From assembly GCA_004556975.1 (NCBI GenBank), contig SFFD01000005.1, forward strand, positions 2,429-66,428: a stretch of DNA of 64,000 bases, in the 5' to 3' direction. The notes below the pieces were generated by a model. It did not search any database. It saw only the letters and a program-made list of their open reading frames with translations, and had not been told where the DNA came from. The DNA comes from Oscillospiraceae bacterium. Lineage in GTDB: Bacteria; Bacillota; Clostridia; Oscillospirales; Ruminococcaceae. Made by a program: the position numbers and the translations under genes. This document shows, piece by piece, positions 1 to 64,000 of this stretch (position 1 is its first letter; each line of letters begins with the position of its first letter).

Positions 1-2
1 AA

Positions 3-872
3 GCCCTTTCGGCAAAGGCGGCGGATAAGCTGCGCAGCGTACTTTATCTTACGCCCAGCGTTGTGGGCGTTTCGCTGTTTTTTATTCTTCCGTTTTTCGT
101 GGTGGTGTACTATTCGCTTATCCGAAGTCCCATCAATCCGGAATTTGTGTTTCTGGAAAACTATAAAAACGTTTTGGGAAACTCTTCGTTTCAAACGGCG
201 GTCAACAACACCCTTAAGTTTTCTGCAATGGCGGTGCCCCTTGCCGTAATTCTCTCTTTGGCGCTTGCCCTTATGCTGGAAGAAAAAATTCCTTTTAAAA
301 GTCAGTTCAGAACCTTCTTTTTAAGCCCGATTATGGTGCCGGTTGCTTCCGTTGTGCTTATATGGCAGGTGCTGTTTGACTATAACGGCGCGCTGAACGA
401 ATTTGTTGCAACCTTCGGGCTTGACAAAATCGACTGGCTTAAATCCGAATATTGCCTTGGGGTAATCACCGTGCTTTATCTTTGGAAAAACCTCGGCTAT
501 AATATGATTCTTTTTATGGCGGCGCTTGCAAATGTTCCCCAGGAGCTGCTTGAAGCGGCGGATGTGGAGGGCGCGCCCGGCTGGTACAAATTCTTTGCCA
601 TAAAGCTGCGCTATCTTTCGCCCACGGTGCTTTTCGTCACTATTCTTTCAATGATAAATTCCTTCAAGGTGTTCCGCGAGATATATCTGCTTACCGGCAA
701 ATACCCATATGAGGGGCTTTATATGCTCCAGCACTTTATGAACAACACTTTCGCCTCTCTTGATTACCAAAAGCTTTCCGCCGCGGCGGTGCTTATGGCA
801 ATATTCATGGTCGGGCTTATCGCCCTGCTGTTTAAAATAGAGGACGTTTTCGGAAAGGATGTGGAGGGCTGA
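3..872 (+). CDS. Carbohydrate ABC transporter permease (MalF/UgpA-like), 5' end cut by window edge
   Basis: The frame is open from nt 3, upstream of the Met listed at 63. The product is multi-TM and carries the EAA-type loop LLEAADVEGAPGWYKFFAIKLRYLSP. Its stop overlaps the next start (TGATG at 870-874). Confidence 0.85.
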   Translation, partial: ALSAKAADKLRSVLYLTPSVVGVSLFFILPFFVVVYYSLIRSPINPEFVFLENYKNVLGNSSFQTAVNNTLKFSAMAVPLAVILSLALALMLEEKIPFKSQFRTFFLSPIMVPVASVVLIWQVLFDYNGALNEFVATFGLDKIDWLKSEYCLGVITVLYLWKNLGYNMILFMAALANVPQELLEAADVEGAPGWYKFFAIKLRYLSPTVLFVTILSMINSFKVFREIYLLTGKYPYEGLYMLQHFMNNTFASLDYQKLSAAAVLMAIFMVGLIALLFKIEDVFGKDVEG

Positions 873-1774
873 TGAAAGAAAAGCTTCACAAAAAAAAGAA
901 ACACCTTGCCGGAAAAATAATCACAGTTATTGTGTGCGCGCTTTTTGCATTTCTCTTTATAATGCCAACGGTGCTCACAATCACAAACTCCTTTATGGAG
1001 CAAAGCGAAATAAGCTCAAACTACGGCAAAATTTTTCAGAATTTTTCAGGCGGAAGCAAAACCTATATTTCAGATAAGGTTACGCTGAAATTCATTCCGG
1101 ATAAGGTAACCCTTTCCCAGTACATAACCGCGCTGATAAAAAGTCCGGATTACCTTTTCAAGTTCTGGAACTCGGTAATCCTTGTTGTGCCCATAGTCAT
1201 CTTTCAGGTGGCGACGGCGGCGCTCGCCGCCTATGGCTTTACCCGGTGGCGCGGCAAATTCAGAAGCTTTATGTTCTTCTTTTACGTTATCCTGATGCTT
1301 ATGCCCTATCAGGTAACGCTGGTTCCGAACTATCTGGTAAGCGACTGGCTCGGAATCCTAAATACCCGCTGGGCGATAATCTTCCCCGGAATGTTCGCGC
1401 CCTTTTCGGTATTTCTGCTTACCAAATTCATGCGGCGAATACCCGTTTCTCTTATTGAAGCGGCAAAGCTTGACGGTGCGGGCGAATGGCAGATTTTCAC
1501 CCGGATATGCCTTCCCCAGTGCCGCAGCGCCCTTTATTCCATTGCGATGCTCGTTTTCATCGACTATTGGAACATGGTGGAGCAGCCCATAATTCTGCTT
1601 CCGGACGCAGACAAACAGCCGCTTTCGGTCTATCTTTCAACAATAAACGCCGGCGAGGTGGGCGTAGCCTTCGCCGTGGCAACAATTTATATGATTCCGA
1701 CGCTTTTGCTTTTCCTTCACGGCGAAGAGTACCTTGTGGAGGGCATTGCGCACCAGGGATCGGTGAAAGGATAA
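872..1774 (+). CDS. Carbohydrate ABC transporter permease (MalG/UgpE-like)
   Basis: 300-aa multi-TM product with the EAA loop IEAAKLDGAGEWQIFTRICLP. It is translationally coupled to the preceding permease. Confidence 0.9.
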   Translation: MKEKLHKKKKHLAGKIITVIVCALFAFLFIMPTVLTITNSFMEQSEISSNYGKIFQNFSGGSKTYISDKVTLKFIPDKVTLSQYITALIKSPDYLFKFWNSVILVVPIVIFQVATAALAAYGFTRWRGKFRSFMFFFYVILMLMPYQVTLVPNYLVSDWLGILNTRWAIIFPGMFAPFSVFLLTKFMRRIPVSLIEAAKLDGAGEWQIFTRICLPQCRSALYSIAMLVFIDYWNMVEQPIILLPDADKQPLSVYLSTINAGEVGVAFAVATIYMIPTLLLFLHGEEYLVEGIAHQGSVKG

Positions 1775-1780
1775 ATTACT

Positions 1781-3493
1781 ATGGCAGAAGAAAAAGTCAA
1801 AAAAAGAGAATGGGTAAAAAACGCCGCAATAATCTTTTTAAGCATTATGCTGGTGCTTACCTTTTTCTCAAATACGTTTTTGCTCCGCTCCTTGCCGGAG
1901 GTTTCTACCCAGTCCGTTTCTTCGGGCACGATAAATACCAAAATCCGCGGCAGCGGCACCGTCGCCGCCAACCAGACCTATGACGTTACCATTGACCAAA
2001 GCCGCAAGGTCGACAGCATACTTGTAAAGGTCGGCCAGCAGGTAAACGCCGGCGACGTGCTTTTCACCCTTCAGGAGGGCGACAGCAAGGATTTGGAAGC
2101 AGCCAAAGATGCACTGTATGATGCGGAAGTTTCATACAGAAAAGCCGTCATAAACGCCGATACAAGCGAGAATTATAGGTCTGAAAAGGCAGCAATAAAG
2201 GCGGCACAGGAGGCTTATGATGAAGCCAAGAATACATACAATGACCTTGTAAAAAAACTTGCGGGCAAAAAAGATGTTTTAGCGCAAATTCCTACTGCCG
2301 AAGCAGCGGTCAATGTTGCAAAGACAGAATGCGATAAAGAACAGGAAAACTACGACAAGAAAAAACAAGATATTTATAATCAGCTTGAGGCTCTTACAGG
2401 CTCCACTCCGCCCGATGAGCCATACAGACCCGACGAAGCTCTCAAGTATGTAAAGCTGTATAAAGAAGCTAAAGAAAATTATAATAACAGTAGCGATGAA
2501 GCATCTAAGCTTGTGTGGAAAACCGCTATGGAAGAATACGAGGGACATTTGGCTCTTATCGTTACAACCGGCGGAACGAATTTAACAGTAACCCTTTATG
2601 ACGAGCTTCAAACAGCGGAAAAAAACCTGAACACTAAAAAAGCCGTACTTTCAGGGGCGGAAAGCACTTTGGAAAGCTTGAATAAGCAGCTTGCAAGCTT
2701 CGCCGAGTATGAAACTCAGTTGGAAGCGGCACAGCGCGATATGAGAACACAGAATGACGCTCTTTCCAACGCTTATGACGCTTTGCAGGATAAAATTGAT
2801 GCGGATGTCAAGGCAGGAAAGCTTCAAGACATTGATTTTGAGGTTATGAAACGCGACCTTGAGAAAAAGAAAAAAGCCGTTGAAGACCTCTCCGGCAACA
2901 ACGGCAGCAACGAGGTTACCGCAAAGGTTGCCGGAACAGTAAGCGAAATCAACGTAAGGGCGGGCGGCGACGCCAACGCCCAAGAAACGCTTGCCGTAAT
3001 CGAGCTTACCGACCGGGGCTATACCGTAAGCATTTCCGCCACGGCGGAGCAGGCAAAAAAAGTGACCGTGGGCGACACCGCCGAGGTTACGACCTATTGG
3101 TGGGGCAGCGAAATAAAGGCCGTGCTTGACAGCATAAAGAACGACCCCCAAAGCGGCGGAAGAAATAAAATTCTTGTGTTCACCGTTTCGGGCGACGTCG
3201 AACCCGGAACAAACCTTAATCTTTCCATAGGTCAAAAGAGCCAGAACTATGATTCCATAGTGCCAAAGAGCGCGGTGCGCAGCGACACCAACGGAAAATT
3301 CGTACTTGTGCTTACTCAAAAATCAAGCCCCATCGGCAACCGCTATGTGGCGACAAGAGTTGATGTGAACGTGCTTGCGGAGGACGACGTTTCCGCCGCC
3401 GTAACGGGTTTAAGCTACGGCGATTATGTCATTACCACCTCAAGCAAGCCCATAGAGGCGGGCACACTCGTCCGTATGGCGGAGGGAGCGTAA
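1781..3493 (+). CDS. HlyD-family membrane-fusion (periplasmic adaptor-like) protein with a very long coiled coil
   Basis: N-terminal TM segment, then a split lipoyl-like half (VDSILVKVGQQVNAGDVLFTLQEGD ... VTAKVAGTVSEINVRAGG). A K/E/A/Q-rich coiled-coil insert of about 300 aa separates the halves, followed by a C-terminal beta-barrel-like region. The gene starts 7 nt after the permease stop. Confidence 0.75.
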   Translation: MAEEKVKKREWVKNAAIIFLSIMLVLTFFSNTFLLRSLPEVSTQSVSSGTINTKIRGSGTVAANQTYDVTIDQSRKVDSILVKVGQQVNAGDVLFTLQEGDSKDLEAAKDALYDAEVSYRKAVINADTSENYRSEKAAIKAAQEAYDEAKNTYNDLVKKLAGKKDVLAQIPTAEAAVNVAKTECDKEQENYDKKKQDIYNQLEALTGSTPPDEPYRPDEALKYVKLYKEAKENYNNSSDEASKLVWKTAMEEYEGHLALIVTTGGTNLTVTLYDELQTAEKNLNTKKAVLSGAESTLESLNKQLASFAEYETQLEAAQRDMRTQNDALSNAYDALQDKIDADVKAGKLQDIDFEVMKRDLEKKKKAVEDLSGNNGSNEVTAKVAGTVSEINVRAGGDANAQETLAVIELTDRGYTVSISATAEQAKKVTVGDTAEVTTYWWGSEIKAVLDSIKNDPQSGGRNKILVFTVSGDVEPGTNLNLSIGQKSQNYDSIVPKSAVRSDTNGKFVLVLTQKSSPIGNRYVATRVDVNVLAEDDVSAAVTGLSYGDYVITTSSKPIEAGTLVRMAEGA

Positions 3494-3509
3494 TAAGGTG
3501 GAAAAAGCT

Positions 3510-4676
3510 ATGGACTGGCTTAAAAAGCATAAGCTTCCGGTGGCTCTTAACCTTGTGCTTATAATTCTTGCGGGCTGCTGCCTCGGCTTTTGCGCAAAAA
3601 TGAAAGGCACCCTTGAATATACAAAGGCGGCGGAAAAATGGGCGGGAAATTCCGGCGAGCGTTTCGCCTATATTTCCTGCTTTATGCCGGAAACGGCGCG
3701 CACCGACCAACAAAGCGTATATTCCTTCAAAAGCGCCATGGAGCAAAAGCTTACCGAAAACTCCATGGAAGCGGAGGAAGGCCGCACACTGTGGACATTT
3801 GCCTATTGCGGCAACGCCGCCATCCCCGTAACCACCGACAAAGGCTCCGCCACGGTGGAAGCCCTTGGCGTGGGCGGCGACTTTTTCTTCTTCCACCCGA
3901 TGCTGCTTCGCAGCGGCAACTACATTGCCGAAAGCGACCTTATGCACGACGGAGTCGTCATCGACAAGGAGCTTGCATGGAAGCTTTTCGGCGCCATAGA
4001 GGTCAACGGAATGGAGCTTGAAATTGCCGGCAGAAAATTCTATGTTGCCGGCGTTGTGGAGCGGGATTCCGACTTTGCCAGCACCGAAGCCTACGGCTCC
4101 GACATCGGGCTTTATATGGCCTATGACGTTTTCAACGAGATTACAAACGAGGGAATAAACTGCTATGAGCTTGTGTTCCCGAACCCCGTTACAAACTTTG
4201 CCTTAAATCTTGTAAAAGACAATTTTCCCGGCGGGGATTCAACGGTCTTTGTTGACGAAGGCTCACGCTACGACGTGAGCAGCCTTTGGAGTGTGATAAA
4301 GGATTTCGGCAAGCGCAGTATGCGCACCGACGGCGTTATTTTCCCCTATTGGGAAAACGCCGCCCGCCTTACCGAGGATTATGCCGCCCTTGGAATGGTG
4401 CTTTTTTGCCTGTTTATGATAACGCCGCTTTGCTTTGCGGCTGTAATCGGCTGTAAATATGCAAAAAAAGGCGCGTCGGCCGCGTGGAAAAAGACAGAAG
4501 AATTTTCCGTGAAATTCTATGACGCCGTGAACGACAAACTTTATGCCAAAGAACAGCACGCAAAGCTGCTTGAGGAGCAGGAAAAAAAGAGCCCCGGCGA
4601 AAGCGGCGCGGAAAGCTCCGAGGACTACTCCGAAGAAAGCTCCGAGGATTACGAGCCAGATGAACTCGATGACTGA
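3510..4676 (+). CDS. Membrane protein with a MacB-like periplasmic core domain (no FtsX 4-TM bundle), acidic C-terminal tail
   Basis: The GVVIDKELAWKLFGAIEVNGMELEIAGRKFYVAGVVE segment resembles a MacB_PCD domain. I see one N-terminal and one C-terminal TM segment. I prefer the ATG at 3510 (AAGGTGG 8 nt upstream) over the GTG at 3498 used in the track. Confidence 0.6.
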   Translation: MDWLKKHKLPVALNLVLIILAGCCLGFCAKMKGTLEYTKAAEKWAGNSGERFAYISCFMPETARTDQQSVYSFKSAMEQKLTENSMEAEEGRTLWTFAYCGNAAIPVTTDKGSATVEALGVGGDFFFFHPMLLRSGNYIAESDLMHDGVVIDKELAWKLFGAIEVNGMELEIAGRKFYVAGVVERDSDFASTEAYGSDIGLYMAYDVFNEITNEGINCYELVFPNPVTNFALNLVKDNFPGGDSTVFVDEGSRYDVSSLWSVIKDFGKRSMRTDGVIFPYWENAARLTEDYAALGMVLFCLFMITPLCFAAVIGCKYAKKGASAAWKKTEEFSVKFYDAVNDKLYAKEQHAKLLEEQEKKSPGESGAESSEDYSEESSEDYEPDELDD

Positions 4677-4683
4677 TAAAAAA

Positions 4684-4707
4684 ATCCCCCGCCGGGGGAT
4701 TTTTTTA
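4684..4707 (+). terminator. Rho-independent terminator of the permease/adaptor operon
   Basis: ATCCCCC-GCC-GGGGGAT hairpin followed by T7. Confidence 0.85.
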
Positions 4708-4708
4708 T

Positions 4709-5334
4709 GCTTGGCGGTAACCTCTGCGCTCCGCGCGGAGCTGCCACAGCCTTCCCCAAAGGGGAAGGTGGCGCGGTGCGCACCTTTGAAAACTCTGCGG
4801 CTTGCGGCGGAGCCGCCTGCACCGCACCAACCGCGGCTCAGCCGCCTTGATAAGTATGCGCCTTTTGTCGAGTTATCAAAATAATAACCTCAGCCGGCAC
4901 GAAGTGCCTTTGGCGGTCGAGCATCCGAGGGATACTGAAAAACCGCCCGGGACCCCGTCGTGTAGAAATTCCGAGCGCCTCCGGTGGAGGATGAAGCGAG
5001 GAATTTCGACTGCCGCCGTCCGCGAACGCAAGAATAGCGCAAGCCGAAGCGTGAGCGGAGAACGGCAAAGGGGCTACCAACGCCTTGATGATGTTTGGAG
5101 CGTTTATTCCCCCTTTTCAAGGGGGAGTCTCACGCGGGAGCGTGAGGGTAGGGGGCGAAACTTTTCTTTTACCGTCTTACGGCTTTTCTTTTGGTTACAA
5201 AAGAAAAGGGGTAAGCTTCGCCGAGGTAACGAAAGCGCGGAGGAATATTGCGGGGGAGTAAATTGGCGTAAACGCTATCCCTTGTCGCCGATACAACCCC
5301 TCAGTCTTTTGTCGCCGCAGTGCGCCGAAAAAAG
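4709..5334. other. Hairpin-dense noncoding region (candidate large structured RNA or palindromic-repeat spacer)
   Basis: No credible ORF; the only long ORF is Arg-rich and lacks an RBS. There are at least 10 local hairpins. Examples: CCTTCCCC-AAA-GGGGAAGG near 4750-4769, CTCACGC-GGGA-GCGTGAG near 5129-5146, and an approximately 15-bp interrupted stem at 5176-5215. Terminators flank the region on both sides. Confidence 0.4.
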
Positions 5335-5370
5335 CCCCGTGCTCATTTGAGCACGGGGTTTCTCTGTTTT
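5329..5370. terminator. Bidirectional terminator (CCCCGTGCTCA/TGAGCACGGGG hairpin)
   Basis: Stem at 5335-5358 with an A-run upstream and a T-rich run downstream. It serves the convergent minus-strand TSCPD gene and any plus-strand transcript. Confidence 0.8.
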
Positions 5371-5386
5371 GAGCACGGAGTGCTCA

Positions 5387-5647
5387 TTATTCTTTCATTT
5401 TCTTCTGCGCTTCAACAATGGCCTTTGTAAGCTGGTCCGCGCAAGAGGTTCCGCGGCCGCGGCAGTCGTTGCCCGCAAGGCGGGCGACAACCTCGTCTGC
5501 GTTCCACCCCTCAAGTATTTTCGGAATGGCGGCAAGGTTGCCGGGGCAGCCGCCGGTAAAAACAATGTTATGAATGGTGCCGTCCTCATTTAAATCAAAG
5601 GCAATTTTTGAAGAGCAGGTTCCGTGTGTTCTGTATTCGTAATGCAT
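5387..5647 (-). CDS. TSCPD-domain small protein (TIGR03905-like)
   Basis: 86-aa product MHYEYRTHGTCSS...GGCPGNLAAI...CRGRGTSCADQL. AAGGAGA lies 6 nt upstream of the ATG at 5647, so I prefer this start to the 97-aa ORF in the track. Confidence 0.8.
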   Translation of the reverse strand: MHYEYRTHGTCSSKIAFDLNEDGTIHNIVFTGGCPGNLAAIPKILEGWNADEVVARLAGNDCRGRGTSCADQLTKAIVEAQKKMKE

Positions 5648-5648
5648 T

Positions 5649-6476
5649 TCAGTTCTCCTTTTTATAAACATGTATATCAAAAGCCGCCTCTACGGCAAGC
5701 TTTTCAATGCTTTCAAGCTTTTCGGCGCCCTTTGCCGAGGTTTTCCAGTAATACGGCGTCATCTGAAAAAGCGCCGCAATGTCTTCGTGATGCTCAAGCT
5801 GCATTACATAGCGCAGGCGGCGGGCTTTTTCGTGCTCAAAGCCCTCATAGGCAACGTCCTCTTCCTTATTTTCATAAGGACGGTCATATATTGCGGCTTT
5901 AAGCTGCCAAAGATGGCGCGGCCCGGGCACGACGTAAATGTAATATCCGCCGGGCTTGAGCACGCGCAGATACTCTTCGCGGCAAAGCGGACTGAACACG
6001 TTGAGCACGAGGTCGGCGCTTTCGCAAGCCACCGGCAGTGAAAATACCGAAGCCACGGCAAATTCGATATTTTTGCTGCGCTTTGCGGCGCGGCGCACCG
6101 AAGGACGGCTTATGTCAACTCCCGCCATAACGGGTGCCGCGCCCTTTGAGCACAGATATTCATAAATTCCGGCGGTGTAATATCCTTCGCCGCAGCCGCA
6201 GTCAAGCACCGTTTCGCCGCCGCCCGGAAAAAGCGAAAAAATCTCTTCCGCAAGGGCACTGCGCAGCGGGGCATAAAATCCGCGGTTAAGAAAAGCGGTT
6301 CTTGCCGCCGCCATGGCGGCGCTGTCGCCCGGAATTTTTGAATTCATCCGGTTCGGGGGCAAAAGGTGAACGTACCCTTCCGAAGAAATATCAAAGCTGT
6401 GACCCCGCGCGCAAAAAAGGCGTTTTTCGCCGTGCTCGAGCGGGCCGCCGCATATGGGACAAATAAAAACGCTCAT
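5649..6476 (-). CDS. rlmA: 23S rRNA (guanine-N1)-methyltransferase RlmA-like
   Basis: N-terminal zinc-ribbon CPICGGPL...CARGHSFD, then EGYVHLLPPN...PGDSAAMAAARTAFL and a SAM-MTase motif VLDCGCGEGYY. It closely parallels E. coli RlmA. Confidence 0.85.
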   Translation of the reverse strand: MSVFICPICGGPLEHGEKRLFCARGHSFDISSEGYVHLLPPNRMNSKIPGDSAAMAAARTAFLNRGFYAPLRSALAEEIFSLFPGGGETVLDCGCGEGYYTAGIYEYLCSKGAAPVMAGVDISRPSVRRAAKRSKNIEFAVASVFSLPVACESADLVLNVFSPLCREEYLRVLKPGGYYIYVVPGPRHLWQLKAAIYDRPYENKEEDVAYEGFEHEKARRLRYVMQLEHHEDIAALFQMTPYYWKTSAKGAEKLESIEKLAVEAAFDIHVYKKEN

Positions 6477-6480
6477 ATTT

Positions 6481-6762
6481 TCACCCTAAAGCTCCCGTTT
6501 CCAAATACCGCCAAAGGGCAAGATGCAAAATTATGAACAGCGGAACGAGAAGCATAAATTTTAAATGTCTTGTTTTGTGACGAAACACCGTCATGGCAAA
6601 AAACGCCCCCGCTCCGCCGCCGATGAACGCCAAAAAAAGAAGCAGGCGTTCCGGCACGCGCCGGCGGCGCGCTGCGGCAAAGTGCTTGTCGGCAATAAAT
6701 GCGGCTGCGGCAATTAAATTTATCGCCGCGTAATACAGCGGCAAAAGCTTTTGCCATTCCAA
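6481..6762 (-). CDS. DUF1294 membrane protein
   Basis: 93-aa product with the pattern DKHFAAARRRRVPERLLL...GGGAGAFFAMTVFRHKTRH typical of DUF1294. Confidence 0.8.
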   Translation of the reverse strand: MEWQKLLPLYYAAINLIAAAAFIADKHFAAARRRRVPERLLLFLAFIGGGAGAFFAMTVFRHKTRHLKFMLLVPLFIILHLALWRYLETGALG

Positions 6763-6967
6763 GGCGAAAACCCCTTTTTAACAGTAATGTTCCGCAGCGC
6801 CTTGCAGGGAATTTTTCCGCCGCAGATTAAGGGCGTGACCTGCAGACCTAAAGGACGCCGTTTTATAAAAACGAATAATAGAATTTTATCACTAACCGCA
6901 AAAATCGTCAAGATTAGGGCGCGTTTTTCGTCACTTTAACAATTTAGAGAAAAAAGGCAAAATTGTG

Positions 6968-6997
6968 TTGACTTTGTGTGCTTTACTATGATATACT
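6968..6997 (+). promoter_or_regulatory. Sigma-A-type promoter of brnQ
   Basis: TTGACT, 18-nt spacer, TGaTATACT (extended -10). Confidence 0.55.
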
Positions 6998-7044
6998 GAC
7001 AAAAATTTATATTGAGAATTAAAAAATTTACGGAGGCGATTTTG

Positions 7045-8397
7045 GTGAAACGACGGCTTAGCTTTAAAGAGTATGTTTATGTCGCAAGCATGCTTTTCGG
7101 AATGTTTTTCGGAGCAGGTAACCTTATTTTTCCCATTCATATGGGTCAGATGGCCGGAAGCAGCGTCTGGAGCGCGTTTGCGGGAATGTTCATCACCGGC
7201 GTCGGCCTTCCGCTTTTGGGCGTGGCCGCCCTCGGCATTTCAAAAAGCACCGGTCTTTTTGATTTAAGCAGCAGGGTAAGCCGCCCTTACGGAATGTTTT
7301 TCACCTGTCTGCTTTATCTTACGATAGGGCCGTTTTTCGCCATTCCCCGCTGCGCCACGGTTTCCTTTACCGTCGGTTTGGAGCAGGTTATTCCCGAAAG
7401 CGCGAACCTTAAGCTTTGGCTTTTCGTTTTTACCCTTGCGTTTTTCGGCGCGGCGCTTTTCTTTTCTCTCTATCCCGGAAAAATACTCACTTGGGTTGGA
7501 AAAATTCTTAACCCATGTTTTTTAATCTTCCTTGGAATTCTTGTGATTACGGCGCTTTGCGCCCCGGCGGGAAATATCTCGCAGGCCGCGCCGCTTGGCG
7601 GCTATGAAGCGTCGCCCTTCTTTACCGGATTTCTTGAGGGCTATAACACAATGGACGCTCTTGCAAGCCTTGCCTTCGGTATAATTGTTGTGCAGGTAAT
7701 CCGCGGTCTTGGCGTGGAAAAATCCGACGATGTTGCGGGCAACACCGTGCTTTCCGGCGTTTTCAGCTGCCTTTTTATGGGGCTTATCTATGCGGCGATT
7801 GCCCTTGTAGGCGCCCAAAGCCGCGGTGCTCTTGAGCCTGCCGAAAACGGCGGCATTGCCTTTGCGCAGATAGCAAAGCTTTATCTCGGCACGCCGGGGC
7901 TTCTTGTTCTTGCGGCGACGGTTACCTTTGCCTGTCTTAAAACCGCGGTCGGTCTTATAACGAGCTGCGCCGAAACCTTTTCCGCGCTGTTTCCGAAAGG
8001 CCCGAAATACCGCGTGTGGGCGGTTATCTTTTCCGGCGCGTCCTTCCTTTTTGCAAACCTCGGTCTCGGCGCTATTTTGGAATATTCCCTTCCTGTACTT
8101 ATGTTCCTCTATCCGCTTGCAATAACGCTGATTCTGCTTTCACTTACCGGCAGATTTTTCGGCTATGACAGGCGGGTTTACGGCTGGGTCACCGGCTTTG
8201 CCCTTGTGACGGCGGTTTACGATTTGCTTGCGGCACTGCCCGCCGGAGTTAAGAGTGCCCTTCATCTTGAAGGAATAATTTCCGCCGCAGGCGGCGCGCT
8301 GCCCTTTGCCGAAATAGGTCTCGGCTGGGTTTGTCCCGCCGCAGTGGGTCTTGTTATCGGGCTTGTTTTGCACAAAGTCCGCCCACAGAAGGAATAA
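7045..8397 (+). CDS. brnQ: Branched-chain amino acid transport system II carrier (LIVCS family)
   Basis: MLFGMFFGAGNLIFPIHMGQMAGS signature and about 12 TM segments. The GTG at 7045 has GGAGG 7 nt upstream and is preferred to the TTG at 7012. Confidence 0.9.
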   Translation: MKRRLSFKEYVYVASMLFGMFFGAGNLIFPIHMGQMAGSSVWSAFAGMFITGVGLPLLGVAALGISKSTGLFDLSSRVSRPYGMFFTCLLYLTIGPFFAIPRCATVSFTVGLEQVIPESANLKLWLFVFTLAFFGAALFFSLYPGKILTWVGKILNPCFLIFLGILVITALCAPAGNISQAAPLGGYEASPFFTGFLEGYNTMDALASLAFGIIVVQVIRGLGVEKSDDVAGNTVLSGVFSCLFMGLIYAAIALVGAQSRGALEPAENGGIAFAQIAKLYLGTPGLLVLAATVTFACLKTAVGLITSCAETFSALFPKGPKYRVWAVIFSGASFLFANLGLGAILEYSLPVLMFLYPLAITLILLSLTGRFFGYDRRVYGWVTGFALVTAVYDLLAALPAGVKSALHLEGIISAAGGALPFAEIGLGWVCPAAVGLVIGLVLHKVRPQKE

Positions 8398-8400
8398 CGA

Positions 8401-8431
8401 AAAAGCCTCTCTTACGAGAGGCTTTTTTATA
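8401..8431. terminator. Bidirectional terminator between brnQ and the aro operon
   Basis: AAAAGCCTCTC-TTAC-GAGAGGCTTTT palindrome. Confidence 0.85.
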
Positions 8432-8437
8432 TTTGAA

Positions 8438-9466
8438 TTATAGGCTGTCGGCAATATCGTAAATAAGGTTCCGGCTCTTTTCCCAGCCAAGGCACGGGTC
8501 GGTGATGGATTTTCCGTAAACGCCGCCGTCGGTTTTCTGGCAGCCGTCCTCAATATAGCTTTCAATCATAAAGCCCTTTACTATTTTGCAGATATCCTTG
8601 TTATAGCGGCGGCTGTACATTACCTCTTTTGCAATTCGTATCTGCTCAAGATATTGCTTGCCGGAGTTTGAGTGGTTGCAGTCAACAATAACCGCCGGGT
8701 TCATAAGCCCGCTTTTGGCATAAAGATTGCTGACCAGCTGAAGATCCTCATAGTGATAGTTAGGGTGGCTGTTGCCGTGCTTGTCCACATAACCGCGAAG
8801 AATGGCGTGTGCAAAGGGGTTGCCGAAGCTTTCAACCTCCCACCCGCGATAGATGAAATTATGGGGCGCCTGGGCGGCGATAATGGAATTCATCATAACC
8901 GAAAGGTCGCCGCCGGTGGGGTTTTTCATTCCCACTGGAATATCAATGCCGCTGGCGGTAAGGCGGTGGTGCTGGTCCTCTACGGAACGGGCGCCAACGG
9001 CCACATAGCCCAAAAGGTCGGAAAGATAGCGGTGGTTTTCGGGGTAAAGCATTTCGTCGGCACAGGTAAAGCCCGTTTCCGCAAGGGCGCGCATATGAAA
9101 TTTTCTTACGGCGCAGATACCCTCAAATATGTCCGGCTCGCCGTTGGGGTCGGGCTGGTGAAGAAGCCCCATATACCCCTGCCCGGTGGTGCGGGGCTTT
9201 CCGGTATAGATTCGGGGAATGATGATAATTTTATCCTTTACCTCTTCCTGCACTTTTGCAAGGCGGCAGATATAATCCATTACCGAATCCTCACGGTCGG
9301 CGGAGCAGGGGCCGATTATAAGAATGAACTTGTCGGAGCGGGACTCAAAAACCGCCTTTATTTCCTCGTCCCTTGCCGCCTTGACGGCGGCAAGCTCCGG
9401 AGTAAGCGGAAACATTTTTTTGGTATCAAGAGGAATGGGAAGCTTCCTTTTAAAATCCATATTCAT
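8438..9466 (-). CDS. 3-deoxy-7-phosphoheptulonate (DAHP) synthase, class I (AroG-like)
   Basis: IIGPCSADRED...IYTGKPRTTGQGYMGL...GARSVEDQHHRLTASG...PVGMKNPTGG aligns with E. coli AroG motifs. The ATG at 9466 is preceded by AAGGAGAG. Confidence 0.9.
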   Translation of the reverse strand: MNMDFKRKLPIPLDTKKMFPLTPELAAVKAARDEEIKAVFESRSDKFILIIGPCSADREDSVMDYICRLAKVQEEVKDKIIIIPRIYTGKPRTTGQGYMGLLHQPDPNGEPDIFEGICAVRKFHMRALAETGFTCADEMLYPENHRYLSDLLGYVAVGARSVEDQHHRLTASGIDIPVGMKNPTGGDLSVMMNSIIAAQAPHNFIYRGWEVESFGNPFAHAILRGYVDKHGNSHPNYHYEDLQLVSNLYAKSGLMNPAVIVDCNHSNSGKQYLEQIRIAKEVMYSRRYNKDICKIVKGFMIESYIEDGCQKTDGGVYGKSITDPCLGWEKSRNLIYDIADSL

Positions 9467-9488
9467 AGAGTATATCTCTCCTTTTCGG

Positions 9489-10346
9489 TTATTTCTTGTC
9501 AAAAAGCGCCCGGCGCTCTGTGGAAACACGCATCATTGTGCGCATTGTTTCACGGTCGCCGCTTTCAAGAGAAGCGCGGAGCTTCATAAATTCCGCAAGG
9601 AATTTGTCCATAGAGTCAAGAAGCGCATCACGGTTAAGCAGAAAAAGCTCGCTCCACATATCGTCGTTGATTCGCGCAATTCTTGTAAGGTCGCGGAAGG
9701 AATCGCCGGTGTAATCCTGAAGCTTTTCGCCGTCGTAACAGGTCATAAGCGAAACGGCAATGCAGTGGGTAAGCTGTGAAACAAAGCCTATCATCTCGTC
9801 GTGCTTTTCCGGAGTGAGCACCGAAACGTGCGAAAAGCCGAGAAGCCGCCCCAATTCAAGACAGTCCTCAACGGCGGCGTCGGTATTGCGGCTTGTGGGG
9901 GTGACTATGTAGTTTGCACCGTGAAAAATCCGCTCGTCGCTGTTTTTTACTCCGTAAACCTCACGCCCCGCCATGGGGTGGGCGGCTATGAACTCAACGT
10001 CCGGGCGAAGCATTGCCTGTATTTTTTCAACAATCGCGCCTTTTACGCCGGTGACGTCGGTAAGCAGGGCGCCTGGCTTAAGGTACGACTGATATTTGTC
10101 TATCCACTCCACAAAAACATGGGGATACAGGGCGAAAATAATAAGTTCCGCCCTGCCGATGACCTTCGGGTCAGGCTCGGTACAGCCGAAATCAATTATT
10201 CCGTTTTCAAGGGCATAGTCAATATCTTCACGGTCAAGAGTTATGGCGGAAATCTTAAAACCGAGTTTTCTTAAAGCCTTTGCGTAACTTCCGCCGATAA
10301 GACCAAGGCCGACAATAAGTATATTTTTGCTGGTGTCAAGCATCAT
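9489..10346 (-). CDS. tyrA: Prephenate dehydrogenase
   Basis: Rossmann motif ILIVGLGLIGGSYAKAL and the HPMAG motif. It sits inside the aro operon. Confidence 0.9.
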   Translation of the reverse strand: MMLDTSKNILIVGLGLIGGSYAKALRKLGFKISAITLDREDIDYALENGIIDFGCTEPDPKVIGRAELIIFALYPHVFVEWIDKYQSYLKPGALLTDVTGVKGAIVEKIQAMLRPDVEFIAAHPMAGREVYGVKNSDERIFHGANYIVTPTSRNTDAAVEDCLELGRLLGFSHVSVLTPEKHDEMIGFVSQLTHCIAVSLMTCYDGEKLQDYTGDSFRDLTRIARINDDMWSELFLLNRDALLDSMDKFLAEFMKLRASLESGDRETMRTMMRVSTERRALFDKK

Positions 10347-11550
10347 GGCAGGTCACCTCAAATCCAAGCTTATTAAGCCGCTCAAAAAAATCCGGAAGGC
10401 TTTTGCGCGAAGCTTCCGCTCCCTCAATAACGCCGCCGGTGACAGTGGCAAGAACGGAACATGCCATAACAATCCGGTGGTCGTTGTGCCCCGAAAGCGG
10501 CTCTGTAGGGGCGTGAAAATCGTGGGGATAGATAACTACGCTGTCGTCGTGAACAGTCACGGCGACGCCGAATTTTGAAAGTTCCTCTGCCATGGCGGCG
10601 GCGCGGTCGCTTTCTTTGATTTTAAGGCGGCGCGTGCCGGTAAAAACGCCGCCGCTTTTGACCGCCGCAAGGGCAAAAAGAATCGGCCCAAGGTCGGGGC
10701 AGTCGGAAATATTTATTGTGGGCGTTCCCTTTTCAAGAAGGGCAAAGTCCTTTTCGTAAACCTTGTCGCCCTGAAGGCTGTTGGGATTAAGTCCGCTTAT
10801 TTCAATATCCGAACCGAGAAGGTTCAATGCAGCGAAGAACGCCGCGTTGGAATAGTCCCCCTCAACTTCGGCATTTACGGGCTTATAGGTCTGCCCGCCG
10901 GGAACAAAAAGGGTTTTTTCGTCCTGCCAGCTTACCCTGACCCCGAATTTTGAAAGAGCCTCTATGGTGAGGTTTATATATGAGCAGCTTTCAATGGGCG
11001 GAATAAGCTGGATGGTGCTGTCCTTTTCCATAAGGGGAAGAACAAAAAGAAGCCCCGTGATAAACTGGCTGCTGATGTTGCCTTTTATTTTATAGCTTCC
11101 GCTTTGAAGGAAGCCGCCCACGGTGATTTTGTCCTCCGCCGCTTCAAAAAGAAGCCCCTGCTTTTTGCATATGTCCTCATAAACGCTCATGGGGCGTGAA
11201 AGAAGGGTGCGGCTTCCGGTAAGGGTTACGCTTTTTCCGCAAAGAAGGCAAAGGGGAACAAAAAAACGAAGAGTACTTCCGCTTTCGCGGCAGTTAAGAA
11301 GCGTTTTGTCGGGAATATTCCGGGGGTCGGCGCCTTTTATGGTGACTCTGTCGCCTTCGATTTTATAGCTTGCGCCGATGGCGGCAAGGCAGTCAAGGGT
11401 CGCCTTCATATCCTCGGAGGAGGAAATTCCGTCAATCACGCTTTCGCCGTCGGCAAGACCGCCGCAGATTAAAAGGCGGTGCGCCATACTTTTGGAAGGC
11501 GGCGCTTTCATGCTTCCCCGGCCCGTTCCGGGCTTTATTTCGGCAATCAT
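10336..11550 (-). CDS. aroA: 3-phosphoshikimate 1-carboxyvinyltransferase (EPSP synthase)
   Basis: PPSKSMAHRLLICG, LNCRESGSTLRF and HNDHRIVMA motifs. Confidence 0.93.
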   Translation of the reverse strand: MIAEIKPGTGRGSMKAPPSKSMAHRLLICGGLADGESVIDGISSSEDMKATLDCLAAIGASYKIEGDRVTIKGADPRNIPDKTLLNCRESGSTLRFFVPLCLLCGKSVTLTGSRTLLSRPMSVYEDICKKQGLLFEAAEDKITVGGFLQSGSYKIKGNISSQFITGLLFVLPLMEKDSTIQLIPPIESCSYINLTIEALSKFGVRVSWQDEKTLFVPGGQTYKPVNAEVEGDYSNAAFFAALNLLGSDIEISGLNPNSLQGDKVYEKDFALLEKGTPTINISDCPDLGPILFALAAVKSGGVFTGTRRLKIKESDRAAAMAEELSKFGVAVTVHDDSVVIYPHDFHAPTEPLSGHNDHRIVMACSVLATVTGGVIEGAEASRKSLPDFFERLNKLGFEVTCHDA

Positions 11551-11984
11551 TTTTCACCGCCCCTTTCAATAAGCATATCGACGGCTTCAAGATAGCCGTC
11601 TGTGCCGTGCCCGATTACCGAGCCTATGCAGGCATCGCGGATATAGCTGACGCTTCGGAACGCCTCGCGCTTTGAAACGTCTGAAATATGCACCTCTACG
11701 GCGGGAATGGCCACCGCCTTAAGCGCGTCAAGAAGGGCGATGCTGGTGTGGGTGTAAGCGCCGGGGTTTATGACAATGCCGTCGGTGCTGCCAAAGGCTT
11801 CCTGTATTCTGTCAACAAGCGCACCTTCATGGTTGCTCTGAAAGAAATCCACCGAAACGCCCCGCTTTTTTGCGTGGGCGGAAATTTTATCAAGCAGGGT
11901 GGCATAGGTTTCGCTTCCGTAAATTCCCGGTTCCCGAATACCGAGCATATTCAGGTTCGGCCCGTTAATAACTAAAATCTTCAT
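11547..11984 (-). CDS. aroQ: Type II 3-dehydroquinate dehydratase
   Basis: MKILVINGPNLNMLGIREPGIYG...INPGAYTHTSIAL is the canonical AroQ sequence. Confidence 0.95.
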   Translation of the reverse strand: MKILVINGPNLNMLGIREPGIYGSETYATLLDKISAHAKKRGVSVDFFQSNHEGALVDRIQEAFGSTDGIVINPGAYTHTSIALLDALKAVAIPAVEVHISDVSKREAFRSVSYIRDACIGSVIGHGTDGYLEAVDMLIERGGEK

Positions 11985-13218
11985 TCAAAAAATCCTCTTT
12001 CACCGCTTCAAGAACCTCAAGCGCGCTTCCCGAAGCGTCTGTTCTGACGTCGCAGTATTTGTTATATAGCGGGTATCTTTCCTCGTACCGCTTCATAATG
12101 GCTTCCCGGCTGGAGGCGGTGGGGCGGTCGCCTGTGGGAACAAGGCTTTCAACGGGACGGTCGATGAAATAAATGCGCCCGTTTTTCTTAAGATACCTGA
12201 TATTTTCCGGGTTAAGAACCGCTCCGCCGCCGGTGGCGATAACCGCGCCGGTTTTGCCCGAAAGGGCGGCGACGGCCTTTGCCTCAAGCCTGCGGAAGGC
12301 TTCTTCACCCTCGGATGAAAAAATTTCGGGAATGGTTTTTCCCGCCGTTTCGGTCACAAGGTCGTCCGAATCAAAAAGCGGGCGGGAAAGGCTTTCCGAA
12401 AGAAGCTTTCCCACGGTGCTCTTGCCGGAGGCGGGCATTCCGATTAAAACAATGTTTTCCTTGCTCTTTAAAATCTCCCGATAGATTCCCTCCGCCTTTT
12501 CGGAGGGAATTTTTTCGTCAAAGAAATGCTCGGCTGCCAGAATCGCCTGCTTCACAAGCATATAAAGCCCGCCGCGGCAGGGAATGCCAAGCGCTTCCGC
12601 CCGCTGAATAAGGTCGGTTTTAAGCGGGTTATATACAACGTCAATGACAGCCTTCGCAGCCGGAAAATCCATAGGGTCGGCGGCCATTCCCTCAAGGTTC
12701 GGGAACATTCCGCAGGGGGTGGTGTTAATAAGAATTTCGGCATCGGAATGCTCGGCGCGGGCTTCGTCATATGAAATTGTTCCCTCTTCGCCAAGAATGC
12801 TTGCTTTAAGCACGGTTTTCGCTCCAAGGGCTTTAAGCACCGCAAAGGCGGTTTTGCTGGTGCCGCCGTTCCCGAAAATAAGCGCCTTTTTTCCGGCGGC
12901 GGAAACGCCGGTCTGCTCAATAAGCGCCTTAAGCCCGCCGAAATCCGTGTTGTAGCCGAAAAGCTTTCCGCCGCGGTTAACAACTGTGTTGACGGCGCCA
13001 ATGGCCTTTGCCGCATTATCAATTTCGTCAAGATAGGGAATGACCGCCTGCTTATAGGGGATGGTGACGTTTATTCCCTTAAAATCACGCCGGGCAAGAA
13101 ACGCGCCCACCTCGTCGGGCGAAAGCTCCTTAAGCTCATATTTATAATCGCCGATTCGCCGGTGAATTTCCGGCGAAAAGCTGTGGGGAAGATGTTCCCC
13201 GATAAGTCCGTATTCCAT
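11965..13218 (-). CDS. Bifunctional shikimate dehydrogenase / shikimate kinase (AroE-AroK fusion)
   Basis: The N-terminal roughly 270 aa carry AroE motifs (GLIGEHLPHSFSPEIH, NVTIPYK, GAVNT, NTDFGG). The C-terminal roughly 150 aa carry a shikimate-kinase P-loop (IVLIGMPASGKSTVGK), DSD and ATGGG. Confidence 0.88.
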   Translation of the reverse strand: MEYGLIGEHLPHSFSPEIHRRIGDYKYELKELSPDEVGAFLARRDFKGINVTIPYKQAVIPYLDEIDNAAKAIGAVNTVVNRGGKLFGYNTDFGGLKALIEQTGVSAAGKKALIFGNGGTSKTAFAVLKALGAKTVLKASILGEEGTISYDEARAEHSDAEILINTTPCGMFPNLEGMAADPMDFPAAKAVIDVVYNPLKTDLIQRAEALGIPCRGGLYMLVKQAILAAEHFFDEKIPSEKAEGIYREILKSKENIVLIGMPASGKSTVGKLLSESLSRPLFDSDDLVTETAGKTIPEIFSSEGEEAFRRLEAKAVAALSGKTGAVIATGGGAVLNPENIRYLKKNGRIYFIDRPVESLVPTGDRPTASSREAIMKRYEERYPLYNKYCDVRTDASGSALEVLEAVKEDFLNEDFSY

Positions 13219-13221
13219 GGA

Positions 13222-14316
13222 TTAACCTCCGAGCCAGTCCGTGCCATAGCGCTGCGCAAGAAGGTCGCAAAGCGCAATGGCGGCGGCGGAATCCGCAACA
13301 ACCCTTGCCCGGTGAACAATGGCAGGGTCGTGGCGGCCGTGTATTTCAAGAATCTTTTCTTCTTCCTTAACAAAATCCACCGTTTGCTGGGGTCTTGCGA
13401 CGGAGGGGGTCGGTTTTACGGCGCAGCGGAAAATAATCGGCGCGCCGTTTGTGATTCCGCCGTTTATTCCGCCGTTATGGTTGGTTTTCGTTTGGATTTT
13501 TCCGTTTTCATCAATGCCGAAGGGGTCGTTGGCTTCGCTTGCGCGCATATCTGCCATGGCAAAGCCGCTTCCGAACTCGACGCCCTTAATTGCGGGAATG
13601 CTGAAAAGAATATGGGAAAGGCAGCTTTCCACGCTGTCAAAAAAAGGTTCGCCCACACCGGCGGGTACGCCGATGACGGCGGTTTCAAGCACTCCGCCGA
13701 CGCTGTCAAGGCTTTCTTTTGCAGAAAGAATTGCTTTTTCCATCTTCTTTCCGGCTTCGGCGTCAAGAACGGCGAAGTTTTCGGAATTAAGCAAATCTAT
13801 GTCCCCGTCAAAATTCCCGAAAGCCCTGTCCTTTACTCCGCCGCAGGAAGCAATATGGGTGCCGATTTTGATTCCCCTGCGGTTAAGGGCAGAAATGGCT
13901 ATGGCGCCGGCGGCGACAAGCGCCGCGGTAACCCGCCCGCTGAAATGACCGCCGCCCCGGTAATCCTGATACCCGTGATATTTGCATTGGGCGGCATAGT
14001 CCGCGTGCCCCGGTCGGGCACAGCAGGCAATTTCGGAATAGTCCCTGCTTACGGTGTTTTCGTTGGGAATAAGTATCGTTATGGGCGTTCCCGTGGTAAA
14101 GCCGCCGAAAACGCCGCTTAAAATCTCGAATTTGTCATCTTCACGCCTTGCGGTGGAAATTATTCCGGCGGGGCGGCGCTTTGTAAGCTGGGCGGCAATA
14201 AAACCTTCGTCAACGGGAATACCCGGCGCAAGACCGGAAAGAACGGCCACAAGGGCGCCGCCGTGGCTTTCGCCGGAAATTGTTACCGAAACGCTGTTTC
14301 CAAAGCTGCTTTTCAT
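13222..14316 (-). CDS. aroC: Chorismate synthase
   Basis: FGNSVSVTISGESHGGALV...RPGHADY...GRHDP motifs. Confidence 0.95.
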   Translation of the reverse strand: MKSSFGNSVSVTISGESHGGALVAVLSGLAPGIPVDEGFIAAQLTKRRPAGIISTARREDDKFEILSGVFGGFTTGTPITILIPNENTVSRDYSEIACCARPGHADYAAQCKYHGYQDYRGGGHFSGRVTAALVAAGAIAISALNRRGIKIGTHIASCGGVKDRAFGNFDGDIDLLNSENFAVLDAEAGKKMEKAILSAKESLDSVGGVLETAVIGVPAGVGEPFFDSVESCLSHILFSIPAIKGVEFGSGFAMADMRASEANDPFGIDENGKIQTKTNHNGGINGGITNGAPIIFRCAVKPTPSVARPQQTVDFVKEEEKILEIHGRHDPAIVHRARVVADSAAAIALCDLLAQRYGTDWLGG

Positions 14317-15323
14317 TTAAAAAACGCCTCCATCCGGCTTAAAAGTTCTTCGCTGCTCCAATTTTCAAACCGATAGTTTTCAATTTCCGGAAGGGTCACG
14401 ACGGTAACAAGACCTCCTGAAAATTTTTTGTCGTGGGCGGCGGCGGAAAGAAGCTTTTGCGGGTCGCCGCTCCATTTTGTGGGAAGGTTCAGTTTTTTGA
14501 GCACGCCCTCGACCCTGGGTCTTAATTCCCCGCCGCACATGGGCAGCATTCCTATGGCGACGCATTCGCCGTGATAAAGCCCGCCGAGCCCCTCGACGCT
14601 TTCAACGGCGTGCCCTATGGTGTGCCCGAAGTTGAGCACCCGGCGAAGCCCCGCCTCGTGCTCATCCTTTTCAACCACCGCCGCCTTGCTCTTTACGGAA
14701 TGCTCAATTATTGTTTCAATATTTTCGGCGGTGCTTTCGTGCTCAAACAGCTCAAAAAGCTTCCGGTCAAAAGTAAGGGACATTTTGACCGCCTCCGCAA
14801 GTCCGTTTGAAAAATGGCGGGGAGAAAGGGTTTTAAGCACCTCCGGGTCGATGATTACAGCCTTTGGCTGATAAAAAGCGCCGATTATGTTTTTTATGCC
14901 GCCGAAATTGACTGCCGTTTTTCCGCCCACGGAGGAATCCACCTGTGAAAGAACGGTGGTGGGAATATTGTAAAAGTCAATTCCGCGCATATAGCTTGCG
15001 GCGGCAAAGCCCGCAAGGTCGCCCACTACCCCGCCGCCCACGGCAACAACACAGTCGCCCCGGGTAAAGCCGTTTTCAAGCAGCGTACCGCAAAGCCCGC
15101 CGAAAACCTCAAGGCTTTTGCTGCCCTCGCCCGTGGGAACGGTTACGGTAACGGCGCTTCGGCACTGCTTTGCAACGGTTTCGGCATACTCTTTGGGAAC
15201 GCCGCTGTCAGTGACCACAAGAACCTTTCGGTCAAGGTCCGCTATCTCTCCGGCACGGGAAAGCGCCCCGCGCGATAGGGTTATATCATAGCTTCCTGCA
15301 GGAAGCCTGACGGGAATTATCAT
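14313..15323 (-). CDS. aroB: 3-dehydroquinate synthase
   Basis: GGGVVGDLAGFAA, GGKTAVN and LNFGHTIGHA motifs. The ATG at 15323 is preceded by AAGGAGG and is preferred to the track start at 15365. Confidence 0.92.
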   Translation of the reverse strand: MIIPVRLPAGSYDITLSRGALSRAGEIADLDRKVLVVTDSGVPKEYAETVAKQCRSAVTVTVPTGEGSKSLEVFGGLCGTLLENGFTRGDCVVAVGGGVVGDLAGFAAASYMRGIDFYNIPTTVLSQVDSSVGGKTAVNFGGIKNIIGAFYQPKAVIIDPEVLKTLSPRHFSNGLAEAVKMSLTFDRKLFELFEHESTAENIETIIEHSVKSKAAVVEKDEHEAGLRRVLNFGHTIGHAVESVEGLGGLYHGECVAIGMLPMCGGELRPRVEGVLKKLNLPTKWSGDPQKLLSAAAHDKKFSGGLVTVVTLPEIENYRFENWSSEELLSRMEAFFK

Positions 15324-15348
15324 AAAGAACCTCCTTTTCCGAACGGTT

Positions 15349-16443
15349 TCAGATTTTCGTTTCATGGGGGAAGTTGCCGACCACCCTCAAATGGTCGCAG
15401 TATTTACCAAGCTCCTTTATCATAAGCTTGCCTGCGGCGCTGCCGATGTTGCCGTCGGCCTCCACATAAAAATAATACTGCCAAAGAAGCTCTTTCATCG
15501 GGCGGCTTCGCAGGGTTCTCATGTTAAAACCAAAGCGGCCGATTATGTTTATGGCTTCCGCAAGGGCGCCCGCTTCGTTGCGAACGGTAAATACAAGAAC
15601 AAACTGGCGGTCCTGTTCCCCGGCGGAAACGGAGCTTTCCACCCTTGAAAAGACGGCAAAGCGTGTGGTGTTGGTGCTGCTTTCGTTGATTTTGTGCTCA
15701 AGCACCTCAAGCCCGTAAAGCTTTGCGGTTTCGGTGCTGGCAATGGCGGCTATGCTTTTGTCGCCGCCCACCGCCACTTTTTGGGCGGCGACGGCGGTGT
15801 TCGCCGCACGCACCGCATCAAAACCCATCTTTCTGATGTAGTTTGAGCATTGCTCAATTGCCTGGGGGTGGCTGACAACGGTTCTGATGTCGGAAATTTT
15901 TGCTCCGGGAAGTCCGAGAAGGTTATGCCGCACCTCAAGGTCATATATGCCGTTGATAAAAAGAGTTCCCTGGAACATTATATCAATAACCTGCGAAACC
16001 TCGCCGGCATAGCTGTTTTCAATGGGAAGCACGGCGCAGTCGCACTCGCCGTTTACAACGGAGTCATAGGCAAAGCGAAAATCCGGGTATGAAACCTGCT
16101 TGGCGTTTGGAAAAATGCTTTTGGCGGCGATGTTGGCAAAAGCGCCCTCAACCCCGCTGTAAGCAACGGTAAGCCCGCTTTGAAGCATTTCCTGATATTT
16201 TCTTGAAATGTTCATATTGCTTTGAAGAAAGTTCACATAATACGCGCGGATTTTTTCGTCCGAAACAAGGGCGGAATTTTTTATGATTACCTCATTTTCC
16301 CGCCCGCGGTCAAGAATGGGAAGCCCGTGCTCGATTTTGTATTCGGAAACCTTTTCCACCTCGGCCATACGCTGTTCAAAAAGCCTTGCCATTTTCTTAT
16401 CAATGGCGTTTATGTTTTTTCTTGCTTCCTCAAGCTTGTTCAT
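15349..16443 (-). CDS. pheA: Bifunctional chorismate mutase / prephenate dehydratase (P-protein)
   Basis: N-terminal CM_2 helix region (IDKKMARLFEQRM), a PDT domain (TRF motif NTTRFAV) and a C-terminal ACT domain. Confidence 0.9.
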   Translation of the reverse strand: MNKLEEARKNINAIDKKMARLFEQRMAEVEKVSEYKIEHGLPILDRGRENEVIIKNSALVSDEKIRAYYVNFLQSNMNISRKYQEMLQSGLTVAYSGVEGAFANIAAKSIFPNAKQVSYPDFRFAYDSVVNGECDCAVLPIENSYAGEVSQVIDIMFQGTLFINGIYDLEVRHNLLGLPGAKISDIRTVVSHPQAIEQCSNYIRKMGFDAVRAANTAVAAQKVAVGGDKSIAAIASTETAKLYGLEVLEHKINESSTNTTRFAVFSRVESSVSAGEQDRQFVLVFTVRNEAGALAEAINIIGRFGFNMRTLRSRPMKELLWQYYFYVEADGNIGSAAGKLMIKELGKYCDHLRVVGNFPHETKI

Positions 16444-17627
16444 TTAAAATATTCCTCCGCCAATTTTCTGAATGCCGGAAGCGAACGGCGAATCTGATTT
16501 TCAGAAACGCAGTAGGAAATCCGAACATAGCCGCTCAATCCGAAATCGTCGCTCGGAACAAGAAGAAGCTCATATTTTTTCGCCCTTTCGCTGAAAGCGG
16601 CGGCGTTTGCCTCCGGCGATTTTACAAAGAGATAGAAAGCTCCGTCCGGGCGGACGGCGGAAAAGCCCATTTCTGTCAAAGCGCCGTAAAGAAGCTCGCG
16701 GTTTTTGGCATAGACCGAAAGGTCGGCGGTAAGACCGGCGCAGGAGGTAAGCATGTGCTGGAAAACCGACGGGGTGCAAATATAGCCAAGGGCGCGTCCG
16801 GCGCCGCAAACGGCGGCGTAAACGTCTTTCCAACCGTCAATTTCCGGCGAAACAAGAATATAGCCGACGCGCTCGCCGGGAAGGGAAAGAGACTTGCTGT
16901 AAGAATAGCATACCACCGTGTCGCGGTAATATTTTGTTACGAAGGGAACCTTAATCCCGTCATAGACAATCTCGCGGTAGGGCTCGTCCGAAATGAGAAA
17001 AATCCTTTTTCCAAAGCGGCGCTCCGCTTCCGAAAGAATCTCCGAAAGGCGTATGATGCTTTCTTCCGAAAGCACCGCGCCCGAGGGGTTGTTCGGCGAA
17101 TTTATGATGACGGCAGAGGTTTTTTCGTTAAGAGCGCTTTCAAGGCGCTCAAAATCAATCTGAAAATCCTCCTCTCTGCAGGGAACGGCAACGGGCTTTC
17201 CGCCGGCGGTTTCAATATAAACCCGGTATTCGGGAAAACAGGGGGTGAAAATTATTACCTCGCCGCCCTCCTCCACAAGCGCGGAGAAAGAAATGGTAAG
17301 GCTTGCCGCCGCGCCGCAGGTAAGATAGAGGTGCTCCGCGCCGAAATCCGTTCCAAAGCGGCGGTTAAGGTCGTCGGCAATGGCACTTCTTGCGGCGGCG
17401 CTGCCCGGGGCGGAGGTATAACCGTGAATTTCAACAGGGTTCCGCTCGGTCAAAAGGCGCACAAGCTCTTCCTCCACCGCCTTGGGCACGGGCGCGTTTG
17501 GGTTGCCAATGCTGAAATCAAAGACGTTTTCGTCGCCGATTTCCGCCTTTCTTTTGTTGCCGTATTCAAAAAGCTCCCGTATTACGGAGCGTTTTTTGCC
17601 CAGGGATTCCATTCTTTTTCTGTCCAT
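16440..17627 (-). CDS. Class I/II PLP-dependent aminotransferase (aromatic/aspartate type)
   Basis: FSIGNPN, NPSGAV, SYSKSLSLPGERVGY (PLP-Lys) motifs. The ATG at 17627 is preceded by AGGAGG. It is the first gene of the aro operon. Confidence 0.88.
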   Translation of the reverse strand: MDRKRMESLGKKRSVIRELFEYGNKRKAEIGDENVFDFSIGNPNAPVPKAVEEELVRLLTERNPVEIHGYTSAPGSAAARSAIADDLNRRFGTDFGAEHLYLTCGAAASLTISFSALVEEGGEVIIFTPCFPEYRVYIETAGGKPVAVPCREEDFQIDFERLESALNEKTSAVIINSPNNPSGAVLSEESIIRLSEILSEAERRFGKRIFLISDEPYREIVYDGIKVPFVTKYYRDTVVCYSYSKSLSLPGERVGYILVSPEIDGWKDVYAAVCGAGRALGYICTPSVFQHMLTSCAGLTADLSVYAKNRELLYGALTEMGFSAVRPDGAFYLFVKSPEANAAAFSERAKKYELLLVPSDDFGLSGYVRISYCVSENQIRRSLPAFRKLAEEYFK

Positions 17628-17645
17628 CAGAGTGCCTCCTAAAAT

Positions 17646-17662
17646 GGTTAACAGCGTTAACC
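17646..17662 (-). promoter_or_regulatory. Perfect inverted repeat GGTTAAC-AGC-GTTAACC in the aro-operon 5' UTR (candidate operator or leader hairpin)
   Basis: 7+7-bp palindrome located between the predicted -10 element and the RBS. Confidence 0.35.
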
Positions 17663-17679
17663 TAAATAAACATACAAAT

Positions 17680-17707
17680 ATTATACGCTTTAAATCGAAA
17701 AAGTCAA
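17680..17707 (-). promoter_or_regulatory. Sigma-A-type promoter of the aromatic amino-acid operon
   Basis: On the minus strand: TTGACT, 16-nt spacer, TATAAT. It lies about 50 nt upstream of the aminotransferase start. Confidence 0.65.
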
Positions 17708-18064
17708 TAGAGCCGGGGCGTTGCAAAGAAAAAAATAAAAGTATATAATGTTGCTGTAATAAAAACAAAAACCTGCACCGGCTAAAACAGAAACGATTTG
17801 GAAAGAACGCATTTTTCTCCGGGGATTTCAGAAAGCCGCCCTTTGCGGTAAAAATCCAAAACGGCCCGGCGAACGGGCTTCGCCAAAGAGATGATTAAGG
17901 GCATAACCGCTTTTCGAAAAAGCACGGCGGAAAGAATGCTTTCGGTGTACTGTGAAAAATTCGGTTTTAATGCCGGCGGCAAAATTTTTTCCGTAAAAAC
18001 GGGAAGCAAACCTTGTGCTTACGGATTATAACTGCAAACTTGAAGCTTGAAGGGAGGCAAAATT

Positions 18065-18610
18065 ATGGACGAGGAGCTCGGTTCGGAATCGGTAAGGGAA
18101 CAGCTTATAGCGGAGGGAACGGCGGAGCTTGAAGCCCACGGAATAGCGGACTTTTCGCTGCGAAGGGTGGCGGCCGCCTGTAACATTTCCTGTGCAGCGC
18201 CCTATAAGCATTTCAAAAACCGCGGGGAATTTATAAATTCCATCTTTGCCTATATTAAAAATCAACTGGATTTGCTTCTTGACCAGGTGAAAAAGGTCTA
18301 TCCGGATGACCCTAAAATGCAGCTTATTGAAAGCTGTATGGCATATATCCGCTTTTGCACAGCCAATCCTCATTTTCGGGCGGTGCTTATGCTGGCGGGC
18401 GGCGAGCTTCCCCTTGCGGGGCGGGTGAAAAAGCTTGTACCCCTCTGCCTTGCGGAAATGTCAAAGGAAAAACAGGAGGACAGGTGCTGTGTCATTCGCT
18501 CCGTCGCCTACGGCGCGGCGCTTATGCTTGAAAGAGGAGAGATAGAATATAACGAAGCAATGATGCGCAGAATCCGCGAAAGCATAGCGCGTGAGCTTGA
18601 AAGCCGATAG
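18065..18610 (+). CDS. TetR/AcrR-family transcriptional regulator
   Basis: N-terminal HTH FSLRRVAAACNISCAAPYKHFKNRGEF. GGGAGG lies 7 nt upstream of the ATG at 18065. Confidence 0.85.
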   Translation: MDEELGSESVREQLIAEGTAELEAHGIADFSLRRVAAACNISCAAPYKHFKNRGEFINSIFAYIKNQLDLLLDQVKKVYPDDPKMQLIESCMAYIRFCTANPHFRAVLMLAGGELPLAGRVKKLVPLCLAEMSKEKQEDRCCVIRSVAYGAALMLERGEIEYNEAMMRRIRESIARELESR

Positions 18611-18743
18611 AAAGCATTGCTTTCTGCCTGAAATTTTGTTCTGATTTTACCGAAAAAATTTGGTCTGCACTTGAATTTATAATAAAATAGGTATATATTT
18701 AATCCTTGTGCTTTAAAAATCAGAAAAAAAGAGGAAAATATTT

Positions 18744-20048
18744 ATGACAGCTTTGCTTTCCGTTGCCGTTGCCATAATTGCCGGACTTTTGATGACAAGG
18801 GTGCTTAAACCCCTGCACCTTCCGGACGTAACGGCATATTTGATTACGGGCGTGCTTATAGGGCCGTATCTTATCGGCGCGCTCGGCGTTCCGGGTCTTG
18901 GTTTCAATACCGCTGAAGATGTTTCTGCGCTTACCCCTATTTCAAATATGGCGCTTGGGTTTATCGCCTTTGCCATTGGCAATGAATTTCGCCTTGCCGA
19001 CCTTAAAAAGACCGGAAAGGCGGCCACCGTTATAGGAATTGTTCAGGCGCTTGTCGCCGCCGCAGCCACTGACGCCGTGCTTATTGCTTTTCATTTCGCA
19101 ATGCCGGAAAAGCTTTCTCTTCCGGCAGCCACAACCCTTGGCGCAATCGCCACCGCAACGGCGCCTGCGGCCACCCTTATGGTTGTGCGGCAATATAAGG
19201 CCAAGGGCAGTCTTACAAACCTTTTGCTGCCCATAGTCGCCCTGGATGACGCCGTGGGTCTTGTGGTTTTTGCCGTAAGCTTCGGCGCGGCAAAGGCAAT
19301 GAGCAGCGGCGCTTTGGACATTGTTTCAGTTGTGATAGAGCCGCTTCTTGAAATTTTGCTTTCTCTTGCTCTCGGCGCCGCCATGGGGTATATTCTGACT
19401 CTGCTTGAAAGAAAATTCTTTTCCAACAGCAACCGTATGTCCATGACAATAGGCTTTGTGCTGTTGACCGTGGCGCTTTCATCGCTTAAATTCACCGTGG
19501 GTGCGCTGCACATCTCGTTCAGCTCGCTTCTTGTGTGCATGATGCTGGGTACTGTTTTCTGCAACACATGCCCGCTTTCCTTTGACCTTATGGAGCGTGC
19601 CGACCGCTGGACGGCACCCCTTTATGTGTTCTTCTTTGTCGTAAGCGGCGCCGGACTTGAACTTTCCGTGTTCAAGGATTTGTGGGTGGTGCTTATCGGT
19701 ATTATTTATGTGCTTGTTCGCGCTCTCGGCAAATACGCCGGCGCTTTTGGCGGCTGTGTCGCCACAAAGCAGGATAAAAAGGTTACCCAAAATCTCGGCA
19801 TAGCTTTGTTCCCCCAGGCGGGGGTGGCCCTTGGAATGTGCGTAACCGCAAGCCAGCTTGAGGGCGACGGCAAAATCATACGCAATATAGTGCTTTTCGC
19901 AATTCTTATCTATGAGCTTGTCGGCCCCACTCTTACAAAATGGGCGCTTACACGCTCCGGAGATATTGTGGCAAAGCCCGAAGAATATAAAAACCGCCGT
20001 GCCGACCTTCTTTCAGGCGCGCGCAAATCATGGAACCATAAATTCTGA
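18744..20048 (+). CDS. Cation:proton antiporter (Na+/H+ exchanger family, CPA2-like)
   Basis: About 12 TM segments and a typical N-terminus LLMTRVLKPLHLPDVTAYLITGVLIGPY. Confidence 0.85.
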   Translation: MTALLSVAVAIIAGLLMTRVLKPLHLPDVTAYLITGVLIGPYLIGALGVPGLGFNTAEDVSALTPISNMALGFIAFAIGNEFRLADLKKTGKAATVIGIVQALVAAAATDAVLIAFHFAMPEKLSLPAATTLGAIATATAPAATLMVVRQYKAKGSLTNLLLPIVALDDAVGLVVFAVSFGAAKAMSSGALDIVSVVIEPLLEILLSLALGAAMGYILTLLERKFFSNSNRMSMTIGFVLLTVALSSLKFTVGALHISFSSLLVCMMLGTVFCNTCPLSFDLMERADRWTAPLYVFFFVVSGAGLELSVFKDLWVVLIGIIYVLVRALGKYAGAFGGCVATKQDKKVTQNLGIALFPQAGVALGMCVTASQLEGDGKIIRNIVLFAILIYELVGPTLTKWALTRSGDIVAKPEEYKNRRADLLSGARKSWNHKF

Positions 20049-20056
20049 AACAAAAA

Positions 20057-20084
20057 AGCGGCGCCGCCGGGCGCTGCTTTTTTT
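20057..20084 (+). terminator. Rho-independent terminator
   Basis: 9-bp stem AGCGGCGCC/GGCGCTGCT (one G-U pair) followed by T7. Confidence 0.75.
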
Positions 20085-20322
20085 CGCGATTTCCGGCGCA
20101 ATGCCGAAAATTGTGCCGGCGGCTTTACAGCTTATTTTGCTTTGCGCATTGCCCGTGGCGTCTGAAAAATATGCTTTTACGGCGCCACGACCTGATTTTT
20201 TTAAGTCGGTTAGGAATATTTCGCTTATTGTTAACAAATATTACATAGATAAATTTTAAAATTGTGATATACTTACTAATCGTAGGAATATCCCTTTCTG
20301 AATTTAAGGAGGTTTTTTGAAA

Positions 20323-21999
20323 ATGAAAGCCATTAAACGAATTTCTGCGCTGCTTCTTGCGGTCGTCATGGTTGTCGCTATGGTTCCCGCAGTGAACGCC
20401 TTCGCCCTTGAGTGGGAAGAGCAGCTCTCCAAATATGACCTTGTGTTCAGTGCAGGCGCCGGCAACGGCGGCAGCGAAACATGGACGTATCTGAAAGACG
20501 AACCGGCGGATCTTCCCGACGCGGGAACCCTCGGCTTTGTTTACAGCGGATACTACTTCACCGGCTGGAAAATAAACGGCAAAATTTATCAGTCCGGCAG
20601 CCGCTTCTATCTTGACCCGAAAACCGCAAGCAACAACGGCGACCGCTACATTGTCAGCGCCGTAGCTCAGTGGCAGAAGAACGGCACGTCCTCTTCCTCC
20701 ACGTCTTCAAGCAGCAAGACCTATATTTACGGTACATATAAGCCCGGCGAAAAGGCAAAGGGCAACGAATATATCGTAAAATATGTTGCAGGCGAAGCAT
20801 TTGAGCTTGATACATGCTCCTTCACAAGAGAAGGCTATACCTTCGCCGGGTGGGAAGTTGACGGCGAAATTTTCTCTGCGGGCGTAAAAGTCAAATCAGA
20901 CACGAACTTCACCGCCACCGCCACATGGAAGTCCAACGGAATCCATATAAGCGACTATAATCCAAGCTCCTCCGCTTCCAGCTCTACAAGCAGCAAGCCC
21001 GCCTCCAGTAGCAAGCCCGCCTCCAGCAGCAAGCCCGCTTCCAGCAGCAAACCGGCAAGCAGCTCCACCGCAAGCAAGCCGCAAAGCTCAAGCTCTTCCT
21101 CAAGCGTTGCGGAATCCTCTCTTTCAAGCTCTTCGGAAGCTTCCTCTCTGCCTGAAACTCCCGTAACTCCTTCCGTACCGGAATATACCCCCGTAACCCT
21201 TTCTTACAGCATTTCAGGCGATATTCCCGTAACCGGAATTGAGTTTACCTTAAATGAGGACCTTGGCGGAAAGGTTCAGCTTGACGTTTCGGTTCTTGAC
21301 GGCTACAGTGCCGCGGACGACGTAACATCCGCCTTTATTGCAGACGGCGACGTTCTTTCCGCCTTTGATATTTCCGTACTTCTTGACGGCGCGGCATATC
21401 ACGGCTCTTCCGAGGGCGTAATCAAATACACTCTTAACGGAACCCAGGCAAACGCTTCTTCCAACTATAAAGAATATGTCGCCGCGCTTGTTCACGTCAT
21501 CGGCGCAGAGGACTTTGCCGGCAGTTCTTATTATATGAGTGAAAACGGCAAGGCATATCTTTATAATGTCGAAACAGAAAGCAAGTCAGAGGTAAACAAT
21601 ATTTCCTTTGCACAGCATGACGGAATTTACCGCCCGGTGATTGCCGACGTCAACAGCCTTTCCACCTTTGCCTATCTTGCAAAGGAAGGCACGATTGTTG
21701 AAGTAAAGCTTATGCCCGATATCAACGCCACAGAGGTTTCAATGAACGTTGCCTCGCTTTCCCCGGTAATGCTTGTTCAGCTTGAAATGGGCAAAGCGGC
21801 AGCCGCCTCTTCGGGAATTCCGGTGTGGGCGCTTATCCTTATAATTCTGCTTGCGGTTGTTATAATTGCCATTGTTGTGCTGTTCATTATATTCAGAATA
21901 AAGGGCAGCGGCGGCAAGCCGAAAACCGGCACCGTTGAAAGACGCGTGGTTCACCGCCAGAACACCAAGGTAACCGGCTTTGATGACGACGATTTCTGA
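20323..21999 (+). CDS. Secreted, membrane-anchored surface protein with two Listeria-Bacteroides-type repeats and a Ser-rich spacer
   Basis: Signal peptide MKAIKRISALLLAVVMVVAMVPAVNAFA. Repeat signatures GYYFTGWKINGKIY and GYTFAGWEVDGEIF. An (SKPASS)n plus poly-Ser linker. C-terminal TM segment IPVWALILIILLAVVIIAIVVLFIIF followed by a basic tail. Confidence 0.8.
   Translation: MKAIKRISALLLAVVMVVAMVPAVNAFALEWEEQLSKYDLVFSAGAGNGGSETWTYLKDEPADLPDAGTLGFVYSGYYFTGWKINGKIYQSGSRFYLDPKTASNNGDRYIVSAVAQWQKNGTSSSSTSSSSKTYIYGTYKPGEKAKGNEYIVKYVAGEAFELDTCSFTREGYTFAGWEVDGEIFSAGVKVKSDTNFTATATWKSNGIHISDYNPSSSASSSTSSKPASSSKPASSSKPASSSKPASSSTASKPQSSSSSSSVAESSLSSSSEASSLPETPVTPSVPEYTPVTLSYSISGDIPVTGIEFTLNEDLGGKVQLDVSVLDGYSAADDVTSAFIADGDVLSAFDISVLLDGAAYHGSSEGVIKYTLNGTQANASSNYKEYVAALVHVIGAEDFAGSSYYMSENGKAYLYNVETESKSEVNNISFAQHDGIYRPVIADVNSLSTFAYLAKEGTIVEVKLMPDINATEVSMNVASLSPVMLVQLEMGKAAAASSGIPVWALILIILLAVVIIAIVVLFIIFRIKGSGGKPKTGTVERRVVHRQNTKVTGFDDDDF
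20992..21063 (+). repeat. 18-bp tandem repeat x4 (AGCAAGCCCGCCTCCAGY, encodes SKPASS)
   Basis: Four consecutive units. The first three are nearly identical and the fourth has diverged. Confidence 0.9.
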
Positions 22000-22026
22000 T
22001 TTAAGACCGTAATAATTCATAAGAGA

Positions 22027-22058
22027 ATCCCGTGCTCATTTTGAGCACGGGATTTTTT
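22027..22058 (+). terminator. Rho-independent terminator (ATCCCGTGCTCA/TGAGCACGGGAT)
   Basis: 12-bp perfect stem, TTT loop, T5-6 tail. Confidence 0.9.
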
Positions 22059-22184
22059 ATTAGCCGGATTTTTGAGCACGCCGCTTTATTGTCTTATTAA
22101 CTTCTGTATTTTTTATTGCATTTTGACAAAAACCGTGGTATGCTGAAAAAGAACGAATATTCGATTTTGTAAGGGGAGAATATT

Positions 22185-22940
22185 ATGGACGCAGAACCTG
22201 AGTTTATCAACCTGACGGAGGAAAATATAGATTCCCAGCACCTTTGCTGCATAATTCGCAGTAAAACCGTTCACCCCGGGGTGGAGGCAAAGCGCGCATG
22301 GCTGCGCGCCCGCCTTGCGGAAGGTCATGTTTTTCGCAAGCTGAACGAAAAAGCAACGGTTTTTATCGAATATGCCCCTTTAGAAAAGGCATGGGTGCCC
22401 GTTATCGGCGAAAATTATATGTATATATATTGCCTTTGGGTTCTCGGCGACCGCCGCGGCAAGGGATATGGCGAAATGCTTATGAACTATTGCATTGATG
22501 ATGCAAAGGCAAAGGGTAAATCCGGCGTTTGTATGCTTGCCGCAGAAAAACAGAAGGCTTGGCTTTCAGACCAAGGCTTTGCCGAAAAATTCGGCTTTCT
22601 TCCGATAGATTCCACAGATTACGGCTATAAGCTGCTGGCGCTTTCCTTTGACAAAACCGTGCCGCGCTTTGCCGAAAACGCAAAGGCAGGAAAAATCGAA
22701 TCGCCGGAGCTTACCGTGTATTACAGCGACCAATGCCCGTATATTCCGCAAACAACAGCCCTTGTCAAGAAATTCTGTGAGGAAAATTCCGTTTTGTACA
22801 CCCTTATTCATGTTGACAGCCTTGAAAAAGCGAAGGCGCTGCCCTGTGTTTTCAATAATTACGCGGTGTTTTATAAAGGCGAATTTGTTACGGTGAACCT
22901 TACGGATGCCGCTGCGCTGAAAAAAATTCTTAAGAAATAA
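22185..22940 (+). CDS. GNAT N-acetyltransferase with C-terminal YoaP-like domain
   Basis: The acetyl-CoA site region LWVLGDRRGKGYGEMLMNY is followed by LTVYYSDQCPYIPQ...VFYKGEFVT, as in B. subtilis YoaP-type proteins. Confidence 0.75.
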   Translation: MDAEPEFINLTEENIDSQHLCCIIRSKTVHPGVEAKRAWLRARLAEGHVFRKLNEKATVFIEYAPLEKAWVPVIGENYMYIYCLWVLGDRRGKGYGEMLMNYCIDDAKAKGKSGVCMLAAEKQKAWLSDQGFAEKFGFLPIDSTDYGYKLLALSFDKTVPRFAENAKAGKIESPELTVYYSDQCPYIPQTTALVKKFCEENSVLYTLIHVDSLEKAKALPCVFNNYAVFYKGEFVTVNLTDAAALKKILKK

Positions 22941-23001
22941 CAGGAGGAGCACAAAATAAAAAAATAGCTGCACTTTTGCTTTCGGCGCGGAATTTATCAC
23001 C

Positions 23002-23304
23002 GTGGATTTCTTAAAGTTAAGCAAAGAAGAATCAAAAATATATACCGACAATGATTTTCTTGAAAACATAAGCGAAAATTATAGTTCGCAGGAAGGCGTA
23101 ACGGAAAGCAAAGTTGCTCCCGTTTCCGTGGGAGGAAAGAAAATCCCTGCGGTTAATATAAAAATGTACAGCGGCGCGGGCGACGAAATTTACGGTCTGA
23201 CATTTGTAAAGGTGCTTGACGGCGCGGTATGTATGGTAAACGTGTGTGCATATGACGAACCGGGGCTTGCCGCAATTACGGATATGCCGGAGCTTGACTG
23301 GTAA
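23002..23304 (+). CDS. Hypothetical 100-aa protein (weakly supported; possible gene remnant)
   Basis: The GTG start has no RBS and no family is recognised. A good RBS (AGGAGG at 22942) lies upstream, but it is followed by stop codons in this frame. Confidence 0.25.
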   Translation: MDFLKLSKEESKIYTDNDFLENISENYSSQEGVTESKVAPVSVGGKKIPAVNIKMYSGAGDEIYGLTFVKVLDGAVCMVNVCAYDEPGLAAITDMPELDW

Positions 23305-23396
23305 AGCCGCGCGGATTTTTTGAAATCCGAACCGTGCATAAATCCCCAAAGCCGAAAAAACGGTCAAAAATTTCCGCAAAAATTCAAAAAAAGCTA

Positions 23397-23425
23397 TTGA
23401 CTTTTACGGTTTAAAGTGTTATGCT
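23397..23425 (+). promoter_or_regulatory. Sigma-A-type promoter of the ABC-importer leader
   Basis: TTGACT, 17-nt spacer, TGtTATGCT (extended -10). Confidence 0.6.
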
Positions 23426-23468
23426 TTTAAACGTTGAAACCAAACTCTTAAGAAAGGAAGCGCAAACG

Positions 23469-23597
23469 ATGAAAAAAATGGCTATGAACATGGCAAAATA
23501 CTTTAGATTTACCGTTCGCTATTTTGCGGGCTATTTTTGCTATGCTTACTATTATTTTTATCGCAGAAACAAAATAGTGCTTCCCATGGCGGTTTGA
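23469..23597 (+). CDS. Candidate 42-aa Tyr/Phe-rich leader peptide MKKMAMNMAKYFRFTVRYFAGYFCYAYYYFYRRNKIVLPMAV
   Basis: The ATG is preceded by GAAAGGAAG (8-nt spacing). The peptide has 8 Tyr and 5 Phe in 42 codons, including YAYYYFY. The ORF lies between a promoter and an intrinsic terminator, directly upstream of the transporter operon. It falls below the size cutoff of the supplied ORF track. Confidence 0.55.
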   Translation: MKKMAMNMAKYFRFTVRYFAGYFCYAYYYFYRRNKIVLPMAV

Positions 23598-23631
23598 TTT
23601 CTCTGTTTTGTAAAGCAACAGAAATTTAAGC

Positions 23632-23666
23632 GCGGTTCTTGCGGAAGCAGGGACCGCATATTTTTT
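23632..23666 (+). terminator. Intrinsic terminator (attenuator) in the ABC-importer leader
   Basis: 11-bp stem GCGGTTCTTGC/GCAGGGACCGC (two G-U pairs), GGAA loop, then ATATTTTTT. It ends 8 nt before the RBS AGGAGG of the binding-protein gene. Confidence 0.75.
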
Positions 23667-23688
23667 GAAAATCAGGAGGAAGTAAAAC

Positions 23689-24714
23689 ATGAAACTTAAG
23701 CAGATTATTGCAGCAGTTCTTGCCGCAGCAATGATTACGGCAATGACCGCCTGCAGCTCAAACGGCGGCGAACAGTCCCAGCAGGGCTCCGAACAGAGCC
23801 AAAGCCAAAGCGAGGAGCAAAGCCAAAGCTCCGACAACGAAAAAATTAAAGTAGGCGTTCTTCAGCTTGTTCAGCACGAAGCCCTTGACGCCGCAACCCA
23901 GGGCTTTGTTGACGCCCTTAACGAAAAGTTCGGCGACAAGGTTGAAATAGTTGTTCAGAACGCTTTCGGTGAGTCGCCCACCTGCGGCATAATTGCCAAC
24001 CAGTTTGTTTCTGAAAAAATGAATCTCATTATGGCAAACGCAACTCCCGCTCTTCAGGCGGCAGCCGCCGCCACCGACAGTATTCCGATTGTGGGAACCT
24101 CTGTCACCGACTATGCCACCGCTCTTCAGATAAGCGACTGGACCGGCAAGACCGGAAGCAATATTACCGGCACCGCCGACCTTGCGCCTCTTTCCGAACA
24201 GGCCGCGATGATTAAGGAGCTTTTCCCCGATGCAAAGAAGGTAGGCATCCTCTACTGCTCCGCAGAGCCGAACTCCGCATATCAGGCAAAAGTAATTAAA
24301 GACGAGCTTTCCGCTCTCGGCCTTGAAAGCGAAGAATTCACCTTTGCCGATACCAACGACGTTGCTGCGGTTACCTCCAACGCCTGCGCCGCTGTGGATG
24401 TGCTCTATATTCCCACCGATAATACCGCCGCCACCTGCACCGAAGCCATAAACAATGTTGCACAGCCCGCCGGAATACCCATTGTTGCAGGCGAAGCGGG
24501 AATCTGCAAGGGCTGCGGCGTTGCGACCCTTTCCATCAGCTACTATGATATAGGCTATATTGCCGGCGAAATGGCAATTGAAATTCTTTCCGAAGGCAAA
24601 AACCCCGGCGATATGGATATCCGTTTCGCCCCCGAAGTGACTAAAATGTATAACGCAGACATCTGCACCGCGCTTGGCATAACTCCTCCGGAGGATTACT
24701 CTCCGCTTGAATAA
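23689..24714 (+). CDS. ABC transporter substrate-binding lipoprotein (PF04392 / TrpX-like family)
   Basis: Lipoprotein signal ...AMITAMTAC, then KIKVGVLQLVQHEALDAATQGFVDAL, which is typical of the ABC_sub_bind family. Confidence 0.85.
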   Translation: MKLKQIIAAVLAAAMITAMTACSSNGGEQSQQGSEQSQSQSEEQSQSSDNEKIKVGVLQLVQHEALDAATQGFVDALNEKFGDKVEIVVQNAFGESPTCGIIANQFVSEKMNLIMANATPALQAAAAATDSIPIVGTSVTDYATALQISDWTGKTGSNITGTADLAPLSEQAAMIKELFPDAKKVGILYCSAEPNSAYQAKVIKDELSALGLESEEFTFADTNDVAAVTSNACAAVDVLYIPTDNTAATCTEAINNVAQPAGIPIVAGEAGICKGCGVATLSISYYDIGYIAGEMAIEILSEGKNPGDMDIRFAPEVTKMYNADICTALGITPPEDYSPLE

Positions 24715-24750
24715 TGCGGCAAAAGGCGGCTAAACTGTTTCGCAGAAATA

Positions 24751-24778
24751 AGCCCTTCCCCTTTTTCGGGGAAGGGCT
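24751..24778 (+). other. Intercistronic stem-loop after the binding-protein gene
   Basis: AGCCCTTCCCC-TTTTTC-GGGGAAGGGCT, an 11-bp stem with no T-tract. It probably acts as an mRNA-stabilising or partial-termination element. Confidence 0.6.
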
Positions 24779-24829
24779 CCCCGCGTTTATGAATAATTTA
24801 AAATTTTTCTTTTTCGGAGGAAATCGACA

Positions 24830-25765
24830 ATGCCTGATATTACAACATTTCTAAACGGTCTGCCCGGGTACGCTGCCCAGGGAGTTATATGGGGCATAAT
24901 GGCCCTCGGTCTTTATATCTCATACCGCCTTTTGGATTTTGCCGACCTTACGGTGGACGGTTCCTTTGCCACCGGCGCGGCGGTTACCGTAATGCTTATT
25001 CTGGCGGGCTGGCCCGCCTGGGCAGCAATGCTCGTGGCGCTTGCTGCCGGAATGGCGGCGGGCTTTATTACCGGAATTTTGCATACCGCCCTTGGCATTG
25101 CGCCGATTCTTGCCGGAATTCTTACGCAGATTGCTCTCTATTCAATCAACCTGCATATTCTCGGCAACAAGCCGAACCAGGCGATAAGCGTCGACAAATA
25201 TGACCTTATGCTTTCTCTTCGTAATGTAAACACCGCAATTTTTGTGGCGCTTGGCTTTGCGGCGGCGCTGATTCTGCTGTTCTACTGGTTCTTCGGAACG
25301 GAGCTTGGTTCAGCGGTGCGTGCCACCGGCTGCAACCAAAGCATGGCAAAGGCGCAGGGAATAAATATAAACACAATGAAGGTTTTTGCGCTTGCCATTT
25401 CAAACGGAATCGTCGCGCTTTCCGGCGGACTTCTTGCCCAGTACCAGGGCTTTGCGGACGCGCAAATGGGCCGTGGCGCCATAGTAATAGGGCTTGCCTC
25501 CATAATAATCGGCGAAGTTCTGGCGGAAGCAATATTCAGAAAAGGCATGAATTTTTCCATATGCCTTGCCTCCGCGGTGTTCGGCGGCGTAATTTACTAT
25601 GTTGTAATGGGCGTCGTGCTCTGGCTCAAGCTTCCCACCAACGATATGAAGCTTTTTACCGCAATAATCGTTGCCGCCTTCCTTGCGGTGCCGTACCTGC
25701 GCGGAAAATCAAAGCATTCCTTTGCCGCGCTTAAACACAGGAAAGGAGAAGAGGAACATGCTTGA
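24830..25765 (+). CDS. ABC transporter permease (partner of the PF04392 binding protein)
   Basis: 311-aa product with about 8-9 TM segments; the family is typical of TrpY-like permeases. Confidence 0.85.
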   Translation: MPDITTFLNGLPGYAAQGVIWGIMALGLYISYRLLDFADLTVDGSFATGAAVTVMLILAGWPAWAAMLVALAAGMAAGFITGILHTALGIAPILAGILTQIALYSINLHILGNKPNQAISVDKYDLMLSLRNVNTAIFVALGFAAALILLFYWFFGTELGSAVRATGCNQSMAKAQGININTMKVFALAISNGIVALSGGLLAQYQGFADAQMGRGAIVIGLASIIIGEVLAEAIFRKGMNFSICLASAVFGGVIYYVVMGVVLWLKLPTNDMKLFTAIIVAAFLAVPYLRGKSKHSFAALKHRKGEEEHA

Positions 25766-26552
25766 CATAAAAGGAATTTACAAGACCTTCAACCCCGGTT
25801 CCGTTAACGAAAAGCATGCGCTTAACGGCGTTGATCTTCACCTTAACGAAGGTGACTTCGTCACTGTTATCGGCGGAAACGGAGCGGGCAAATCCACTTT
25901 TCTCAACGCGATAGCGGGCGTTTGGCCGGTGGATAAGGGCAGAATTTTCATCGACGGAAAGGACGTAACCTCACTTCCCGAATACAAGCGGGCAAAATAT
26001 CTCGGCCGCGTGTTTCAGGACCCGATGACCGGTACCGCCGCAAATATGCAGATTGAAGAAAACCTTGCCCTTGCCGCGCGCCGCGGAAGCAGCCGCGGCC
26101 TTAGGTGGGAGGTTACAAAAAAGGAGCGTGAAGAATACCGCGCGCTGCTTACTTCCCTTGACCTCGGTCTTGAGGACAGGCTTACCGCAAAGGTCGGTCT
26201 GCTTTCCGGCGGCCAGCGCCAGGCGCTGACCCTTGTTATGGCAACGCTTGTCAAGCCAAAGCTTTTGCTTTTGGATGAGCACACCGCCGCTCTTGACCCT
26301 AAAACCGCGGCAAAGGTGCTTGAAATTACCGACAAAGTCATTAAAGAAAATAATCTTACCGCAATTATGGTAACTCATAATATGAACGACGCCATAAAGC
26401 ACGGCAACCGTCTTATTATGATGAACGACGGCAAAATTATCTTCGACGTTTCCGGCGAGGAAAAGAAAAACCTTACCGTGGAGGATTTGCTGCGCAAATT
26501 CAGCGAAAATTCCGGCGAAGCTTTTGCCGACGACCGCGCAATACTCGGCTGA
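25758..26552 (+). CDS. ABC transporter ATP-binding protein
   Basis: Walker A GGNGAGKST, signature LSGGQRQ, Walker B LLLLDEHTAALD. The ATG at 25758 is preceded by GGAGAAGAGG and overlaps the permease stop. Confidence 0.9.
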   Translation: MLDIKGIYKTFNPGSVNEKHALNGVDLHLNEGDFVTVIGGNGAGKSTFLNAIAGVWPVDKGRIFIDGKDVTSLPEYKRAKYLGRVFQDPMTGTAANMQIEENLALAARRGSSRGLRWEVTKKEREEYRALLTSLDLGLEDRLTAKVGLLSGGQRQALTLVMATLVKPKLLLLDEHTAALDPKTAAKVLEITDKVIKENNLTAIMVTHNMNDAIKHGNRLIMMNDGKIIFDVSGEEKKNLTVEDLLRKFSENSGEAFADDRAILG

Positions 26553-26637
26553 CGCGCCGCGAAAGCGGCATTGCGGCTGCAGCCGAATCTCATAAAAATT
26601 TATTGTTTCTTTTTTACATTTTAAATAAACATAAACG

Positions 26638-26677
26638 CAAAGGCGCAGGAAAGCATCACCCTGCGCCTTTGTTTTTT
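26638..26677 (+). terminator. Rho-independent terminator of the ABC importer operon
   Basis: 12-bp stem CAAAGGCGCAGG/CCTGCGCCTTTG followed by T6. Confidence 0.85.
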
Positions 26678-26710
26678 GCCAAAAAATCACCGATACCCTG
26701 TCCCATATTC

Positions 26711-26739
26711 TTGAAAAACAGCCTGCATTATGTTATAGT
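26711..26739 (+). promoter_or_regulatory. Sigma-A-type promoter of the phosphatase/BY-kinase operon
   Basis: TTGAAA, 17-nt spacer, TGtTATAGT. Confidence 0.55.
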
Positions 26740-26767
26740 ATATAATGTATGACTATAAACTGCCGCT

Positions 26768-27553
26768 GTGCGCATTTTTGGAAAAGCGGCAGGGGAAGGG
26801 GGCGCGCCTTTAGTGGAATTTACCGATTTGCACTGCCACATTCTGCCGACAATGGACGACGGTTCGCCGGATTTTGAAACCTCTGTTGCCATGGCAAAAA
26901 TGGCGTTTGCCTCCGGAGTTACAAAAATTGCGGCGACGCCGCATTCCAACCTCGGCGATGAAGATATGAACCTTCGCTGCAGAGAAATAAGGCATCGCAC
27001 CGCAATGCTTCGCGACGCCCTCTCTCAAAGCCGCGTTCCCGTAAAAATTCTTACCGGAATGGAGCTTTTAATCGGCCCCAACCTTCCTGAAATCATTGAA
27101 AACAAAAGCTTTCTTACCATCGGTGAAAGCAATTATCTGCTGGGCGAGTTTGATTTCGGCGAAGACGGCGGCTTTATGGAAGACGCATTGTTTTATATAA
27201 TGGAAAACGGTCTGATTCCGGTGCTTGCCCATCCGGAACGCTATGCCGCCGTTCAGCACGACCCCGCAAGGGTTGCCGACTGGTTTGAAAGAGGCGTTAT
27301 AATTCAGGTAAATAAGGGCAGCGTGCTCGGCCGCTTCGGAAAGGGGCCGCGTTTTGCGGCGGATTGGATTTTGCGCCATGGGTTCGCTCATATTGTGGCA
27401 AGCGACGCCCACGGAACAGAACAGCGAACCCCCCATATGACGGAGGCGTTTAACTTTATTTCATCCAACTATTCCGGCGAATACGCCGAAATACTTATGT
27501 CACTTAACCCGGGAAGGATTTCAGAAGGAAAGGCTGTTCTTTCTCCGAAGTAA
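26768..27553 (+). CDS. CpsB/YwqE-type PHP-family protein-tyrosine phosphatase
   Basis: DLHCHILPTMDDG, ATPH, LAHPERY and ASDAHG metal-binding motifs. The true start may be the GTG at 26813 (VEFTDLHCHILP). Confidence 0.85.
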   Translation: MRIFGKAAGEGGAPLVEFTDLHCHILPTMDDGSPDFETSVAMAKMAFASGVTKIAATPHSNLGDEDMNLRCREIRHRTAMLRDALSQSRVPVKILTGMELLIGPNLPEIIENKSFLTIGESNYLLGEFDFGEDGGFMEDALFYIMENGLIPVLAHPERYAAVQHDPARVADWFERGVIIQVNKGSVLGRFGKGPRFAADWILRHGFAHIVASDAHGTEQRTPHMTEAFNFISSNYSGEYAEILMSLNPGRISEGKAVLSPK

Positions 27554-27573
27554 AATAAAAAAGAGGTGGGCAA

Positions 27574-28404
27574 ATGTTAAAAATCACAAAAATTGTTCTG
27601 GCACTGCTTACCGTGGTGCTGGCGGGGCTTTTTGCATTAAGATTTGTGCAAAAGCGCTTTTTTACAGACAACACTCCGCCTGTAATAAGCTTTGATTCCG
27701 ACGTTTTTGAAATCAGCGTGCACACAAAGGATGAAAAGCTGCTTTCGGGCGTCACCGCCCTTGATAACAATGACGGCGACCTTTCGGCGCAGGTTGCGGT
27801 AAAAAGCATTTCAAAGCTTGTGGGAAAGGATACCGCAAAAATAACCTATATTGTATTTGACAGCGCCGACAATATGGCAACAGCAACGCGCACTTTACGC
27901 TATACCGATTATAAAAAGGCGGAATTTCGCCTTTCAAAGCCTCTTGTTTTTGAACCCGGCGCAACGGTTACTCTTAAAGACAGGCTTTCTGCCCATGACG
28001 TAATTGACGGCGATATTACCCCGGCGATAAAAATAACCGCCACGGCGCTTAACAATACAACCGAGGGAACCTACCCCGTAGCCGTTCAGGTGACAAACAG
28101 CCTTGGGGATACGTCCGCGGTTTCTCTTACGGTAACCATAAAAAAACACGGCATATACGACCCCTATATCGAGCTTACCGACTATCTCGTTTATGCGGAT
28201 AAAGGCGCTTCCTTTGAACCTATGGAATATATAAAATCCGTCTGGGATATGAAGCAGGGCGGAAAAGAGATTTTCTCCTGGGGCGATGTCGCCGTTGAAA
28301 CGGATCTTGATACCGGCGTTTCGGGCGAATATGACGTAAAATATACTTACACAAACGAAAAAGGATACAGCTATTCCGCCATCCTTACCGTTGTGGTGCA
28401 GTAA
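27574..28404 (+). CDS. Membrane-anchored protein with Ig-like (DUF5011-type) domains
   Basis: N-terminal TM segment, then repeated motifs ALDNNDGDLSAQV and AHDVIDGDITPAIKI...GTYPVAVQVTNSLGD typical of DUF5011 Ig-like modules. Confidence 0.6.
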   Translation: MLKITKIVLALLTVVLAGLFALRFVQKRFFTDNTPPVISFDSDVFEISVHTKDEKLLSGVTALDNNDGDLSAQVAVKSISKLVGKDTAKITYIVFDSADNMATATRTLRYTDYKKAEFRLSKPLVFEPGATVTLKDRLSAHDVIDGDITPAIKITATALNNTTEGTYPVAVQVTNSLGDTSAVSLTVTIKKHGIYDPYIELTDYLVYADKGASFEPMEYIKSVWDMKQGGKEIFSWGDVAVETDLDTGVSGEYDVKYTYTNEKGYSYSAILTVVVQ

Positions 28405-28418
28405 GAGGAGGGGCAATA

Positions 28419-29954
28419 TTGGATAATTCAGAAATTCGGTACAGCGATATAGAGCCTCTTTGCCTTTTGCGTGCGGTGCTCAAAAATATATGGATGGTGT
28501 TTGCGGCAGGTCTTTGCGGACTTTTCGGTGCTTACCTTGTGCTGGATACCTTTTATGCGCCGGAATATTGCGGCTCTGCCACTTTTGTGGTAATGGCAAA
28601 GTCCTCAAGCTCTTCCTCGGTTTCGGATATTTCTACGGCAAACACAGTGGCATCAACCTTTTCCGAGCTTCTTTCGGGAAGCATAATGCAGCAAAAGGTT
28701 GCGGATATGGCCGGAATAGACGATTTTTCCGGCGCTATAACGGCGGAAAACAAAGAGAACACAAACCTTGTTACGCTTAAAGTAACCGCCCCCACCGCAA
28801 AGCAGGCTTTCGCCATGATAAGCGCGCTTGCGGAAAATCACACCGTGCTTACGGGAAAAATTTTCAATAACGCGGTAATCACAACCCTAAATTCACCCAC
28901 CGTGACGGAAGTGCCTGCTTTTACGGGCAGCCGTTTTAAAACGGAGATAATTTCCGCCATAGTCTGCGCCGCTGTTATGGCGGCGGCGCTCTGCGCATTT
29001 TCCGTATATTCCGACACCGTTCAGACGGAAAGCGCGGCACGGGCAAAAATTGACGGAAAGCTTCTGCGAAGCGTTCCCCACGAAAAATCGTGGCACACGG
29101 CCAAAGGCGCCGCAAAAAAGCTGATACGCTCCGCAGGAAAAAAGCGTTCCGAAGCTCCCGTAATAACCGACCCTATGGCGGGCTTTGCCTTTACCGAATC
29201 GGTACACTATATCCGCTCAAAAATTGAGCAGAAAAAAGCAGAAAGCGGAAAGAACGTCTTTCTTATCGGAAGCGTGTGCCAGAACGAAGGCAAATCCATG
29301 CTTATTGAAAACCTTGGCCTTTCTCTCGGAATGAAGCATGACAAAATCGTCATTGCGGATATGGACCTTCGCAAGCCTTCGTCCTATTGCGGCGTTTCGG
29401 AGCGGGACGGCTGGGAGCTGCTTAAAAGCTTTAATATCGGCGGAATTTTACTTAATATGATTTATCATCCCAAAAAGAATCTTCACGTTCTGTATTGCCC
29501 CAAGCAGCCCCAAATTCCCGCCGACCTTTTTTCAAAAGAGGGCTTTATCACGGTGCTCAAAAGCCTGCGTGAAAGCTCGAACTATCTGCTTATAGATTCT
29601 CCGCCGCTTGAGATTTTTTCGGACGGCGAGGTTCTGGCGGATTTTGCCGATTACTCAATTCTTGTGGTGCGCCAGGACTGCGTTCCCGCCCCTGTGATAA
29701 ACGATGCCATTGATGTTCTTCGCACAAAAAACGCCGTGTTTATGGGCTTTGTTTTCAATGATGTAAAAACGCTTCGCAAAAACAGCGGCTACGGTTACGG
29801 CTACGGATATGGCGGAAAATACGGCTACGGGAAAAAATACGGTTACGGTTACGGCTATGACCGTTACGGAAGCTACGGCAAATACGGCTATGGCAACTAC
29901 GGATACAAAAAATACGCCGAAGCGGCCGCCGAAGAGCAGAAAAAGGAGGAATGA
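28419..29954 (+). CDS. Fused Wzz-like transmembrane modulator / BY-type tyrosine kinase (paralog 1) with a 43-aa Gly-Tyr tail
   Basis: The N-terminal Wzz-like part has two TM segments. The kinase part has Walker A NEGKS, Walker A' IADMDLRKPS and Walker B LLIDSPP. The tail is GYGYGYGYGGKYGYGKKYGYGYGYDRYGSYGKYGYGNYGYKKY. The TTG start is preceded by GAGGAGG. Confidence 0.8.
   Translation: MDNSEIRYSDIEPLCLLRAVLKNIWMVFAAGLCGLFGAYLVLDTFYAPEYCGSATFVVMAKSSSSSSVSDISTANTVASTFSELLSGSIMQQKVADMAGIDDFSGAITAENKENTNLVTLKVTAPTAKQAFAMISALAENHTVLTGKIFNNAVITTLNSPTVTEVPAFTGSRFKTEIISAIVCAAVMAAALCAFSVYSDTVQTESAARAKIDGKLLRSVPHEKSWHTAKGAAKKLIRSAGKKRSEAPVITDPMAGFAFTESVHYIRSKIEQKKAESGKNVFLIGSVCQNEGKSMLIENLGLSLGMKHDKIVIADMDLRKPSSYCGVSERDGWELLKSFNIGGILLNMIYHPKKNLHVLYCPKQPQIPADLFSKEGFITVLKSLRESSNYLLIDSPPLEIFSDGEVLADFADYSILVVRQDCVPAPVINDAIDVLRTKNAVFMGFVFNDVKTLRKNSGYGYGYGYGGKYGYGKKYGYGYGYDRYGSYGKYGYGNYGYKKYAEAAAEEQKKEE
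29787..29915 (+). repeat. Gly-Tyr repeat tract (17 Tyr codons in 43)
   Basis: Degenerate GGC/GGT-TAC/TAT iterations at the 3' end of paralog 1. Confidence 0.9.
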
Positions 29955-29956
29955 GC

Positions 29957-31423
29957 ATGGAAAAAGAAAACACCTCCAAAGGCTTTGAGCACGAATCCGG
30001 AACGGAAAGCCTGATAGACCTTTCGGCTTTTTTCCGCAATTTCTTCGGCATATTTTTCCGCCGCCTTTGGGCAGTAATACTTGCCGCGCTTATCGGCGGC
30101 GGCGCGCTCGGCGCAAGGGCATATTTTTCATATTCGCCCTATTATGAAGCAAAAGCTATTTTTGCCGTAAGCGCGGGGTATAACTATGCGCTTGACGTTC
30201 AGGCATACAGCACATATTATGATACAACGGCCGCGCGCCAGGTGGTAAACACCTTTCCGGATATAATATCTACCGAGGCCATGCGCGAGCTTATTGCCCA
30301 AAGCCTTGGCAAAGAAAGCTTCAACGCTTCAATAAGCGCCTCTCTTGCGGCGGAAAATTCAAATCTTTTTGCTCTTACGGTAAGAAGCCCCGACCCAAAC
30401 GAGGCATACAACGTTCTTTCCGCTGTTATTGAAAACTATCCGCGGGTTGCGGCCATCGTGCTCGGCGACACCCGAATTTATATAATTGAAGAGGCGACTG
30501 TGCCTTCGGCACCGGCCAACAGCAATAGCTGGAAGGGCAGCGCCGTTAAAGGTGCGCTTATCGGCGCCGGCGCCGTTATAGCCGTAATGGCGGTTATGGC
30601 GCTTTCAATACACACGGTAAATTCCGCCGACGACCTTAAAAACGCAGTAAACATAAAATGCCTCGGCAGTTTGCCCTATTGCCGCGTAAAAAGGCGCACA
30701 AACGGAAGCGGATCCATTCTTATTACCGATTCTTCCGCAAGCCGCCAGTTTACCGAATCCATTCTGACCGTAAGAACGCGCCTTTTGCACTATTGCGGCA
30801 AAACCGGAGCAAAGGTAATTCTTATTACCTCTACCGTTCCCGGCGAAGGAAAGACAACCCTTGCGGCAAACCTGGCCGTTTCTCTTGCCCAAGGCGGTTC
30901 AAAAGTAATTTTGGTCGACGCCGATTTAAGGCTGCAAAGCCTTCACAGATTTTTCAGGGTGCAGCATGAAAGCCGCGGCCTTGCAGACGCTCTTGAGGCA
31001 CAGAACCCCTATATACCCGGCTTTTTGACCGATGTGGGCATAGAAAACCTTAAACTGATTTCCGGCGGAAAAACAGCCGCGCCTTTCAGCATTCTCCGCT
31101 CAAGAAAAATAAAAAATATTTTCGAAAAGCTTCGCGAAATGGCGGATTATGTAATAGTCGATACTCCGCCAAGCGGCATGCTTTCCGACGCGGAATCTTT
31201 CCTGCGCTATTCCGACGGAGTGATATATTTAGTAAAGGCGGATTACGCCTCGCGCAGTCAGATAATTGACAATATACAGGCTCTTTCCGAAAACCGTGCG
31301 GAAATGATAGGCTATGTCCTCGGCGGCGTTCAGCCCGGCGGAGGAAATTACGGCTACGGCGGATATAATTACGGCTATAAGGGATATGGCTATAACTACG
31401 AAAAAACGCCGGAAAAAGAATAA
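29957..31423 (+). CDS. Fused Wzz-like transmembrane modulator / BY-type tyrosine kinase (paralog 2)
   Basis: Wzz-like N-terminal half. Walker A VPGEGKTT, Walker A' LVDADLRLQS, Walker B VIVDTPP. Tyr cluster NYGYGGYNYGYKGYGYNY at 31346-31399. I prefer the ATG at 29957, 7 nt after AAGGAGG. Confidence 0.85.
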   Translation: MEKENTSKGFEHESGTESLIDLSAFFRNFFGIFFRRLWAVILAALIGGGALGARAYFSYSPYYEAKAIFAVSAGYNYALDVQAYSTYYDTTAARQVVNTFPDIISTEAMRELIAQSLGKESFNASISASLAAENSNLFALTVRSPDPNEAYNVLSAVIENYPRVAAIVLGDTRIYIIEEATVPSAPANSNSWKGSAVKGALIGAGAVIAVMAVMALSIHTVNSADDLKNAVNIKCLGSLPYCRVKRRTNGSGSILITDSSASRQFTESILTVRTRLLHYCGKTGAKVILITSTVPGEGKTTLAANLAVSLAQGGSKVILVDADLRLQSLHRFFRVQHESRGLADALEAQNPYIPGFLTDVGIENLKLISGGKTAAPFSILRSRKIKNIFEKLREMADYVIVDTPPSGMLSDAESFLRYSDGVIYLVKADYASRSQIIDNIQALSENRAEMIGYVLGGVQPGGGNYGYGGYNYGYKGYGYNYEKTPEKE

Positions 31424-31483
31424 AAAAAGCAATTTGCACCCGGCCGCGCTTTGGCGGCAAAAGTACTGTTTCGCAAAGAAAGG

Positions 31484-33199
31484 ATGCTTAACGTGATTAA
31501 GAAAATAATCGAAAAATATAAAAGCGGCGCCTTTCGCGAAATGTGGAACGAAACAAAGTGGCTTTATTCCTACGCCGCAAAATATAAGTGGCTTATCGTA
31601 ATTTATATAGTAATCGGTCTTTTTGCAACGGGTCTTGCCCTTGCCGCAAGCCTTGTTACCAAAAACCTTATCAACGAAGTTCTCGGCGGAAAAATTTCTG
31701 CGGCGGCGGTGGCACTTTATGTTTTTCTCGGTCTTTCGGGAATTGCCGTTTCCGCCCTTAACCGCCGCCTTTCGGCAAAAATTTCTCTTCGGGTAAATAA
31801 TGAAATCCGCGCCGATGTTTTCGGAAAATTTATCTCCACAACCTGGGAAGAAGTTTCCGCGTTTCATTCCGGAGATTTGCTCAACCGCATAAACGGCGAT
31901 GTTTCCACAGTTGCCGACAGCGTAATCGGCTGGATTCCCTCCGTAACGATAAAATCGGCGCAGTTTATAGGCGCCATCGCAATAATTTGCTATTATGACG
32001 CGGCTATGGCGCTTCTTTCACTTATAAGTATTCCCGCCGCGGCGCTTATTTCGTCACTTTTGCTGCGTAAAATGCGCAGCTATGGCACGAAAATCCGCGA
32101 AGCAGGCAGCGAGCTTATGTCATTCTTTGAGGAATCATTGCAGAATATTCAGACGGTTAAGGCCTTCGGCCTTTCGCAAAGCCTTGACGGCCGTTTGGCG
32201 CAGCTTCAGAAAATTTACTATGATACAAGCCTTGAATATAATGCCCTTTCCGTAAAGGTCACCTCCGGAATGTCGGTTCTGGGACTTTTTGTTTCATATC
32301 TCTGTATGGGCTGGTGCATTTTCCGCCTGTTTACCGGCGCCATAGATATCGGCACGATGGTGCTTTTTATTCAGCTTTCGTCATACCTTTCATCAAGCAT
32401 ATCGTCTTTGATAAGCTCTGTGCCGACGGTAATTTCGGCAACCGTTTCCGCCGGAAGAATAATTTCCGTGCTGAATCTTCCGCGGGAGGAAGAGGACGAA
32501 AGCCTTGCCGCGCGGGAAATAGCGGATTTTGGCGAAGCGCCGGAAATTGAGTTCAGGGATGTAAGCTTTGGCTATAAAAACGGCGGCAAGGTTTTTTCCG
32601 AAGTAAACCTGACTGTTGCCCCGGGCGAATTTGCCGCTTTCGTCGGCCCTTCCGGCGGGGGAAAAACAACGCTTCTGCGGCTGCTTCTCGGTTTGGTGAA
32701 GCCGCAATCGGGGAAGGCAACCCTTTCCGCAAAAGGAAAAACGACAGAAATTTCTTCTGTCACACGCAGAATTTTTACTTATGTACCACAGGAAAAGGCA
32801 ATGTTTTCCGGCACCGTTGCGGAAATGCTGCGGCTTTTTTCGCCGGAGGCCACAGACGAGGAAATCAACGCCGCGCTTAAGGCGGCGTGCGCCTATGACT
32901 TTGTGGCGGCCCTGCCGGAGGGCATAAATACCCCCCTTGGCGAGCGCGGAGCGGGCTTTTCCGAGGGACAGAACCAACGCCTTGCCATTGCGCGCGCCGT
33001 TTTGCGAAAAGCGCCGGTGCTGCTTCTTGATGAAGCCACCTCCGCCCTTGACCTTGAAACGGAACGCCGGGTTCTTGAAAATATAACAGCCCTTTGCCGG
33101 GGCAAAACCCTGATTGTAATGACCCACAGGGAAAGCGTGCTGCCGCTTTGCGACAGCGTTTACCGCATTTCCGGCGGAAAGGTGGAAAAGGTGAGATAA
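31484..33199 (+). CDS. ABC exporter, fused permease/ATPase (MsbA/type-I exporter-like)
   Basis: Six-TM N-terminal domain. Walker A GPSGGGKTT, signature FSEGQNQR, Walker B LLLDEATSALD. The start is uncertain (ATG 31484 or GTG 31493). Confidence 0.85.
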   Translation: MLNVIKKIIEKYKSGAFREMWNETKWLYSYAAKYKWLIVIYIVIGLFATGLALAASLVTKNLINEVLGGKISAAAVALYVFLGLSGIAVSALNRRLSAKISLRVNNEIRADVFGKFISTTWEEVSAFHSGDLLNRINGDVSTVADSVIGWIPSVTIKSAQFIGAIAIICYYDAAMALLSLISIPAAALISSLLLRKMRSYGTKIREAGSELMSFFEESLQNIQTVKAFGLSQSLDGRLAQLQKIYYDTSLEYNALSVKVTSGMSVLGLFVSYLCMGWCIFRLFTGAIDIGTMVLFIQLSSYLSSSISSLISSVPTVISATVSAGRIISVLNLPREEEDESLAAREIADFGEAPEIEFRDVSFGYKNGGKVFSEVNLTVAPGEFAAFVGPSGGGKTTLLRLLLGLVKPQSGKATLSAKGKTTEISSVTRRIFTYVPQEKAMFSGTVAEMLRLFSPEATDEEINAALKAACAYDFVAALPEGINTPLGERGAGFSEGQNQRLAIARAVLRKAPVLLLDEATSALDLETERRVLENITALCRGKTLIVMTHRESVLPLCDSVYRISGGKVEKVR

Positions 33200-33276
33200 C
33201 GCGCGTTTTTGCTTTTGTCTGTTTAGTAAATCGGTTTTGCGGGCAAAACAATTGCATAAAAAAGAGAGGAAAAAAT

Positions 33277-34380
33277 ATGAAAAGCGAAAAGGTAACCGAT
33301 ATTTTCGGCAATGAAAAGGTTGTTCACTACGACGATTACGGCAACAAGGTAGGAGAAAGCCGGGTCGAAAGAGGGCCGCTTGGGTTTGGGGAAGAGCGCG
33401 TTGTTCATTATGACGTAAACGGCGTAAAAACCGGCGAAACCCGCACGGAAAAGAACTTTTTCGGCGGCGAAAAAGCCGTTCATTACGACGACTATGGCAT
33501 AAAAACCGGCGAGAGCCGGCAGGAAAAGAATTTTTTCGGCGACGAAAAAACCGTTCACTATGACGCCTACGGCCGCAAAACCGGTCAGACCGTAAGCGAA
33601 AAGGACTTTTTCGGCAACGAAAAGCAGGTTACATACGACAGATACGGCACTCAAAAAAGAGGAGAGTATAGAGATAACACGCCGTATTACGGCGGCAGCT
33701 CCGAAGGCTCCGGCTCCGCCGGCGGTTATTCGGGCTGTTCCGGCGGGTATGTTCCCGCCGGAAGATTTACGCTTAAGGACGGAATTGCAATTGCCGTTAC
33801 GGCAGTTTTAACCCTGCTTATGCTTGCGGTTCCGTTTATTCTGCACGCCGCTTCAAAGGACAGCGGCGGCGCCGTAAGCTTTATCCGCACCGCGGTGACT
33901 GCGCTTTGCCCGGTGATTACGGTTTTAAGCATCATTATGTTCCGCGCCAAAAAATCCGATGGCGAAGCGGTTCGCCGGGGCAAGCGCCGCATGATAATTT
34001 CCACATTTTTGCTCTTTGCCGCGCAGGAGGTTATCTTTCTGCTTTACACCGCCCCTGCCGCAAACGGCGACGAATTTTCTTCCTTCCTGCTGTTTGTTTG
34101 CTGCTGGATTCCCAAGCTGATTTACTCCGTCGTATGCGGAATTTTTTCGAGAAAATGCGGCGACAGGGGCGAAACCTGCGACGGCTGCTATTTCTTTGCG
34201 GCAAAGGCTTTTGCCATAGTTGCCGCGCTTATGGAAACGGTGAATGTGATTGCCGACGGAATTTTCAGGGATTTTTTTGCCGCTGTGCTGTACCTAATCC
34301 CTGCGGCGCTGATTCTTTACGGTGTGATTCTGGCGCTTTCTAAAGGAACGGACTGGATTTACAAGAAAATTTCAAGATAA
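33277..34380 (+). CDS. Polytopic membrane protein with five N-terminal 25-aa FFGxEKxVHYDxYGxKTGE repeats (uncharacterised)
   Basis: The ATG at 33277 is preceded by AGAGAGGA. Repeats span aa 8-134, followed by a G/S/Y linker and about 6 TM segments. There is no signal peptide. Confidence 0.7.
   Translation: MKSEKVTDIFGNEKVVHYDDYGNKVGESRVERGPLGFGEERVVHYDVNGVKTGETRTEKNFFGGEKAVHYDDYGIKTGESRQEKNFFGDEKTVHYDAYGRKTGQTVSEKDFFGNEKQVTYDRYGTQKRGEYRDNTPYYGGSSEGSGSAGGYSGCSGGYVPAGRFTLKDGIAIAVTAVLTLLMLAVPFILHAASKDSGGAVSFIRTAVTALCPVITVLSIIMFRAKKSDGEAVRRGKRRMIISTFLLFAAQEVIFLLYTAPAANGDEFSSFLLFVCCWIPKLIYSVVCGIFSRKCGDRGETCDGCYFFAAKAFAIVAALMETVNVIADGIFRDFFAAVLYLIPAALILYGVILALSKGTDWIYKKISR
33298..33678 (+). repeat. 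Five tandem roughly 75-nt coding repeats
   Basis: Repeat peptides: DIFGNEKVVHYDDYGNKVGE..., GFGEERVVHYDVNGVKTGE..., FFGGEKAVHYDDYGIKTGE..., FFGDEKTVHYDAYGRKTGQ..., FFGNEKQVTYDRYGTQKRGE... Confidence 0.9.
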
Positions 34381-34394
34381 TAGATAATAAGGAA

Positions 34395-34417
34395 GGAGCC
34401 TGCCATAGGCAAGCTCC
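34395..34417 (+). repeat. Hairpin repeat copy 1 (GGAGCCTGCCATAGGCAAGCTCC)
   Basis: Nearly identical to copy 2 at 34545-34567, with one C/T difference that creates a C-A mismatch in the stem. Confidence 0.85.
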
Positions 34418-34427
34418 CCGGCTGTCG

Positions 34428-34456
34428 AAAAAGTCCTGTGCAACAGGACTTTTTTG
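34428..34456 (+). terminator. Rho-independent terminator of the BY-kinase operon
   Basis: AGTCCTG-TGCAA-CAGGACT hairpin followed by T6. Confidence 0.8.
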
Positions 34457-34544
34457 TTTCTGTGCATAGATATGTATGCTCTCGAAAAGGAAGATAGCAA
34501 CAAAAGAAACCCATCAGGGGTGTCTTTTGCTTTTGTTCAAGCTG

Positions 34545-34572
34545 GGAGCTTGCCATAGGCAAGCTCCTTTTT
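34545..34572 (+). terminator. Hairpin repeat copy 2 with T-tract (GGAGCTTGCC-ATA-GGCAAGCTCC-TTTTT)
   Basis: Perfect 10-bp stem plus T5. It is oriented for a plus-strand transcript. Confidence 0.6.
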
Positions 34573-34599
34573 GTTTGAGCACACACTATGTGCTCAAAA

Positions 34600-36123
34600 T
34601 TATTCCGAAAGTCCCTGCGGCGAAAGCTTGAGCACGCGAGTGCTTACCTCCGCAATGTATTTGCGGTCGTGAGAAACACTGATTATAGTGCCGCCAAAGC
34701 TTTTGAGCACAAAGCGGACCTCCGGTCCGGAAAGGGGAGAAAGATTGCGTGTGGGCTCGTCAAGAATAAGCACGTTGTAATCGCCGAGCGCAAACTGCGC
34801 AAAGAATATTTTCGCCTTTTGCCCGCCGGAAAGCTCCGAAATCGGGTGCTCCGTTTCCGCCCTTGTAAAGCGCATACTGCCAAGATAGGAACGCACTTTT
34901 GTGCGTTCTTCACCGCTGCCGCCGCGGCACAAAAATTCCGTAGGAGTTTTTTCCTGCGGCAGCAAATCCGCATAATTCTGCGGCATATACGCCGCGCGTA
35001 TATCTTTGCGCGGCAGCAGCTCTGCGGCAATAAGCCGCAGCAGGGTAGTTTTGCCCACGCCGTTCTTTCCCGTTATGCAAAGGTGCTCGCCGCCGTGCAC
35101 CTCAAGCTGAATATTTTCTGCGAGTACTCGGCCGCCGGCTTTAAGCACGGGCAGCTCCAGCTTGAGCACGGTCTTGCCGGGCGGCAGGGCGGCGCTTTCG
35201 CCAAAGCGAAGAAAAATTGCGTCCTCCTGCTCCGGGAATGCGGTAAGCTGTTCCTTTTCTTTTTCAAAGCGCCGCCCCATGGATTGCACCGTGTGCATCT
35301 TTTTCTTCAGCATTGCGCCGCCGTGCGGGTCGCCGCGGCTGACGGAGCTTTGGTCATGCTCAACCTTGTCGCGAATGCGGCGAAAACGTTCCATTTTTTC
35401 GTTGAAATCCCGGCGGTCGCTCTGCGCCATCTGCTCCTGGTGCTCAAAAAGCTCTGCACGGCAACGCACATATTCGCTGTATGAAAGCCGAAACGCAGCA
35501 GCCCGCGGTACGCTCTTTTTGCGGAGCTGTTCCATGTGGATTATTGCGGTGGCGGTGTTCTCAAGCAGAGTTTCATCGTGAGAAATATATAAAATTGCAA
35601 GTTTACAGCCGTTTATAAACCGCTCCAGCCACTCAAGCGTTTCTATGTCTATGTCGTTGGACGGTTCGTCAAGCAGCAGCACGTCCGGCTTCTTGCAAAG
35701 CGCCGCCAAAAGCGAAAGCTTTACCTTTTCTCCGCCGGAAAATGCGCCCATGCGCTGCTCGCTCCAGCAGCGCTCGTACTCAATTCCAAGCTCCCGGCAG
35801 AGCGCCGCGCCCTCATCATAGGGCAGGTCGAAAAAGCCCTTTTCCGTCAAAAATTCCGCAGCCGAAAGCGCTTTTTCCGCCTCCGGCAGCTCCTGGGGAA
35901 GATAGCCGAAAACCGTGCTTTCCGTGATGATTTCGCCGGAATATTCGGCGTAATCCTCCACCAGCGCCGGGTTATAAAGCAGCTTGAGCAGGGTGGATTT
36001 TCCGTTGCCCTCCTCGCCGATGAGGGCAGCCTTTTCGCCGTCGCGAAGCACGAAGGAAAAATCCTTCAGCAGCGCGCGCAAATCTTTTTTATGATAAATT
36101 GTAAGGTTTTTTATTTGAAGCAT
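34600..36123 (-). CDS. ABC-F family ATPase (two NBDs, no TM domain); possibly a ribosome-protection (ARE-like) type
   Basis: Two Walker A motifs (GEEGNGKST, GKNGVGKTT) and two signatures (FSGGEKVK, LSGGQKAK). The basic interdomain linker is RRDFNEKMERFRRIRDKVEHDQ. The ATG at 36123 lies 6 nt after AAGGAGA. The leader contains an attenuator. Confidence 0.8.
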   Translation of the reverse strand: MLQIKNLTIYHKKDLRALLKDFSFVLRDGEKAALIGEEGNGKSTLLKLLYNPALVEDYAEYSGEIITESTVFGYLPQELPEAEKALSAAEFLTEKGFFDLPYDEGAALCRELGIEYERCWSEQRMGAFSGGEKVKLSLLAALCKKPDVLLLDEPSNDIDIETLEWLERFINGCKLAILYISHDETLLENTATAIIHMEQLRKKSVPRAAAFRLSYSEYVRCRAELFEHQEQMAQSDRRDFNEKMERFRRIRDKVEHDQSSVSRGDPHGGAMLKKKMHTVQSMGRRFEKEKEQLTAFPEQEDAIFLRFGESAALPPGKTVLKLELPVLKAGGRVLAENIQLEVHGGEHLCITGKNGVGKTTLLRLIAAELLPRKDIRAAYMPQNYADLLPQEKTPTEFLCRGGSGEERTKVRSYLGSMRFTRAETEHPISELSGGQKAKIFFAQFALGDYNVLILDEPTRNLSPLSGPEVRFVLKSFGGTIISVSHDRKYIAEVSTRVLKLSPQGLSE

Positions 36124-36141
36124 GGGCATTCTCCTTTGCAT

Positions 36142-36176
36142 AAAAAATCCGCCTTCGGCAAAAATCCGAACGCGGA
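36142..36176 (-). terminator. Leader terminator (attenuator) immediately upstream of the ABC-F RBS
   Basis: Minus-strand TCCGCGTTCGG-ATTTTTG-CCGAAGGCGGA (11-bp stem, one mismatch) followed by T6. Confidence 0.7.
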
Positions 36177-36317
36177 GCATGGCAATGCGCAGCAAAATAA
36201 AAAGCGGGCGCAAAAAATGCCGCAATCCGCGTTTTTGCCGTAACCGAACAGGGGCACCTGCATTTAACAGAGCCGCCGAAGACTTAAAATAAGTTCGTTA
36301 CAAAGCAAAAAAGCAGA

Positions 36318-36329
36318 TTATTTGCGCAT
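36318..36329 (-). promoter_or_regulatory. Three-codon uORF (ATG CGC AAA TAA; Met-Arg-Lys) in the ABC-F leader
   Basis: Preceded by GGGTGGA at 4-nt spacing, about 45 nt downstream of the predicted transcription start. Confidence 0.4.
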
Positions 36330-36380
36330 CTTTCCACCCTTTTCAAATCAAATTCATTTGCAGAAATTTTCTGCAAACAC

Positions 36381-36409
36381 ATAATACCACACCCGGAAAT
36401 AAAAAGCAA
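36381..36409 (-). promoter_or_regulatory. Sigma-A-type promoter of the ABC-F gene
   Basis: Minus strand: TTGCTT, 17-nt spacer, TGgTATTAT (extended -10). Confidence 0.55.
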
Positions 36410-36472
36410 GTGGCGCCCGCCGGCACCTTGCCGCGGCGTGCAAATTTCCTCCGAAAAAATTAAAAAATTTTC

Positions 36473-36501
36473 TTGACAAGCGCCGTGCATAGAGTTAAAA
36501 T
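36473..36501 (+). promoter_or_regulatory. Sigma-A-type promoter of pyrG
   Basis: TTGACA, 17-nt spacer, TAAAAT. It is followed by a leader of about 200 nt. Confidence 0.6.
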
Positions 36502-36679
36502 AATTTTAGATTTGAAAAAATAATACGATAATTTCAGTGTTTTCTGATGCAGTTTTGGGGACAAGTGCCCCCTTAAGGCATCGGAAGACGCTTTTTTATT
36601 TTACGCGTATTTTTTCAGCGCCCGACGCTGCGCCCCGAAAGGGGCAACCGTAAAAAAAGTGTTTAATTTTTACATATGA

Positions 36680-38314
<1,635 letters not shown>

Positions 38315-38378
38315 TAGAGCTTGTAAATAAAAGCCTGCGGGAAAATGGCGCGGAGAGCCTTGCGGCGCGCAGCGCCGC

Positions 38379-38407
38379 CTCGGCTCCCCTTACACAGGGG
38401 AGCCGAG
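38379..38407 (+). other. 11-bp perfect hairpin CTCGGCTCCCC-TTACACA-GGGGAGCCGAG in the pyrG-purB spacer
   Basis: Seen directly. Its 3' arm is part of a 21-nt direct repeat (38393-38414 and 38440-38460). Confidence 0.7.
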
Positions 38408-38551
38408 AACCGCTTTGCAAACGCTTGCGGTGAACCTTGCACAGGAGAGCCGAGAACGCTCACCGCAGCCGCAGTGCAGCCCATCTTCACTTTTATTTGC
38501 GGCGTTTGCGCCGCACCGTTCCCCGCTAAATAATTTTTTGAGGTTTTTCGT

Positions 38552-39991
38552 ATGTCCGATCATGAATTTTATGTCAACCCACTTTGCACCCGCTATTCCG
38601 GCGAGGAAATGAAGCGCGTTTTTTCCGACAACAGCAAGTTTTCCACCTGGCGCAGGCTCTGGGTGGCTCTTGCTGAAAGTGAGCGTGAGCTTGGAATTCC
38701 CATTACCGAGGAACAGATTGCCGAAATGCGCGGGCATATAAACGATATTGACTATGCAGCCGCCGCCGCGCACGAGCACGAGGTTCGCCATGATGTTATG
38801 GCGCATGTGCTCACCTTCGGCGAATGCTGCCCCAAGGCAAAACCCATAATCCACCTCGGCGCCACCTCCTGCTATGTGGGCGATAATACCGACGTTATCC
38901 TGATGCGCGAGGCGCTGAACATTATCCGCGCCCGCCTTATTAACGTTGCGGCGGCGCTTTGCACTTTTGCCGAAGAGAACAAAAACGTACCCACCCTTGC
39001 ATATACTCATTTTCAGGCGGCGCAGCCCACCACCGTGGGCAAGCGTGCAACCCTGTGGCTTCAGGATATTCTGATGGATTTGGACAACGTGGATTTCCAG
39101 ATAAAAAGCCTCAAGCTGCTGGGCTGCAAGGGAACCACCGGAACCGGTGCGTCCTTCCTTGAGCTGTTCGACGGCGACGCCGAAAAGGTAAAGCTGCTTG
39201 AAAAGAAAATTGCCGAAAAAATGGGCTTTGAAGCCTGTTTTGCCGTAAGCGGCCAGACCTATACAAGAAAGCTTGACTTTTTTGTTTTACAGGCGCTTTC
39301 GGGTATTGCACAAAGCGCTTCCAAATTTGCGGGAGACATTCGCCTGCTTTCACACCTCAAAGAGGTTGACGAACCCTTTGAAGCAAAGCAAATTGGCTCT
39401 TCTGCCATGGCTTATAAGCGCAACCCCATGCGCAGCGAGCGTATCGCTTCGCTTTCGCGCTATGTCATCTGCGATTTGACAAATCCCGCCGTCACCGCCG
39501 CTTCACAGTGGCTGGAACGCACCCTTGACGATTCTGCCAACCGCCGTATTTCTCTGCCGGAGGCATTCCTTGCCACTGACGGAATTTTGAACCTCTATCT
39601 CAACGTAATTTCCGGTATGAAGGTTTATCCTGCCGTTATGAAAAAGCATTTGCTTGAGGAAATGCCCTTTATGGCGACGGAAAACATTCTTATGTACTGC
39701 GTTAAAAACAAGGGCGGCGACCGCCAGGCGCTGCACGAAGCCATTCGGGAACATTCCGTCAAGGCGGCGGAGCAGGTTAAGCTTTACGGAAAAGAAAACG
39801 ACCTGCTTGACCGAATAAAAGCCGACCCGGTCTTCGACCTTTCAGAAGAGGAGCTTGACTCCCTTTGCGACCCGAACACCTTTACGGGAATGGCGGCGCA
39901 GCAGACGGAAGAATATCTTGAAGGAACAGTCCGCCCCATTCTTGAAGCAAACAAAGAACTTCTCGGTGAAAAGGCCGAAGTAAATGTATAA
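38552..39991 (+). CDS. purB: Adenylosuccinate lyase
   Basis: NPLCTRYSGEEM start and the signature SSAMAYKRNPMRSE. Confidence 0.95.
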   Translation: MSDHEFYVNPLCTRYSGEEMKRVFSDNSKFSTWRRLWVALAESERELGIPITEEQIAEMRGHINDIDYAAAAAHEHEVRHDVMAHVLTFGECCPKAKPIIHLGATSCYVGDNTDVILMREALNIIRARLINVAAALCTFAEENKNVPTLAYTHFQAAQPTTVGKRATLWLQDILMDLDNVDFQIKSLKLLGCKGTTGTGASFLELFDGDAEKVKLLEKKIAEKMGFEACFAVSGQTYTRKLDFFVLQALSGIAQSASKFAGDIRLLSHLKEVDEPFEAKQIGSSAMAYKRNPMRSERIASLSRYVICDLTNPAVTAASQWLERTLDDSANRRISLPEAFLATDGILNLYLNVISGMKVYPAVMKKHLLEEMPFMATENILMYCVKNKGGDRQALHEAIREHSVKAAEQVKLYGKENDLLDRIKADPVFDLSEEELDSLCDPNTFTGMAAQQTEEYLEGTVRPILEANKELLGEKAEVNV

Positions 39992-40096
39992 GACAATAAA
40001 GGCTTTGGCAGCGCTTTGCGCCGCCGGTCTTTTAGAATAAATAATTGCGCTTACGGCGCGTGCACACTCATAACAAAAAGAAAGGAAGCATAATTT

Positions 40097-41371
40097 ATGT
40101 TGACATCCGTAGTAGGTATAAACTGGGGCGATGAAGGCAAGGGCCGAATGGTCGACCTTCTTTCTCAGAATTATGACATTGTTGTCCGTTATCAGGGCGG
40201 AAATAACGCGGGTCACACCGTGGTGAACGACAGAGGAAGATTTATTCTTAACCTTTTGCCCTCCGGAATTCTTCGCGATGAAACCGTAAACGTTCTCGGC
40301 CCCGGCATGGTAATCGATATGGAGCATCTTTATAACGAAGTTCAAAGGCTTCGCGACGCGGGTATTGAAATTACCCCCAAGCATCTTAAAATCAGCGACC
40401 GCGCTTCTATCTGCATGCCCTATCACAAGCTTCTTGACTGCCTTGAAGAGGACCGTCTCGGCGATAAAAAATTCGGTTCAACCCGCCGGGGAATTTCGCC
40501 CGCATATTCCGACAGATATATGAAAAAAGCTCTTCGCGTGGGCGAGCTGCTTCACCGCGAGCTTCTTGACGAGCGCGTTGCCGATATTGTGGAGTGGAAA
40601 AATCTGCTTGTAGAAAAAGGCTACGGTCACGAAGCTATAAAAACCGAAGATATGCTTGAATGGATTGACAAATACTGCATGCCTTTTAAAGACTATATCT
40701 GCGACACCACGCTTTATCTTGACAAAGCGGTCAAGGAAGGCAAAAACATTATGTTTGAAGCCCAGCTCGGCGCTCTTCGCGATATTGACTACGGCATTTT
40801 CCCCTATACCTCCGCTTCCTACACCATTGCTTCCTATGCGCCCATCGGCGCCGGAATTCCCGAACAGCGCCTGGATGAAATCGTCGGCATAATCAAAGCG
40901 TATTCCAGCTGTGTGGGCGAAGGTCCCTTCACCTGCGAGCTTTTCGGCGCAGAGGGCGACGCCCTTCGTGAAGCCGGCGGAGAATACGGCGCGGCAACCG
41001 GCCGTCCGCGCCGCGTAGGAGGTTTTGACGTTGTAGCGTCGCGCTATGGCGTTATGGTACAGGGCTGCACCTGCCTTGCCCTCACTAAACTGGACGTTCT
41101 TTCCTACCTTGATGAAATTCCCGTTTGCGTAGCCTATGAGGTGGAAGGCAAACGCGTGGACTATTTCCCCAAAGGAATTGAGCTTACCGAAGCAAAGCCT
41201 ATATATGAGTATGTTCCCGGCTTTAAGTGCGACATAAGCGCCTGCCGCAAGCCCGAGGATCTTCCCACAGCCGCAATGGATTACATCAAGAATATTGAAA
41301 AAGCCGTCGGCTGCCCCATAAAGTATGTTTCAGTAGGTCCCGACAGAGACCAGTATATCGAAATGTTCTGA
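40097..41371 (+). CDS. purA: Adenylosuccinate synthase
   Basis: GINWGDEGKGRMVD P-loop, QGGNNAGHTV and GTTRRGI-like motifs. Confidence 0.95.
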   Translation: MLTSVVGINWGDEGKGRMVDLLSQNYDIVVRYQGGNNAGHTVVNDRGRFILNLLPSGILRDETVNVLGPGMVIDMEHLYNEVQRLRDAGIEITPKHLKISDRASICMPYHKLLDCLEEDRLGDKKFGSTRRGISPAYSDRYMKKALRVGELLHRELLDERVADIVEWKNLLVEKGYGHEAIKTEDMLEWIDKYCMPFKDYICDTTLYLDKAVKEGKNIMFEAQLGALRDIDYGIFPYTSASYTIASYAPIGAGIPEQRLDEIVGIIKAYSSCVGEGPFTCELFGAEGDALREAGGEYGAATGRPRRVGGFDVVASRYGVMVQGCTCLALTKLDVLSYLDEIPVCVAYEVEGKRVDYFPKGIELTEAKPIYEYVPGFKCDISACRKPEDLPTAAMDYIKNIEKAVGCPIKYVSVGPDRDQYIEMF

Positions 41372-41450
41372 TTTATTCAGCAGTCAAAGCCTGCCTTTCG
41401 GATAAGGCAGGCTTTGCCGTAAAACCGTCTTTTGAAAGGAAAAAACAGAT

Positions 41451-43277
41451 ATGTGTGGAATTATCGGTTTTACCGGAAGTCACAGCGCCGTTCCGGTGAT
41501 AATTGAAGGACTTAAAAAGCTTGAATATCGCGGTTATGATTCCGCAGGAATCGCCGTTGTGGGCAGCAAGGGAATTTCTATGGTAAAAGCCTCCGGCAAA
41601 ATAGAAAATCTCTGCAAAAAAATCGAAAGCGGCGAACCGATTGAGGGCAATACCGGTATCGGCCACACCCGTTGGGCAACCCACGGTGTGCCCAACGATA
41701 TAAACGCCCACCCGCATATGAGCCCGGACGGCCGCTTTGCCATTGTGCACAACGGAATTATCGAAAACTTTGCGGAGCTTAGAAACGAGCTTGTAGACCG
41801 CGGCTGCACTTTTAAAAGCGACACCGATACCGAGGTTATAGTACATCTTCTTTCCCTCTATTACGAAGGCGACTTCAAAAAGGCAATGATGAAAACCGTC
41901 GCCCGCCTTGAGGGAACATATGCCATCGGTGCGGTGTGTTCCGAATGCCCCAACAGTATTTTTGTTACCAAGTCCTTTAACCCCATGATTTTAGGCGTAG
42001 GAATCGGCGAAAACTTTTTTGCTTCCGATGTGACCGCTCTTGTTTCTCATACAAGAAATGTAATATATCTTGAGGACGGCGAGCTTGCCGAGCTTACCCC
42101 GGACGAAATCAGCGTTTATAACGCCGCCGGCAAGCGTGTGGAAAAGACCATATCCCGCGTTATGTGGGATACCGAAGCCGCAGAAAAGGGCGGCTATGAG
42201 CATTTTATGCTCAAAGAGATTATGGAACAGCCCAACGCCCTTAAATCCGCCATTGAACCGAGAGTGAAAAACGGCATAGCCAACCTTTCGGAGCTCAACC
42301 TTTCCGATGAAGAGCTTCGCTCCATCAACCACATTGTGATTACCGCCTGCGGTTCGGCATATTACGCAGGCTGCGCCGGAAAATACGCCATAGAGAAGCT
42401 TACGCGAATTCCCGTTTCGGTAGAGCTTGCAAGCGAACTGCGCTATGACGACCCCATTGTTGACGAACATACGCTGCTTATCGTTTTAAGCCAGTCCGGC
42501 GAAACCCTTGACACAATCTGCGCCATGCGCGAAATGAAAAACCGCGGCACCCATGTGGCGGCCATAGTCAACGTAGTGGGAAGCACGATAGCAAAGCTTG
42601 CCGACAGCGTAATTTATACCTACGCCGGCCCCGAAATTGCCGTTGCCACCACAAAGGGATATACCACCCAGGTGGCGGTTCTTTACCTTTTCGCAGTACA
42701 CGCGGCGCTTGCTTTGGGCAAAATTGACGAGGGCGAGGCACGCCGCCTTACCGGAGAAATTCTGAAAATCCCCGCAAATATTCAGCGTGCATTCGACCTG
42801 AACCCCCAAATCGACGAGCTTGCGAAAAAATACTACAACAACAAATCCCTGTTCTTCATAGGCAGAAATGTTGACTATGCCGTTGCTATGGAAGGCTCGC
42901 TTAAAATGAAGGAAATCTCCTACATTCACTCCGAAGCATATGCCGCGGGCGAATTGAAGCACGGAACAATCGCGCTTATCAATGAGGGAAGCCCGGTAAT
43001 TGCCGTTGCCTGCTACCGCGAGCTTTTCGACAAGATGATGAGCAATATCAAAGAGGTAAAGGCCCGTGGGGCAGAGGTTCTCGGCGTTGCGATAGAGGAT
43101 ATGAAAAAGATTTTTTCCGAAGCGGACGATGTAATTCTTGTGCCCAAAACAGAACCTATTTTTGCCGTTACGTCAGAAATTGTTCCCCTTCAGCTTCTCG
43201 CTTATTATGTGGCAAAGGAAAACGGCTGCGATATAGATAAGCCAAGAAACCTTGCAAAATCCGTTACTGTGGAATAA
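41451..43277 (+). CDS. glmS: Glutamine--fructose-6-phosphate aminotransferase
   Basis: MCGIIGF N-terminal nucleophile, two SIS domains, C-terminal KSVTVE. Confidence 0.97.
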   Translation: MCGIIGFTGSHSAVPVIIEGLKKLEYRGYDSAGIAVVGSKGISMVKASGKIENLCKKIESGEPIEGNTGIGHTRWATHGVPNDINAHPHMSPDGRFAIVHNGIIENFAELRNELVDRGCTFKSDTDTEVIVHLLSLYYEGDFKKAMMKTVARLEGTYAIGAVCSECPNSIFVTKSFNPMILGVGIGENFFASDVTALVSHTRNVIYLEDGELAELTPDEISVYNAAGKRVEKTISRVMWDTEAAEKGGYEHFMLKEIMEQPNALKSAIEPRVKNGIANLSELNLSDEELRSINHIVITACGSAYYAGCAGKYAIEKLTRIPVSVELASELRYDDPIVDEHTLLIVLSQSGETLDTICAMREMKNRGTHVAAIVNVVGSTIAKLADSVIYTYAGPEIAVATTKGYTTQVAVLYLFAVHAALALGKIDEGEARRLTGEILKIPANIQRAFDLNPQIDELAKKYYNNKSLFFIGRNVDYAVAMEGSLKMKEISYIHSEAYAAGELKHGTIALINEGSPVIAVACYRELFDKMMSNIKEVKARGAEVLGVAIEDMKKIFSEADDVILVPKTEPIFAVTSEIVPLQLLAYYVAKENGCDIDKPRNLAKSVTVE

Positions 43278-43285
43278 AAAAGGTC

Positions 43286-43321
43286 AAAAAAGCCGTGCTC
43301 AAATTTGAGCACGGCTTTTTT
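43286..43321. terminator. Bidirectional terminator (A6-GCCGTGCTCAAA/TTTGAGCACGGC-T6)
   Basis: Perfect 24-nt palindrome between the convergent glmS and argS genes. Confidence 0.9.
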
Positions 43322-43348
43322 ATGCTTATTTTAAGGCTTAAGAAAAGC

Positions 43349-45088
43349 TTACATGCTTTCGGGAACGGTGATGTTGAGCACGGTGAGCACGTTTTTGATG
43401 GTGGTCTTTGCCGCCAGGCAAAGGGCAATTCTTGCCTGCATAAGCTTTTCGTCATCACAGCGGCAGCGGCATGCGTTATAGAATTTGTGGAATGCGGAAG
43501 CAATGTCCACGGCATATTTTGTGATGTGCGCCGGGTCATAAAGTCGTGCGGATTCCTTGATTTCGCCGGGGAATGCCGCAATGCAGGAAATAAGGGCAAG
43601 CTCTTCCGGCTCTTTAAGCACTCCGGCGGGAATTTCGCCCGCAAAGGCCACGCCTTCGGCCGCAAGGCTTTTAAGAATGGAGCATATTCTTGCGTGAGCG
43701 TACTGAACATAATAAACCGGGTTCTGGCTTGACTGCTCAACGGCAAGGTCAAGGTCGAAAATAAGGTGGGTGTTCGGCTCTCTCATATTGAAGAAGAAAC
43801 GCGCGGCGTCAATCGGCACTTCCTCAAGCAGGTCGGTGAGGGTGATTGCCTTGCCGGTACGCTTGCTCATACGAACGGGCTTGCCGTCGCGCACAAGCTC
43901 CACAAGCTGCATAAGAACAACGTCAAGCTTGTTTCCGTCAAGGCCGAGGGCGTTCATAGCACCTTTAAGACGCGCCACATGGCCGTGATGATCCGCGCCC
44001 CACACGTTTATAACTCTGTCGAAGCCGCGCTTTGCGAATTTGTTGTAGTGGTAGGCAATATCTCCGGCAAAATAGGTGGGGTTGCCGTTCTGGCGGATAA
44101 GAACGTCGTCTTTAAGCTCAAGCGCCTCAATCTGCTTGTCGGTTTTACCCTCCGACTTGAGCATTTCGGTAAGCACTTCGGCGTTTTTGTACCAAAGCGC
44201 GCCGTCCTTTTCATATGTCAGACCCTTGTCGGTAAGTATCTTTACAATTTCGTCAATGCTTCCGTCGGCATAAAGACTGCTTTCACGGAACCACACGTCA
44301 TAATCTATGCGATAGGTGTGAAGGTCGCGTTCAAGCCCTTCTACGTTGGCGGGAAGGGCATAGTCGATAAGCGCCTGACGGCGTTCTTCGGAATCTGCGT
44401 TCACATATTTGTCGCCGTTTATGTCGGCGAACTCCTTTGCGCGAACCTTGATGTCCTCGCCGTGGTAGCCGTCCTCCGGGAATTCCACCGCGTCCTCGCC
44501 GAGATAAAGCTGAAGATAGCGCGCTTCAAGGGATTTTCCGAATTTTGCTATTTGGTTACCTGCGTCGTTCACATAAAATTCCCGGGTGACATCATATCCG
44601 CACCAGGAAAGCACCTCCGCAAGTCCGTCGCCGATGGCGCCGCCTCTGGCGTTGCCCATGTGCATGGGGCCGGTGGGGTTGGCGGAAACAAATTCCACCA
44701 TGACCTTTTCGCCGTGACCGCCGTCGCTCTTGCCGTAGTCGTCTCCTTCTGAAACGGCGGCATTTACCGCCTCGGCATACCAGTGCGGCGCGTAAAACAC
44801 GTTTAAAAAGCCGGGTCCGGCAACCTCTGCCCGCTCAAAATAGCTTCCCTCAAGCTCCAAATGCGCCGCAATTGCCTCGGCAATCTGGCGGGGCGATTTA
44901 TGAAAAGCGCGGGCTGAAACCATTGCCGCGTTTGAGGCAAGGTTGCCGTTTTTGCTGTCCGCCGGAACCTCGACGATAAATTCGGGCAGTTCTCCCTCGG
45001 GAAGCTCTCCCGCGGAAACGGCAGCTTCTGCTGCCCTTTTGATAAGCTCTTTGTACTGCGCTTTGGCTTCCGCCGCTAAGTCACGCAT
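43349..45088 (-). CDS. argS: Arginine--tRNA ligase
   Basis: HMGNARGGAIGD (HIGH-type) motif and a C-terminal DALR anticodon-binding domain. The ATG at 45088 overlaps the DUF1934 stop (ATGCGTGA). Confidence 0.95.
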   Translation of the reverse strand: MRDLAAEAKAQYKELIKRAAEAAVSAGELPEGELPEFIVEVPADSKNGNLASNAAMVSARAFHKSPRQIAEAIAAHLELEGSYFERAEVAGPGFLNVFYAPHWYAEAVNAAVSEGDDYGKSDGGHGEKVMVEFVSANPTGPMHMGNARGGAIGDGLAEVLSWCGYDVTREFYVNDAGNQIAKFGKSLEARYLQLYLGEDAVEFPEDGYHGEDIKVRAKEFADINGDKYVNADSEERRQALIDYALPANVEGLERDLHTYRIDYDVWFRESSLYADGSIDEIVKILTDKGLTYEKDGALWYKNAEVLTEMLKSEGKTDKQIEALELKDDVLIRQNGNPTYFAGDIAYHYNKFAKRGFDRVINVWGADHHGHVARLKGAMNALGLDGNKLDVVLMQLVELVRDGKPVRMSKRTGKAITLTDLLEEVPIDAARFFFNMREPNTHLIFDLDLAVEQSSQNPVYYVQYAHARICSILKSLAAEGVAFAGEIPAGVLKEPEELALISCIAAFPGEIKESARLYDPAHITKYAVDIASAFHKFYNACRCRCDDEKLMQARIALCLAAKTTIKNVLTVLNITVPESM

Positions 45089-45518
45089 TACTTTCACACT
45101 CCTTGACTACAATATTTACTTCCTGCTCGCTTGCAAGCATGGCGTTTATATCCATTGAATATCTGAAATTAAGCACTCCGCCGTTATCCTCGAGCCCGTT
45201 TTCGATGGAAAGCCCCTGAATTCCCATAACCCAGTCGGAAAAACCGTTGTCATAGTGGCACTGGTGGCGCTCGCCCTTTTCTATGATAAGCTGGCTTGCG
45301 CGTTTGCCGCTGCGCGTCATGGTAACGCAGTCCGTTCCCTCAATTTTAAGCAGGGTTTTCATGGTGGGGGCAGTGTCCTCTTCGTCCATTTCTTCATAAG
45401 CAAGATAGCGGGCATTGCGCTTTTTATAATAACGTCCCTTGGTCATAAGCTCAACGGTGTCGCTTTCACCGTCTATGCTTCGGGTACCTTTGATAAAAAT
45501 AACTACATCTTTTCCCAT
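45081..45518 (-). CDS. DUF1934 (YwiB-like) beta-barrel protein
   Basis: 145-aa product, translationally coupled to argS. DUF1934-argS is a conserved Firmicute gene pair. Confidence 0.8.
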   Translation of the reverse strand: MGKDVVIFIKGTRSIDGESDTVELMTKGRYYKKRNARYLAYEEMDEEDTAPTMKTLLKIEGTDCVTMTRSGKRASQLIIEKGERHQCHYDNGFSDWVMGIQGLSIENGLEDNGGVLNFRYSMDINAMLASEQEVNIVVKECESNA

Positions 45519-45539
45519 AATATTATCCTTAAACTGATA

Positions 45540-46358
45540 TTACCTTGTTGTAAGCTCCTCCGGGTCAAGGCGGGTAACATTGCAAAGCTCCTCGCCAAGA
45601 AATTCTTTGCCCAGCCTTGTAAAGCCCTCTATTTTATCGGTAACAAAAAACTTCATTTTGCCGCTTTGCCCGGATGAAAGCAAGCCGTTTTCTTCAAGAA
45701 ATTCCTTTGCGGCGACTGCGGCTTCGCTGCCCGCGTCAATAAGCATAAGCCTGTACCCGGTAAGTTTATCAATAAGATTATAAAGCAGCGGGTAATGCGT
45801 GCACCCGAGAATGAGGGTGTCTATATCCTTTCCGTCAAAGGCTGAAAGATAATCTTTTGCCACAAGGCGGGTTACTTCACAGTCTGCGCCGGAATATCCG
45901 TTTTCCACAAGCGGAACAAAAAGCGGGCATGCCTTTGCGGTAAATTCCGCATGGGGAAGCAGGTTTTTTGTCAGCTTTTCGTAAGAACGGCTTGCCACCG
46001 TTGCCGCCGTGGCAATAAGACCGATTTTTTCGTTTTTTGTTGCGGCGGCGGCGGCTTTAACCGCAGGTTTTACAACGCCCATGCAGGGAACGGAAAATCC
46101 CTTGCCCATATCTTCGCCCAGCACAGAGCTTACCGTGCCGCAGGCGACGATTATCATTTTTACATTCTGCTTTTCAAGAAAGCGCATACATTCCGCGGCA
46201 TATTTTCGGATGACCTCCGGACTTCTGCTGCCGTAAGGCACCCGTCCGGTATCACCGAAAAACACAATATTCTCCTGCGGAAGAATTCTGCGCAGTTCAC
46301 GCACGGCGGTAAGACCGCCGAGACCGGAATCAAAAACGCCGATAGCTCTTTCGTCCAT
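45540..46358 (-). CDS. murI: Glutamate racemase
   Basis: GVFDSGLGGLT, VACGT and LGCTHYP motifs. Confidence 0.95.
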   Translation of the reverse strand: MDERAIGVFDSGLGGLTAVRELRRILPQENIVFFGDTGRVPYGSRSPEVIRKYAAECMRFLEKQNVKMIIVACGTVSSVLGEDMGKGFSVPCMGVVKPAVKAAAAATKNEKIGLIATAATVASRSYEKLTKNLLPHAEFTAKACPLFVPLVENGYSGADCEVTRLVAKDYLSAFDGKDIDTLILGCTHYPLLYNLIDKLTGYRLMLIDAGSEAAVAAKEFLEENGLLSSGQSGKMKFFVTDKIEGFTRLGKEFLGEELCNVTRLDPEELTTR

Positions 46359-47431
46359 TATTCCTCCGAAAATTCCTCTATGGCAAGCTCAATAAGTCCT
46401 GAAATAAGCTCGGAATAGCTCATTCCTGCCGCCATCATAAGCTTTGGGTACATTGAAATATCAGTAAATCCGGGAAGGGTGTTCGGCTCGTTAAGAACAA
46501 CCTTGCCGGTTTCGCGTTCCATAAGAAAATCCACTCTGGTAAGACCGCGGCAACCGAGAATCTGATAGGCAAGCATGGCCATACCGCGAATTTCCTCCGC
46601 CTTTTCTTCAGAAAGGCGCGCCGGTATGTAAAGCTTGCTTTCCGCATTGAAATATTTGGCGTCATAGCTGTAAAATTCATCGGCGGGAACAATTTCTCCC
46701 GGGCCGCCCACAGAAAGTTCGCGGTTGCCGAAAACGGCGCATTCCACCTCGACGGGGTCTTTAACCGCTTCTTCAACAATAATCTTTACATCGTTCATGA
46801 ATGCAAGGGCAAAGGCGTCGCCAAGCTCCGCTTCGCTTTTTACCTTGCTTATTCCCACGGAAGAGCCTGCGTTTGCAGGCTTTACAAAAACAGGATAACC
46901 AAGTTCCGTGCTCACGGTGTGATACGCGTGCTCAAGGTCGCAGCCGCGCATAAATGTAAGCCATTTTACCTGGGGCACGCCCGCGTTTTTGAGCACGGCG
47001 TGGCAAACGTCCTTATCCATGCACAGCGCGGAAGAAAGCACCCGGCACCCCACATAGGGAATACCCGCAATCTCAAGCAGACCCTGCATGCTTCCGTCCT
47101 CGCCGTTCCTTCCGTGCAGAACCGGGAATACGGCGTCTATTCTGTGAGGGAACATGGTGGGGCCTTCTTCAACCATCATGCCGTGAACGCTTCTGTCGGG
47201 GCAGATGAACGCCCGTTTAAGATTTTTTTCGTCCTCTTCCCATTTGTTTTGGCGAACATTTTCAATGCCGCCGGAATAAAGGAACCATTTGCCGTCCTTT
47301 GTAATGCCCAAAAGCTGCGGCTCATATTTTTCTCTGTCGATATTTTCATAAACAGAAGCGACAGACATGCACGAAACCTCGTGCTCGCTTGAAACGCCGC
47401 CGAAAAGCAGCGCAATTTTCTTTTTACCCAT
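46358..47431 (-). CDS. ddl: D-alanine--D-alanine ligase
   Basis: LFGGVSSEHEVS and HGRNGEDGSMQGLLE motifs plus an ATP-grasp domain. Confidence 0.95.
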   Translation of the reverse strand: MGKKKIALLFGGVSSEHEVSCMSVASVYENIDREKYEPQLLGITKDGKWFLYSGGIENVRQNKWEEDEKNLKRAFICPDRSVHGMMVEEGPTMFPHRIDAVFPVLHGRNGEDGSMQGLLEIAGIPYVGCRVLSSALCMDKDVCHAVLKNAGVPQVKWLTFMRGCDLEHAYHTVSTELGYPVFVKPANAGSSVGISKVKSEAELGDAFALAFMNDVKIIVEEAVKDPVEVECAVFGNRELSVGGPGEIVPADEFYSYDAKYFNAESKLYIPARLSEEKAEEIRGMAMLAYQILGCRGLTRVDFLMERETGKVVLNEPNTLPGFTDISMYPKLMMAAGMSYSELISGLIELAIEEFSEE

Positions 47432-47541
47432 ATAAAAAACCTCTTTTCAGAGTGCGTATTGAATAAATTGACAGAAAGCGTTTGTAAAACGCTTTTCATT
47501 TAAAATTTATGCAGGACAGATTAAAAAAGCACGGTGTGCTT

Positions 47542-48099
47542 TTATATTTTGCCTGCAAGCGCTTCAAGCACCTTGGAATACGTTTCGGCAGGGTCGCTCA
47601 AAAAGCGTTCCCGTACCGCCATGGCCATTTCCTTGTCGGGCATGAAAAGCGAAAGCTCCATAAGGTCGGTGCCTATATCCGTAACGCGCATATGTATTTT
47701 AAATCCGTCCTCGGTTCTTGTAATGGAAACAAGGTTTTCCTTTTCTATGCGCCGCCGACGAAGAATATTTGCCGCGGTTTCCGCAGATTTTTCTTTAACG
47801 GAGGTCGGCAGCTTTCCCGCAAGAGTATCGGCGGCTGCCCTGCCCTTTTCGGTAAGGGAATATTCGCTTATTCCCGCCGGCGATTTAAGTGAAAGAATAC
47901 ATCCGGTGTTTTCAAGTTCCGCCAGCGCGTCGGAAAATTCAAAATAATTGGCCGTTCCGTCGGAAAGTACCGCTTCGGTAAGCTCGTCAAAGCTCATGGG
48001 CGAATCTGCAAAATTAAGTATGTGGCAGATAAGAATTCTTATTTCTCCGCCGTCGGTAAGTCCTCCGAGACGGATTCCCGCGGTGAAGGTTTCTTCCAT
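47542..48099 (-). CDS. DUF4364-family protein (putative winged-helix regulator)
   Basis: The ATG at 48099 is preceded by AAAGGAAGG. The product starts MEETFTAGIRLGGLTDGGEIRILICHIL. The longer 250-aa ORF in the track has no RBS. Confidence 0.65.
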   Translation of the reverse strand: MEETFTAGIRLGGLTDGGEIRILICHILNFADSPMSFDELTEAVLSDGTANYFEFSDALAELENTGCILSLKSPAGISEYSLTEKGRAAADTLAGKLPTSVKEKSAETAANILRRRRIEKENLVSITRTEDGFKIHMRVTDIGTDLMELSLFMPDKEMAMAVRERFLSDPAETYSKVLEALAGKI

Positions 48100-48349
48100 G
48101 GCAAAGCCTTCCTTTCGGCTCCGCAAAGCGGAGCAAATTTTGGCTTTCCCATGCGGGAAAGCCGAATTTTTGCTGCAACCGGCTGCTGCGCTTGCGCAAA
48201 ACAGGTTCCTGCTCATTCTATGATTATAAAGCGAAAAACGAGCAAAGGCGCAGACGCCGCAGACCGCTGCAAAATGCGCCCTTTTTCCGCACATTTTAAG
48301 TTCCGAAGGGCGCAGAGCCTTACCCTGAAACGGTAAAGCGGAAATCTGT

Positions 48350-48388
48350 AAAATTAAACTAAAGAGCGACCCTGCGGCCGCTCTTTAG
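48350..48388 (-). terminator. Rho-independent terminator of the psuG-like gene
   Basis: Minus strand: CTAAAGAGCG-GCCGCAGGGT-CGCTCTTTAG followed by TTTAATTTT. Confidence 0.8.
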
Positions 48389-48399
48389 TCTAAATCAAA

Positions 48400-50409
48400 T
48401 CAGTCGGTCTTTATGCACTTATGAGGAATTTCGTGTTTCTGGAAAATCTGTCCGCAGCGTGTGCATTTCCATGCCCAGGGGTGTTCGCCCGTAAATTCAA
48501 GCGGGCCCTTGCAGTCGATATATTCAGGTTCGGCGGCTTTTTCTTCTTCTTTATGTTTTGCTTCACCTGCCGCTTCGGCAATGCGCTGTTTGCGCTCTTC
48601 CGCACGCTTGCGGTAAAATTCCGGGTCATAGGAAGTCATTCCTTCGGTGTCCATTTCCGGTTTTACCATGTTGTCGGGTTTGCGTTCCTTTTTCTCATGA
48701 ACCGGAGGGACATATTCCGTAAGGGTGTTTTCGTCCTCTGTACCCATAGGGTCGTCAAAGGGCGAAACATATTCGTCAGGGCGCTCCTCCGGCTCGGCAG
48801 AAGCCTGTTCGGCAGCTTCCTCTATTGCAGGCTCGGCAGCGGGCTCGGGAGCGGATTCGACCGCTTCCTCAACAACCTCTTCCGGCTTTTCAACGGTTTC
48901 TTCAACCATCGCCATCACCTCATCGGAGGTACGGGCAATGACGTTGCTTGCGGGAGCGTCACCGCCCACCGCCATGGGTTCGGAAGCAGGCTCCGGCGCT
49001 TTTTCGCGCTTGGGAGCAAAGGGATTTACCCACTGGTCGTCCGGAACGGCTTTATATGCCGGCGCGGGAGCGGGCGCGGGTTCCGGTTCGGGCTGAACCG
49101 CCGGTCTTACGGGTTTATAGGGGTTGACATATGGCTGCGCGGAAGCCGGCTGGTACGGCTGCTGCTGGAACTGCTCCGGCATGGGCTGATACGGCGGCTG
49201 ATAGGGGTTCGGCGCCGGCTGGTAAGGATTTTGCTGATACGGGTTAGAAGCAGGCTGCTGCGCGGCATAGGGGTTCTGCTGCTGGTACGGCATCTGCTGA
49301 TAGGGATTCATATAGGGGTTCATAAAGGCCGGCATAGGCGCGGCGGCCATTCTTTGGCTGATAAGCGTTTCCATTTCGCTGCGGAAAGAGGCAATCTCTC
49401 TGCTTATACTTTCCGCGGTGTCGTCGGCTATCTCCGCACGAAGCATATCAAGGCTTTCTTCCTCGTCTTCGGCAGCTTTGTCCTGCGCCTCAAGCGCGGA
49501 AAGGGCAACGGCGGTTTTTGCGGCCACTCTTGCGTTGTTATAAACAAGCTGAATGTTGGAATCAAGGCTCATGCCGCCGGTCATTTCTTTAACAAGAGCA
49601 AGAAGGAAGGGGGTGAGCTGTTTGCCCTTAATTCCGTTTTCCTCTGCTTTCTTTACCGCAATGTCAATGGCTCTGTCTGCCATGGCCTTCGGCATTTCAT
49701 ATTCCTTGGGAATGGGGTTGCCCACAAGAATTCCGCCGTGAACGCCAAGGTCATGCTTTGCCTTTATGGTTGCGGCAAGCTCTTCGGGAGTATCTACGCG
49801 ATAGTCAACGCCAAAGCCGCTTTCACGGCAGTAAAATGCGGGAAGCTCGTCCGTGCCGTAGCCAAGTACCGGCACGCCTTTGGTTTCAAGGTATTCAAGG
49901 GTAAGACCTATATCAAGAATTGATTTTGCGCCGGCGCAGACAACGGTAACGTCGGTGCGGCCAAGCTCCTCAAGGTCGGCGGAAATATCCATGGTGGTTT
50001 CCGCTCCGCGGTGAACGCCGCCTATGCCGCCGGTGGCAAAAATCTTTATGCCTGCCATTGCGGCAATAATCATGGTGGAAGCAACGGTGGTTGCGCCGTC
50101 CATGCCCTTTGCGGCAAGTACGGGAAGGTCGCGGCGGGAAGCTTTTGTTACCGCCATACCCTTTTTGCCGAGATACTCAATTTCGTCGGCGGAAAGACCA
50201 ACCTTCATTTTGCCCCCGATAATGGCAATGGTTGCGGGAACCGCCCCTTCGGAACGGATAATATCCTCAACGTTGCGTGCGGTTTCCACATTTTGCGGGT
50301 ACGGCATTCCGTGGCTGATGATGGTGGATTCAAGGGCGACAACGGGGCGCCCCTCTTTAAGTGCGGCGCCTACCTCCGGCGCTATATCAAGGTAAAAACT
50401 TTTATTCAT
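48400..50409 (-). CDS. psuG: Pseudouridine-5'-phosphate glycosidase (PsuG) domain fused to a roughly 370-aa low-complexity extension
   Basis: The N-terminal roughly 300 aa match PsuG/IndA (ALESTIISHGMPYPQN, ATGGIGGVHRG). This is followed by an acidic helix, an NPY/Q/P-rich tract, an acidic E/P/A tract and a Cys/His-containing terminus (WKCTRCGQIFQKHEIPHKC). It is a single uninterrupted ORF. Confidence 0.85.
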   Translation of the reverse strand: MNKSFYLDIAPEVGAALKEGRPVVALESTIISHGMPYPQNVETARNVEDIIRSEGAVPATIAIIGGKMKVGLSADEIEYLGKKGMAVTKASRRDLPVLAAKGMDGATTVASTMIIAAMAGIKIFATGGIGGVHRGAETTMDISADLEELGRTDVTVVCAGAKSILDIGLTLEYLETKGVPVLGYGTDELPAFYCRESGFGVDYRVDTPEELAATIKAKHDLGVHGGILVGNPIPKEYEMPKAMADRAIDIAVKKAEENGIKGKQLTPFLLALVKEMTGGMSLDSNIQLVYNNARVAAKTAVALSALEAQDKAAEDEEESLDMLRAEIADDTAESISREIASFRSEMETLISQRMAAAPMPAFMNPYMNPYQQMPYQQQNPYAAQQPASNPYQQNPYQPAPNPYQPPYQPMPEQFQQQPYQPASAQPYVNPYKPVRPAVQPEPEPAPAPAPAYKAVPDDQWVNPFAPKREKAPEPASEPMAVGGDAPASNVIARTSDEVMAMVEETVEKPEEVVEEAVESAPEPAAEPAIEEAAEQASAEPEERPDEYVSPFDDPMGTEDENTLTEYVPPVHEKKERKPDNMVKPEMDTEGMTSYDPEFYRKRAEERKQRIAEAAGEAKHKEEEKAAEPEYIDCKGPLEFTGEHPWAWKCTRCGQIFQKHEIPHKCIKTD

Positions 50410-50447
50410 ATCAAGTTTCCTCCGTTAAGCAAACTAATACATATATA

Positions 50448-50476
50448 ATAATAATAGAAATCGCGTGGAATGTCAA
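50448..50476 (-). promoter_or_regulatory. Sigma-A-type promoter of the psuG-like gene
   Basis: Minus strand: TTGACA, 17-nt spacer, TATTAT. Confidence 0.6.
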
Positions 50477-50675
50477 TAACGCTCCGTCTGCCGAACCGGA
50501 AAAAGCAAAAGTTTTTAATCGGGGCGCTTTATAAATATTATCATAAAATTTTATCCGTTTCGCCGGATTTTAAAAATTTCCGCTGTATTTTTGCCTTTTT
50601 CGGGGCTATGTATGAAATGTTTTTTGGGGGAAGATTTCGGCGGTACTGCTTAGGGCTTTATAAATAACCGCGCAC

Positions 50676-50716
50676 AAAAAGCGGCCGCCCGCTCAGTTTG
50701 GAGCGGGCGTTTCTTT
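50676..50716 (-). terminator. Terminator after the spoIIID-downstream gene
   Basis: CGCCCGCTC-n6-GAGCGGGCG hairpin flanked by A- and T-runs. Confidence 0.7.
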
Positions 50717-50717
50717 T

Positions 50718-51572
50718 TCACTCATTTTTTTCTGCCGTAAAATATTTTTTTATCCTTTCCCTTGTAACGGCGGAAAAATAAAGTTCGCCGCCTGCGCCTT
50801 CATCAAGGTCGCAGGTAACATGGCTTGAAATGGGGCTTTTTTCGGCGCAAAGCGCTTTTACGGCGCCGCGAAGCTCGGCGCGCGAAAATGCGTCAACGGA
50901 ATTTTCGGTGGAGGAATAGACCGAAGAGGAAAGCGCGGAACCTTCCGGAAGAAAGCGCCGCACTCGCCTTCCGAAAAAAGAGGAAATCAGGCGGGAAGTA
51001 ACGTCACAGCGGGAAATTTCGTCAAAATCGGGATAGGTGACAAGGTCGTAAAATTTTTTGCCCGTAATGCTTTGCACTCCGGCGGAAAGATCGATGTAGC
51101 GTTCGCCGTCGGAATAGAAGAGGCTTTCCGGCAGAATATAATCAAAAGAGCCGGCTTTCGCCATAACCGTCTCGCAGGTGTTCCGGTTCCATATAAACCA
51201 GCCCGAAACCGCTATGCCAAGCTCTTTTTCTGTTGCGGCGGCAAACTCGCTGTGAGAAAGCTCTTTATAGACTTTTGCGGCAGCCGGCATGTCTGGCAAG
51301 CTTTCAAAGACGACGGCGTCAGGGAATGTAAGCACGGGAATTCTTCCGTTTTGCGGGTCAAAGCACACAAGAGTAAAGGGCCCGGCGGCGCCGTCTTCCT
51401 CAAAAATCAAAAGCAGGGTTTCGCTTTCGGCATAAATTTCCGGCGAAGAGCTTTCCGCTTCCGCCGGCGCTTTTTTGTCGGTTGCGGAATATCGGTATAC
51501 GAAAATCGCCGCCGCGGAAAATACAAAAACAAAGCCCGTAAAAAAGGCAAGCATAAAGATTTTAAGTTTCAT
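50718..51572 (-). CDS. Membrane-anchored hypothetical protein (downstream of spoIIID)
   Basis: N-terminal TM segment MKLKIFMLAFFTGFVFVFSAAAIFVY and a roughly 250-aa extracytoplasmic domain. I cannot assign a family with confidence. Confidence 0.6.
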   Translation of the reverse strand: MKLKIFMLAFFTGFVFVFSAAAIFVYRYSATDKKAPAEAESSSPEIYAESETLLLIFEEDGAAGPFTLVCFDPQNGRIPVLTFPDAVVFESLPDMPAAAKVYKELSHSEFAAATEKELGIAVSGWFIWNRNTCETVMAKAGSFDYILPESLFYSDGERYIDLSAGVQSITGKKFYDLVTYPDFDEISRCDVTSRLISSFFGRRVRRFLPEGSALSSSVYSSTENSVDAFSRAELRGAVKALCAEKSPISSHVTCDLDEGAGGELYFSAVTRERIKKYFTAEKNE

Positions 51573-51640
51573 AAAGAAATCCCCTTCCGGGGATTAGTTT
51601 TGCATTTTTGTCAGCGGGTTATTCCCGCCGCGGCGATTTT

Positions 51641-51907
51641 TCAGCGGGTTTGCTCCTCGCGGATTCGTTCATATTTTTGTTTTGTCGCTTCGCCGCCGCG
51701 AAGGTGGCGTTCCCTTTTGTTTTGCTCCAGAACGGATTTGGCTTCTGCGAAAAGCGCGGGACTTATATGTGCAAGTCGTTCGGAAACATCCTTGTGCACC
51801 GTGCTTTTGCTTACCCCAAAGCGCTTTGCGGTTTGGCGCACCGTTGTTTTGTTTTCAATTATGTATTCCGCCGCGGCAACGGCTCTTTCTTCCGGAAGAC
51901 CTTTCAT
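51641..51907 (-). CDS. spoIIID: Stage III sporulation protein D (sporulation transcriptional regulator)
   Basis: 88-aa HTH protein ...TVRQTAKRFGVSKSTVHKDVSERL..., highly similar to B. subtilis SpoIIID. Confidence 0.93.
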   Translation of the reverse strand: MKGLPEERAVAAAEYIIENKTTVRQTAKRFGVSKSTVHKDVSERLAHISPALFAEAKSVLEQNKRERHLRGGEATKQKYERIREEQTR

Positions 51908-51944
51908 GAACAGACATTACCTCCTAAAAAACAGTTTAGTGTAA

Positions 51945-51974
51945 AAGGTATGAAAGAAAATAAAGAAATATTAC
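51945..51974 (-). promoter_or_regulatory. Candidate sigma-E-type promoter of spoIIID
   Basis: Minus strand: GTAATATT, 14 nt, CATACCTT. This resembles the B. subtilis sigma-E consensus (ATATT ... CATACA-T). spoIIID is sigma-E-dependent in B. subtilis. Confidence 0.4.
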
Positions 51975-52156
51975 CGCAAAACGGCTTTTTCCCAAAGTGA
52001 AGCGCTGCCGCCGGGAGTTTAATACACATGATAATAATTTCTTAAGCTATTCTTAAATCTTTCGCGGCTTGTTTCTTAAATTTATTTTCTTTATCATTTG
52101 TTACGGAAAGAAAAATAAGGTGTGATTTTCAGGAAAATGAAAGGAGAATAAAATTT

Positions 52157-53410
52157 ATGGATGCCCTGCTTACCATAAACTTTTTATTAGCGGCAATATT
52201 TTTTATCTGTTATGCATATCAGTTCATATACATTCCCGTTCCGTGGTTCAAAAAACCGCATGAGCATGCGGTTGAGCACCGCCACCGCTTTGCGGTGCTT
52301 ATCTGCGCGCGAAATGAAGAACGCGTAATTGCAAAGCTTATAGAGAGCATACACCGTCAGACATACGACTGCGGAAGCATACGCGTTTTCGTAATGGCGG
52401 ACAACTGCACCGACAATACCGCAAGGGTTGCCCGCAACGCGGGCGCCGCAGTATATAAAAGAAATAACCCCTTCCTTATAGGAAAGGGCTATGCGCTGGA
52501 GGAGCTTCTTAACAACATTACCGAGGATTATCCCCGCGGATATTTTGACGGATATTTTGTTTTTGACGCAGACAATGTTCTTGACAAGAACTATATAAAA
52601 GAGATGAACCGCACCTTTTGCGACGGTTACGATATAATAACAAGCTACAGAGATTCCAAAAACTACGGCGACAACTGGATTTCGGCGGGCTATGCCCTTT
52701 GGTTTCTTAGGGAATCCAGATATCTTAATCATGCGCGTTTTCTTTTGGGCACAAGCTGCGCCGTTTCAGGAACAGGCTTTTTCTTCAGCAAAAGAATCCT
52801 TGAAAAAAACGGCGGATGGCCGTTTCACCTGCTTACCGAGGACATTGAGTTCACCGTGCACAACATAATTAACGGCGAAAAGGTCGGCTTTTGCCCAAAA
52901 GCGGTGCTTTATGATGAACAGCCGACTTCGTTCTGCCAGTCCTGCCGCCAGCGTATGCGCTGGGCAAAGGGATATATTCAGGTGTTTCGGAAATACGGAG
53001 CGGATTTGCTTAAAGGCGCGCTGCGCGGAAATTTCTCCTGCTTTGATATGGCAATGGCAATAATGCCCGCGGTGGTGCTTACCGCAGCCTGCATTCTGGT
53101 AAACTCCGTAACGGCGGCGCTTACCCTGGCTTCGGGGGGAAGCCTTGTTCCCATACTTGTTTCGGTAGGACAAAGCATACTCAATATGTATCTTACGCTT
53201 TTTGCCATAGGCGCCGTTACTACCGCTACGGAATGGAAGATGATTGCCGCCCCGACATGGAAAAAGATAATTTATACCTTCACATTTCCGCTTTTTATGT
53301 TCACCTACATACCGATTTCCTTCGCGGCAATTTTTGCCCATGTTGAATGGAAACCCATTGAGCACAGCGTAAGCGTAAGCTGCGAAGAACTCTGGCAGGA
53401 GGGCGCATGA
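52157..53410 (+). CDS. Family 2 glycosyltransferase, membrane-embedded processive synthase type
   Basis: GT-A motifs VLICARNEE, DADN and TEDIEF, the QRMRWAKG (QxxRW) motif, one N-terminal TM segment and about 4 C-terminal TM segments. Confidence 0.85.
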   Translation: MDALLTINFLLAAIFFICYAYQFIYIPVPWFKKPHEHAVEHRHRFAVLICARNEERVIAKLIESIHRQTYDCGSIRVFVMADNCTDNTARVARNAGAAVYKRNNPFLIGKGYALEELLNNITEDYPRGYFDGYFVFDADNVLDKNYIKEMNRTFCDGYDIITSYRDSKNYGDNWISAGYALWFLRESRYLNHARFLLGTSCAVSGTGFFFSKRILEKNGGWPFHLLTEDIEFTVHNIINGEKVGFCPKAVLYDEQPTSFCQSCRQRMRWAKGYIQVFRKYGADLLKGALRGNFSCFDMAMAIMPAVVLTAACILVNSVTAALTLASGGSLVPILVSVGQSILNMYLTLFAIGAVTTATEWKMIAAPTWKKIIYTFTFPLFMFTYIPISFAAIFAHVEWKPIEHSVSVSCEELWQEGA

Positions 53411-53760
53411 ACGACCAAAGCCCTGCAGCAGGGCAAAATTATGAATATGCGGTAAGCATAGAAAAAATCCAAAGCCGCACAAAAAAGCTGTGTCTTGCGG
53501 TGGTTTCCGCCGCGCTTTGCACGCTTATGTTTTGGCTTTCCATGGGCACGGCGGATTATGTTCGGGTAATGAAGCTTCACGAGAGGCCGCTTTTCTGCGT
53601 TGCCTCCGACCTCAATGAACAGGGCGGCTGCTTTTACGGCTTCGGATATTCTTTTGATATTGAAGGCGATTTTGCCGATGGCGCAGCCGAAAGCGGCAAG
53701 ATAAAAGGCGCAACAATGTATATCTTTGGTATGAAGGCGGGGCATACCTCGGAAAAATAG
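53407..53760 (+). CDS. Small membrane-anchored hypothetical protein, translationally coupled to the GT2 gene
   Basis: ATGA overlap with the GT2 stop. One TM segment (LCLAVVSAALCTLMFWL). No family recognised. Confidence 0.55.
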   Translation: MNDQSPAAGQNYEYAVSIEKIQSRTKKLCLAVVSAALCTLMFWLSMGTADYVRVMKLHERPLFCVASDLNEQGGCFYGFGYSFDIEGDFADGAAESGKIKGATMYIFGMKAGHTSEK

Positions 53761-53840
53761 CCGTCGGCTGCGCTTTTCCGCCAAAAATCAGAGATTCGGG
53801 CGATACAGCATTAAGCCCTTTCTCGCATATATAACAGCAA

Positions 53841-53879
53841 ATTCCGGAGAAGGCCTGCCTTCTCCGGAATTTGTATTTT
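53841..53879 (+). terminator. Rho-independent terminator
   Basis: 13-bp stem ATTCCGGAGAAGG/CCTTCTCCGGAAT followed by a T-rich tail. Confidence 0.85.
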
Positions 53880-53890
53880 ATCCGTATACA

Positions 53891-53923
53891 AAAAATCCCC
53901 CGCCTGAATGGCGGGGGATTTTC
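53891..53923. terminator. Bidirectional terminator (ATCCCCCGCC/GGCGGGGGAT)
   Basis: 10-bp stem flanked by A5 and T4. It serves tmk on the minus strand. Confidence 0.85.
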
Positions 53924-53935
53924 GAAACAGGAAAA

Positions 53936-54562
53936 TCAAAGCAATTTTTCAACAGCGGCGCGGATATCTTCAAAAACGTCTTCCTTTGCGCGCGCGCCGT
54001 CCACAACAACGATATTATCCCTTCCGGCAAGCATATCGAAAACAATGCCGTAGCGCCGGCGGGTTTCTGCAATAACGGCGGCGTTTTCCTCATAGATTTC
54101 AAAATGACTGCGGCCGGCCTGAATGTGTTCCATGCATTTTTCCGGGTCGAGGTCAATAAAAATACATATATCCGGCTTCATAATGGACGGGCAGTTAAGA
54201 TTCATCGCGGCAACCCATTCAAGAGAACCGCCCACGCCCTGATAAGCGATGGAGGAGTAATAATATCTGTCGCACACAACATCGGTTCCGCTTTCGATAT
54301 ACCGGCGGATTCCGCTTTTCGGGCTTACGTTATGGGCAACTCGGTCGGCAAGAAACATTGCCGCAAGCTCGTCGTTTGTGCGCGGGTGTTCCGCCCCAAG
54401 ACCGTCGCGCACCATTCCGCCAAGGCCGCTTGCGGTGGGCTCTGCGGTGTGGTGAACGCGGCGACCCTTGCTTCGCAGATATGCCGCAAGAAGCTCCGCC
54501 TGAGTGGTCTTTCCGCTTCCGTCAACACCCTCTATTACAATAAAAAGTCCTTTTTCACTCAT
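53936..54562 (-). CDS. tmk: dTMP (thymidylate) kinase
   Basis: FIVIEGVDGSGKTTQ P-loop and the DRY motif region. Confidence 0.95.
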   Translation of the reverse strand: MSEKGLFIVIEGVDGSGKTTQAELLAAYLRSKGRRVHHTAEPTASGLGGMVRDGLGAEHPRTNDELAAMFLADRVAHNVSPKSGIRRYIESGTDVVCDRYYYSSIAYQGVGGSLEWVAAMNLNCPSIMKPDICIFIDLDPEKCMEHIQAGRSHFEIYEENAAVIAETRRRYGIVFDMLAGRDNIVVVDGARAKEDVFEDIRAAVEKLL

Positions 54563-54731
54563 AATTCAAGCACCTTTCAAAAACACAAGTCAACTGAAAT
54601 TATTATATCCCATGCAAAAGCGAATGTCAAATTATAAGCCGCTTATGCGCGGGCAGGCAAAGGCGCATCGGGATATATTCCCCGGCAGCAGAAAGTCTTT
54701 TATATTTATATAAAAATAGAATAAAAAATAG

Positions 54732-54760
54732 TTGTAACTCAAGATGCGATTTGTTATAAT
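54732..54760 (+). promoter_or_regulatory. Sigma-A-type promoter of gdpP-rplI-dnaB
   Basis: TTGTAA, 17-nt spacer, TGtTATAAT. Confidence 0.6.
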
Positions 54761-54859
54761 GTAATATGTATATTCGCATATATATGCGTTTTTGAGGATT
54801 GCGGCGCGCTGCGGCGCCGGTAATCCTGACCACGAGAAGGAAAGGAGGCATTTTCGCGG

Positions 54860-56839
54860 ATGAAAAAAAACATGGACCTTCTTCAGGCGGCAATGATTGT
54901 GCTTATTGTGCTTTTGGCGGTTGTTACCGGAATGACGGCTTCATATGATATGAAGCTTTTCTGGGTTGAGCTTCCTTTTGCGCTGGCCGCGGTTGTTTTC
55001 GGCATAATTCGCATTGTTTTTGCAAGAAGGGATTCCCGAAAATTCCTTGAATATGTTGCAGGAAGGCTTGGCGCGGTACGCGGCAGCGGCCTTGTAAATT
55101 TTCCCATGGCGGTGGCGGTTGTTGACGGCAACGGCTGTTTTGTTTGGTGCAACGGTCTGTTTTATGATAATGTGGTGCACAGGGACGAGGTGCTGGGTCT
55201 TTCCGCAGACGCCGTCTTTGAAGGCTTTGATATGAAAAAAGCGCTTGCTCCGGAAGGCTGTATAGTTAAATATAAAGGCGGGTGCTATGCGGTATGCGCC
55301 GTACAGTCGGGCGACAACGCGCCGGAGCGGCTTTATGCGCTTTATTTTGTCGACCGCACGGAAGAACACCGCATTACCGCCCTTTATAATGAAACGCGGC
55401 CCGTGGTTATGAGCATTGTGCTCGATAATCTTGAGGATCTTTTCGCCAACTGCCGCGACAGCGAAAAAAGCAGAATTATGGGCGAGGTAGAGGATCTTTT
55501 TGAAAATTTCGCAGAAAAGAATCATGCCCTTATCAAGCGCTGCGAAAGCTCAAAATATATTGTTGTTCTTGAACAGAAATATCTTGAAAAAATGGAGGAA
55601 GAGCGCTTCTCCATTCTCGATAAGGCAAGAAAGATACTTACAAGCGAGGGACTTCCGGTAACCCTTTCCATCGGTGTTGCCGGCGGCGATTACAGCCTTA
55701 ACCGCCTTATGGAATTTTCCGGACAGGCGGTGGAAATGGCTCTTGGCCGCGGCGGCGACCAGGCGGCGGTTAAAGAAATCGGCGGATATGAGTTTTACGG
55801 CGGCTTTGCAAAGGGCGTAGAAAAGCGCACAAAGGTAAAAACCCGCGTTGTCGCGGCGGCGCTTTGCGACCTTATTGAATCAAGCGGAAACGTGCTTACC
55901 ATGGGTCACCGTTTCGGCGACCTTGACTGCATCGGCGCCGCCATAGCCATGGCGGAAGCCTGCCGCGATATGGATAAGGACGCCCATGTTGTGGTCAACA
56001 AATCCACCTGCCTTGCAAAACCGCTTATTGAAAAAACCGAGCAAAGCGGAGAAAGCGACCTTTTCATTTCTCCGGAGGCTGCCATGGAGCGGGTTACGGA
56101 AGATACGCTGCTTATAATTGTTGATACGCATGTTCAAAATATTCTTGAATCAAGAGAGCTTTACGCAAAGTGCCGGAACGTAGCGGTTATAGACCACCAC
56201 CGCCGCATGATGGGAAGCGTTGAAAACGCGGTGATTTTCTATCACGAGCCTTATGCCTCCTCCGCTTCCGAAATGGTGACGGAGCTGCTTCAGTATTTTG
56301 ATTCCCGCTGCAAGGTGACAAAGTCAGAAGCAGAAGCCCTTCTTTCGGGCATTATGCTTGATACAAAAAGCTTTACAATGCGGGCGGGCGTGCGCACCTT
56401 TGAAGCGGCGGCTTTTCTTAAAAAGCAGGGCGCGGATACGGTTCGCGTAAAGGAACTTTTTTCCGGCAGCCTTGAAAGCTATCGCCACCGTTCCGAAATC
56501 GTTTCAAGGGCAGAGGTTTACCGCGGCTGCGCCATAAGCTTTGCAAAGGCATATGACGACGTAAGCCTTGTCGCGCCGCAGGCGGCGGACGAACTTCTTA
56601 CAATAGAGGGTGTTGTTGCTTCGGTGGTTATGTTTAAAACCGCCTCCGGAGTGTCTTTCTCTGCAAGAAGCCTTGGCGGAATGAACGTTCAGATTATAAT
56701 GGAAACCCTTGGGGGCGGCGGGCACCAGACCATGGCCGGCGCCCAGATGCAGGACGTAACCCCGCAGGAAGCTGCCGTTGCCCTTAAAAACGCAATTGAC
56801 AAATATTTCGATGATGCCGAAGGGCACGCAGACCAGTAA
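54860..56839 (+). CDS. gdpP: GdpP/YybT-type DHH/DHHA1 cyclic-di-AMP phosphodiesterase
   Basis: Two N-terminal TM segments, a PAS-like domain and a degenerate GGDEF domain. DHH motifs (GHRFGDLDCIGA, IVDTH, VIDHHRR) and the DHHA1 motif GGGGH. It lies upstream of rplI, as in other Firmicutes. Confidence 0.9.
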   Translation: MKKNMDLLQAAMIVLIVLLAVVTGMTASYDMKLFWVELPFALAAVVFGIIRIVFARRDSRKFLEYVAGRLGAVRGSGLVNFPMAVAVVDGNGCFVWCNGLFYDNVVHRDEVLGLSADAVFEGFDMKKALAPEGCIVKYKGGCYAVCAVQSGDNAPERLYALYFVDRTEEHRITALYNETRPVVMSIVLDNLEDLFANCRDSEKSRIMGEVEDLFENFAEKNHALIKRCESSKYIVVLEQKYLEKMEEERFSILDKARKILTSEGLPVTLSIGVAGGDYSLNRLMEFSGQAVEMALGRGGDQAAVKEIGGYEFYGGFAKGVEKRTKVKTRVVAAALCDLIESSGNVLTMGHRFGDLDCIGAAIAMAEACRDMDKDAHVVVNKSTCLAKPLIEKTEQSGESDLFISPEAAMERVTEDTLLIIVDTHVQNILESRELYAKCRNVAVIDHHRRMMGSVENAVIFYHEPYASSASEMVTELLQYFDSRCKVTKSEAEALLSGIMLDTKSFTMRAGVRTFEAAAFLKKQGADTVRVKELFSGSLESYRHRSEIVSRAEVYRGCAISFAKAYDDVSLVAPQAADELLTIEGVVASVVMFKTASGVSFSARSLGGMNVQIIMETLGGGGHQTMAGAQMQDVTPQEAAVALKNAIDKYFDDAEGHADQ

Positions 56840-56928
56840 GAGCGCATTTTTTTAAAAGAACGCGTCGGGGGACGCGCATAAACAGCGATAATTCCCGTTA
56901 ACATATACCCCGAAAGGAGAAAAATATC

Positions 56929-57372
56929 ATGAAAGTAATATTGCTTGAGGACATTAAAGGAACAGGAAAAAAGGGAGAGCTTATCAACGCTTCCGACGGA
57001 TATGCAAGAAATTATCTTTTCCCCAAAAAGCTTGCGATGGAGGCTACGCCTCAGGCTCTTAACGAGCTTAAACAGAAAGAAGCGGCAAAGGAACGCCGCC
57101 TTGCCATTGAAAAACAGGAGGCTCTTGACGCCGCGGCAAAAATAAAGGAAAAAACGGTTAAGATTTCATCTGCGGCAGGACAGAACGGAAAGCTTTTCGG
57201 TTCTGTAACGGCTACGGATGTTGCAGAGGAGATAAAGAAGCAGTTCGGACTTGAGGTTGACAGAAGAAAAGTTTCTCTTGAAAGCGAAATCAAGTCCTTC
57301 GGCACTTATAATGCAGAGGTTAAGTTCGGAAGCGGCGTTTCCGCAAAAATCTACGTGCTTGTAGCGGAATAA
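56929..57372 (+). CDS. rplI: 50S ribosomal protein L9
   Basis: [36 protein letters not shown] is the canonical L9 N-terminus. Confidence 0.97.
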
Positions 57373-57418
57373 ACGTCCGCATATAAACAAAAACGGCAAA
57401 AACATAGGAAGTGATTTT

Positions 57419-58768
57419 TTGGCAAAAGAGAATGATATGCTGCTTGGCATAGAGATGCCCTATAGCCTTGAGGCGGAGCAAAGCGTTCTTGGCGCCGTGC
57501 TTGTAGAGCCGGGCTGCCTTGCGGAGCTTGTGGAGCGTCTTCGCTCCGAAAGCTTTTATCGCCCACAGCACCGCGCCCTTTTTTCTGAAATGGTGCGTAT
57601 GTTTACCGCCGGCGAGCCGGTGGATTTTATCACCGTGCTTGAAGCCGCTAAGGAAGCAGAGATTTTTCCTTCCGAGCAGGAAGCAAAGGTATATCTTTCT
57701 CACCTTATGGAGATTGTTCCCTCCGTACGAAATCTTGCGGCCTATGTTGACATAATTCTTGATAAACAGCTTTTGCGAAGCCTTCTTGAAATTTCCGGCG
57801 AAATAATGTCGGAAGCGAGAGAAAGCGGAGCAGAAGGCAGGGTTCTTTTGGATGCTGCGGAGCAGCATATCTATGATTTGCGCCAAGGGCGCAGCGCCAC
57901 GGGGCTTGTTCCCATAAGTGACACAATTTTAACCGCTTATGACCGCATAAACAAGCTTGCCGGACCTGACAGAGAAAAATTCCTCGGAATAAAAACCGGA
58001 TACAGCGCCGTTGACAGAAAAATCGGCGGACTTAACAAGTCTGACCTTATACTTATTGCGGCCCGCCCCGGCATGGGCAAAACGAGCTTTGCCCTTAATA
58101 TTGCGGTGAATGTCGCTCTTAAAAAGCGCAGGGTCGCAATATTTTCCCTTGAAATGAGCAGTGAACAGATAACCTCAAGAATTCTTTCCTGTGAAGCTTT
58201 GGTTGAAAGCAACCGTCTGCGCTCCGGCTCGCTTGAGGAGGCGGACTGGGTAAAGCTTGTGCAGACCGCCCAGGTTTTAAGCGGCGCGCAGATATTCATA
58301 GACGATACGGCGGGCATCACGGTTTCTGAAATGAAGGCAAAGCTTCGCCGCCTGCGTGATGTCGACCTTGTAATCATTGACTATTTACAGCTTATGTCTT
58401 CCGGCAAACGCACGGATAACCGTGTGCAGGAGGTTTCTGAAATGACCCGTAACCTTAAGCTTATGGCAAGGGAGCTTGACGTTCCCGTGGTCGTTCTTTC
58501 CCAGCTTTCCCGCGCGACCGAAAGCCGCACCGGCCACCGCCCGATGCTTTCGGACCTTCGTGAATCCGGCTCCATTGAGCAGGATGCCGACATTGTAATG
58601 TTCCTTTACCGCGAATCGTATTATCAGCTTCAGGAGGGTGCTCCCGCGCCGGAACAGGACACCGTTGAGTGCATTGTTTCCAAGAACCGCCACGGAGAAA
58701 CCGGCACGGCCGTGCTTCTTTGGGACGGATGCCACACCAAGTTCTATACCATTGAGGAAGACAGATGA
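57419..58768 (+). CDS. dnaB: Replicative DNA helicase (DnaB family; DnaC in B. subtilis nomenclature)
   Basis: PYSLEAEQSVLGAVL, ARPGMGKTSFALN (Walker A), IIDYLQLM and SQLSR motifs. The TTG start is preceded by AGGAAG. Confidence 0.93.
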   Translation: MAKENDMLLGIEMPYSLEAEQSVLGAVLVEPGCLAELVERLRSESFYRPQHRALFSEMVRMFTAGEPVDFITVLEAAKEAEIFPSEQEAKVYLSHLMEIVPSVRNLAAYVDIILDKQLLRSLLEISGEIMSEARESGAEGRVLLDAAEQHIYDLRQGRSATGLVPISDTILTAYDRINKLAGPDREKFLGIKTGYSAVDRKIGGLNKSDLILIAARPGMGKTSFALNIAVNVALKKRRVAIFSLEMSSEQITSRILSCEALVESNRLRSGSLEEADWVKLVQTAQVLSGAQIFIDDTAGITVSEMKAKLRRLRDVDLVIIDYLQLMSSGKRTDNRVQEVSEMTRNLKLMARELDVPVVVLSQLSRATESRTGHRPMLSDLRESGSIEQDADIVMFLYRESYYQLQEGAPAPEQDTVECIVSKNRHGETGTAVLLWDGCHTKFYTIEEDR

Positions 58769-60171
58769 GCACGGAAGTAAACGGCGCAGGCACGCAAAGG
58801 TCTTTGCTTTTGCTTGAATTGCGGGCAAAGGAATTTATCGAAAAGGAGCATATGCTCAAAAAAGGAGATTTTGTGGTTGCCGCCGTTTCCGGCGGGTGCG
58901 ATTCCACGGCGCTTTTGCATATTCTCTGCGCTTTGAGCACCGAGCTTGATCTTCATATTATGTGCGCCCATGTGAACCACAACTTAAGGGGAAAAGAAAG
59001 CGACGGGGACGAAAGCTTTGTGCTCAAAATGTGCAAAAATCTCGGCGTGCCGTGCAGGGTTCTTTCTGCACCGGTTGCGGAATATGCCGCCGAGCACCGC
59101 TTGAGCACAGAAGAAGCCGGAAGGCAGATTCGCTATGATTTTTTTGAGCACTGCGCCGAAAAATTCGGTGAAAACGCAAAAATAGCTACCGCGCACAGTC
59201 TTTCGGACTGTGCCGAAACTTTTATTTTCAACGCCGCAAGGGGTACCGGTCTTTCGGGACTTTGCGGAATTCCCAAAAAGCGAAAAAATATAATCCGACC
59301 GCTTATAGGCTTTACAAGGGCGGAACTTGAGGAGTATTGCGCGCAAAAGGGCGTCTGCTTTGTGACCGACAGCACAAATCTGACCGATGAATACGCCCGC
59401 AACAAAATCCGCCACAATGTAATTCCTACTCTGAGGGAGATAAATCCCGCTTTTGAGCGTTCGCTTTTTCATATAGAAAATTTACTTGCGGAAGCGCGCG
59501 ACTTTATAAGCGATTCCGCAAAAACCGCCCTTGCCCAAGCAAGACTCGGCGGGGGATACAGCGCCAAGGCGCTTGCGGCGCTTCCCAATGCGGTGAAAAG
59601 CGCTGCCGCCGTGCTGATTTTTGAAGAATTCGGCTTTGCCGCAGATTATAACCGTGTGCGAAGCCTTTGCGAAGGCTTTTCGGGCGGCGATTTTCAGTGG
59701 GAGCTTGCAAAAAATGAATATCTTTGCAAAAAAGACGGTTCAATTTTCAAAAGAGTAAAGCTGCCGGATGCGGAAAAAATGAATGAAACACCTTTTGCGG
59801 AGGGCAGAATTACACTTTCAAACGGCGAAAATCTTTTAATAGAGCTTTTGCCGCATGAATTATTCAAAAATTCATATAAATTTAAAAAATATTCATTAAA
59901 AGACGCCTTTGATTATGATACAATACAAAACGTGGCGTTTTTTCGTTCCCGAAAAGAGGGCGACAAAGCCGACATTCACGGCGGAACAAAAACCCTTAAA
60001 AAGCTTTTTAATGAAGCAAAAATTCCACCGCATCTAAGAGACGGCGTTGCTGTTTTGGCGGATGACGCCGGCGTTCTTTGGATAGAAGGCCTTGGAGCGG
60101 CGCGCCGCGGCCGCATTACAGAAAAAACAAAAACCGTTGCGGTGGTAAAAAGGGAATCTTTACAGACATAA
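58765..60171 (+). CDS. tilS: tRNA(Ile)-lysidine synthetase
   Basis: PP-loop AAVSGGCDSTALL and a C-terminal TilS domain. ATGA overlap with dnaB. Confidence 0.92.
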   Translation: MSTEVNGAGTQRSLLLLELRAKEFIEKEHMLKKGDFVVAAVSGGCDSTALLHILCALSTELDLHIMCAHVNHNLRGKESDGDESFVLKMCKNLGVPCRVLSAPVAEYAAEHRLSTEEAGRQIRYDFFEHCAEKFGENAKIATAHSLSDCAETFIFNAARGTGLSGLCGIPKKRKNIIRPLIGFTRAELEEYCAQKGVCFVTDSTNLTDEYARNKIRHNVIPTLREINPAFERSLFHIENLLAEARDFISDSAKTALAQARLGGGYSAKALAALPNAVKSAAAVLIFEEFGFAADYNRVRSLCEGFSGGDFQWELAKNEYLCKKDGSIFKRVKLPDAEKMNETPFAEGRITLSNGENLLIELLPHELFKNSYKFKKYSLKDAFDYDTIQNVAFFRSRKEGDKADIHGGTKTLKKLFNEAKIPPHLRDGVAVLADDAGVLWIEGLGAARRGRITEKTKTVAVVKRESLQT

Positions 60172-60262
60172 CCGATGAAGGCTTTTTAATTATGTTATCT
60201 CATATTCTTATATGATATAAATAAAGAAAAACAAAGATTTTTATGCGGAGGAACTTTGTAAA

Positions 60263-60814
60263 ATGAAGTACAACATGAAGGATGACATTGAGGAAATTCT
60301 GCTTTCCGAAAAAGACCTGCAGAAAGCCGTAAAGAAGCTCGGCAAACAGATAAGCGCCGATTATGAAGGAAAAAACCTTATGCTTGTTGCAGTGCTTAAA
60401 GGTTCGGTAATTTTTATGGCAGATCTTATGCGCGCAATCACCGTTCCGATTTCCATTGACTTTATGTCCGTTTCAAGCTATGGCGGCGGAGTAAAAAGCT
60501 CCGGTGTTGTCAAAATTATAAAGGATCTTGACAATGATATTTCCGGCTATGACGTGCTTATTGTGGAAGACATTCTTGATTCGGGACTTACTCTTTCATA
60601 TCTTACCAATGTGCTTCGCCAAAGAAAGGTGAACTCAATAAAAATCGCAACCCTGCTTGATAAGCCGGAACGCCGCCAGGTTGACATAAAGCCGGACTAT
60701 GCCTGCTTTGTGGTGCCGGATAAATTTGTTGTGGGCTACGGTCTTGATTATGACCAGAAATACCGCAACCTTCCCTATGTAGGCGTCGTAAAGCCGGAAG
60801 TCTATACAAAATAA
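60263..60814 (+). CDS. hpt: Hypoxanthine phosphoribosyltransferase
   Basis: PRPP motif VLIVEDILDSGLTL. Part of the tilS-hpt-ftsH synteny. Confidence 0.95.
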   Translation: MKYNMKDDIEEILLSEKDLQKAVKKLGKQISADYEGKNLMLVAVLKGSVIFMADLMRAITVPISIDFMSVSSYGGGVKSSGVVKIIKDLDNDISGYDVLIVEDILDSGLTLSYLTNVLRQRKVNSIKIATLLDKPERRQVDIKPDYACFVVPDKFVVGYGLDYDQKYRNLPYVGVVKPEVYTK

Positions 60815-60922
60815 GCTGTAAAAAAGCGCCGCTTTTCTTTTTGTGAAGCGCGCCGTTTGGCGCACCCGCGCAAAAAAGCGGTGAAAAAATATTCGCAAAT
60901 TCATTTTTTCGGAGTTGATTTC

Positions 60923-62824
60923 TTGAACAAGAACAAAAAAACCATAAGCATAGTTTCATACATTGTCGGAATTGTTCTGCTTTTGTTTTTAACCTCGCTT
61001 CTGTTAGATATGAGCAAAGAGGAGGTCACCAAACTCAAGTATTACGAAGTTCTTGAAATGTTTGAAAACGACCAAATCGAAAGCTATACCCTCGATTTGG
61101 GAACAGGCGCTCTTGAAGCGCAGGTAAAAGACCAAAAAGAAAAGCTAAACTATACCGTGCCCAATGTCAGCGTGTTCCTTGATGATGTGGACAGAATTCT
61201 TGAAGCAAAGGGCGAAAGCGCCGCCGCGCTTAAGCCGGACTATCTGCCGATAAAGCAGACGCCCTGGTGGGTTTCAATGCTTCCGACGCTGCTGTTTATC
61301 GGCGCAATGGTGGTGTTCTGGTTCTTCATGATGCGCCAGAACGGAGGCGCGGGAAGCGCCATGACCTTCGGAAAGGCAAATTACCGCACCGGCAAGAACG
61401 AAAAGCCCACAACCTTTGCGGATGTTGCGGGCTGTAAGGAAGAAAAAGAGGAACTGGAGGAAATCGTAGATTTCCTTAAGCACCCGAATCAGTTTAACGC
61501 CCTCGGCGCAAGAATACCAAAGGGCGTGCTTCTTGTGGGTCAGCCCGGTACCGGTAAAACCCTTCTTGCAAGGGCGGTTGCCGGTGAAGCGGGCGTACCT
61601 TTCTTTTCGATTTCGGGTTCCGACTTTGTTGAAATGTTTGTCGGCGTCGGCGCTTCGCGCGTGCGCGACCTTTTCGGCGAAGCCAAAAAGAATGCTCCTT
61701 CAATAGTTTTCATTGACGAAATCGACGCAGTGGGCCGCCACCGCGGCGCGGGTCTCGGCGGCGGTCATGACGAACGCGAGCAGACCCTCAACCAGCTGCT
61801 TGTTGAAATGGACGGCTTTGGCAACAACACCGGCATCATCGTAATGGCGGCCACCAACCGCCCGGATATTCTTGACCCCGCTCTTCTTCGTCCCGGCCGT
61901 TTCGACCGCCAGATTACCATCGGCGCGCCGGATATTGAGGGTCGCGAAGCTATTCTTAAAATTCATACGAAGAATAAACCCCTCGCTCCCGATGTTGACC
62001 TTTCCGTAATTGCAAAATCCACGGCGGGCTTTACCGGCGCGGAGCTTGAGAACCTTGTGAACGAAGCCGCGCTTTTGGCGGCACGCCGCAAAAAGCGCGC
62101 CATCACCATGGCTGAAATTGAAGAGGCAACCATAAAGGTCGTTGCAGGACCCGAAAAGCGTTCTCACAAAACAAGCGAAAAAGACCGCCGCCTTACTTCC
62201 TATCACGAAGCGGGTCACGCGGTGGTAACATATTTCTGCCCCACTCAGGACCCGGTTCACGAGATTTCCACCATTCCGCGCGGCTATGCCGGCGGCTATA
62301 CCATGAGCCTTCCCAGCGAGGACAGAAACTATGTGACGAAGCATTTTCTTGAAGAGGAGCTTTGCACTCTTCTCGGCGGGCGCGTTGCGGAAAAAATCGT
62401 TCTCGGCGATATTTCCACCGGCGCTTCCAACGATATTGAACGCGCCACCACCATTGCCCGCAATATGGTAATGCGCTACGGTTTCAGCGAAAAGCTCGGC
62501 CCCATGGTTTACGGAAGCGATGAAAACGAAATTTTCCTCGGCAGGGATATTTCTCAGGGCAGACATTATTCCGACGAGGTTGCTTCCGACATTGACGCGG
62601 AAATTCGTTTGTTCATAGACAACGCATATGACCGCGCCGAAGCGATTCTTACCGAACACCGCGACAAGCTTGAAGCGGTTGCGCAGGTGCTTCTTGAAAA
62701 AGAGAAGGTTACCGGCGACGAATTTGCCCGCATAATGTCCGGCAAAGTCGAAGAAAAAGCGGAGGAATCCGCACAAGCTTCCGATGATGCAAAAGAAAAC
62801 GGCGAGGAAAACTCCGCCGAATAA
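60923..62824 (+). CDS. ftsH: ATP-dependent zinc metalloprotease FtsH
   Basis: AAA+ Walker [12 protein letters not shown], Walker [13 protein letters not shown] region, zinc motif HEAGHAV. The start is uncertain; I prefer the TTG at 60923 over the track start at 60857. Confidence 0.93.
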
Positions 62825-62827
62825 AAT

Positions 62828-62857
62828 AAAAAAAGCCGCCGTACGGCGGCTTTTTTT
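62828..62857. terminator. Bidirectional terminator (A7-GCCGCC-GTAC-GGCGGC-T7)
   Basis: Palindrome between the convergent ftsH gene and the last gene in the window. Confidence 0.9.
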
Positions 62858-62893
62858 ATTTTGTTTTCATTTAATGCCGCGCACGGCCTGCAA

Positions 62894-64000
62894 TTACAGC
62901 TTATATTCGGCAGCGTTAATCATTTTGGTATCCTTAAGTTCGCCAAAAGCGCTGCCTACCACGCCCAATATGCCTTTAATGCCTTCGCCTTCCTGGGTGG
63001 ATATGTTTGCCACGTCTTCGCATACAAGAGAAAGCGCGCTTTCCTGCTCCTCACAGCATGAAACATTGGCGCAATCCTCTATGGAAAGCCGCTCTGCAAT
63101 AAGCTCCGGGGTAACGTCTTTTGCAATTTTAACGGTTACGCAGTCGGTAACAAAAATTCCTTCCGGGTGTGCTTCCAACAGATATTTGTCGATTTTTACG
63201 CTGATTTTGTCGGTAATCTTCGCCGCCTTTCTGTCTTTTACCACTGAAACATCGTCGCAATGCGCCTTAAGGGAATAGAAGGCCTGCTGCAAAGATTCGG
63301 CTAACGAAACCTTGCCGTCCACGTAAAGATACTCAAGCTTTGAAAGCGCATCGGCGCTTTCGGCAGAAATTTCAAGGTTGTCTGCCACGAAAAGCTTTGT
63401 GCCAAAGCGCATTACTGCGGCGTCGTTAAGCTCCAGGCTTTTGTCAACAAAGGCAGTTTTGTCGGGAACTATAATTATGTCGCAGCTTTCGTTCAGCATA
63501 GGAACTATGCCTTCGGCAAGAGATTCGGCAACGACGGCGCTTTTGGCAAAAAAGGCGGTTCCTTTTGCGGAAAGAGCGGCAGACTCAATTTCGGAATCCA
63601 CAAAAATAAAACGGTTGCTCCAATAAGTGGCGGGCTTTGCCCGAAGCACAAAAAGCTTGTCGACAACAAAGTTGTTTTTCAGGATGATTGCTCCGGTCGG
63701 ATATGTTTCGATTTTTCCGTTGACAGAAATTGCGCCCATGCTTGTGTCAATACTGTCCGGGCAAAGCATTTTTCCGTTTACTATAATGTGAGAGTATTTT
63801 TTAAGATTGTTTTCTCCGCCGGAAAGAACGGTTACCTTTCCGTTTATCACAAGAACCGTGCCTTCGGAAACAACGGTATCCGCCCCTATTTCAAGCTTGC
63901 CGTTCACCACCTGAAGCGGAGCTTTTTCAGGTACGCTTATTGTATCCGAAGAGTTTATATTTACGGGATATTGGGCAAGAAGCTCTTCACTTTCAGGCGT
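62894..64000 (-). CDS. Uncharacterised protein, 5' end beyond the window
   Basis: The frame stays open from 63910 to nt 64000, so the GTG listed in the track is probably internal. The sequence contains repeated (V/I)NGK(x) beta-strand-like motifs. No family recognised. Confidence 0.6.
   Translation of the reverse strand, partial: TPESEELLAQYPVNINSSDTISVPEKAPLQVVNGKLEIGADTVVSEGTVLVINGKVTVLSGGENNLKKYSHIIVNGKMLCPDSIDTSMGAISVNGKIETYPTGAIILKNNFVVDKLFVLRAKPATYWSNRFIFVDSEIESAALSAKGTAFFAKSAVVAESLAEGIVPMLNESCDIIIVPDKTAFVDKSLELNDAAVMRFGTKLFVADNLEISAESADALSKLEYLYVDGKVSLAESLQQAFYSLKAHCDDVSVVKDRKAAKITDKISVKIDKYLLEAHPEGIFVTDCVTVKIAKDVTPELIAERLSIEDCANVSCCEEQESALSLVCEDVANISTQEGEGIKGILGVVGSAFGELKDTKMINAAEYKL

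Follow-up and report, generated by a model that had tools for sequence, protein, structure and literature searches.

Among described genomic words, the closest to the one reported here are the uptake sequences. That of the Neisseriaceae, the DUS, is GCCGTCTGAA and its dialects; it is a word of 10-12 nt that occurs about once per kb, in either orientation, within genes as well as between them and with no replication polarity, and its receptor is the minor pilin ComP (PMC1852404, PMC2346458, PMC3630211, bioRxiv 10.1101/2025.10.24.684340). The USS of the Pasteurellaceae is AAGTGCGGT. A genomic signature of this type was previously known only from the relatives of Neisseria and Haemophilus, i.e. 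from two proteobacterial families. Chi words are recognised by RecBCD or AddAB, and read GCTGGTGG in E. coli, AGCGG in B. subtilis and GCGCGTG in L. lactis. Here we describe a word of 9-10 nt, (T)TTGAGCACG, that an uncultured clade of gut Oscillospiraceae carries at about one copy every 2 kb.

An over-represented word in the window

The window is a 64-kb stretch of Oscillospiraceae DNA in which each base makes up 25% of the sequence. It contains TTGAGCAC 22 times on the plus strand and 11 times on the minus strand, where about 2 in total are expected (both strands combined: 1.5-2.0 with Markov models of order 0-3, rising to 6.5 with order 4; at orders 5-6, a sample of just 64 kb is so short that the model takes in the motif itself). 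This is an excess of about 17-fold, and it places TTGAGCAC first among all 8-mers of the window (z about 22). By extrapolation, a whole genome would carry about 1,000-1,500 copies. All 22 plus-strand starts given in a preliminary description of this DNA proved exact on recount. Its number of complementary copies, 11 of GTGCTCAA, also stands, but seven of their coordinates were wrong by 1-12 bases; the corrected starts are 5832, 14739, 15694, 28476, 29553, 34590, 35440, 36992, 43295, 46928 and 59020. The core GAGCAC, put there at about 27 per strand, in fact numbers 30 on the plus strand and 32 on the minus, so that the 22 plus-strand cores preceded by TT, a correct figure, are out of 30 rather than 27.

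The flanks are biased as had been described: 21 of the 33 copies have T at -1 and 18 have G at +1. We additionally found G at +2 in 16. The full consensus is 5'-(T)TTGAGCACG(G)-3'. Across the 33 window copies there is no conservation outside -1 and +2, and information content is about zero past 10 nt. Because only these roughly 10 bases are conserved, the copies do not derive from a long or dispersed repeat.

Distribution and conservation of the word

The preliminary description had considered that the enrichment might be confined to this window through paralogous or repeated sequence. This is not what we found. In 16 kb of fresh flanking sequence from the same genome the density is 0.44-0.59 copies per kb, and in five related metagenome contigs the word reaches 25-94 times expectation. 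When orthologous loci of the ABC-F gene were compared, those with at least 84% amino-acid identity showed this 25-94-fold level, and those with 61% identity or less were at about zero. The word is common to more than 20 Oscillospiraceae MAG species. In seed-masked flanks of these MAGs the ratio of observed to expected copies is 7.7 (up to about 27), compared with 1.3 in other phyla, and every one of the 8-mers that top the pooled MAG ranking is a window of the motif. Only background levels are seen in roughly 0.5 Mb of DNA of more distant relatives, in 471 kb of DNA of other phyla, and among viral and phage contigs. It is therefore clade-restricted.

Between orthologues that are 80% identical, 5 of 6 and 5 of 7 word sites are conserved, against a background of 0.22-0.26. 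Conservation so far above background argues for constraint. Sites are gained and lost through single substitutions, and some are polymorphic within the species. These patterns bear on the possibility that the word is itself functionless and is a by-product of biased mutation or repair, of the very-short-patch type and tied to a methyltransferase, as has been proposed for HIP1. Such a process would account for an excess that is independent of reading frame, and for the one-mismatch neighbours of the word, which number 67 where 38 are expected and which turn into the perfect word between lineages. The word also resembles HIP1 (GCGATCGC, in cyanobacteria) in that both are octamers whose excess reaches one to two orders of magnitude in all contexts, genes included, and both are kept at orthologous positions. 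HIP1, however, is perfectly palindromic and is associated with a methyltransferase, whereas the word is asymmetric (TTGAGCAC differs from GTGCTCAA) and forms hairpins just as inverted pairs. Because it is not palindromic, it is unlikely to be a typical methylation site. A 17-fold excess accompanied by non-conservative residue changes is also far above known VSP effects, and a by-product explains neither site conservation well over background nor terminators built from the word. We consider this explanation very improbable.

Copies within genes

Twenty-five of the 33 window copies (76%) lie within genes and eight between them, and copy density between genes is 3.5-fold that inside genes. The genic copies are patchily distributed, as had been noted; the counts given for the four richest genes hold, and the gene identities were verified. 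The rlmA gene (5649-6476, minus strand) holds a cluster of four spanning 5832-6153, at 5832 (-), 5956 (+), 6001 (+) and 6146 (+), the first of which is polymorphic between strains. Three copies are in aroB (14497 +, 14632 +, 14739 -). The ABC-F gene (34600-36225, minus strand) has four, at 34628 (+), 34703 (+), 35162 (+) and 35440 (-), encoding VLK, VLK, VLK and FEH, respectively, and tilS (58765-60171) has a cluster of four in its 5' quarter, at 58933 (+), 59020 (-), 59101 (+) and 59144 (+). Two copies each are found in ddl (46358-47431, minus strand; 46928 - and 46989 +), in a gene for a family-2 glycosyltransferase (52157-53410; 52272 and 53358, both +) and in an uncharacterised 511-aa ORF (28476 and 29553, both -). 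Single copies lie in the pheA/chorismate mutase gene (15694-15701, -), in pyrG, which encodes CTP synthase (36992-36999, -), at the start of a ParA/MinD-type P-loop ORF (29985-29992, +) and at the 3' end of argS (43349-45097, minus strand; copy at 43374-43381, +), where a degenerate direct repeat (ggTGAGCACg) follows immediately. A recount confirmed zero copies in ftsH, dnaB, gdpP, glmS, purA and purB.

Relative to the coding strand, 11 genic copies have TTGAGCAC in sense and 14 have GTGCTCAA, in agreement with the sense and antisense numbers reported before. Nine of the former read xTT GAG CAC and 13 of the latter GTG CTC AAx, so that two frames hold most genic copies (22 of 25) and both orientations are present. 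The 13 exact uses of the word to encode V-L-[KN] had been noticed among 22 such tripeptides checked; the tripeptide occurs 26 times in all. CTT is indeed the commonest Leu codon, at 65% compared with 10% for CTC. In a contingency test that is aware of codon pairs, GTG-CTC encoded 13 of the 26 V-L pairs that precede a codon starting with AA and 11 of the 144 others (p = 1e-6); xTT-GAG-CAC showed the same trend (p = 0.04). This test is decisive in ruling out a codon artefact as the cause of the excess; the preliminary description would have counted a genome-wide ratio close to 1-2 under a model of this kind against the signal. The 25 genic copies also exceed what shuffling of synonymous codons produces (3.6 expected; no more than 10 in any of 1000 shuffles), but this is a weak null because the control word GGAGCTTG also exceeds it.

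The encoded peptides are affected as well. VLK is found 18 times where 9.0 are expected, and FEH 5 times where 1.1 are expected. When orthologues are compared, variable third residues have turned into K or H, including changes from D or E to K, and ALCREL stands in the counterpart of KAVLKL. The word thus imposes rare codons and residue replacements on the genes that carry it. Within ABC-F, the columns encoded by the word are no less conserved than the protein overall (0.544 vs 0.550). Taken together, the codon-pair test, the frames and the changes between orthologues strongly support the earlier proposal that selection or drive acts on the DNA word and not on the protein.

Clustering and orientation

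Copies are strongly clustered: 16 of the 32 gaps in the window fall below 150 bp, and no copy is present in 45 of 56 ORFs. Spacing within clusters is 40-150 bp, with long empty stretches between them. Single copies make up 79% and head-to-head pairs 21%. Both orientations are interleaved within clusters, and inverted pairs lie 1-7 nt apart.

One explanation for this arrangement is that the word provides sites for an abundant DNA-binding protein (nucleoid-associated, chromosome-organising or a defence "self-marker") whose monomers would bind TTGAGCACG, working best where sites are clustered. Recognition regardless of orientation, the strong clustering, the conservation of sites between species and the phages that do not carry the word would all fit such a protein. 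We nevertheless regard it as rather unlikely. The spacings within clusters show no helical phasing, and the use of the word in terminator stems is not predicted. To our knowledge, no nucleoid or segregation motif (parS, NBS, SBS, matS, ram) reaches a density of about one per 2 kb or is so costly in coding sequence.

A Chi-like hotspot, where AddAB (or RecBCD) would stop degrading DNA and begin to load RecA on meeting 5'-TTGAGCAC(G)-3' in the 3'-ended strand, so that over-representation would protect the cell's own DNA, makes a prediction about orientation. Like Chi, the word is short, over-represented in the chromosome and scarce in foreign DNA (phage contigs do not have it), and its length, its density of about one per 2 kb and its excess in the core genome resemble those of known Chi. 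The strand ratio across 80 kb of contiguous sequence is 27:14 (p about 0.06), which may reflect a mild polarity. The preliminary description had taken a 2:1 strand skew to fit Chi. Independent loci do not bear this out: with respect to the majority gene strand the split is 12:14 (about 17 of 26 would be expected from a 75% skew, although power is limited), and with respect to the gene in which each copy lies it is 32:45 sense to antisense. Local strand concordance was not significant (p = 0.14), and no replication or transcription polarity was detected using gene-strand proxies. Uptake sequences, too, can show orientation ratios of about 2:1 within genes (PMC2346458). Chi words are strongly co-oriented with replication (about 75% or more lie on one strand of each replichore), G-rich and located outside inverted pairs and terminators, none of which we found for the word; neither the 21% of head-to-head pairs nor the 3.5-fold intergenic excess is a Chi feature. 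A Chi-like role is less likely than an uptake-like one, and we think it improbable.

The same observations exclude a chromosome-orienting role, which had also been put forward. KOPS and SRS are over-represented octamers, as is the word, but over 80% of their copies point one way, with a switch at the origin and at dif. Head-to-head pairs and a near-balanced orientation rule this out for the word; in the window the ratio is 22:11, with orientations interleaved and pairs inverted.

Inverted pairs and terminators

Five inverted pairs in the window form strong hairpins, four of which are followed by T-rich tails. The first is a bidirectional intrinsic terminator at 5332-5361, between the convergent ORFs 4802-5350 (+) and 5387-5647 (-). 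Its arms are GTGCTCA (5339-5345) and TTGAGCAC (5347-5354), extended by an outer stem of cccc/gggg; the 13-bp stem has a T-tail on either strand (-34 kcal/mol, z -5.2 and -6.1), and the TGA stop of ORF 4802-5350 falls within a motif copy of the hairpin. A second hairpin starts 8 nt past the first (5369-5386) and consists of TTGAGCAC (5369-5376), gga and GTGCTCA (5380-5386). Downstream of ORF 20317-21999, a plus-strand terminator at 22022-22058 combines GTGCTCA (22032-22038) and TTGAGCAC (22041-22048) with an outer stem of atccc/gggat and the tail TTTTTTATT (17-bp stem, -27.7 kcal/mol, z -5.4). A lone extra copy lies 14 nt past this stem (22072-22079, +). Between the convergent glmS and argS, a bidirectional terminator at 43285-43322 contains copies at 43295 (-) and 43305 (+) in the layout AAAAAAGCC-GTGCTCAA-AT-TTGAGCAC-GGCTTTTTT, with a stem of 16-17 bp on either strand (-26.9 and -26.4 kcal/mol, z -7.9 and -7.4). 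The remaining pair, TTGAGCAC-acactat-GTGCTCAA (34575-34597), adjoins the downstream end of the ABC-F gene and forms a hairpin with no T-tract (-13.9 kcal/mol, z -4.6); both of its arms are kept in five related contigs (alignment columns 1815 and 1830). Word pairs make up about 3 of the 12 strong terminators of the window (about 25%). Together with the clustering, these hairpins constitute a positional organisation, the lack of which the preliminary description would have counted against a real signal.

Dozens of related MAGs show the same pattern. Additional complementary stem pairs, which vary by locus, surround 43 of 55 word hairpins, and A- or T-tracts lie beside 36 of 55; the corresponding numbers for chance hits in other phyla are 8 and 5 of 63 (p = 2e-11). 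Some MAGs (SIG518, RGIG1663 and RGIG3070) are "hairpin-only": the genic core is at chance, and the core is exact in many independent terminators.

The hairpin itself could thus be the functional unit, with the palindrome CGTGCTCA-loop-TGAGCACG acting at operon ends as RNA or single-stranded DNA and being recognised by an RNA-binding protein that promotes termination or stabilises 3' ends, or by a hairpin-binding DNA enzyme. Genic copies would then be spill-over in some lineages. The hairpin-only lineages speak for this, since they keep the exact 8-bp core while the outer stems of their independent terminators differ and genic density stays at chance. So do the high stability and T-tails of the hairpins, and the recurrence of a third copy 10-15 nt from many of them (about 14 of 57 in related MAGs). 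Yet single copies account for 79%, and genic ones for 76%, of the total in the window species, and the 11:14 orientation to transcription and the cost in rare codons and residues would go unexplained. Loop lengths range between 1 and 7 nt, some intergenic groups sit in a divergent promoter region rather than at a gene end (15140-15210 of locus L174), the hairpins match no Rfam family, and the data already point to purifying selection on single genic copies. We judge a hairpin-centred element to be unlikely, if worth keeping in mind. The REP/BIME elements of RAYT transposases similarly form extragenic hairpins at operon ends, but there the whole palindrome of 20-40 nt is conserved and is never genic, whereas here the conserved part is a core of 8-10 nt. 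A REP/BIME-type palindrome was rejected, as 25 of 33 copies are genic, outer stems vary and information is about zero beyond 10 nt.

Comparison with uptake sequences

Of the three classes named in the preliminary description, a DUS/USS-like word fits best; as detailed above, its strand argument for Chi and its chromosome-orienting word fail. We tentatively propose, with a probability of roughly 40%, that the word is a self-DNA tag resembling uptake sequences and maintained as DUS and USS are. The features found here all appear, as far as sequence can tell, among the published hallmarks of these systems (PMC1852404, PMC2346458, PMC13020248, bioRxiv 10.1101/2025.10.24.684340). Uptake sequences are words of about 9-12 nt in at least 10-fold excess, with hundreds to thousands of copies per genome; they mark a family-level clade, with dialects, and are missing from relatives beyond it and from mobile elements. 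As with DUS, a large part of the Rho-independent terminators is made from inverted pairs, coding frames are restricted and related species share the word. As with USS, a short core is accompanied by weaker flank preferences (here T-rich 5' and G 3'), and genic copies shape tripeptide usage and occupy tolerant positions. USS are found in 17-29% of terminators, comparable to the share of strong terminators in the window, and in density, at about 0.5 per kb, the word resembles both USS and DUS.

There are also differences. The sequence is unrelated to DUS, and the host is a monoderm, spore-forming anaerobe with neither outer membrane nor secretin. Clustering is much stronger than in DUS, and some related lineages have terminator copies only. 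USS are reported to be roughly random or even in their distribution, whereas the word is clustered; the AT-rich extended flank of USS is missing here, and phylum and envelope differ. We know of no sequence-specific uptake in Gram-positive bacteria, and the classic uptake systems of B. subtilis and S. pneumoniae are non-specific.

If the word is such a tag, a component of the transformation machinery would bind double-stranded DNA bearing it in either orientation; in a monoderm, this could be a minor pilin of the competence pseudopilus or a ComEA-like receptor. Same-species DNA with the word would be preferentially taken up and recombined, and this bias would act as a molecular drive, fixing new copies where the protein tolerates them and preserving existing ones. 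Copies between genes would accumulate fastest, and inverted pairs could be co-opted as stems of Rho-independent terminators. We infer that DNA uptake may be the agent of the DNA-level selection or drive established above. No prepilin-type gene was found in the tiny sample of about 0.5 Mb of motif-bearing DNA. The hairpin-only MAGs are unpredicted by a pure uptake drive, and we also counted against it the clustering, far stronger than reported for USS, the strand ratio over 80 kb and the ABC-F word columns that are not less conserved. The strongest argument for the DUS/USS class is the inverted-pair terminators, which the preliminary description had missed.

A ten-nucleotide word is over-represented in the window

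The preliminary description of this stretch listed 33 copies of the 8-mer TTGAGCAC and its reverse complement, GTGCTCAA. Every one of the 22 plus-strand starts that it gave for TTGAGCAC is exact; for the 11 copies of GTGCTCAA, the number stands, but seven of the coordinates are shifted by 1-12 bases. The base composition of the window is flat (25% of each base), and the both-strand expectation for the 8-mer is 1.5-2.0 under Markov models of orders 0-3 and 6.5 under order 4. TTGAGCAC leads all 8-mers in the window, with CGTGCTCA, the same word shifted by one base, in second place (z ~22), and the claimed over-representation thus holds, with 33 copies against 1.5-2.0 for the top-ranking 8-mer. 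Orders 5 and 6, which give expectations of 17 and 30, were discarded as uninformative because in 64 kb they are fitted to the sub-words of the motif itself.

In an alignment of the 33 copies, the only flanking information lies at T(-1), G(+1), and G(+2). The word is therefore ~10 nt long, (T)TTGAGCACG(G), and is not a piece of a longer repeat. One-mismatch variants are mildly enriched in the window (67 vs. 38 expected). A long repeat, MITE, or REP element was rejected, as conservation stops at ~10 nt and the outer stems of hairpins formed by the word vary. The word superficially resembles the CIRCE/HrcA operator, TTAGCACTC-N9-GAGTGCTAA, which we discarded: the two differ in half-site and in spacing, and neither the number of copies of the word nor their position in genes suits such an operator. 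A known RNA family was likewise rejected as its identity, since no Rfam family reached the gathering score on either strand of the 64 kb. In the literature, we found the word in primers only.

Selection or drive acts on the word at the DNA level

Twenty-five copies lie in ORFs, 14 of them with GTGCTCAA and 11 with TTGAGCAC on the sense strand. Thirteen of the 14 are read as GTG CTC AAx, and nine of the 11 as xTT GAG CAC. When synonymous codons were shuffled within ORFs, 3.6 genic copies were expected, and none of 1000 shuffles gave more than 10. This null is weak, because a control word, GGAGCTTG, also passes it, exceeding the shuffled expectation five-fold. GGAGCTTG has 23 copies in the window and a sense-strand bias of 17:3 in ORFs, where it encodes Glu-Leu (GAG CTT), and it is therefore plainly a codon-level word. 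It is also the half-word of two strong palindromes, GGGAGCTTGCC-ATA-GGCAAGCTCC, at 34393-34419 and 34544-34568 in the spacer downstream of the ABC-F gene.

We therefore replaced the shuffle with a contingency test in which the codon pair is held fixed, which allows for codon-pair bias. Val-Leu is encoded as GTG-CTC in 13 of 26 cases before a codon starting with AA, vs. 11 of 144 otherwise (Fisher p = 1e-6); CTC makes up only 10% of Leu codons in the window. Similarly, nine of 12 Glu-His pairs that follow an xTT codon are encoded as GAG-CAC, vs. 10 of 27 otherwise (p = 0.04). The tripeptides themselves are in excess, with 18 VLK (9.0 expected) and five FEH (1.1 expected). The earlier proposal that selection acts on the DNA word, and not on protein sequence, is borne out by the codon-pair-fixed test, and we regard DNA-level selection or drive on the word as established.

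Copies are clustered in an ordinary housekeeping chromosome

The window encodes sugar ABC permeases, rlmA, brnQ, an aro operon, capsule-type genes, the ABC-F gene, pyrG, purB, purA, glmS, argS, ddl, gdpP, rplI, dnaB, tilS, hpt, and ftsH, as is usual for housekeeping chromosome, and SpoIIID was called in the flanking loci. The gene names given previously are correct, as is the patchy distribution of copies among them. Exact protein matches place the window in an uncultured species represented by the metagenome-assembled genome (MAG) GCA_004561885.1 and by >1000 metagenome assembly blocks; over the aro region, the window shares 80% identity with a related MAG that is labelled Oscillospiraceae. 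An uncharacterised 428-aa ORF (33094-34380) with no Pfam match contains a 75-bp tandem repeat at 33403-33623 (2.9 copies, 80% matches, 25-aa units), and internal repetition of this ORF is likewise present in related contigs.

In the window, eight copies fall within 5.3 kb of intergenic DNA, a density 3.5-fold above genic. Copies are strongly clustered, with 16 of 32 gaps shorter than 150 bp (2.4 expected), 45 of the 56 ORFs without a copy, and four ORFs with at least three. The gaps between clusters look quasi-regular across 1-64000 (3.5-8.4 kb, CV 0.24), but we do not claim regular spacing because it hinges on the clustering threshold and breaks down in the left flank, where one gap measures 11.7 kb. 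Arithmetic on the listed inter-copy gaps gave no helical phasing within clusters. About 1.4 kb past the right end of the window (contig L174, 15140-15210), four copies, three direct and one inverted, lie within 70 bp where a 2-thiouracil desulfurase-like gene and ispD diverge, in a promoter context and not a terminator one. Binding sites of an abundant DNA-binding protein would be another way to read the word as a whole, one that we consider unlikely.

The orientation of the word argues against Chi-like and chromosome-orienting roles

The preliminary description had taken the strand skew to fit a Chi-like recombination hotspot. The skew is 22:11 in the window and 27:14 with flanks (p ~0.06). 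Among independent loci, the word is oriented 12:14 with respect to the majority gene strand, where there is a clear one, and 32:45 with respect to its own gene. Within 8-kb pieces, copies are not significantly concordant in orientation (p = 0.14), and 21% of copies belong to head-to-head pairs. This near-balanced orientation, together with the head-to-head pairs, excludes an orienting word of the KOPS/SRS type and, with gene strand as the reference, argues against Chi. We therefore consider a Chi-like role quite improbable.

Inverted pairs of the word form terminator stems

Very stable hairpins (-14 to -34 kcal/mol, z -4.5 to -7.9) form at five inverted pairs in the window. U-rich tails follow four of these hairpins on one or both strands; three of the four lie between convergent genes, and one is downstream of a single gene. 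The inverted pair at 34575-34597 is without a U-tract. Roughly 3 of the window's 12 strongest terminators are motif hairpins. At 5348-5350, the TGA stop of ORF 4802-5350 is the TGA within a motif arm (T-TGA-GCAC) of a bidirectional terminator.

Related MAGs carry the same core in hairpins whose outer stem pairs differ yet stay complementary. Among the matches listed in a scan of species genomes, at least two extra pairs were present in 43 of 55 MAG hairpins vs. eight of 63 chance hairpins, and A-/T-tracts in 36 of 55 vs. five of 63 (p = 2e-11); a third copy lies 10-15 nt outside the stem in about a quarter of the MAG hairpins listed. In three lineages, the MAG SIG518 (loci L014, L051, L060, L094, and L097), RGIG1663, and RGIG3070, only the hairpin form is found. 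There, genes contain the 7-mer core about as often as chance predicts (0.09-0.14/kb), and many independent terminators hold the exact CGTGCTCA/TGAGCACG core with differing outer stems. These lineages therefore keep alive a hairpin-centred function, or a receptor there that requires the palindrome. As an account of the word as a whole, a hairpin-centred element seems to us rather unlikely.

The word is shared within a clade of gut Oscillospiraceae

The enrichment extends beyond the window, to its flanks and to related contigs. In the same species, 16 kb past the window ends, the word occurs at 0.44-0.59 copies/kb, again in tight groups. We searched 185,579 species genomes for CGTGCTCA-N0-4-TTGAGCACG, the word in its hairpin form, and found at least 118 loci. 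Among the matches listed, 55 come from >30 uncultured Oscillospiraceae/Ruminococcaceae gut MAGs, and the remainder are singletons across unrelated phyla, in about the number expected by chance. When the seed was masked, the flanks of the listed Oscillospiraceae matches held 83 copies vs. 10.8 expected, with individual MAGs reaching ~19-27 times expectation, and those of the listed matches from other phyla held 14 vs. 10.8. The pooled top 8-mers, CGTGCTCA, GTGCTCAA, and CCGTGCTC, are all windows of a single motif.

Orthologues of the ABC-F gene (34600-36225, minus strand) gave a similar picture. At 84-92% protein identity, their loci (five metagenome contigs) carry the word at 25-94 times expectation. 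It is essentially absent from ~0.5 Mb around relatives at or below 61% identity, and no substitute over-represented word of this type was found in these distant relatives. Two of them (L129 and L140, GC 58%) hold 10 copies of AGCGGGAG in 21 kb (1 expected). In L129 this word is 9:1 strand-polar, lies mostly in R-E codons, and contains the B. subtilis Chi pentamer AGCGG; it may reflect a codon effect or else be a word that is polar in that genus.

Sites are conserved, and genic copies arise by changes in a variable residue

Comparison of orthologues shows that sites are kept: in relatives ~80% identical, five of six (L125) and five of seven (L149) window sites are intact, whereas for 8-mers in general these alignments give a background of just 22-26%. 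Non-shared sites are one or two substitutions apart (e.g. TTGAGCAT/TTGAGCAC, GTGCTTAA/GTGCTCAA, and GTGCTCAG/GTGCTCAA). Three sites are polymorphic within the species, among strains 98.4-99.2% identical: 5347 (TTGAGCAC/TCGAGCAC), 5832 (GTGCTCAA/ATGCTCAA), and 6432, where the window has GTGCTCGA and three other strains have GTGCTCAA. A repair or mutation bias as the agent behind the word is in our judgement very improbable.

Relative to word-free distant orthologues, conserved V/I-L or L/V/F-E pairs furnish most of the word, and a variable third residue becomes K or H (VL[D/E] to VLK, LE[D/S/R] to LEH, VYE to VLK), with charge reversals among the changes. The idea that copies lie in poorly conserved protein segments found no support overall in ABC-F (0.544 vs. 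0.550, p = 0.43), in which variability is limited to the third residue of each encoded tripeptide.

The word resembles the uptake sequences of Proteobacteria

Uptake sequences are the textbook case of a genome moulded by its own DNA-import machinery. They have been described in Neisseriaceae (DUS) and Pasteurellaceae (USS) only, as short words at ~0.5-1/kb in both orientations, in restricted frames that affect protein, with an intergenic excess, clade-wide sharing, and scarcity in mobile DNA, and their inverted pairs make up 17-55% of terminators in these families (Kingsford 2007, PMC1852404; van Passel 2008, PMC2346458; TerminatorNet survey, PMC13020248; 2025 preprint, 10.1101/2025.10.24.684340). 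Surveys from 2025-2026 add no further family, and we found no report in the literature of uptake sequences in Gram-positive bacteria. Functionally, such systems are defined by competence, a receptor, and uptake bias. Replication-strand polarity aside, our word shows all of the testable genomic hallmarks. We therefore think that the agent acting on it is most likely an uptake-sequence-like self-recognition system, to which we assign a probability of roughly 40%.

Somewhat more tentatively, this could be the first DUS system outside the Proteobacteria, in a naturally transformable, spore-forming clade of uncultured gut Oscillospiraceae that would recognise self-DNA by (T)TTGAGCACG through a ComP-independent Gram-positive receptor. 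That receptor might be a competence pseudopilus or a ComEA-type protein, evolved independently of ComP, and the hairpin-only sister lineages might represent an earlier stage or a receptor requiring the palindrome. Prepilin-type genes (G-F-T-L-x-E) were sought in all fetched loci, and none was found in those bearing the motif. Neither the hairpin-only lineages nor the strong clustering of copies fits neatly, and the same goes for some intergenic groups that lie in promoter regions, not terminators.

If uptake is the function, self-recognising natural transformation would operate in a major part of the gut microbiota of animals and humans, one that is genetically intractable. Donor DNA could then simply be given the word, which would offer genetic tools an easy way in. 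These abundant uncultured gut Clostridia would then provide a case independent of Neisseriaceae and Pasteurellaceae, and thus a third, phylogenetically remote test of molecular drive vs. selection. Uptake or not, a 10-nt word that overrides codon and amino-acid choice about once per 2 kb and supplies terminator stems demands explanation; whichever explanation holds, this widespread gut lineage has a genome-shaping word that had not been described before.

The word in viral contigs

An uptake function would also make the word a sequence marker for chromosomal vs. mobile DNA in these MAGs. The hairpin pattern had 32 matches in 2.9 million viral contigs, nearly all within genes of GC-rich phages, and the density of the word in the flanks of the viral matches was at background. 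Of the viral matches, just two contigs of GC 0.41 (L193 and L206) have a motif hairpin that looks like a terminator (…CGTGCTCAGATTTTGAGCACGgttttt…). Both contain two further copies and may represent a phage or prophage whose host bears the motif.

Follow-up and report, generated by a model that had tools for sequence, protein, structure and literature searches.

A tyrosine- and phenylalanine-rich leader ORF and terminator upstream of a probable tyrosine ABC importer: a candidate ribosome-mediated attenuator in an Oscillospiraceae bacterium

We propose that a probable tyrosine ABC importer of an Oscillospiraceae bacterium is controlled by a leader-peptide (ribosome-mediated) transcription attenuator that reports the charging of tRNA-Tyr (and tRNA-Phe). 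We regard this reading as probable, though well short of certain. The locus lies in a 64,000-nucleotide stretch of genomic DNA (the window); coordinates are window positions and features lie on the plus strand unless noted. An attenuator had been suggested here by the initial annotation. Comparative data bear out its aromatic-rich leader ORF, terminator and importer, but not its two competing pairings. Equilibrium folding under ribosome masks predicts no switch for the window, and the claim of rarity is overstated.

The arrangement of the locus is as first described. A sigma-70-type promoter (23397-23425) consists of TTGACT (23397-23402), a 17-nt spacer and a TG-extended TATGCT (23420-23425), a 9/12 match plus the TG. 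The importer follows the leader and was confirmed with Pfam: a substrate-binding lipoprotein gene with its ribosome-binding site (23674-24714; PF04392, E = 4.6e-57), a PF02653 permease gene (24830-25765) and the gene for the ABC ATPase of the same transporter (PF00005; 25758-26552). Pfam likewise confirms a shikimate/Phe/Tyr biosynthetic operon on the minus strand (8438-17627), 6 kb from the leader. The promoter spacer TTTAAAG and the downstream TTTTAAAC form near-invariant columns in the alignment of relatives, and the TTTAAAG...TTTAAAC motif is also found at the promoter of the aromatic operon within the window. As a specific operator this motif was rejected, since it also precedes unrelated genes in metagenomes; it more likely reflects a promoter style.

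An intrinsic terminator (23632-23666) separates the leader from the binding-protein gene. It has an 11-bp stem and a GGAA loop (GCGGTTCTTGC-GGAA-GCAGGGACCGC, 23632-23657) followed by T6 (23661-23666), and a folding energy of -19 kcal/mol. In relatives the stem carries compensatory pairs (alignment columns 217/246 and 222/241), and a terminator was present in 21 of 21 leaders examined. It begins 34 nt past the leader stop codon. Between the end of the T tract and AGGAGG (23674-23679) there are 7 nt, rather than the 8 nt first given, and the binding-protein ATG at 23689 follows the tract after 22 nt. No promoter is predicted between terminator and ribosome-binding site, and the 22-nt gap leaves no room for one, so read-through is obligatory.

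The leader ORF (uORF) is likewise present as originally described. Its Shine-Dalgarno sequence, GAAAGGAAG (23452-23460), is separated from the ATG at 23469 by 8 nt, and the GAAAGG within it is invariant in relatives. The ORF (23469-23597) has 42 codons plus TGA (23595-23597) and encodes MKKMAMNMAKYFRFTVRYFAGYFCYAYYYFYRRNKIVLPMAV, with 8 Tyr, 5 Phe and no Trp. A first aromatic cluster, Tyr-Phe-Arg-Phe (codons 11-14, 23499-23510), stands just upstream of a hairpin termed A below. The main run, Tyr-Phe-Cys-Tyr-Ala-Tyr-Tyr-Tyr-Phe-Tyr (codons 22-31, 23532-23561), is the proposed site of ribosome stalling. Of the 42 codons 13 are aromatic, a share that rises to 6 of 7 within the main run; at least 13 aromatics per 42 residues would arise from composition alone with P of about 6e-5. 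A scan of the whole window for small ORFs with a Shine-Dalgarno sequence and an aromatic run found 3, against 1.45 expected in shuffles. Taken alone, the leader ORF is not beyond chance; it is conservation among relatives that establishes it. Metagenome gene callers predict it as a protein, and a homology search with the peptide matched close relatives only, none of them named.

In several Oscillospiraceae (L001-L005 and L110) the uORF, its Shine-Dalgarno sequence, ATG and stop, and the terminator are kept upstream of orthologous binding-protein genes. Two exceptions (His and Arg) aside, the aromatic codon columns show only TAT/TAC, TTT/TTC and Tyr/Phe changes. Both ends of the peptide drift in sequence, and a core, AKYFxFTVR(Y/F)FAGYFCYAYYYFYR, is nearly invariant. 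The one frameshift, in L110, is compensated within 10 codons; it runs across an element near the end of the ORF (S2, below) and leaves the nucleotides unchanged. By sequence comparison, then, the parts of the leader are conserved, with constraint at the codon level on the aromatic residues and at the RNA level on S2. The aromatic-rich uORF noticed in the single sequence thus holds up in its relatives. Tyr and Phe codons interchange freely and some members have few Tyr codons, so the leader may sense Phe no less than Tyr.

The near-invariant core would also be expected of an aromatic-rich micro-protein with a function of its own, perhaps as a membrane-associated partner to the transporter. A leaky terminator would then simply set a fixed ratio of the two genes. 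The YAY motif recurs across leader types despite a variable third base in the Ala codon, which fits such a protein as well. We consider this explanation quite unlikely. Across types neither the length (19-52 aa) nor the sequence outside the aromatic runs is conserved, and in L110 the same nucleotides encode the C-terminal part in a shifted frame. The conservation of Val-Arg..Ala-Gly within the core is explained by hairpin A. The ORF is absent from many orthologous operons (L008, L017, L093 and L105) and has no Pfam annotation.

Evidence for the preferred attenuator reading also comes from leaders that cannot be aligned with one another. Upstream of orthologues in other lineages there are Tyr/Phe-run leaders, each with a terminator 3' of it, and a strict filter was passed by 8 of 85 upstream regions, against 0.57 in shuffles. 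The run is FAYAYYYYF in L057/L080 and RFYFYFF in the spirochaete L061; further unalignable examples are L081/L099, L091 and L104. The position of the first cluster holds YYRF, FFRF or YYSF in L068, L096 and L060, and the L096 leader has 1 Tyr and 4 Phe only. Such leaders precede the same orthologous transporter in a spirochaete as well as in Oscillospiraceae and other Clostridia, a distribution suggesting that they have been invented repeatedly or turn over rapidly.

Runs of the form YAY(Y/F)Y(F/Y) recur in L081, L099, L091, L104, L057 and L080. This conservation at the peptide level across otherwise unrelated leaders, together with an Ala codon whose third base varies (GCU, GCG, GCC, GCA), is what a nascent-peptide arrest sensor would leave behind. 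Such a sensor, resembling TnaC, would stall the ribosome through its exit tunnel when the aromatic peptide meets free tyrosine or another ligand, and tRNA charging would be irrelevant. Tyr/Phe swaps and large differences in length argue against a precise tunnel-contact motif, and the G and C that begin the Ala codon add stability to helices that involve the Tyr run. Moreover, termination at tna depends on Rho, but the terminator here is intrinsic; the window leader has neither the invariant residues at fixed spacing nor the Rho-dependent termination of the TnaC type. We judge an arrest sensor very unlikely.

The leader of the window folds far better than shuffles (z = -4.35), and several of its RNA elements can be recognised in relatives. 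S1 (GGAAGCGC, 23456-23463) comprises the 3' part of the Shine-Dalgarno sequence and the bases that follow. It can pair with S2 (GUGCUUCC, 23577-23584), which covers the last uORF codons, is nucleotide-invariant (GYGCUUCC) and is read in a different frame in L110. The S1:S2 helix has one compensatory pair across relatives (GC:3, AU:2, GU:1). S2 could also pair with 23643-23649, which span the terminator loop and the first bases of the 3' arm, with pair types CG:4, UA:2 and UG:1 among relatives. Hairpin A (GUUCGC-UAUUUU-GCGGGC, 23514-23531) lies inside the ORF over codons Val-Arg..Ala-Gly and is terminator-like, with a U-rich stretch after it. It keeps the same codon phase in 18 leaders, has a compensatory change in L060 (GUCUGC/GCAGGC) and is replaced in short-type leaders by a hairpin of different sequence at the same place. 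Hairpin A is a candidate RNA polymerase pause hairpin. Hairpin B (UUUCUCUGUU...AACAGAAA, 23598-23624) lies directly 3' of the stop codon and is kept with different sequence in L004/L005 and in short-type leaders.

A folding score of this kind, and the conservation as RNA of a long hairpin (23456-23584), hairpin A and S2 with some compensatory pairs, could point to an element that acts as RNA only. The long hairpin and the terminator would then form an undescribed riboswitch or a protein- or tRNA-binding leader in which the ORF is incidental. This we hold to be highly improbable. All relatives retain the Shine-Dalgarno sequence, the ATG, the reading frame and the stop, the lone frameshift is quickly compensated, and aromatic codon changes are synonymous or Tyr/Phe only. 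Furthermore, what the unalignable leaders have in common is just the translated Tyr run and the terminator. Rfam gave no match when the whole window was searched at the gathering score, nor when the leader was searched at E <= 10; the best hit, to an unrelated sRNA model, reflected the terminator alone and scored 21 bits where the gathering score is 39.

A T-box (RF00230) or known riboswitch, a finding that would have spoken against the attenuator, was rejected: no covariance model matched the leader, and a regular-expression search for the T-box core motif (AGGGUGGNACCGCG) found none in 85 orthologous upstream regions. As a positive control, the T-box of a distant PF04392 locus (L100) scores 105 bits; its specifier is read as UUC (Phe).

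The closest solved relative of the binding protein is the tyrosine-binding CD0873 of C. difficile (PDB 6HNI; E = 8e-53 over about 305 residues). The alignment keeps the AGE and SISY motifs and the equivalents of Glu263 and Tyr279. In CD0873 the Glu hydrogen-bonds the tyrosine hydroxyl and the Tyr excludes tryptophan (PMC6816091). CD0873 shares the same Glu and Tyr with the window protein, though the overall match is only moderate. The operon is probably a tyrosine ABC importer, and the earlier suggestion of an aromatic amino-acid substrate gains support from this signature. The Glu/Tyr pair is found in 108 of 109 informative matches from related loci. The distant L100 protein has it too, yet stands behind a T-box read as Phe-specific. 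A correlation of specificity residues with leader type was also sought, and as all are Glu/Tyr there was nothing to correlate. A Tyr T-box before C. difficile CD0873-type genes would have been a guide to polarity, and none was found; the operon examined there (L116) has an unclassified structured leader instead, and its gene order is unlike that of the window.

Attenuation requires a structure that competes with the terminator. Two such pairings had been drawn by eye, and both can be drawn in the window, but neither is kept in the closest relatives. The first, 23562-70 with 23635-43, contains a mismatch in the window, and is weaker still in L001 and L003; in every relative the terminator 5' arm has a better partner. 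The second, 23586-94 with 23652-59, is lost in L002 (ATGACAGTT) and L003 (GGCGGCAAT), and the alternative fold shared among relatives places 23589-91 on 23631-33 instead. That fold is a long rod (23578-23649) with helices 23578-84/23643-49, 23585-87/23635-41, 23589-91/23631-33 and 23593-94/23628-29. An extended hairpin B forms its apex, and its 5' strand takes in the final 7 codons together with the stop codon and 13 nt beyond it. Separate predictions for the window, L110, L001, L002, L003 and L005 yield this architecture each time, and the rod appears to fit the relatives better than the two by-eye pairings. Across these six leaders the predicted ddG relative to the terminator state is 0 to +6.7 kcal/mol (+5.7 in the window). 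Against shuffles, p is 0.01 in L110 and L002 and 0.19 in the window. Covariation is not significant (n=7 sequences), and the lower 7-8 bp of the terminator are only partly blocked. As the antiterminator of the window the rod is thus a weakly supported candidate.

The switch itself was modelled by equilibrium pair probabilities with a sliding ribosome footprint, for full-length and truncated transcripts. In the window the terminator is favoured at every ribosome position, which makes this procedure uninformative for the window; no switch is predicted by masked folding for the window's own leader. In other leaders a mask at the aromatic run lowers the terminator probability: 0.15 vs 0.84 in L005, 0.33 vs 0.92 in L080 and 0.61 vs 0.99 in L110. 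In 8 of 17 leaders the segment under the terminating ribosome offers an alternative to the terminator that beats shuffles (p <= 0.04). L057/L080 have a clean classical layout (1:2, 2:3, 3:4) with the Tyr run in segment 1.

Some predicted pairings would suit the opposite polarity. In the window, L001 and L003 the terminator 5' arm pairs best with the Shine-Dalgarno region S1 (-11 to -14 kcal/mol), and in L081, L099, L104 and L060 with the 3' arm of hairpin A (-15 to -19.5 kcal/mol). The latter lies upstream of the Tyr run, a position that in L081, L099 and L104 does not sit cleanly with classical polarity. In the opposite arrangement, smooth translation would cover S2 and free S1 or the hairpin A 3' arm to sequester the terminator 5' arm, while a stall would allow S1:S2 (or hairpin A) to form and lead to termination. 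The importer would then be switched on by ample Tyr, perhaps to supply fermentation, and imported tyrosine is used catabolically in C. difficile (PMC6816091). We think this polarity unlikely, given that the layout of L057/L080 is classical and that L005 and L110 switch in the classical direction under masked folding. The full Tyr/Phe biosynthetic operon in the genome points to anabolic use, and related importers are induced by starvation (PMC9382623). A broader conjecture, that the element does more than sense starvation, is doubtful. Hairpin A, held in its Val-Arg..Ala-Gly phase, and the YAY(Y/F)Y(F/Y) peptide might together form a combined RNA and nascent-peptide pausing device, or the polarity might be inverse, with Tyr abundance promoting uptake for fermentation. 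Neither mode of regulation is known from leader peptides.

For the classical attenuator that we prefer, four points are inferred: that the leader is translated, that the ribosome stalls on it, which structure serves as antiterminator and in which direction the system responds. Transcription would start at the promoter 23397-23425, and a ribosome would load on the strong Shine-Dalgarno sequence and translate the leader of 42 codons. A polymerase pause at hairpin A may keep transcription coupled to translation. When charged tRNA-Tyr (and tRNA-Phe) is ample, the ribosome would reach the stop codon at 23595 and hide S2 together with the 5' side of hairpin B. The terminator would then fold and transcription would end before the binding-protein gene. 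When charging of tRNA-Tyr or tRNA-Phe is low, the ribosome would stall on the Tyr/Phe run (23532-61). With its leading edge near 23573, the strand 23577-23610 would stay free and could zip with the emerging strand 23613-23649 into the long rod. Since the rod would occupy the terminator loop along with part of the 5' arm before it and the beginning of the 3' arm after it, the polymerase would be expected to read into the transporter operon.

If confirmed, this would extend classical ribosome-mediated attenuation to tyrosine and place the mechanism among gut Clostridia, abundant uncultured bacteria in which this task is usually credited to T-boxes. Annotation routinely misses such small ORFs or leaves them unnamed, and the content of leaders could offer a cheap route to substrate assignment for PF04392 transporters. 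Tyrosine uptake by gut anaerobes also feeds p-cresol and other phenolic products (context in PMC6816091).

Comparison with known systems shows both precedent and difference. The attenuators of E. coli pheL-pheA and pheM-pheST, which follow the trpL and hisL paradigm, are established (summarised in PMC11802643). Like the window leader as proposed here, they combine a short translated leader, a run of codons for an aromatic amino acid and an intrinsic terminator, with ribosome position choosing between terminator and antiterminator. The window differs in that its run is Tyr-dominated (8 Tyr, 5 Phe), its host is a gut member of the Clostridia and its target is an importer rather than a synthetase or an enzyme of biosynthesis. 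The sequences are not similar, the Rfam leader models are unmatched and the antiterminator of the window is a candidate. A literature search found no described tyrosine leader peptide; the nearest case is aroR-aroF of Corynebacterium glutamicum, a Phe-Tyr-Phe leader with ribosome stalling (Neshat et al. 2014, as cited in PMC11802643). By that secondary account, aroR shares with the window mixed Phe and Tyr codons before aromatic amino-acid genes. It has only three aromatic codons, responded to Phe and not Tyr, and regulates DAHP synthase in an actinobacterial host, whereas the window leader has 13 aromatic codons in two clusters and an internal conserved hairpin.

Leader-peptide attenuation had initially been called rare in Firmicutes and a tyrosine-dominated leader unusual anywhere. 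This overstates the case, as the aroR leader is known (at least as summarised in PMC11802643) and His leader-peptide attenuators have been predicted in the Bacillus cereus group, Peptostreptococcaceae and Erysipelotrichales (PMC9413887). The latter include control of the ABC transporter hisXYZ and occur in lineages without a T-box or repressor for the pathway (PMC9413887). They resemble the attenuator proposed for the window in controlling an amino-acid ABC transporter and in the comparative logic of their discovery, but have 3-5 His codons in a row, belong to other operons and have no sequence relationship to the window leader. Finally, the tryptophan importer TrpXYZ (PF04392) of Streptococcus suis and S. 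pneumoniae is T-box controlled and induced by starvation (PMC9382623). It belongs to the same transporter family, and both systems share induction by uncharged cognate tRNA through a terminator and antiterminator, as proposed for the window. The sensor of TrpXYZ is a tRNA-binding RNA, whereas that of the window, where there is no T-box, would be a translating ribosome.

The elements on which the initial annotation built its proposal of a ribosome-mediated attenuator sensing aromatic amino acids are all present exactly as described. A TG-extended promoter on the plus strand (TTGACT 23397-23402, 17-nt spacer, TATGCT 23420-23425) precedes a 42-codon leader ORF, the uORF (MKKMAMNMAKYFRFTVRYFAGYFCYAYYYFYRRNKIVLPMAV; ATG 23469, stop 23595-97, plus strand), with its Shine-Dalgarno (SD) sequence GAAAGGAAG at 23452-60, plus strand, 8 nt upstream of the ATG. 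A strong plus-strand intrinsic terminator (23632-57 plus T6, -19 kcal/mol) is followed by the PF04392 binding-protein gene with its RBS (ATG 23689, plus strand), then the PF02653 permease and the ABC ATPase genes. The shikimate/Phe/Tyr operon was likewise correctly placed 6 kb away. The aromatic content of the uORF has a probability of about 6e-5 under local proteome composition. In the whole window, three small ORFs combine a preceding SD with an aromatic run, against 1.45 expected from shuffles, so the uORF alone could be chance and the case depends on relatives. Another such ORF (..FCFYYSNIIYFYFF.., 17812-17690, minus strand), whose end falls within the -35/spacer of the aromatic operon promoter, is probably a chance occurrence in the T-rich region upstream of that promoter, 1.45 being expected per window.

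A one-genome-per-species scan for relatives of the binding protein gave 80 loci. The leader is alignable at the DNA level upstream of the gene in five (L001-L005), a shorter homologous leader lies upstream of a second, tandem copy in L006, L009, L010 and L014, and a peptide search added one further relative, L110. This close-relative set is small and phylogenetically clustered, and most relatives are metagenome-assembled genomes (MAGs). Members of the set all retain the SD, ATG, reading frame, stop and terminator, which bears out the prediction that an aromatic-rich uORF would be conserved upstream of orthologues. All but two of the changes at the 13 aromatic codons (the exceptions being a His and an Arg) are either synonymous (TAT/TAC, TTT/TTC) or swap Tyr and Phe, and the two ends of the peptide vary freely. 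A putative leader peptide that matters for its codons rather than its product would be expected to evolve in this way.

Tandem binding-protein paralogues are common among the relatives (L002, L029, L077 and L079 as well as the four short-leader loci). In those four, leader and promoter are located between copies 1 and 2, so attenuation control would cover only copy 2 and later genes. In L110 a Na+/H+ exchanger gene (1-1266) is directly upstream of the leader; in the window, three extra ORFs stand between the homologous-type gene (18744-20048) and the leader, one for a Listeria-Bacteroides-repeat protein at 20317-21999, one for a GNAT/YoaP protein at 22185-22940 and one of 100 aa at 23002-23304, which suggests an insertion. 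The 1499-nt contig L092 carries, on its minus strand, the same promoter and leader remnants (..TTCGTCTTTGCCGGCTATTTTGCC..), with no obvious intact uORF or terminator ahead of the binding-protein start, and may represent a decayed attenuator.

The leader is more stably folded than its shuffles (z = -4.35), and three of its elements are constrained as RNA. (i) Hairpin A, within the uORF (23514-31, plus strand, GUUCGC/GCGGGC), is found in 18 leaders, always in the Val-Arg..Ala-Gly phase, with a compensatory change in L060 and, in short-type leaders, another sequence in that position. We infer a role in pausing or synchronisation like that of the trp 1:2 hairpin. In L081, L099, L104 and L060 the terminator 5' arm finds its best partner in the 3' arm of hairpin A (-15 to -19.5 kcal/mol). 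(ii) S2 (GUGCUUCC, 23577-84, plus strand), near the uORF end, has invariant nucleotides; in L110 a pair of +1 and +2 insertions shifts the frame across it (Val-Leu-Pro to Cys-Ala-Ser) and leaves the bases unchanged. S2 is complementary to S1, the uORF SD region (23456-63), with one compensatory pair (GC:3, AU:2, GU:1), and also to the terminator loop and first 3'-arm bases (23643-49; CG:4, UA:2, UG:1). (iii) The terminator shows compensatory changes among relatives.

Neither the window, compared at gathering score, nor the leader, compared at E <= 10, matches any Rfam family, and the T-box core motif is missing from every orthologous upstream region searched. As a positive control, a T-box was detected at a distant PF04392 locus (L100 3738-3976, 105 bits), whose specifier we read as UUC (Phe).

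We propose that a ribosome stalling on the Tyr/Phe codons would permit read-through past the terminator, a classical polarity that the computational evidence makes reasonably probable. The two pairings with the terminator arms that had been suggested as competitors are not conserved in relatives. When a ribosome footprint was slid along the uORF in an equilibrium folding model, the terminator of the window leader won at every position, giving no direct support for a switch; this is expected of a kinetically controlled device. A second mask hid all sequence as far as the front of a ribosome stalled at the final aromatic codon. Predicted terminator probability was then 0.15 in L005, 0.33 in L080 and 0.61 in L110, against 0.84, 0.92 and 0.99 with the ribosome at the stop; the window leader gave no drop.

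When the terminator is disallowed in folding, one long rod emerges independently in six close relatives; at 23578-23649 in the window it is a candidate antiterminator. Its apex is hairpin B, directly after the stop (23598-23624). The terminator loop and the beginning of the 3' arm are taken up by S2, and the stop-codon region is paired with the last bases ahead of the terminator 5' arm and with bases inside it. The 5' strand is exactly the region covered by a terminating ribosome and starts about 4 nt past the reach of one stalled at the final Tyr codon. Relative to the terminator state, the rod costs 0 to 6.7 kcal/mol (+5.7 in the window); it would grow outward from hairpin B while its 3' strand is transcribed, which would favour it kinetically. 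With the covered segment shuffled, most leaders formed a poorer alternative (p <= 0.04 in 8/17; 0.19 for the window), and a formal covariation test was not significant with seven sequences. The exact antiterminator in the window is the weakest step of the proposed mechanism, with the rod as its candidate. The cleanest classical arrangement is the one modelled for L057 and L080, in which the Tyr run pairs with the ORF end, and the ORF end alternatively with the terminator 5' arm and loop.

Those two leaders (MKRCFDFAYAYYYYFYDESNRIL and MNRSISFAYAYYYYFHKKK, respectively) belong to a wider set, unalignable to that of the window, preceding orthologous genes elsewhere. All combine a good SD with a Tyr/Phe run and a downstream terminator; the others are in a spirochaete MAG (L061, MTKARFYFYFFISPEKGVCA), L081/L101 (...VRAQAGRFSYAYYYFY...), L091/L098/L107 (...VRLFAGLYYRAYFYFY...), L099 and L104. 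A strict filter (SD plus at least five aromatics in seven codons) was passed by 8/85 upstream regions, against 0.57 in dinucleotide shuffles. On sequence grounds these are new putative leader families, of at least three unalignable types. In L008, L017, L093 and L105 the promoter is immediately ahead of the gene without a leader, so the leader is an optional regulatory module and not part of the transporter.

The closest solved structure to the window binding protein is the tyrosine-binding lipoprotein CD0873 of C. difficile (6HNI, E = 8e-53), which was crystallised with tyrosine and is stabilised by tyrosine only; the hydroxyl is bonded by its Glu263, and tryptophan is kept out by Tyr279 (PMC6816091). 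In the relatives that bind Phe and Trp, Ala takes the place of Glu263, and in the Trp binder Gln takes that of Tyr279 (PMC6816091). Both CD0873 residues are kept in the window protein (Glu in AGE, Tyr in SISY), as they are in 108/109 informative matches among related loci. The substrate is probably tyrosine, and the signature agrees with the Tyr-dominated leader. The L100 binding protein (31-36% identity) has the same residues, yet lies behind the Phe-read T-box, which urges caution in predicting substrate from these two positions.

The shikimate/Phe/Tyr operon promoter (TTGACTTTTTCGATTTAAAGCGTATAAT, 17707-17680, minus strand, 11/12 match) has an unusual TTGACTTT..TTTAAAG..TAT core in common with the transporter promoter. 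The motif (<=3 mismatches) occurs three times in the window against 0.09 expected and also precedes unrelated genes in metagenomes; instead of an operator common to both operons, it may represent a promoter style of this lineage. Between the aromatic operon promoter and the RBS of the operon's first gene, for an aminotransferase (ATG 17627), lies a perfect palindrome, GGTTAACGCTGTTAACC, with ATTTT after it (17662-17646, minus strand). The palindrome may regulate the biosynthetic operon, and could be either an operator or a small hairpin. Five metagenome contigs (L084, L085, L087, L090, L106) have in common a conserved, apparently structured leader of ~230 nt (GAAAACGGTAGGTGAGGCTACCATAGGGATACGG...), about 60-300 nt past the motif, with a terminator-like hairpin at its end, ahead of an unrelated gene. 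In a Clostridioides difficile MAG (L116 4840-5262), a leader of ~400 nt upstream of a tyrosine-transporter operon (permease, ATPase, CD0873-like SBP) folds strongly (z = -6.7) and has no Rfam match. It has a short uORF (MKTLLNKQVRFFSSQFS) near its start, and its segments GCCACAUGG, ACUGUGUGGC, GCCAUACAGU and ACUGUGUGG+U7 are arranged like a 1:2, 2:3, 3:4 attenuator.

The window element is proposed to work in the manner of the pheL, pheM, trpL and hisL attenuators. In the literature searched, no tyrosine-rich leader peptide was described. The nearest known system in content is Corynebacterium aroR, whose Phe-Tyr-Phe leader responded to Phe only (PMC11802643). In phylogenetic context the nearest are His leader attenuators, predicted in some Firmicutes and likewise controlling a transporter (PMC9413887). 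The T-box preceding streptococcal trpXYZ, of the same transporter family (PMC9382623), is a functional parallel. What is new relative to known attenuators is the predicted Tyr-dominated specificity and the Clostridia gut-bacterium hosts.
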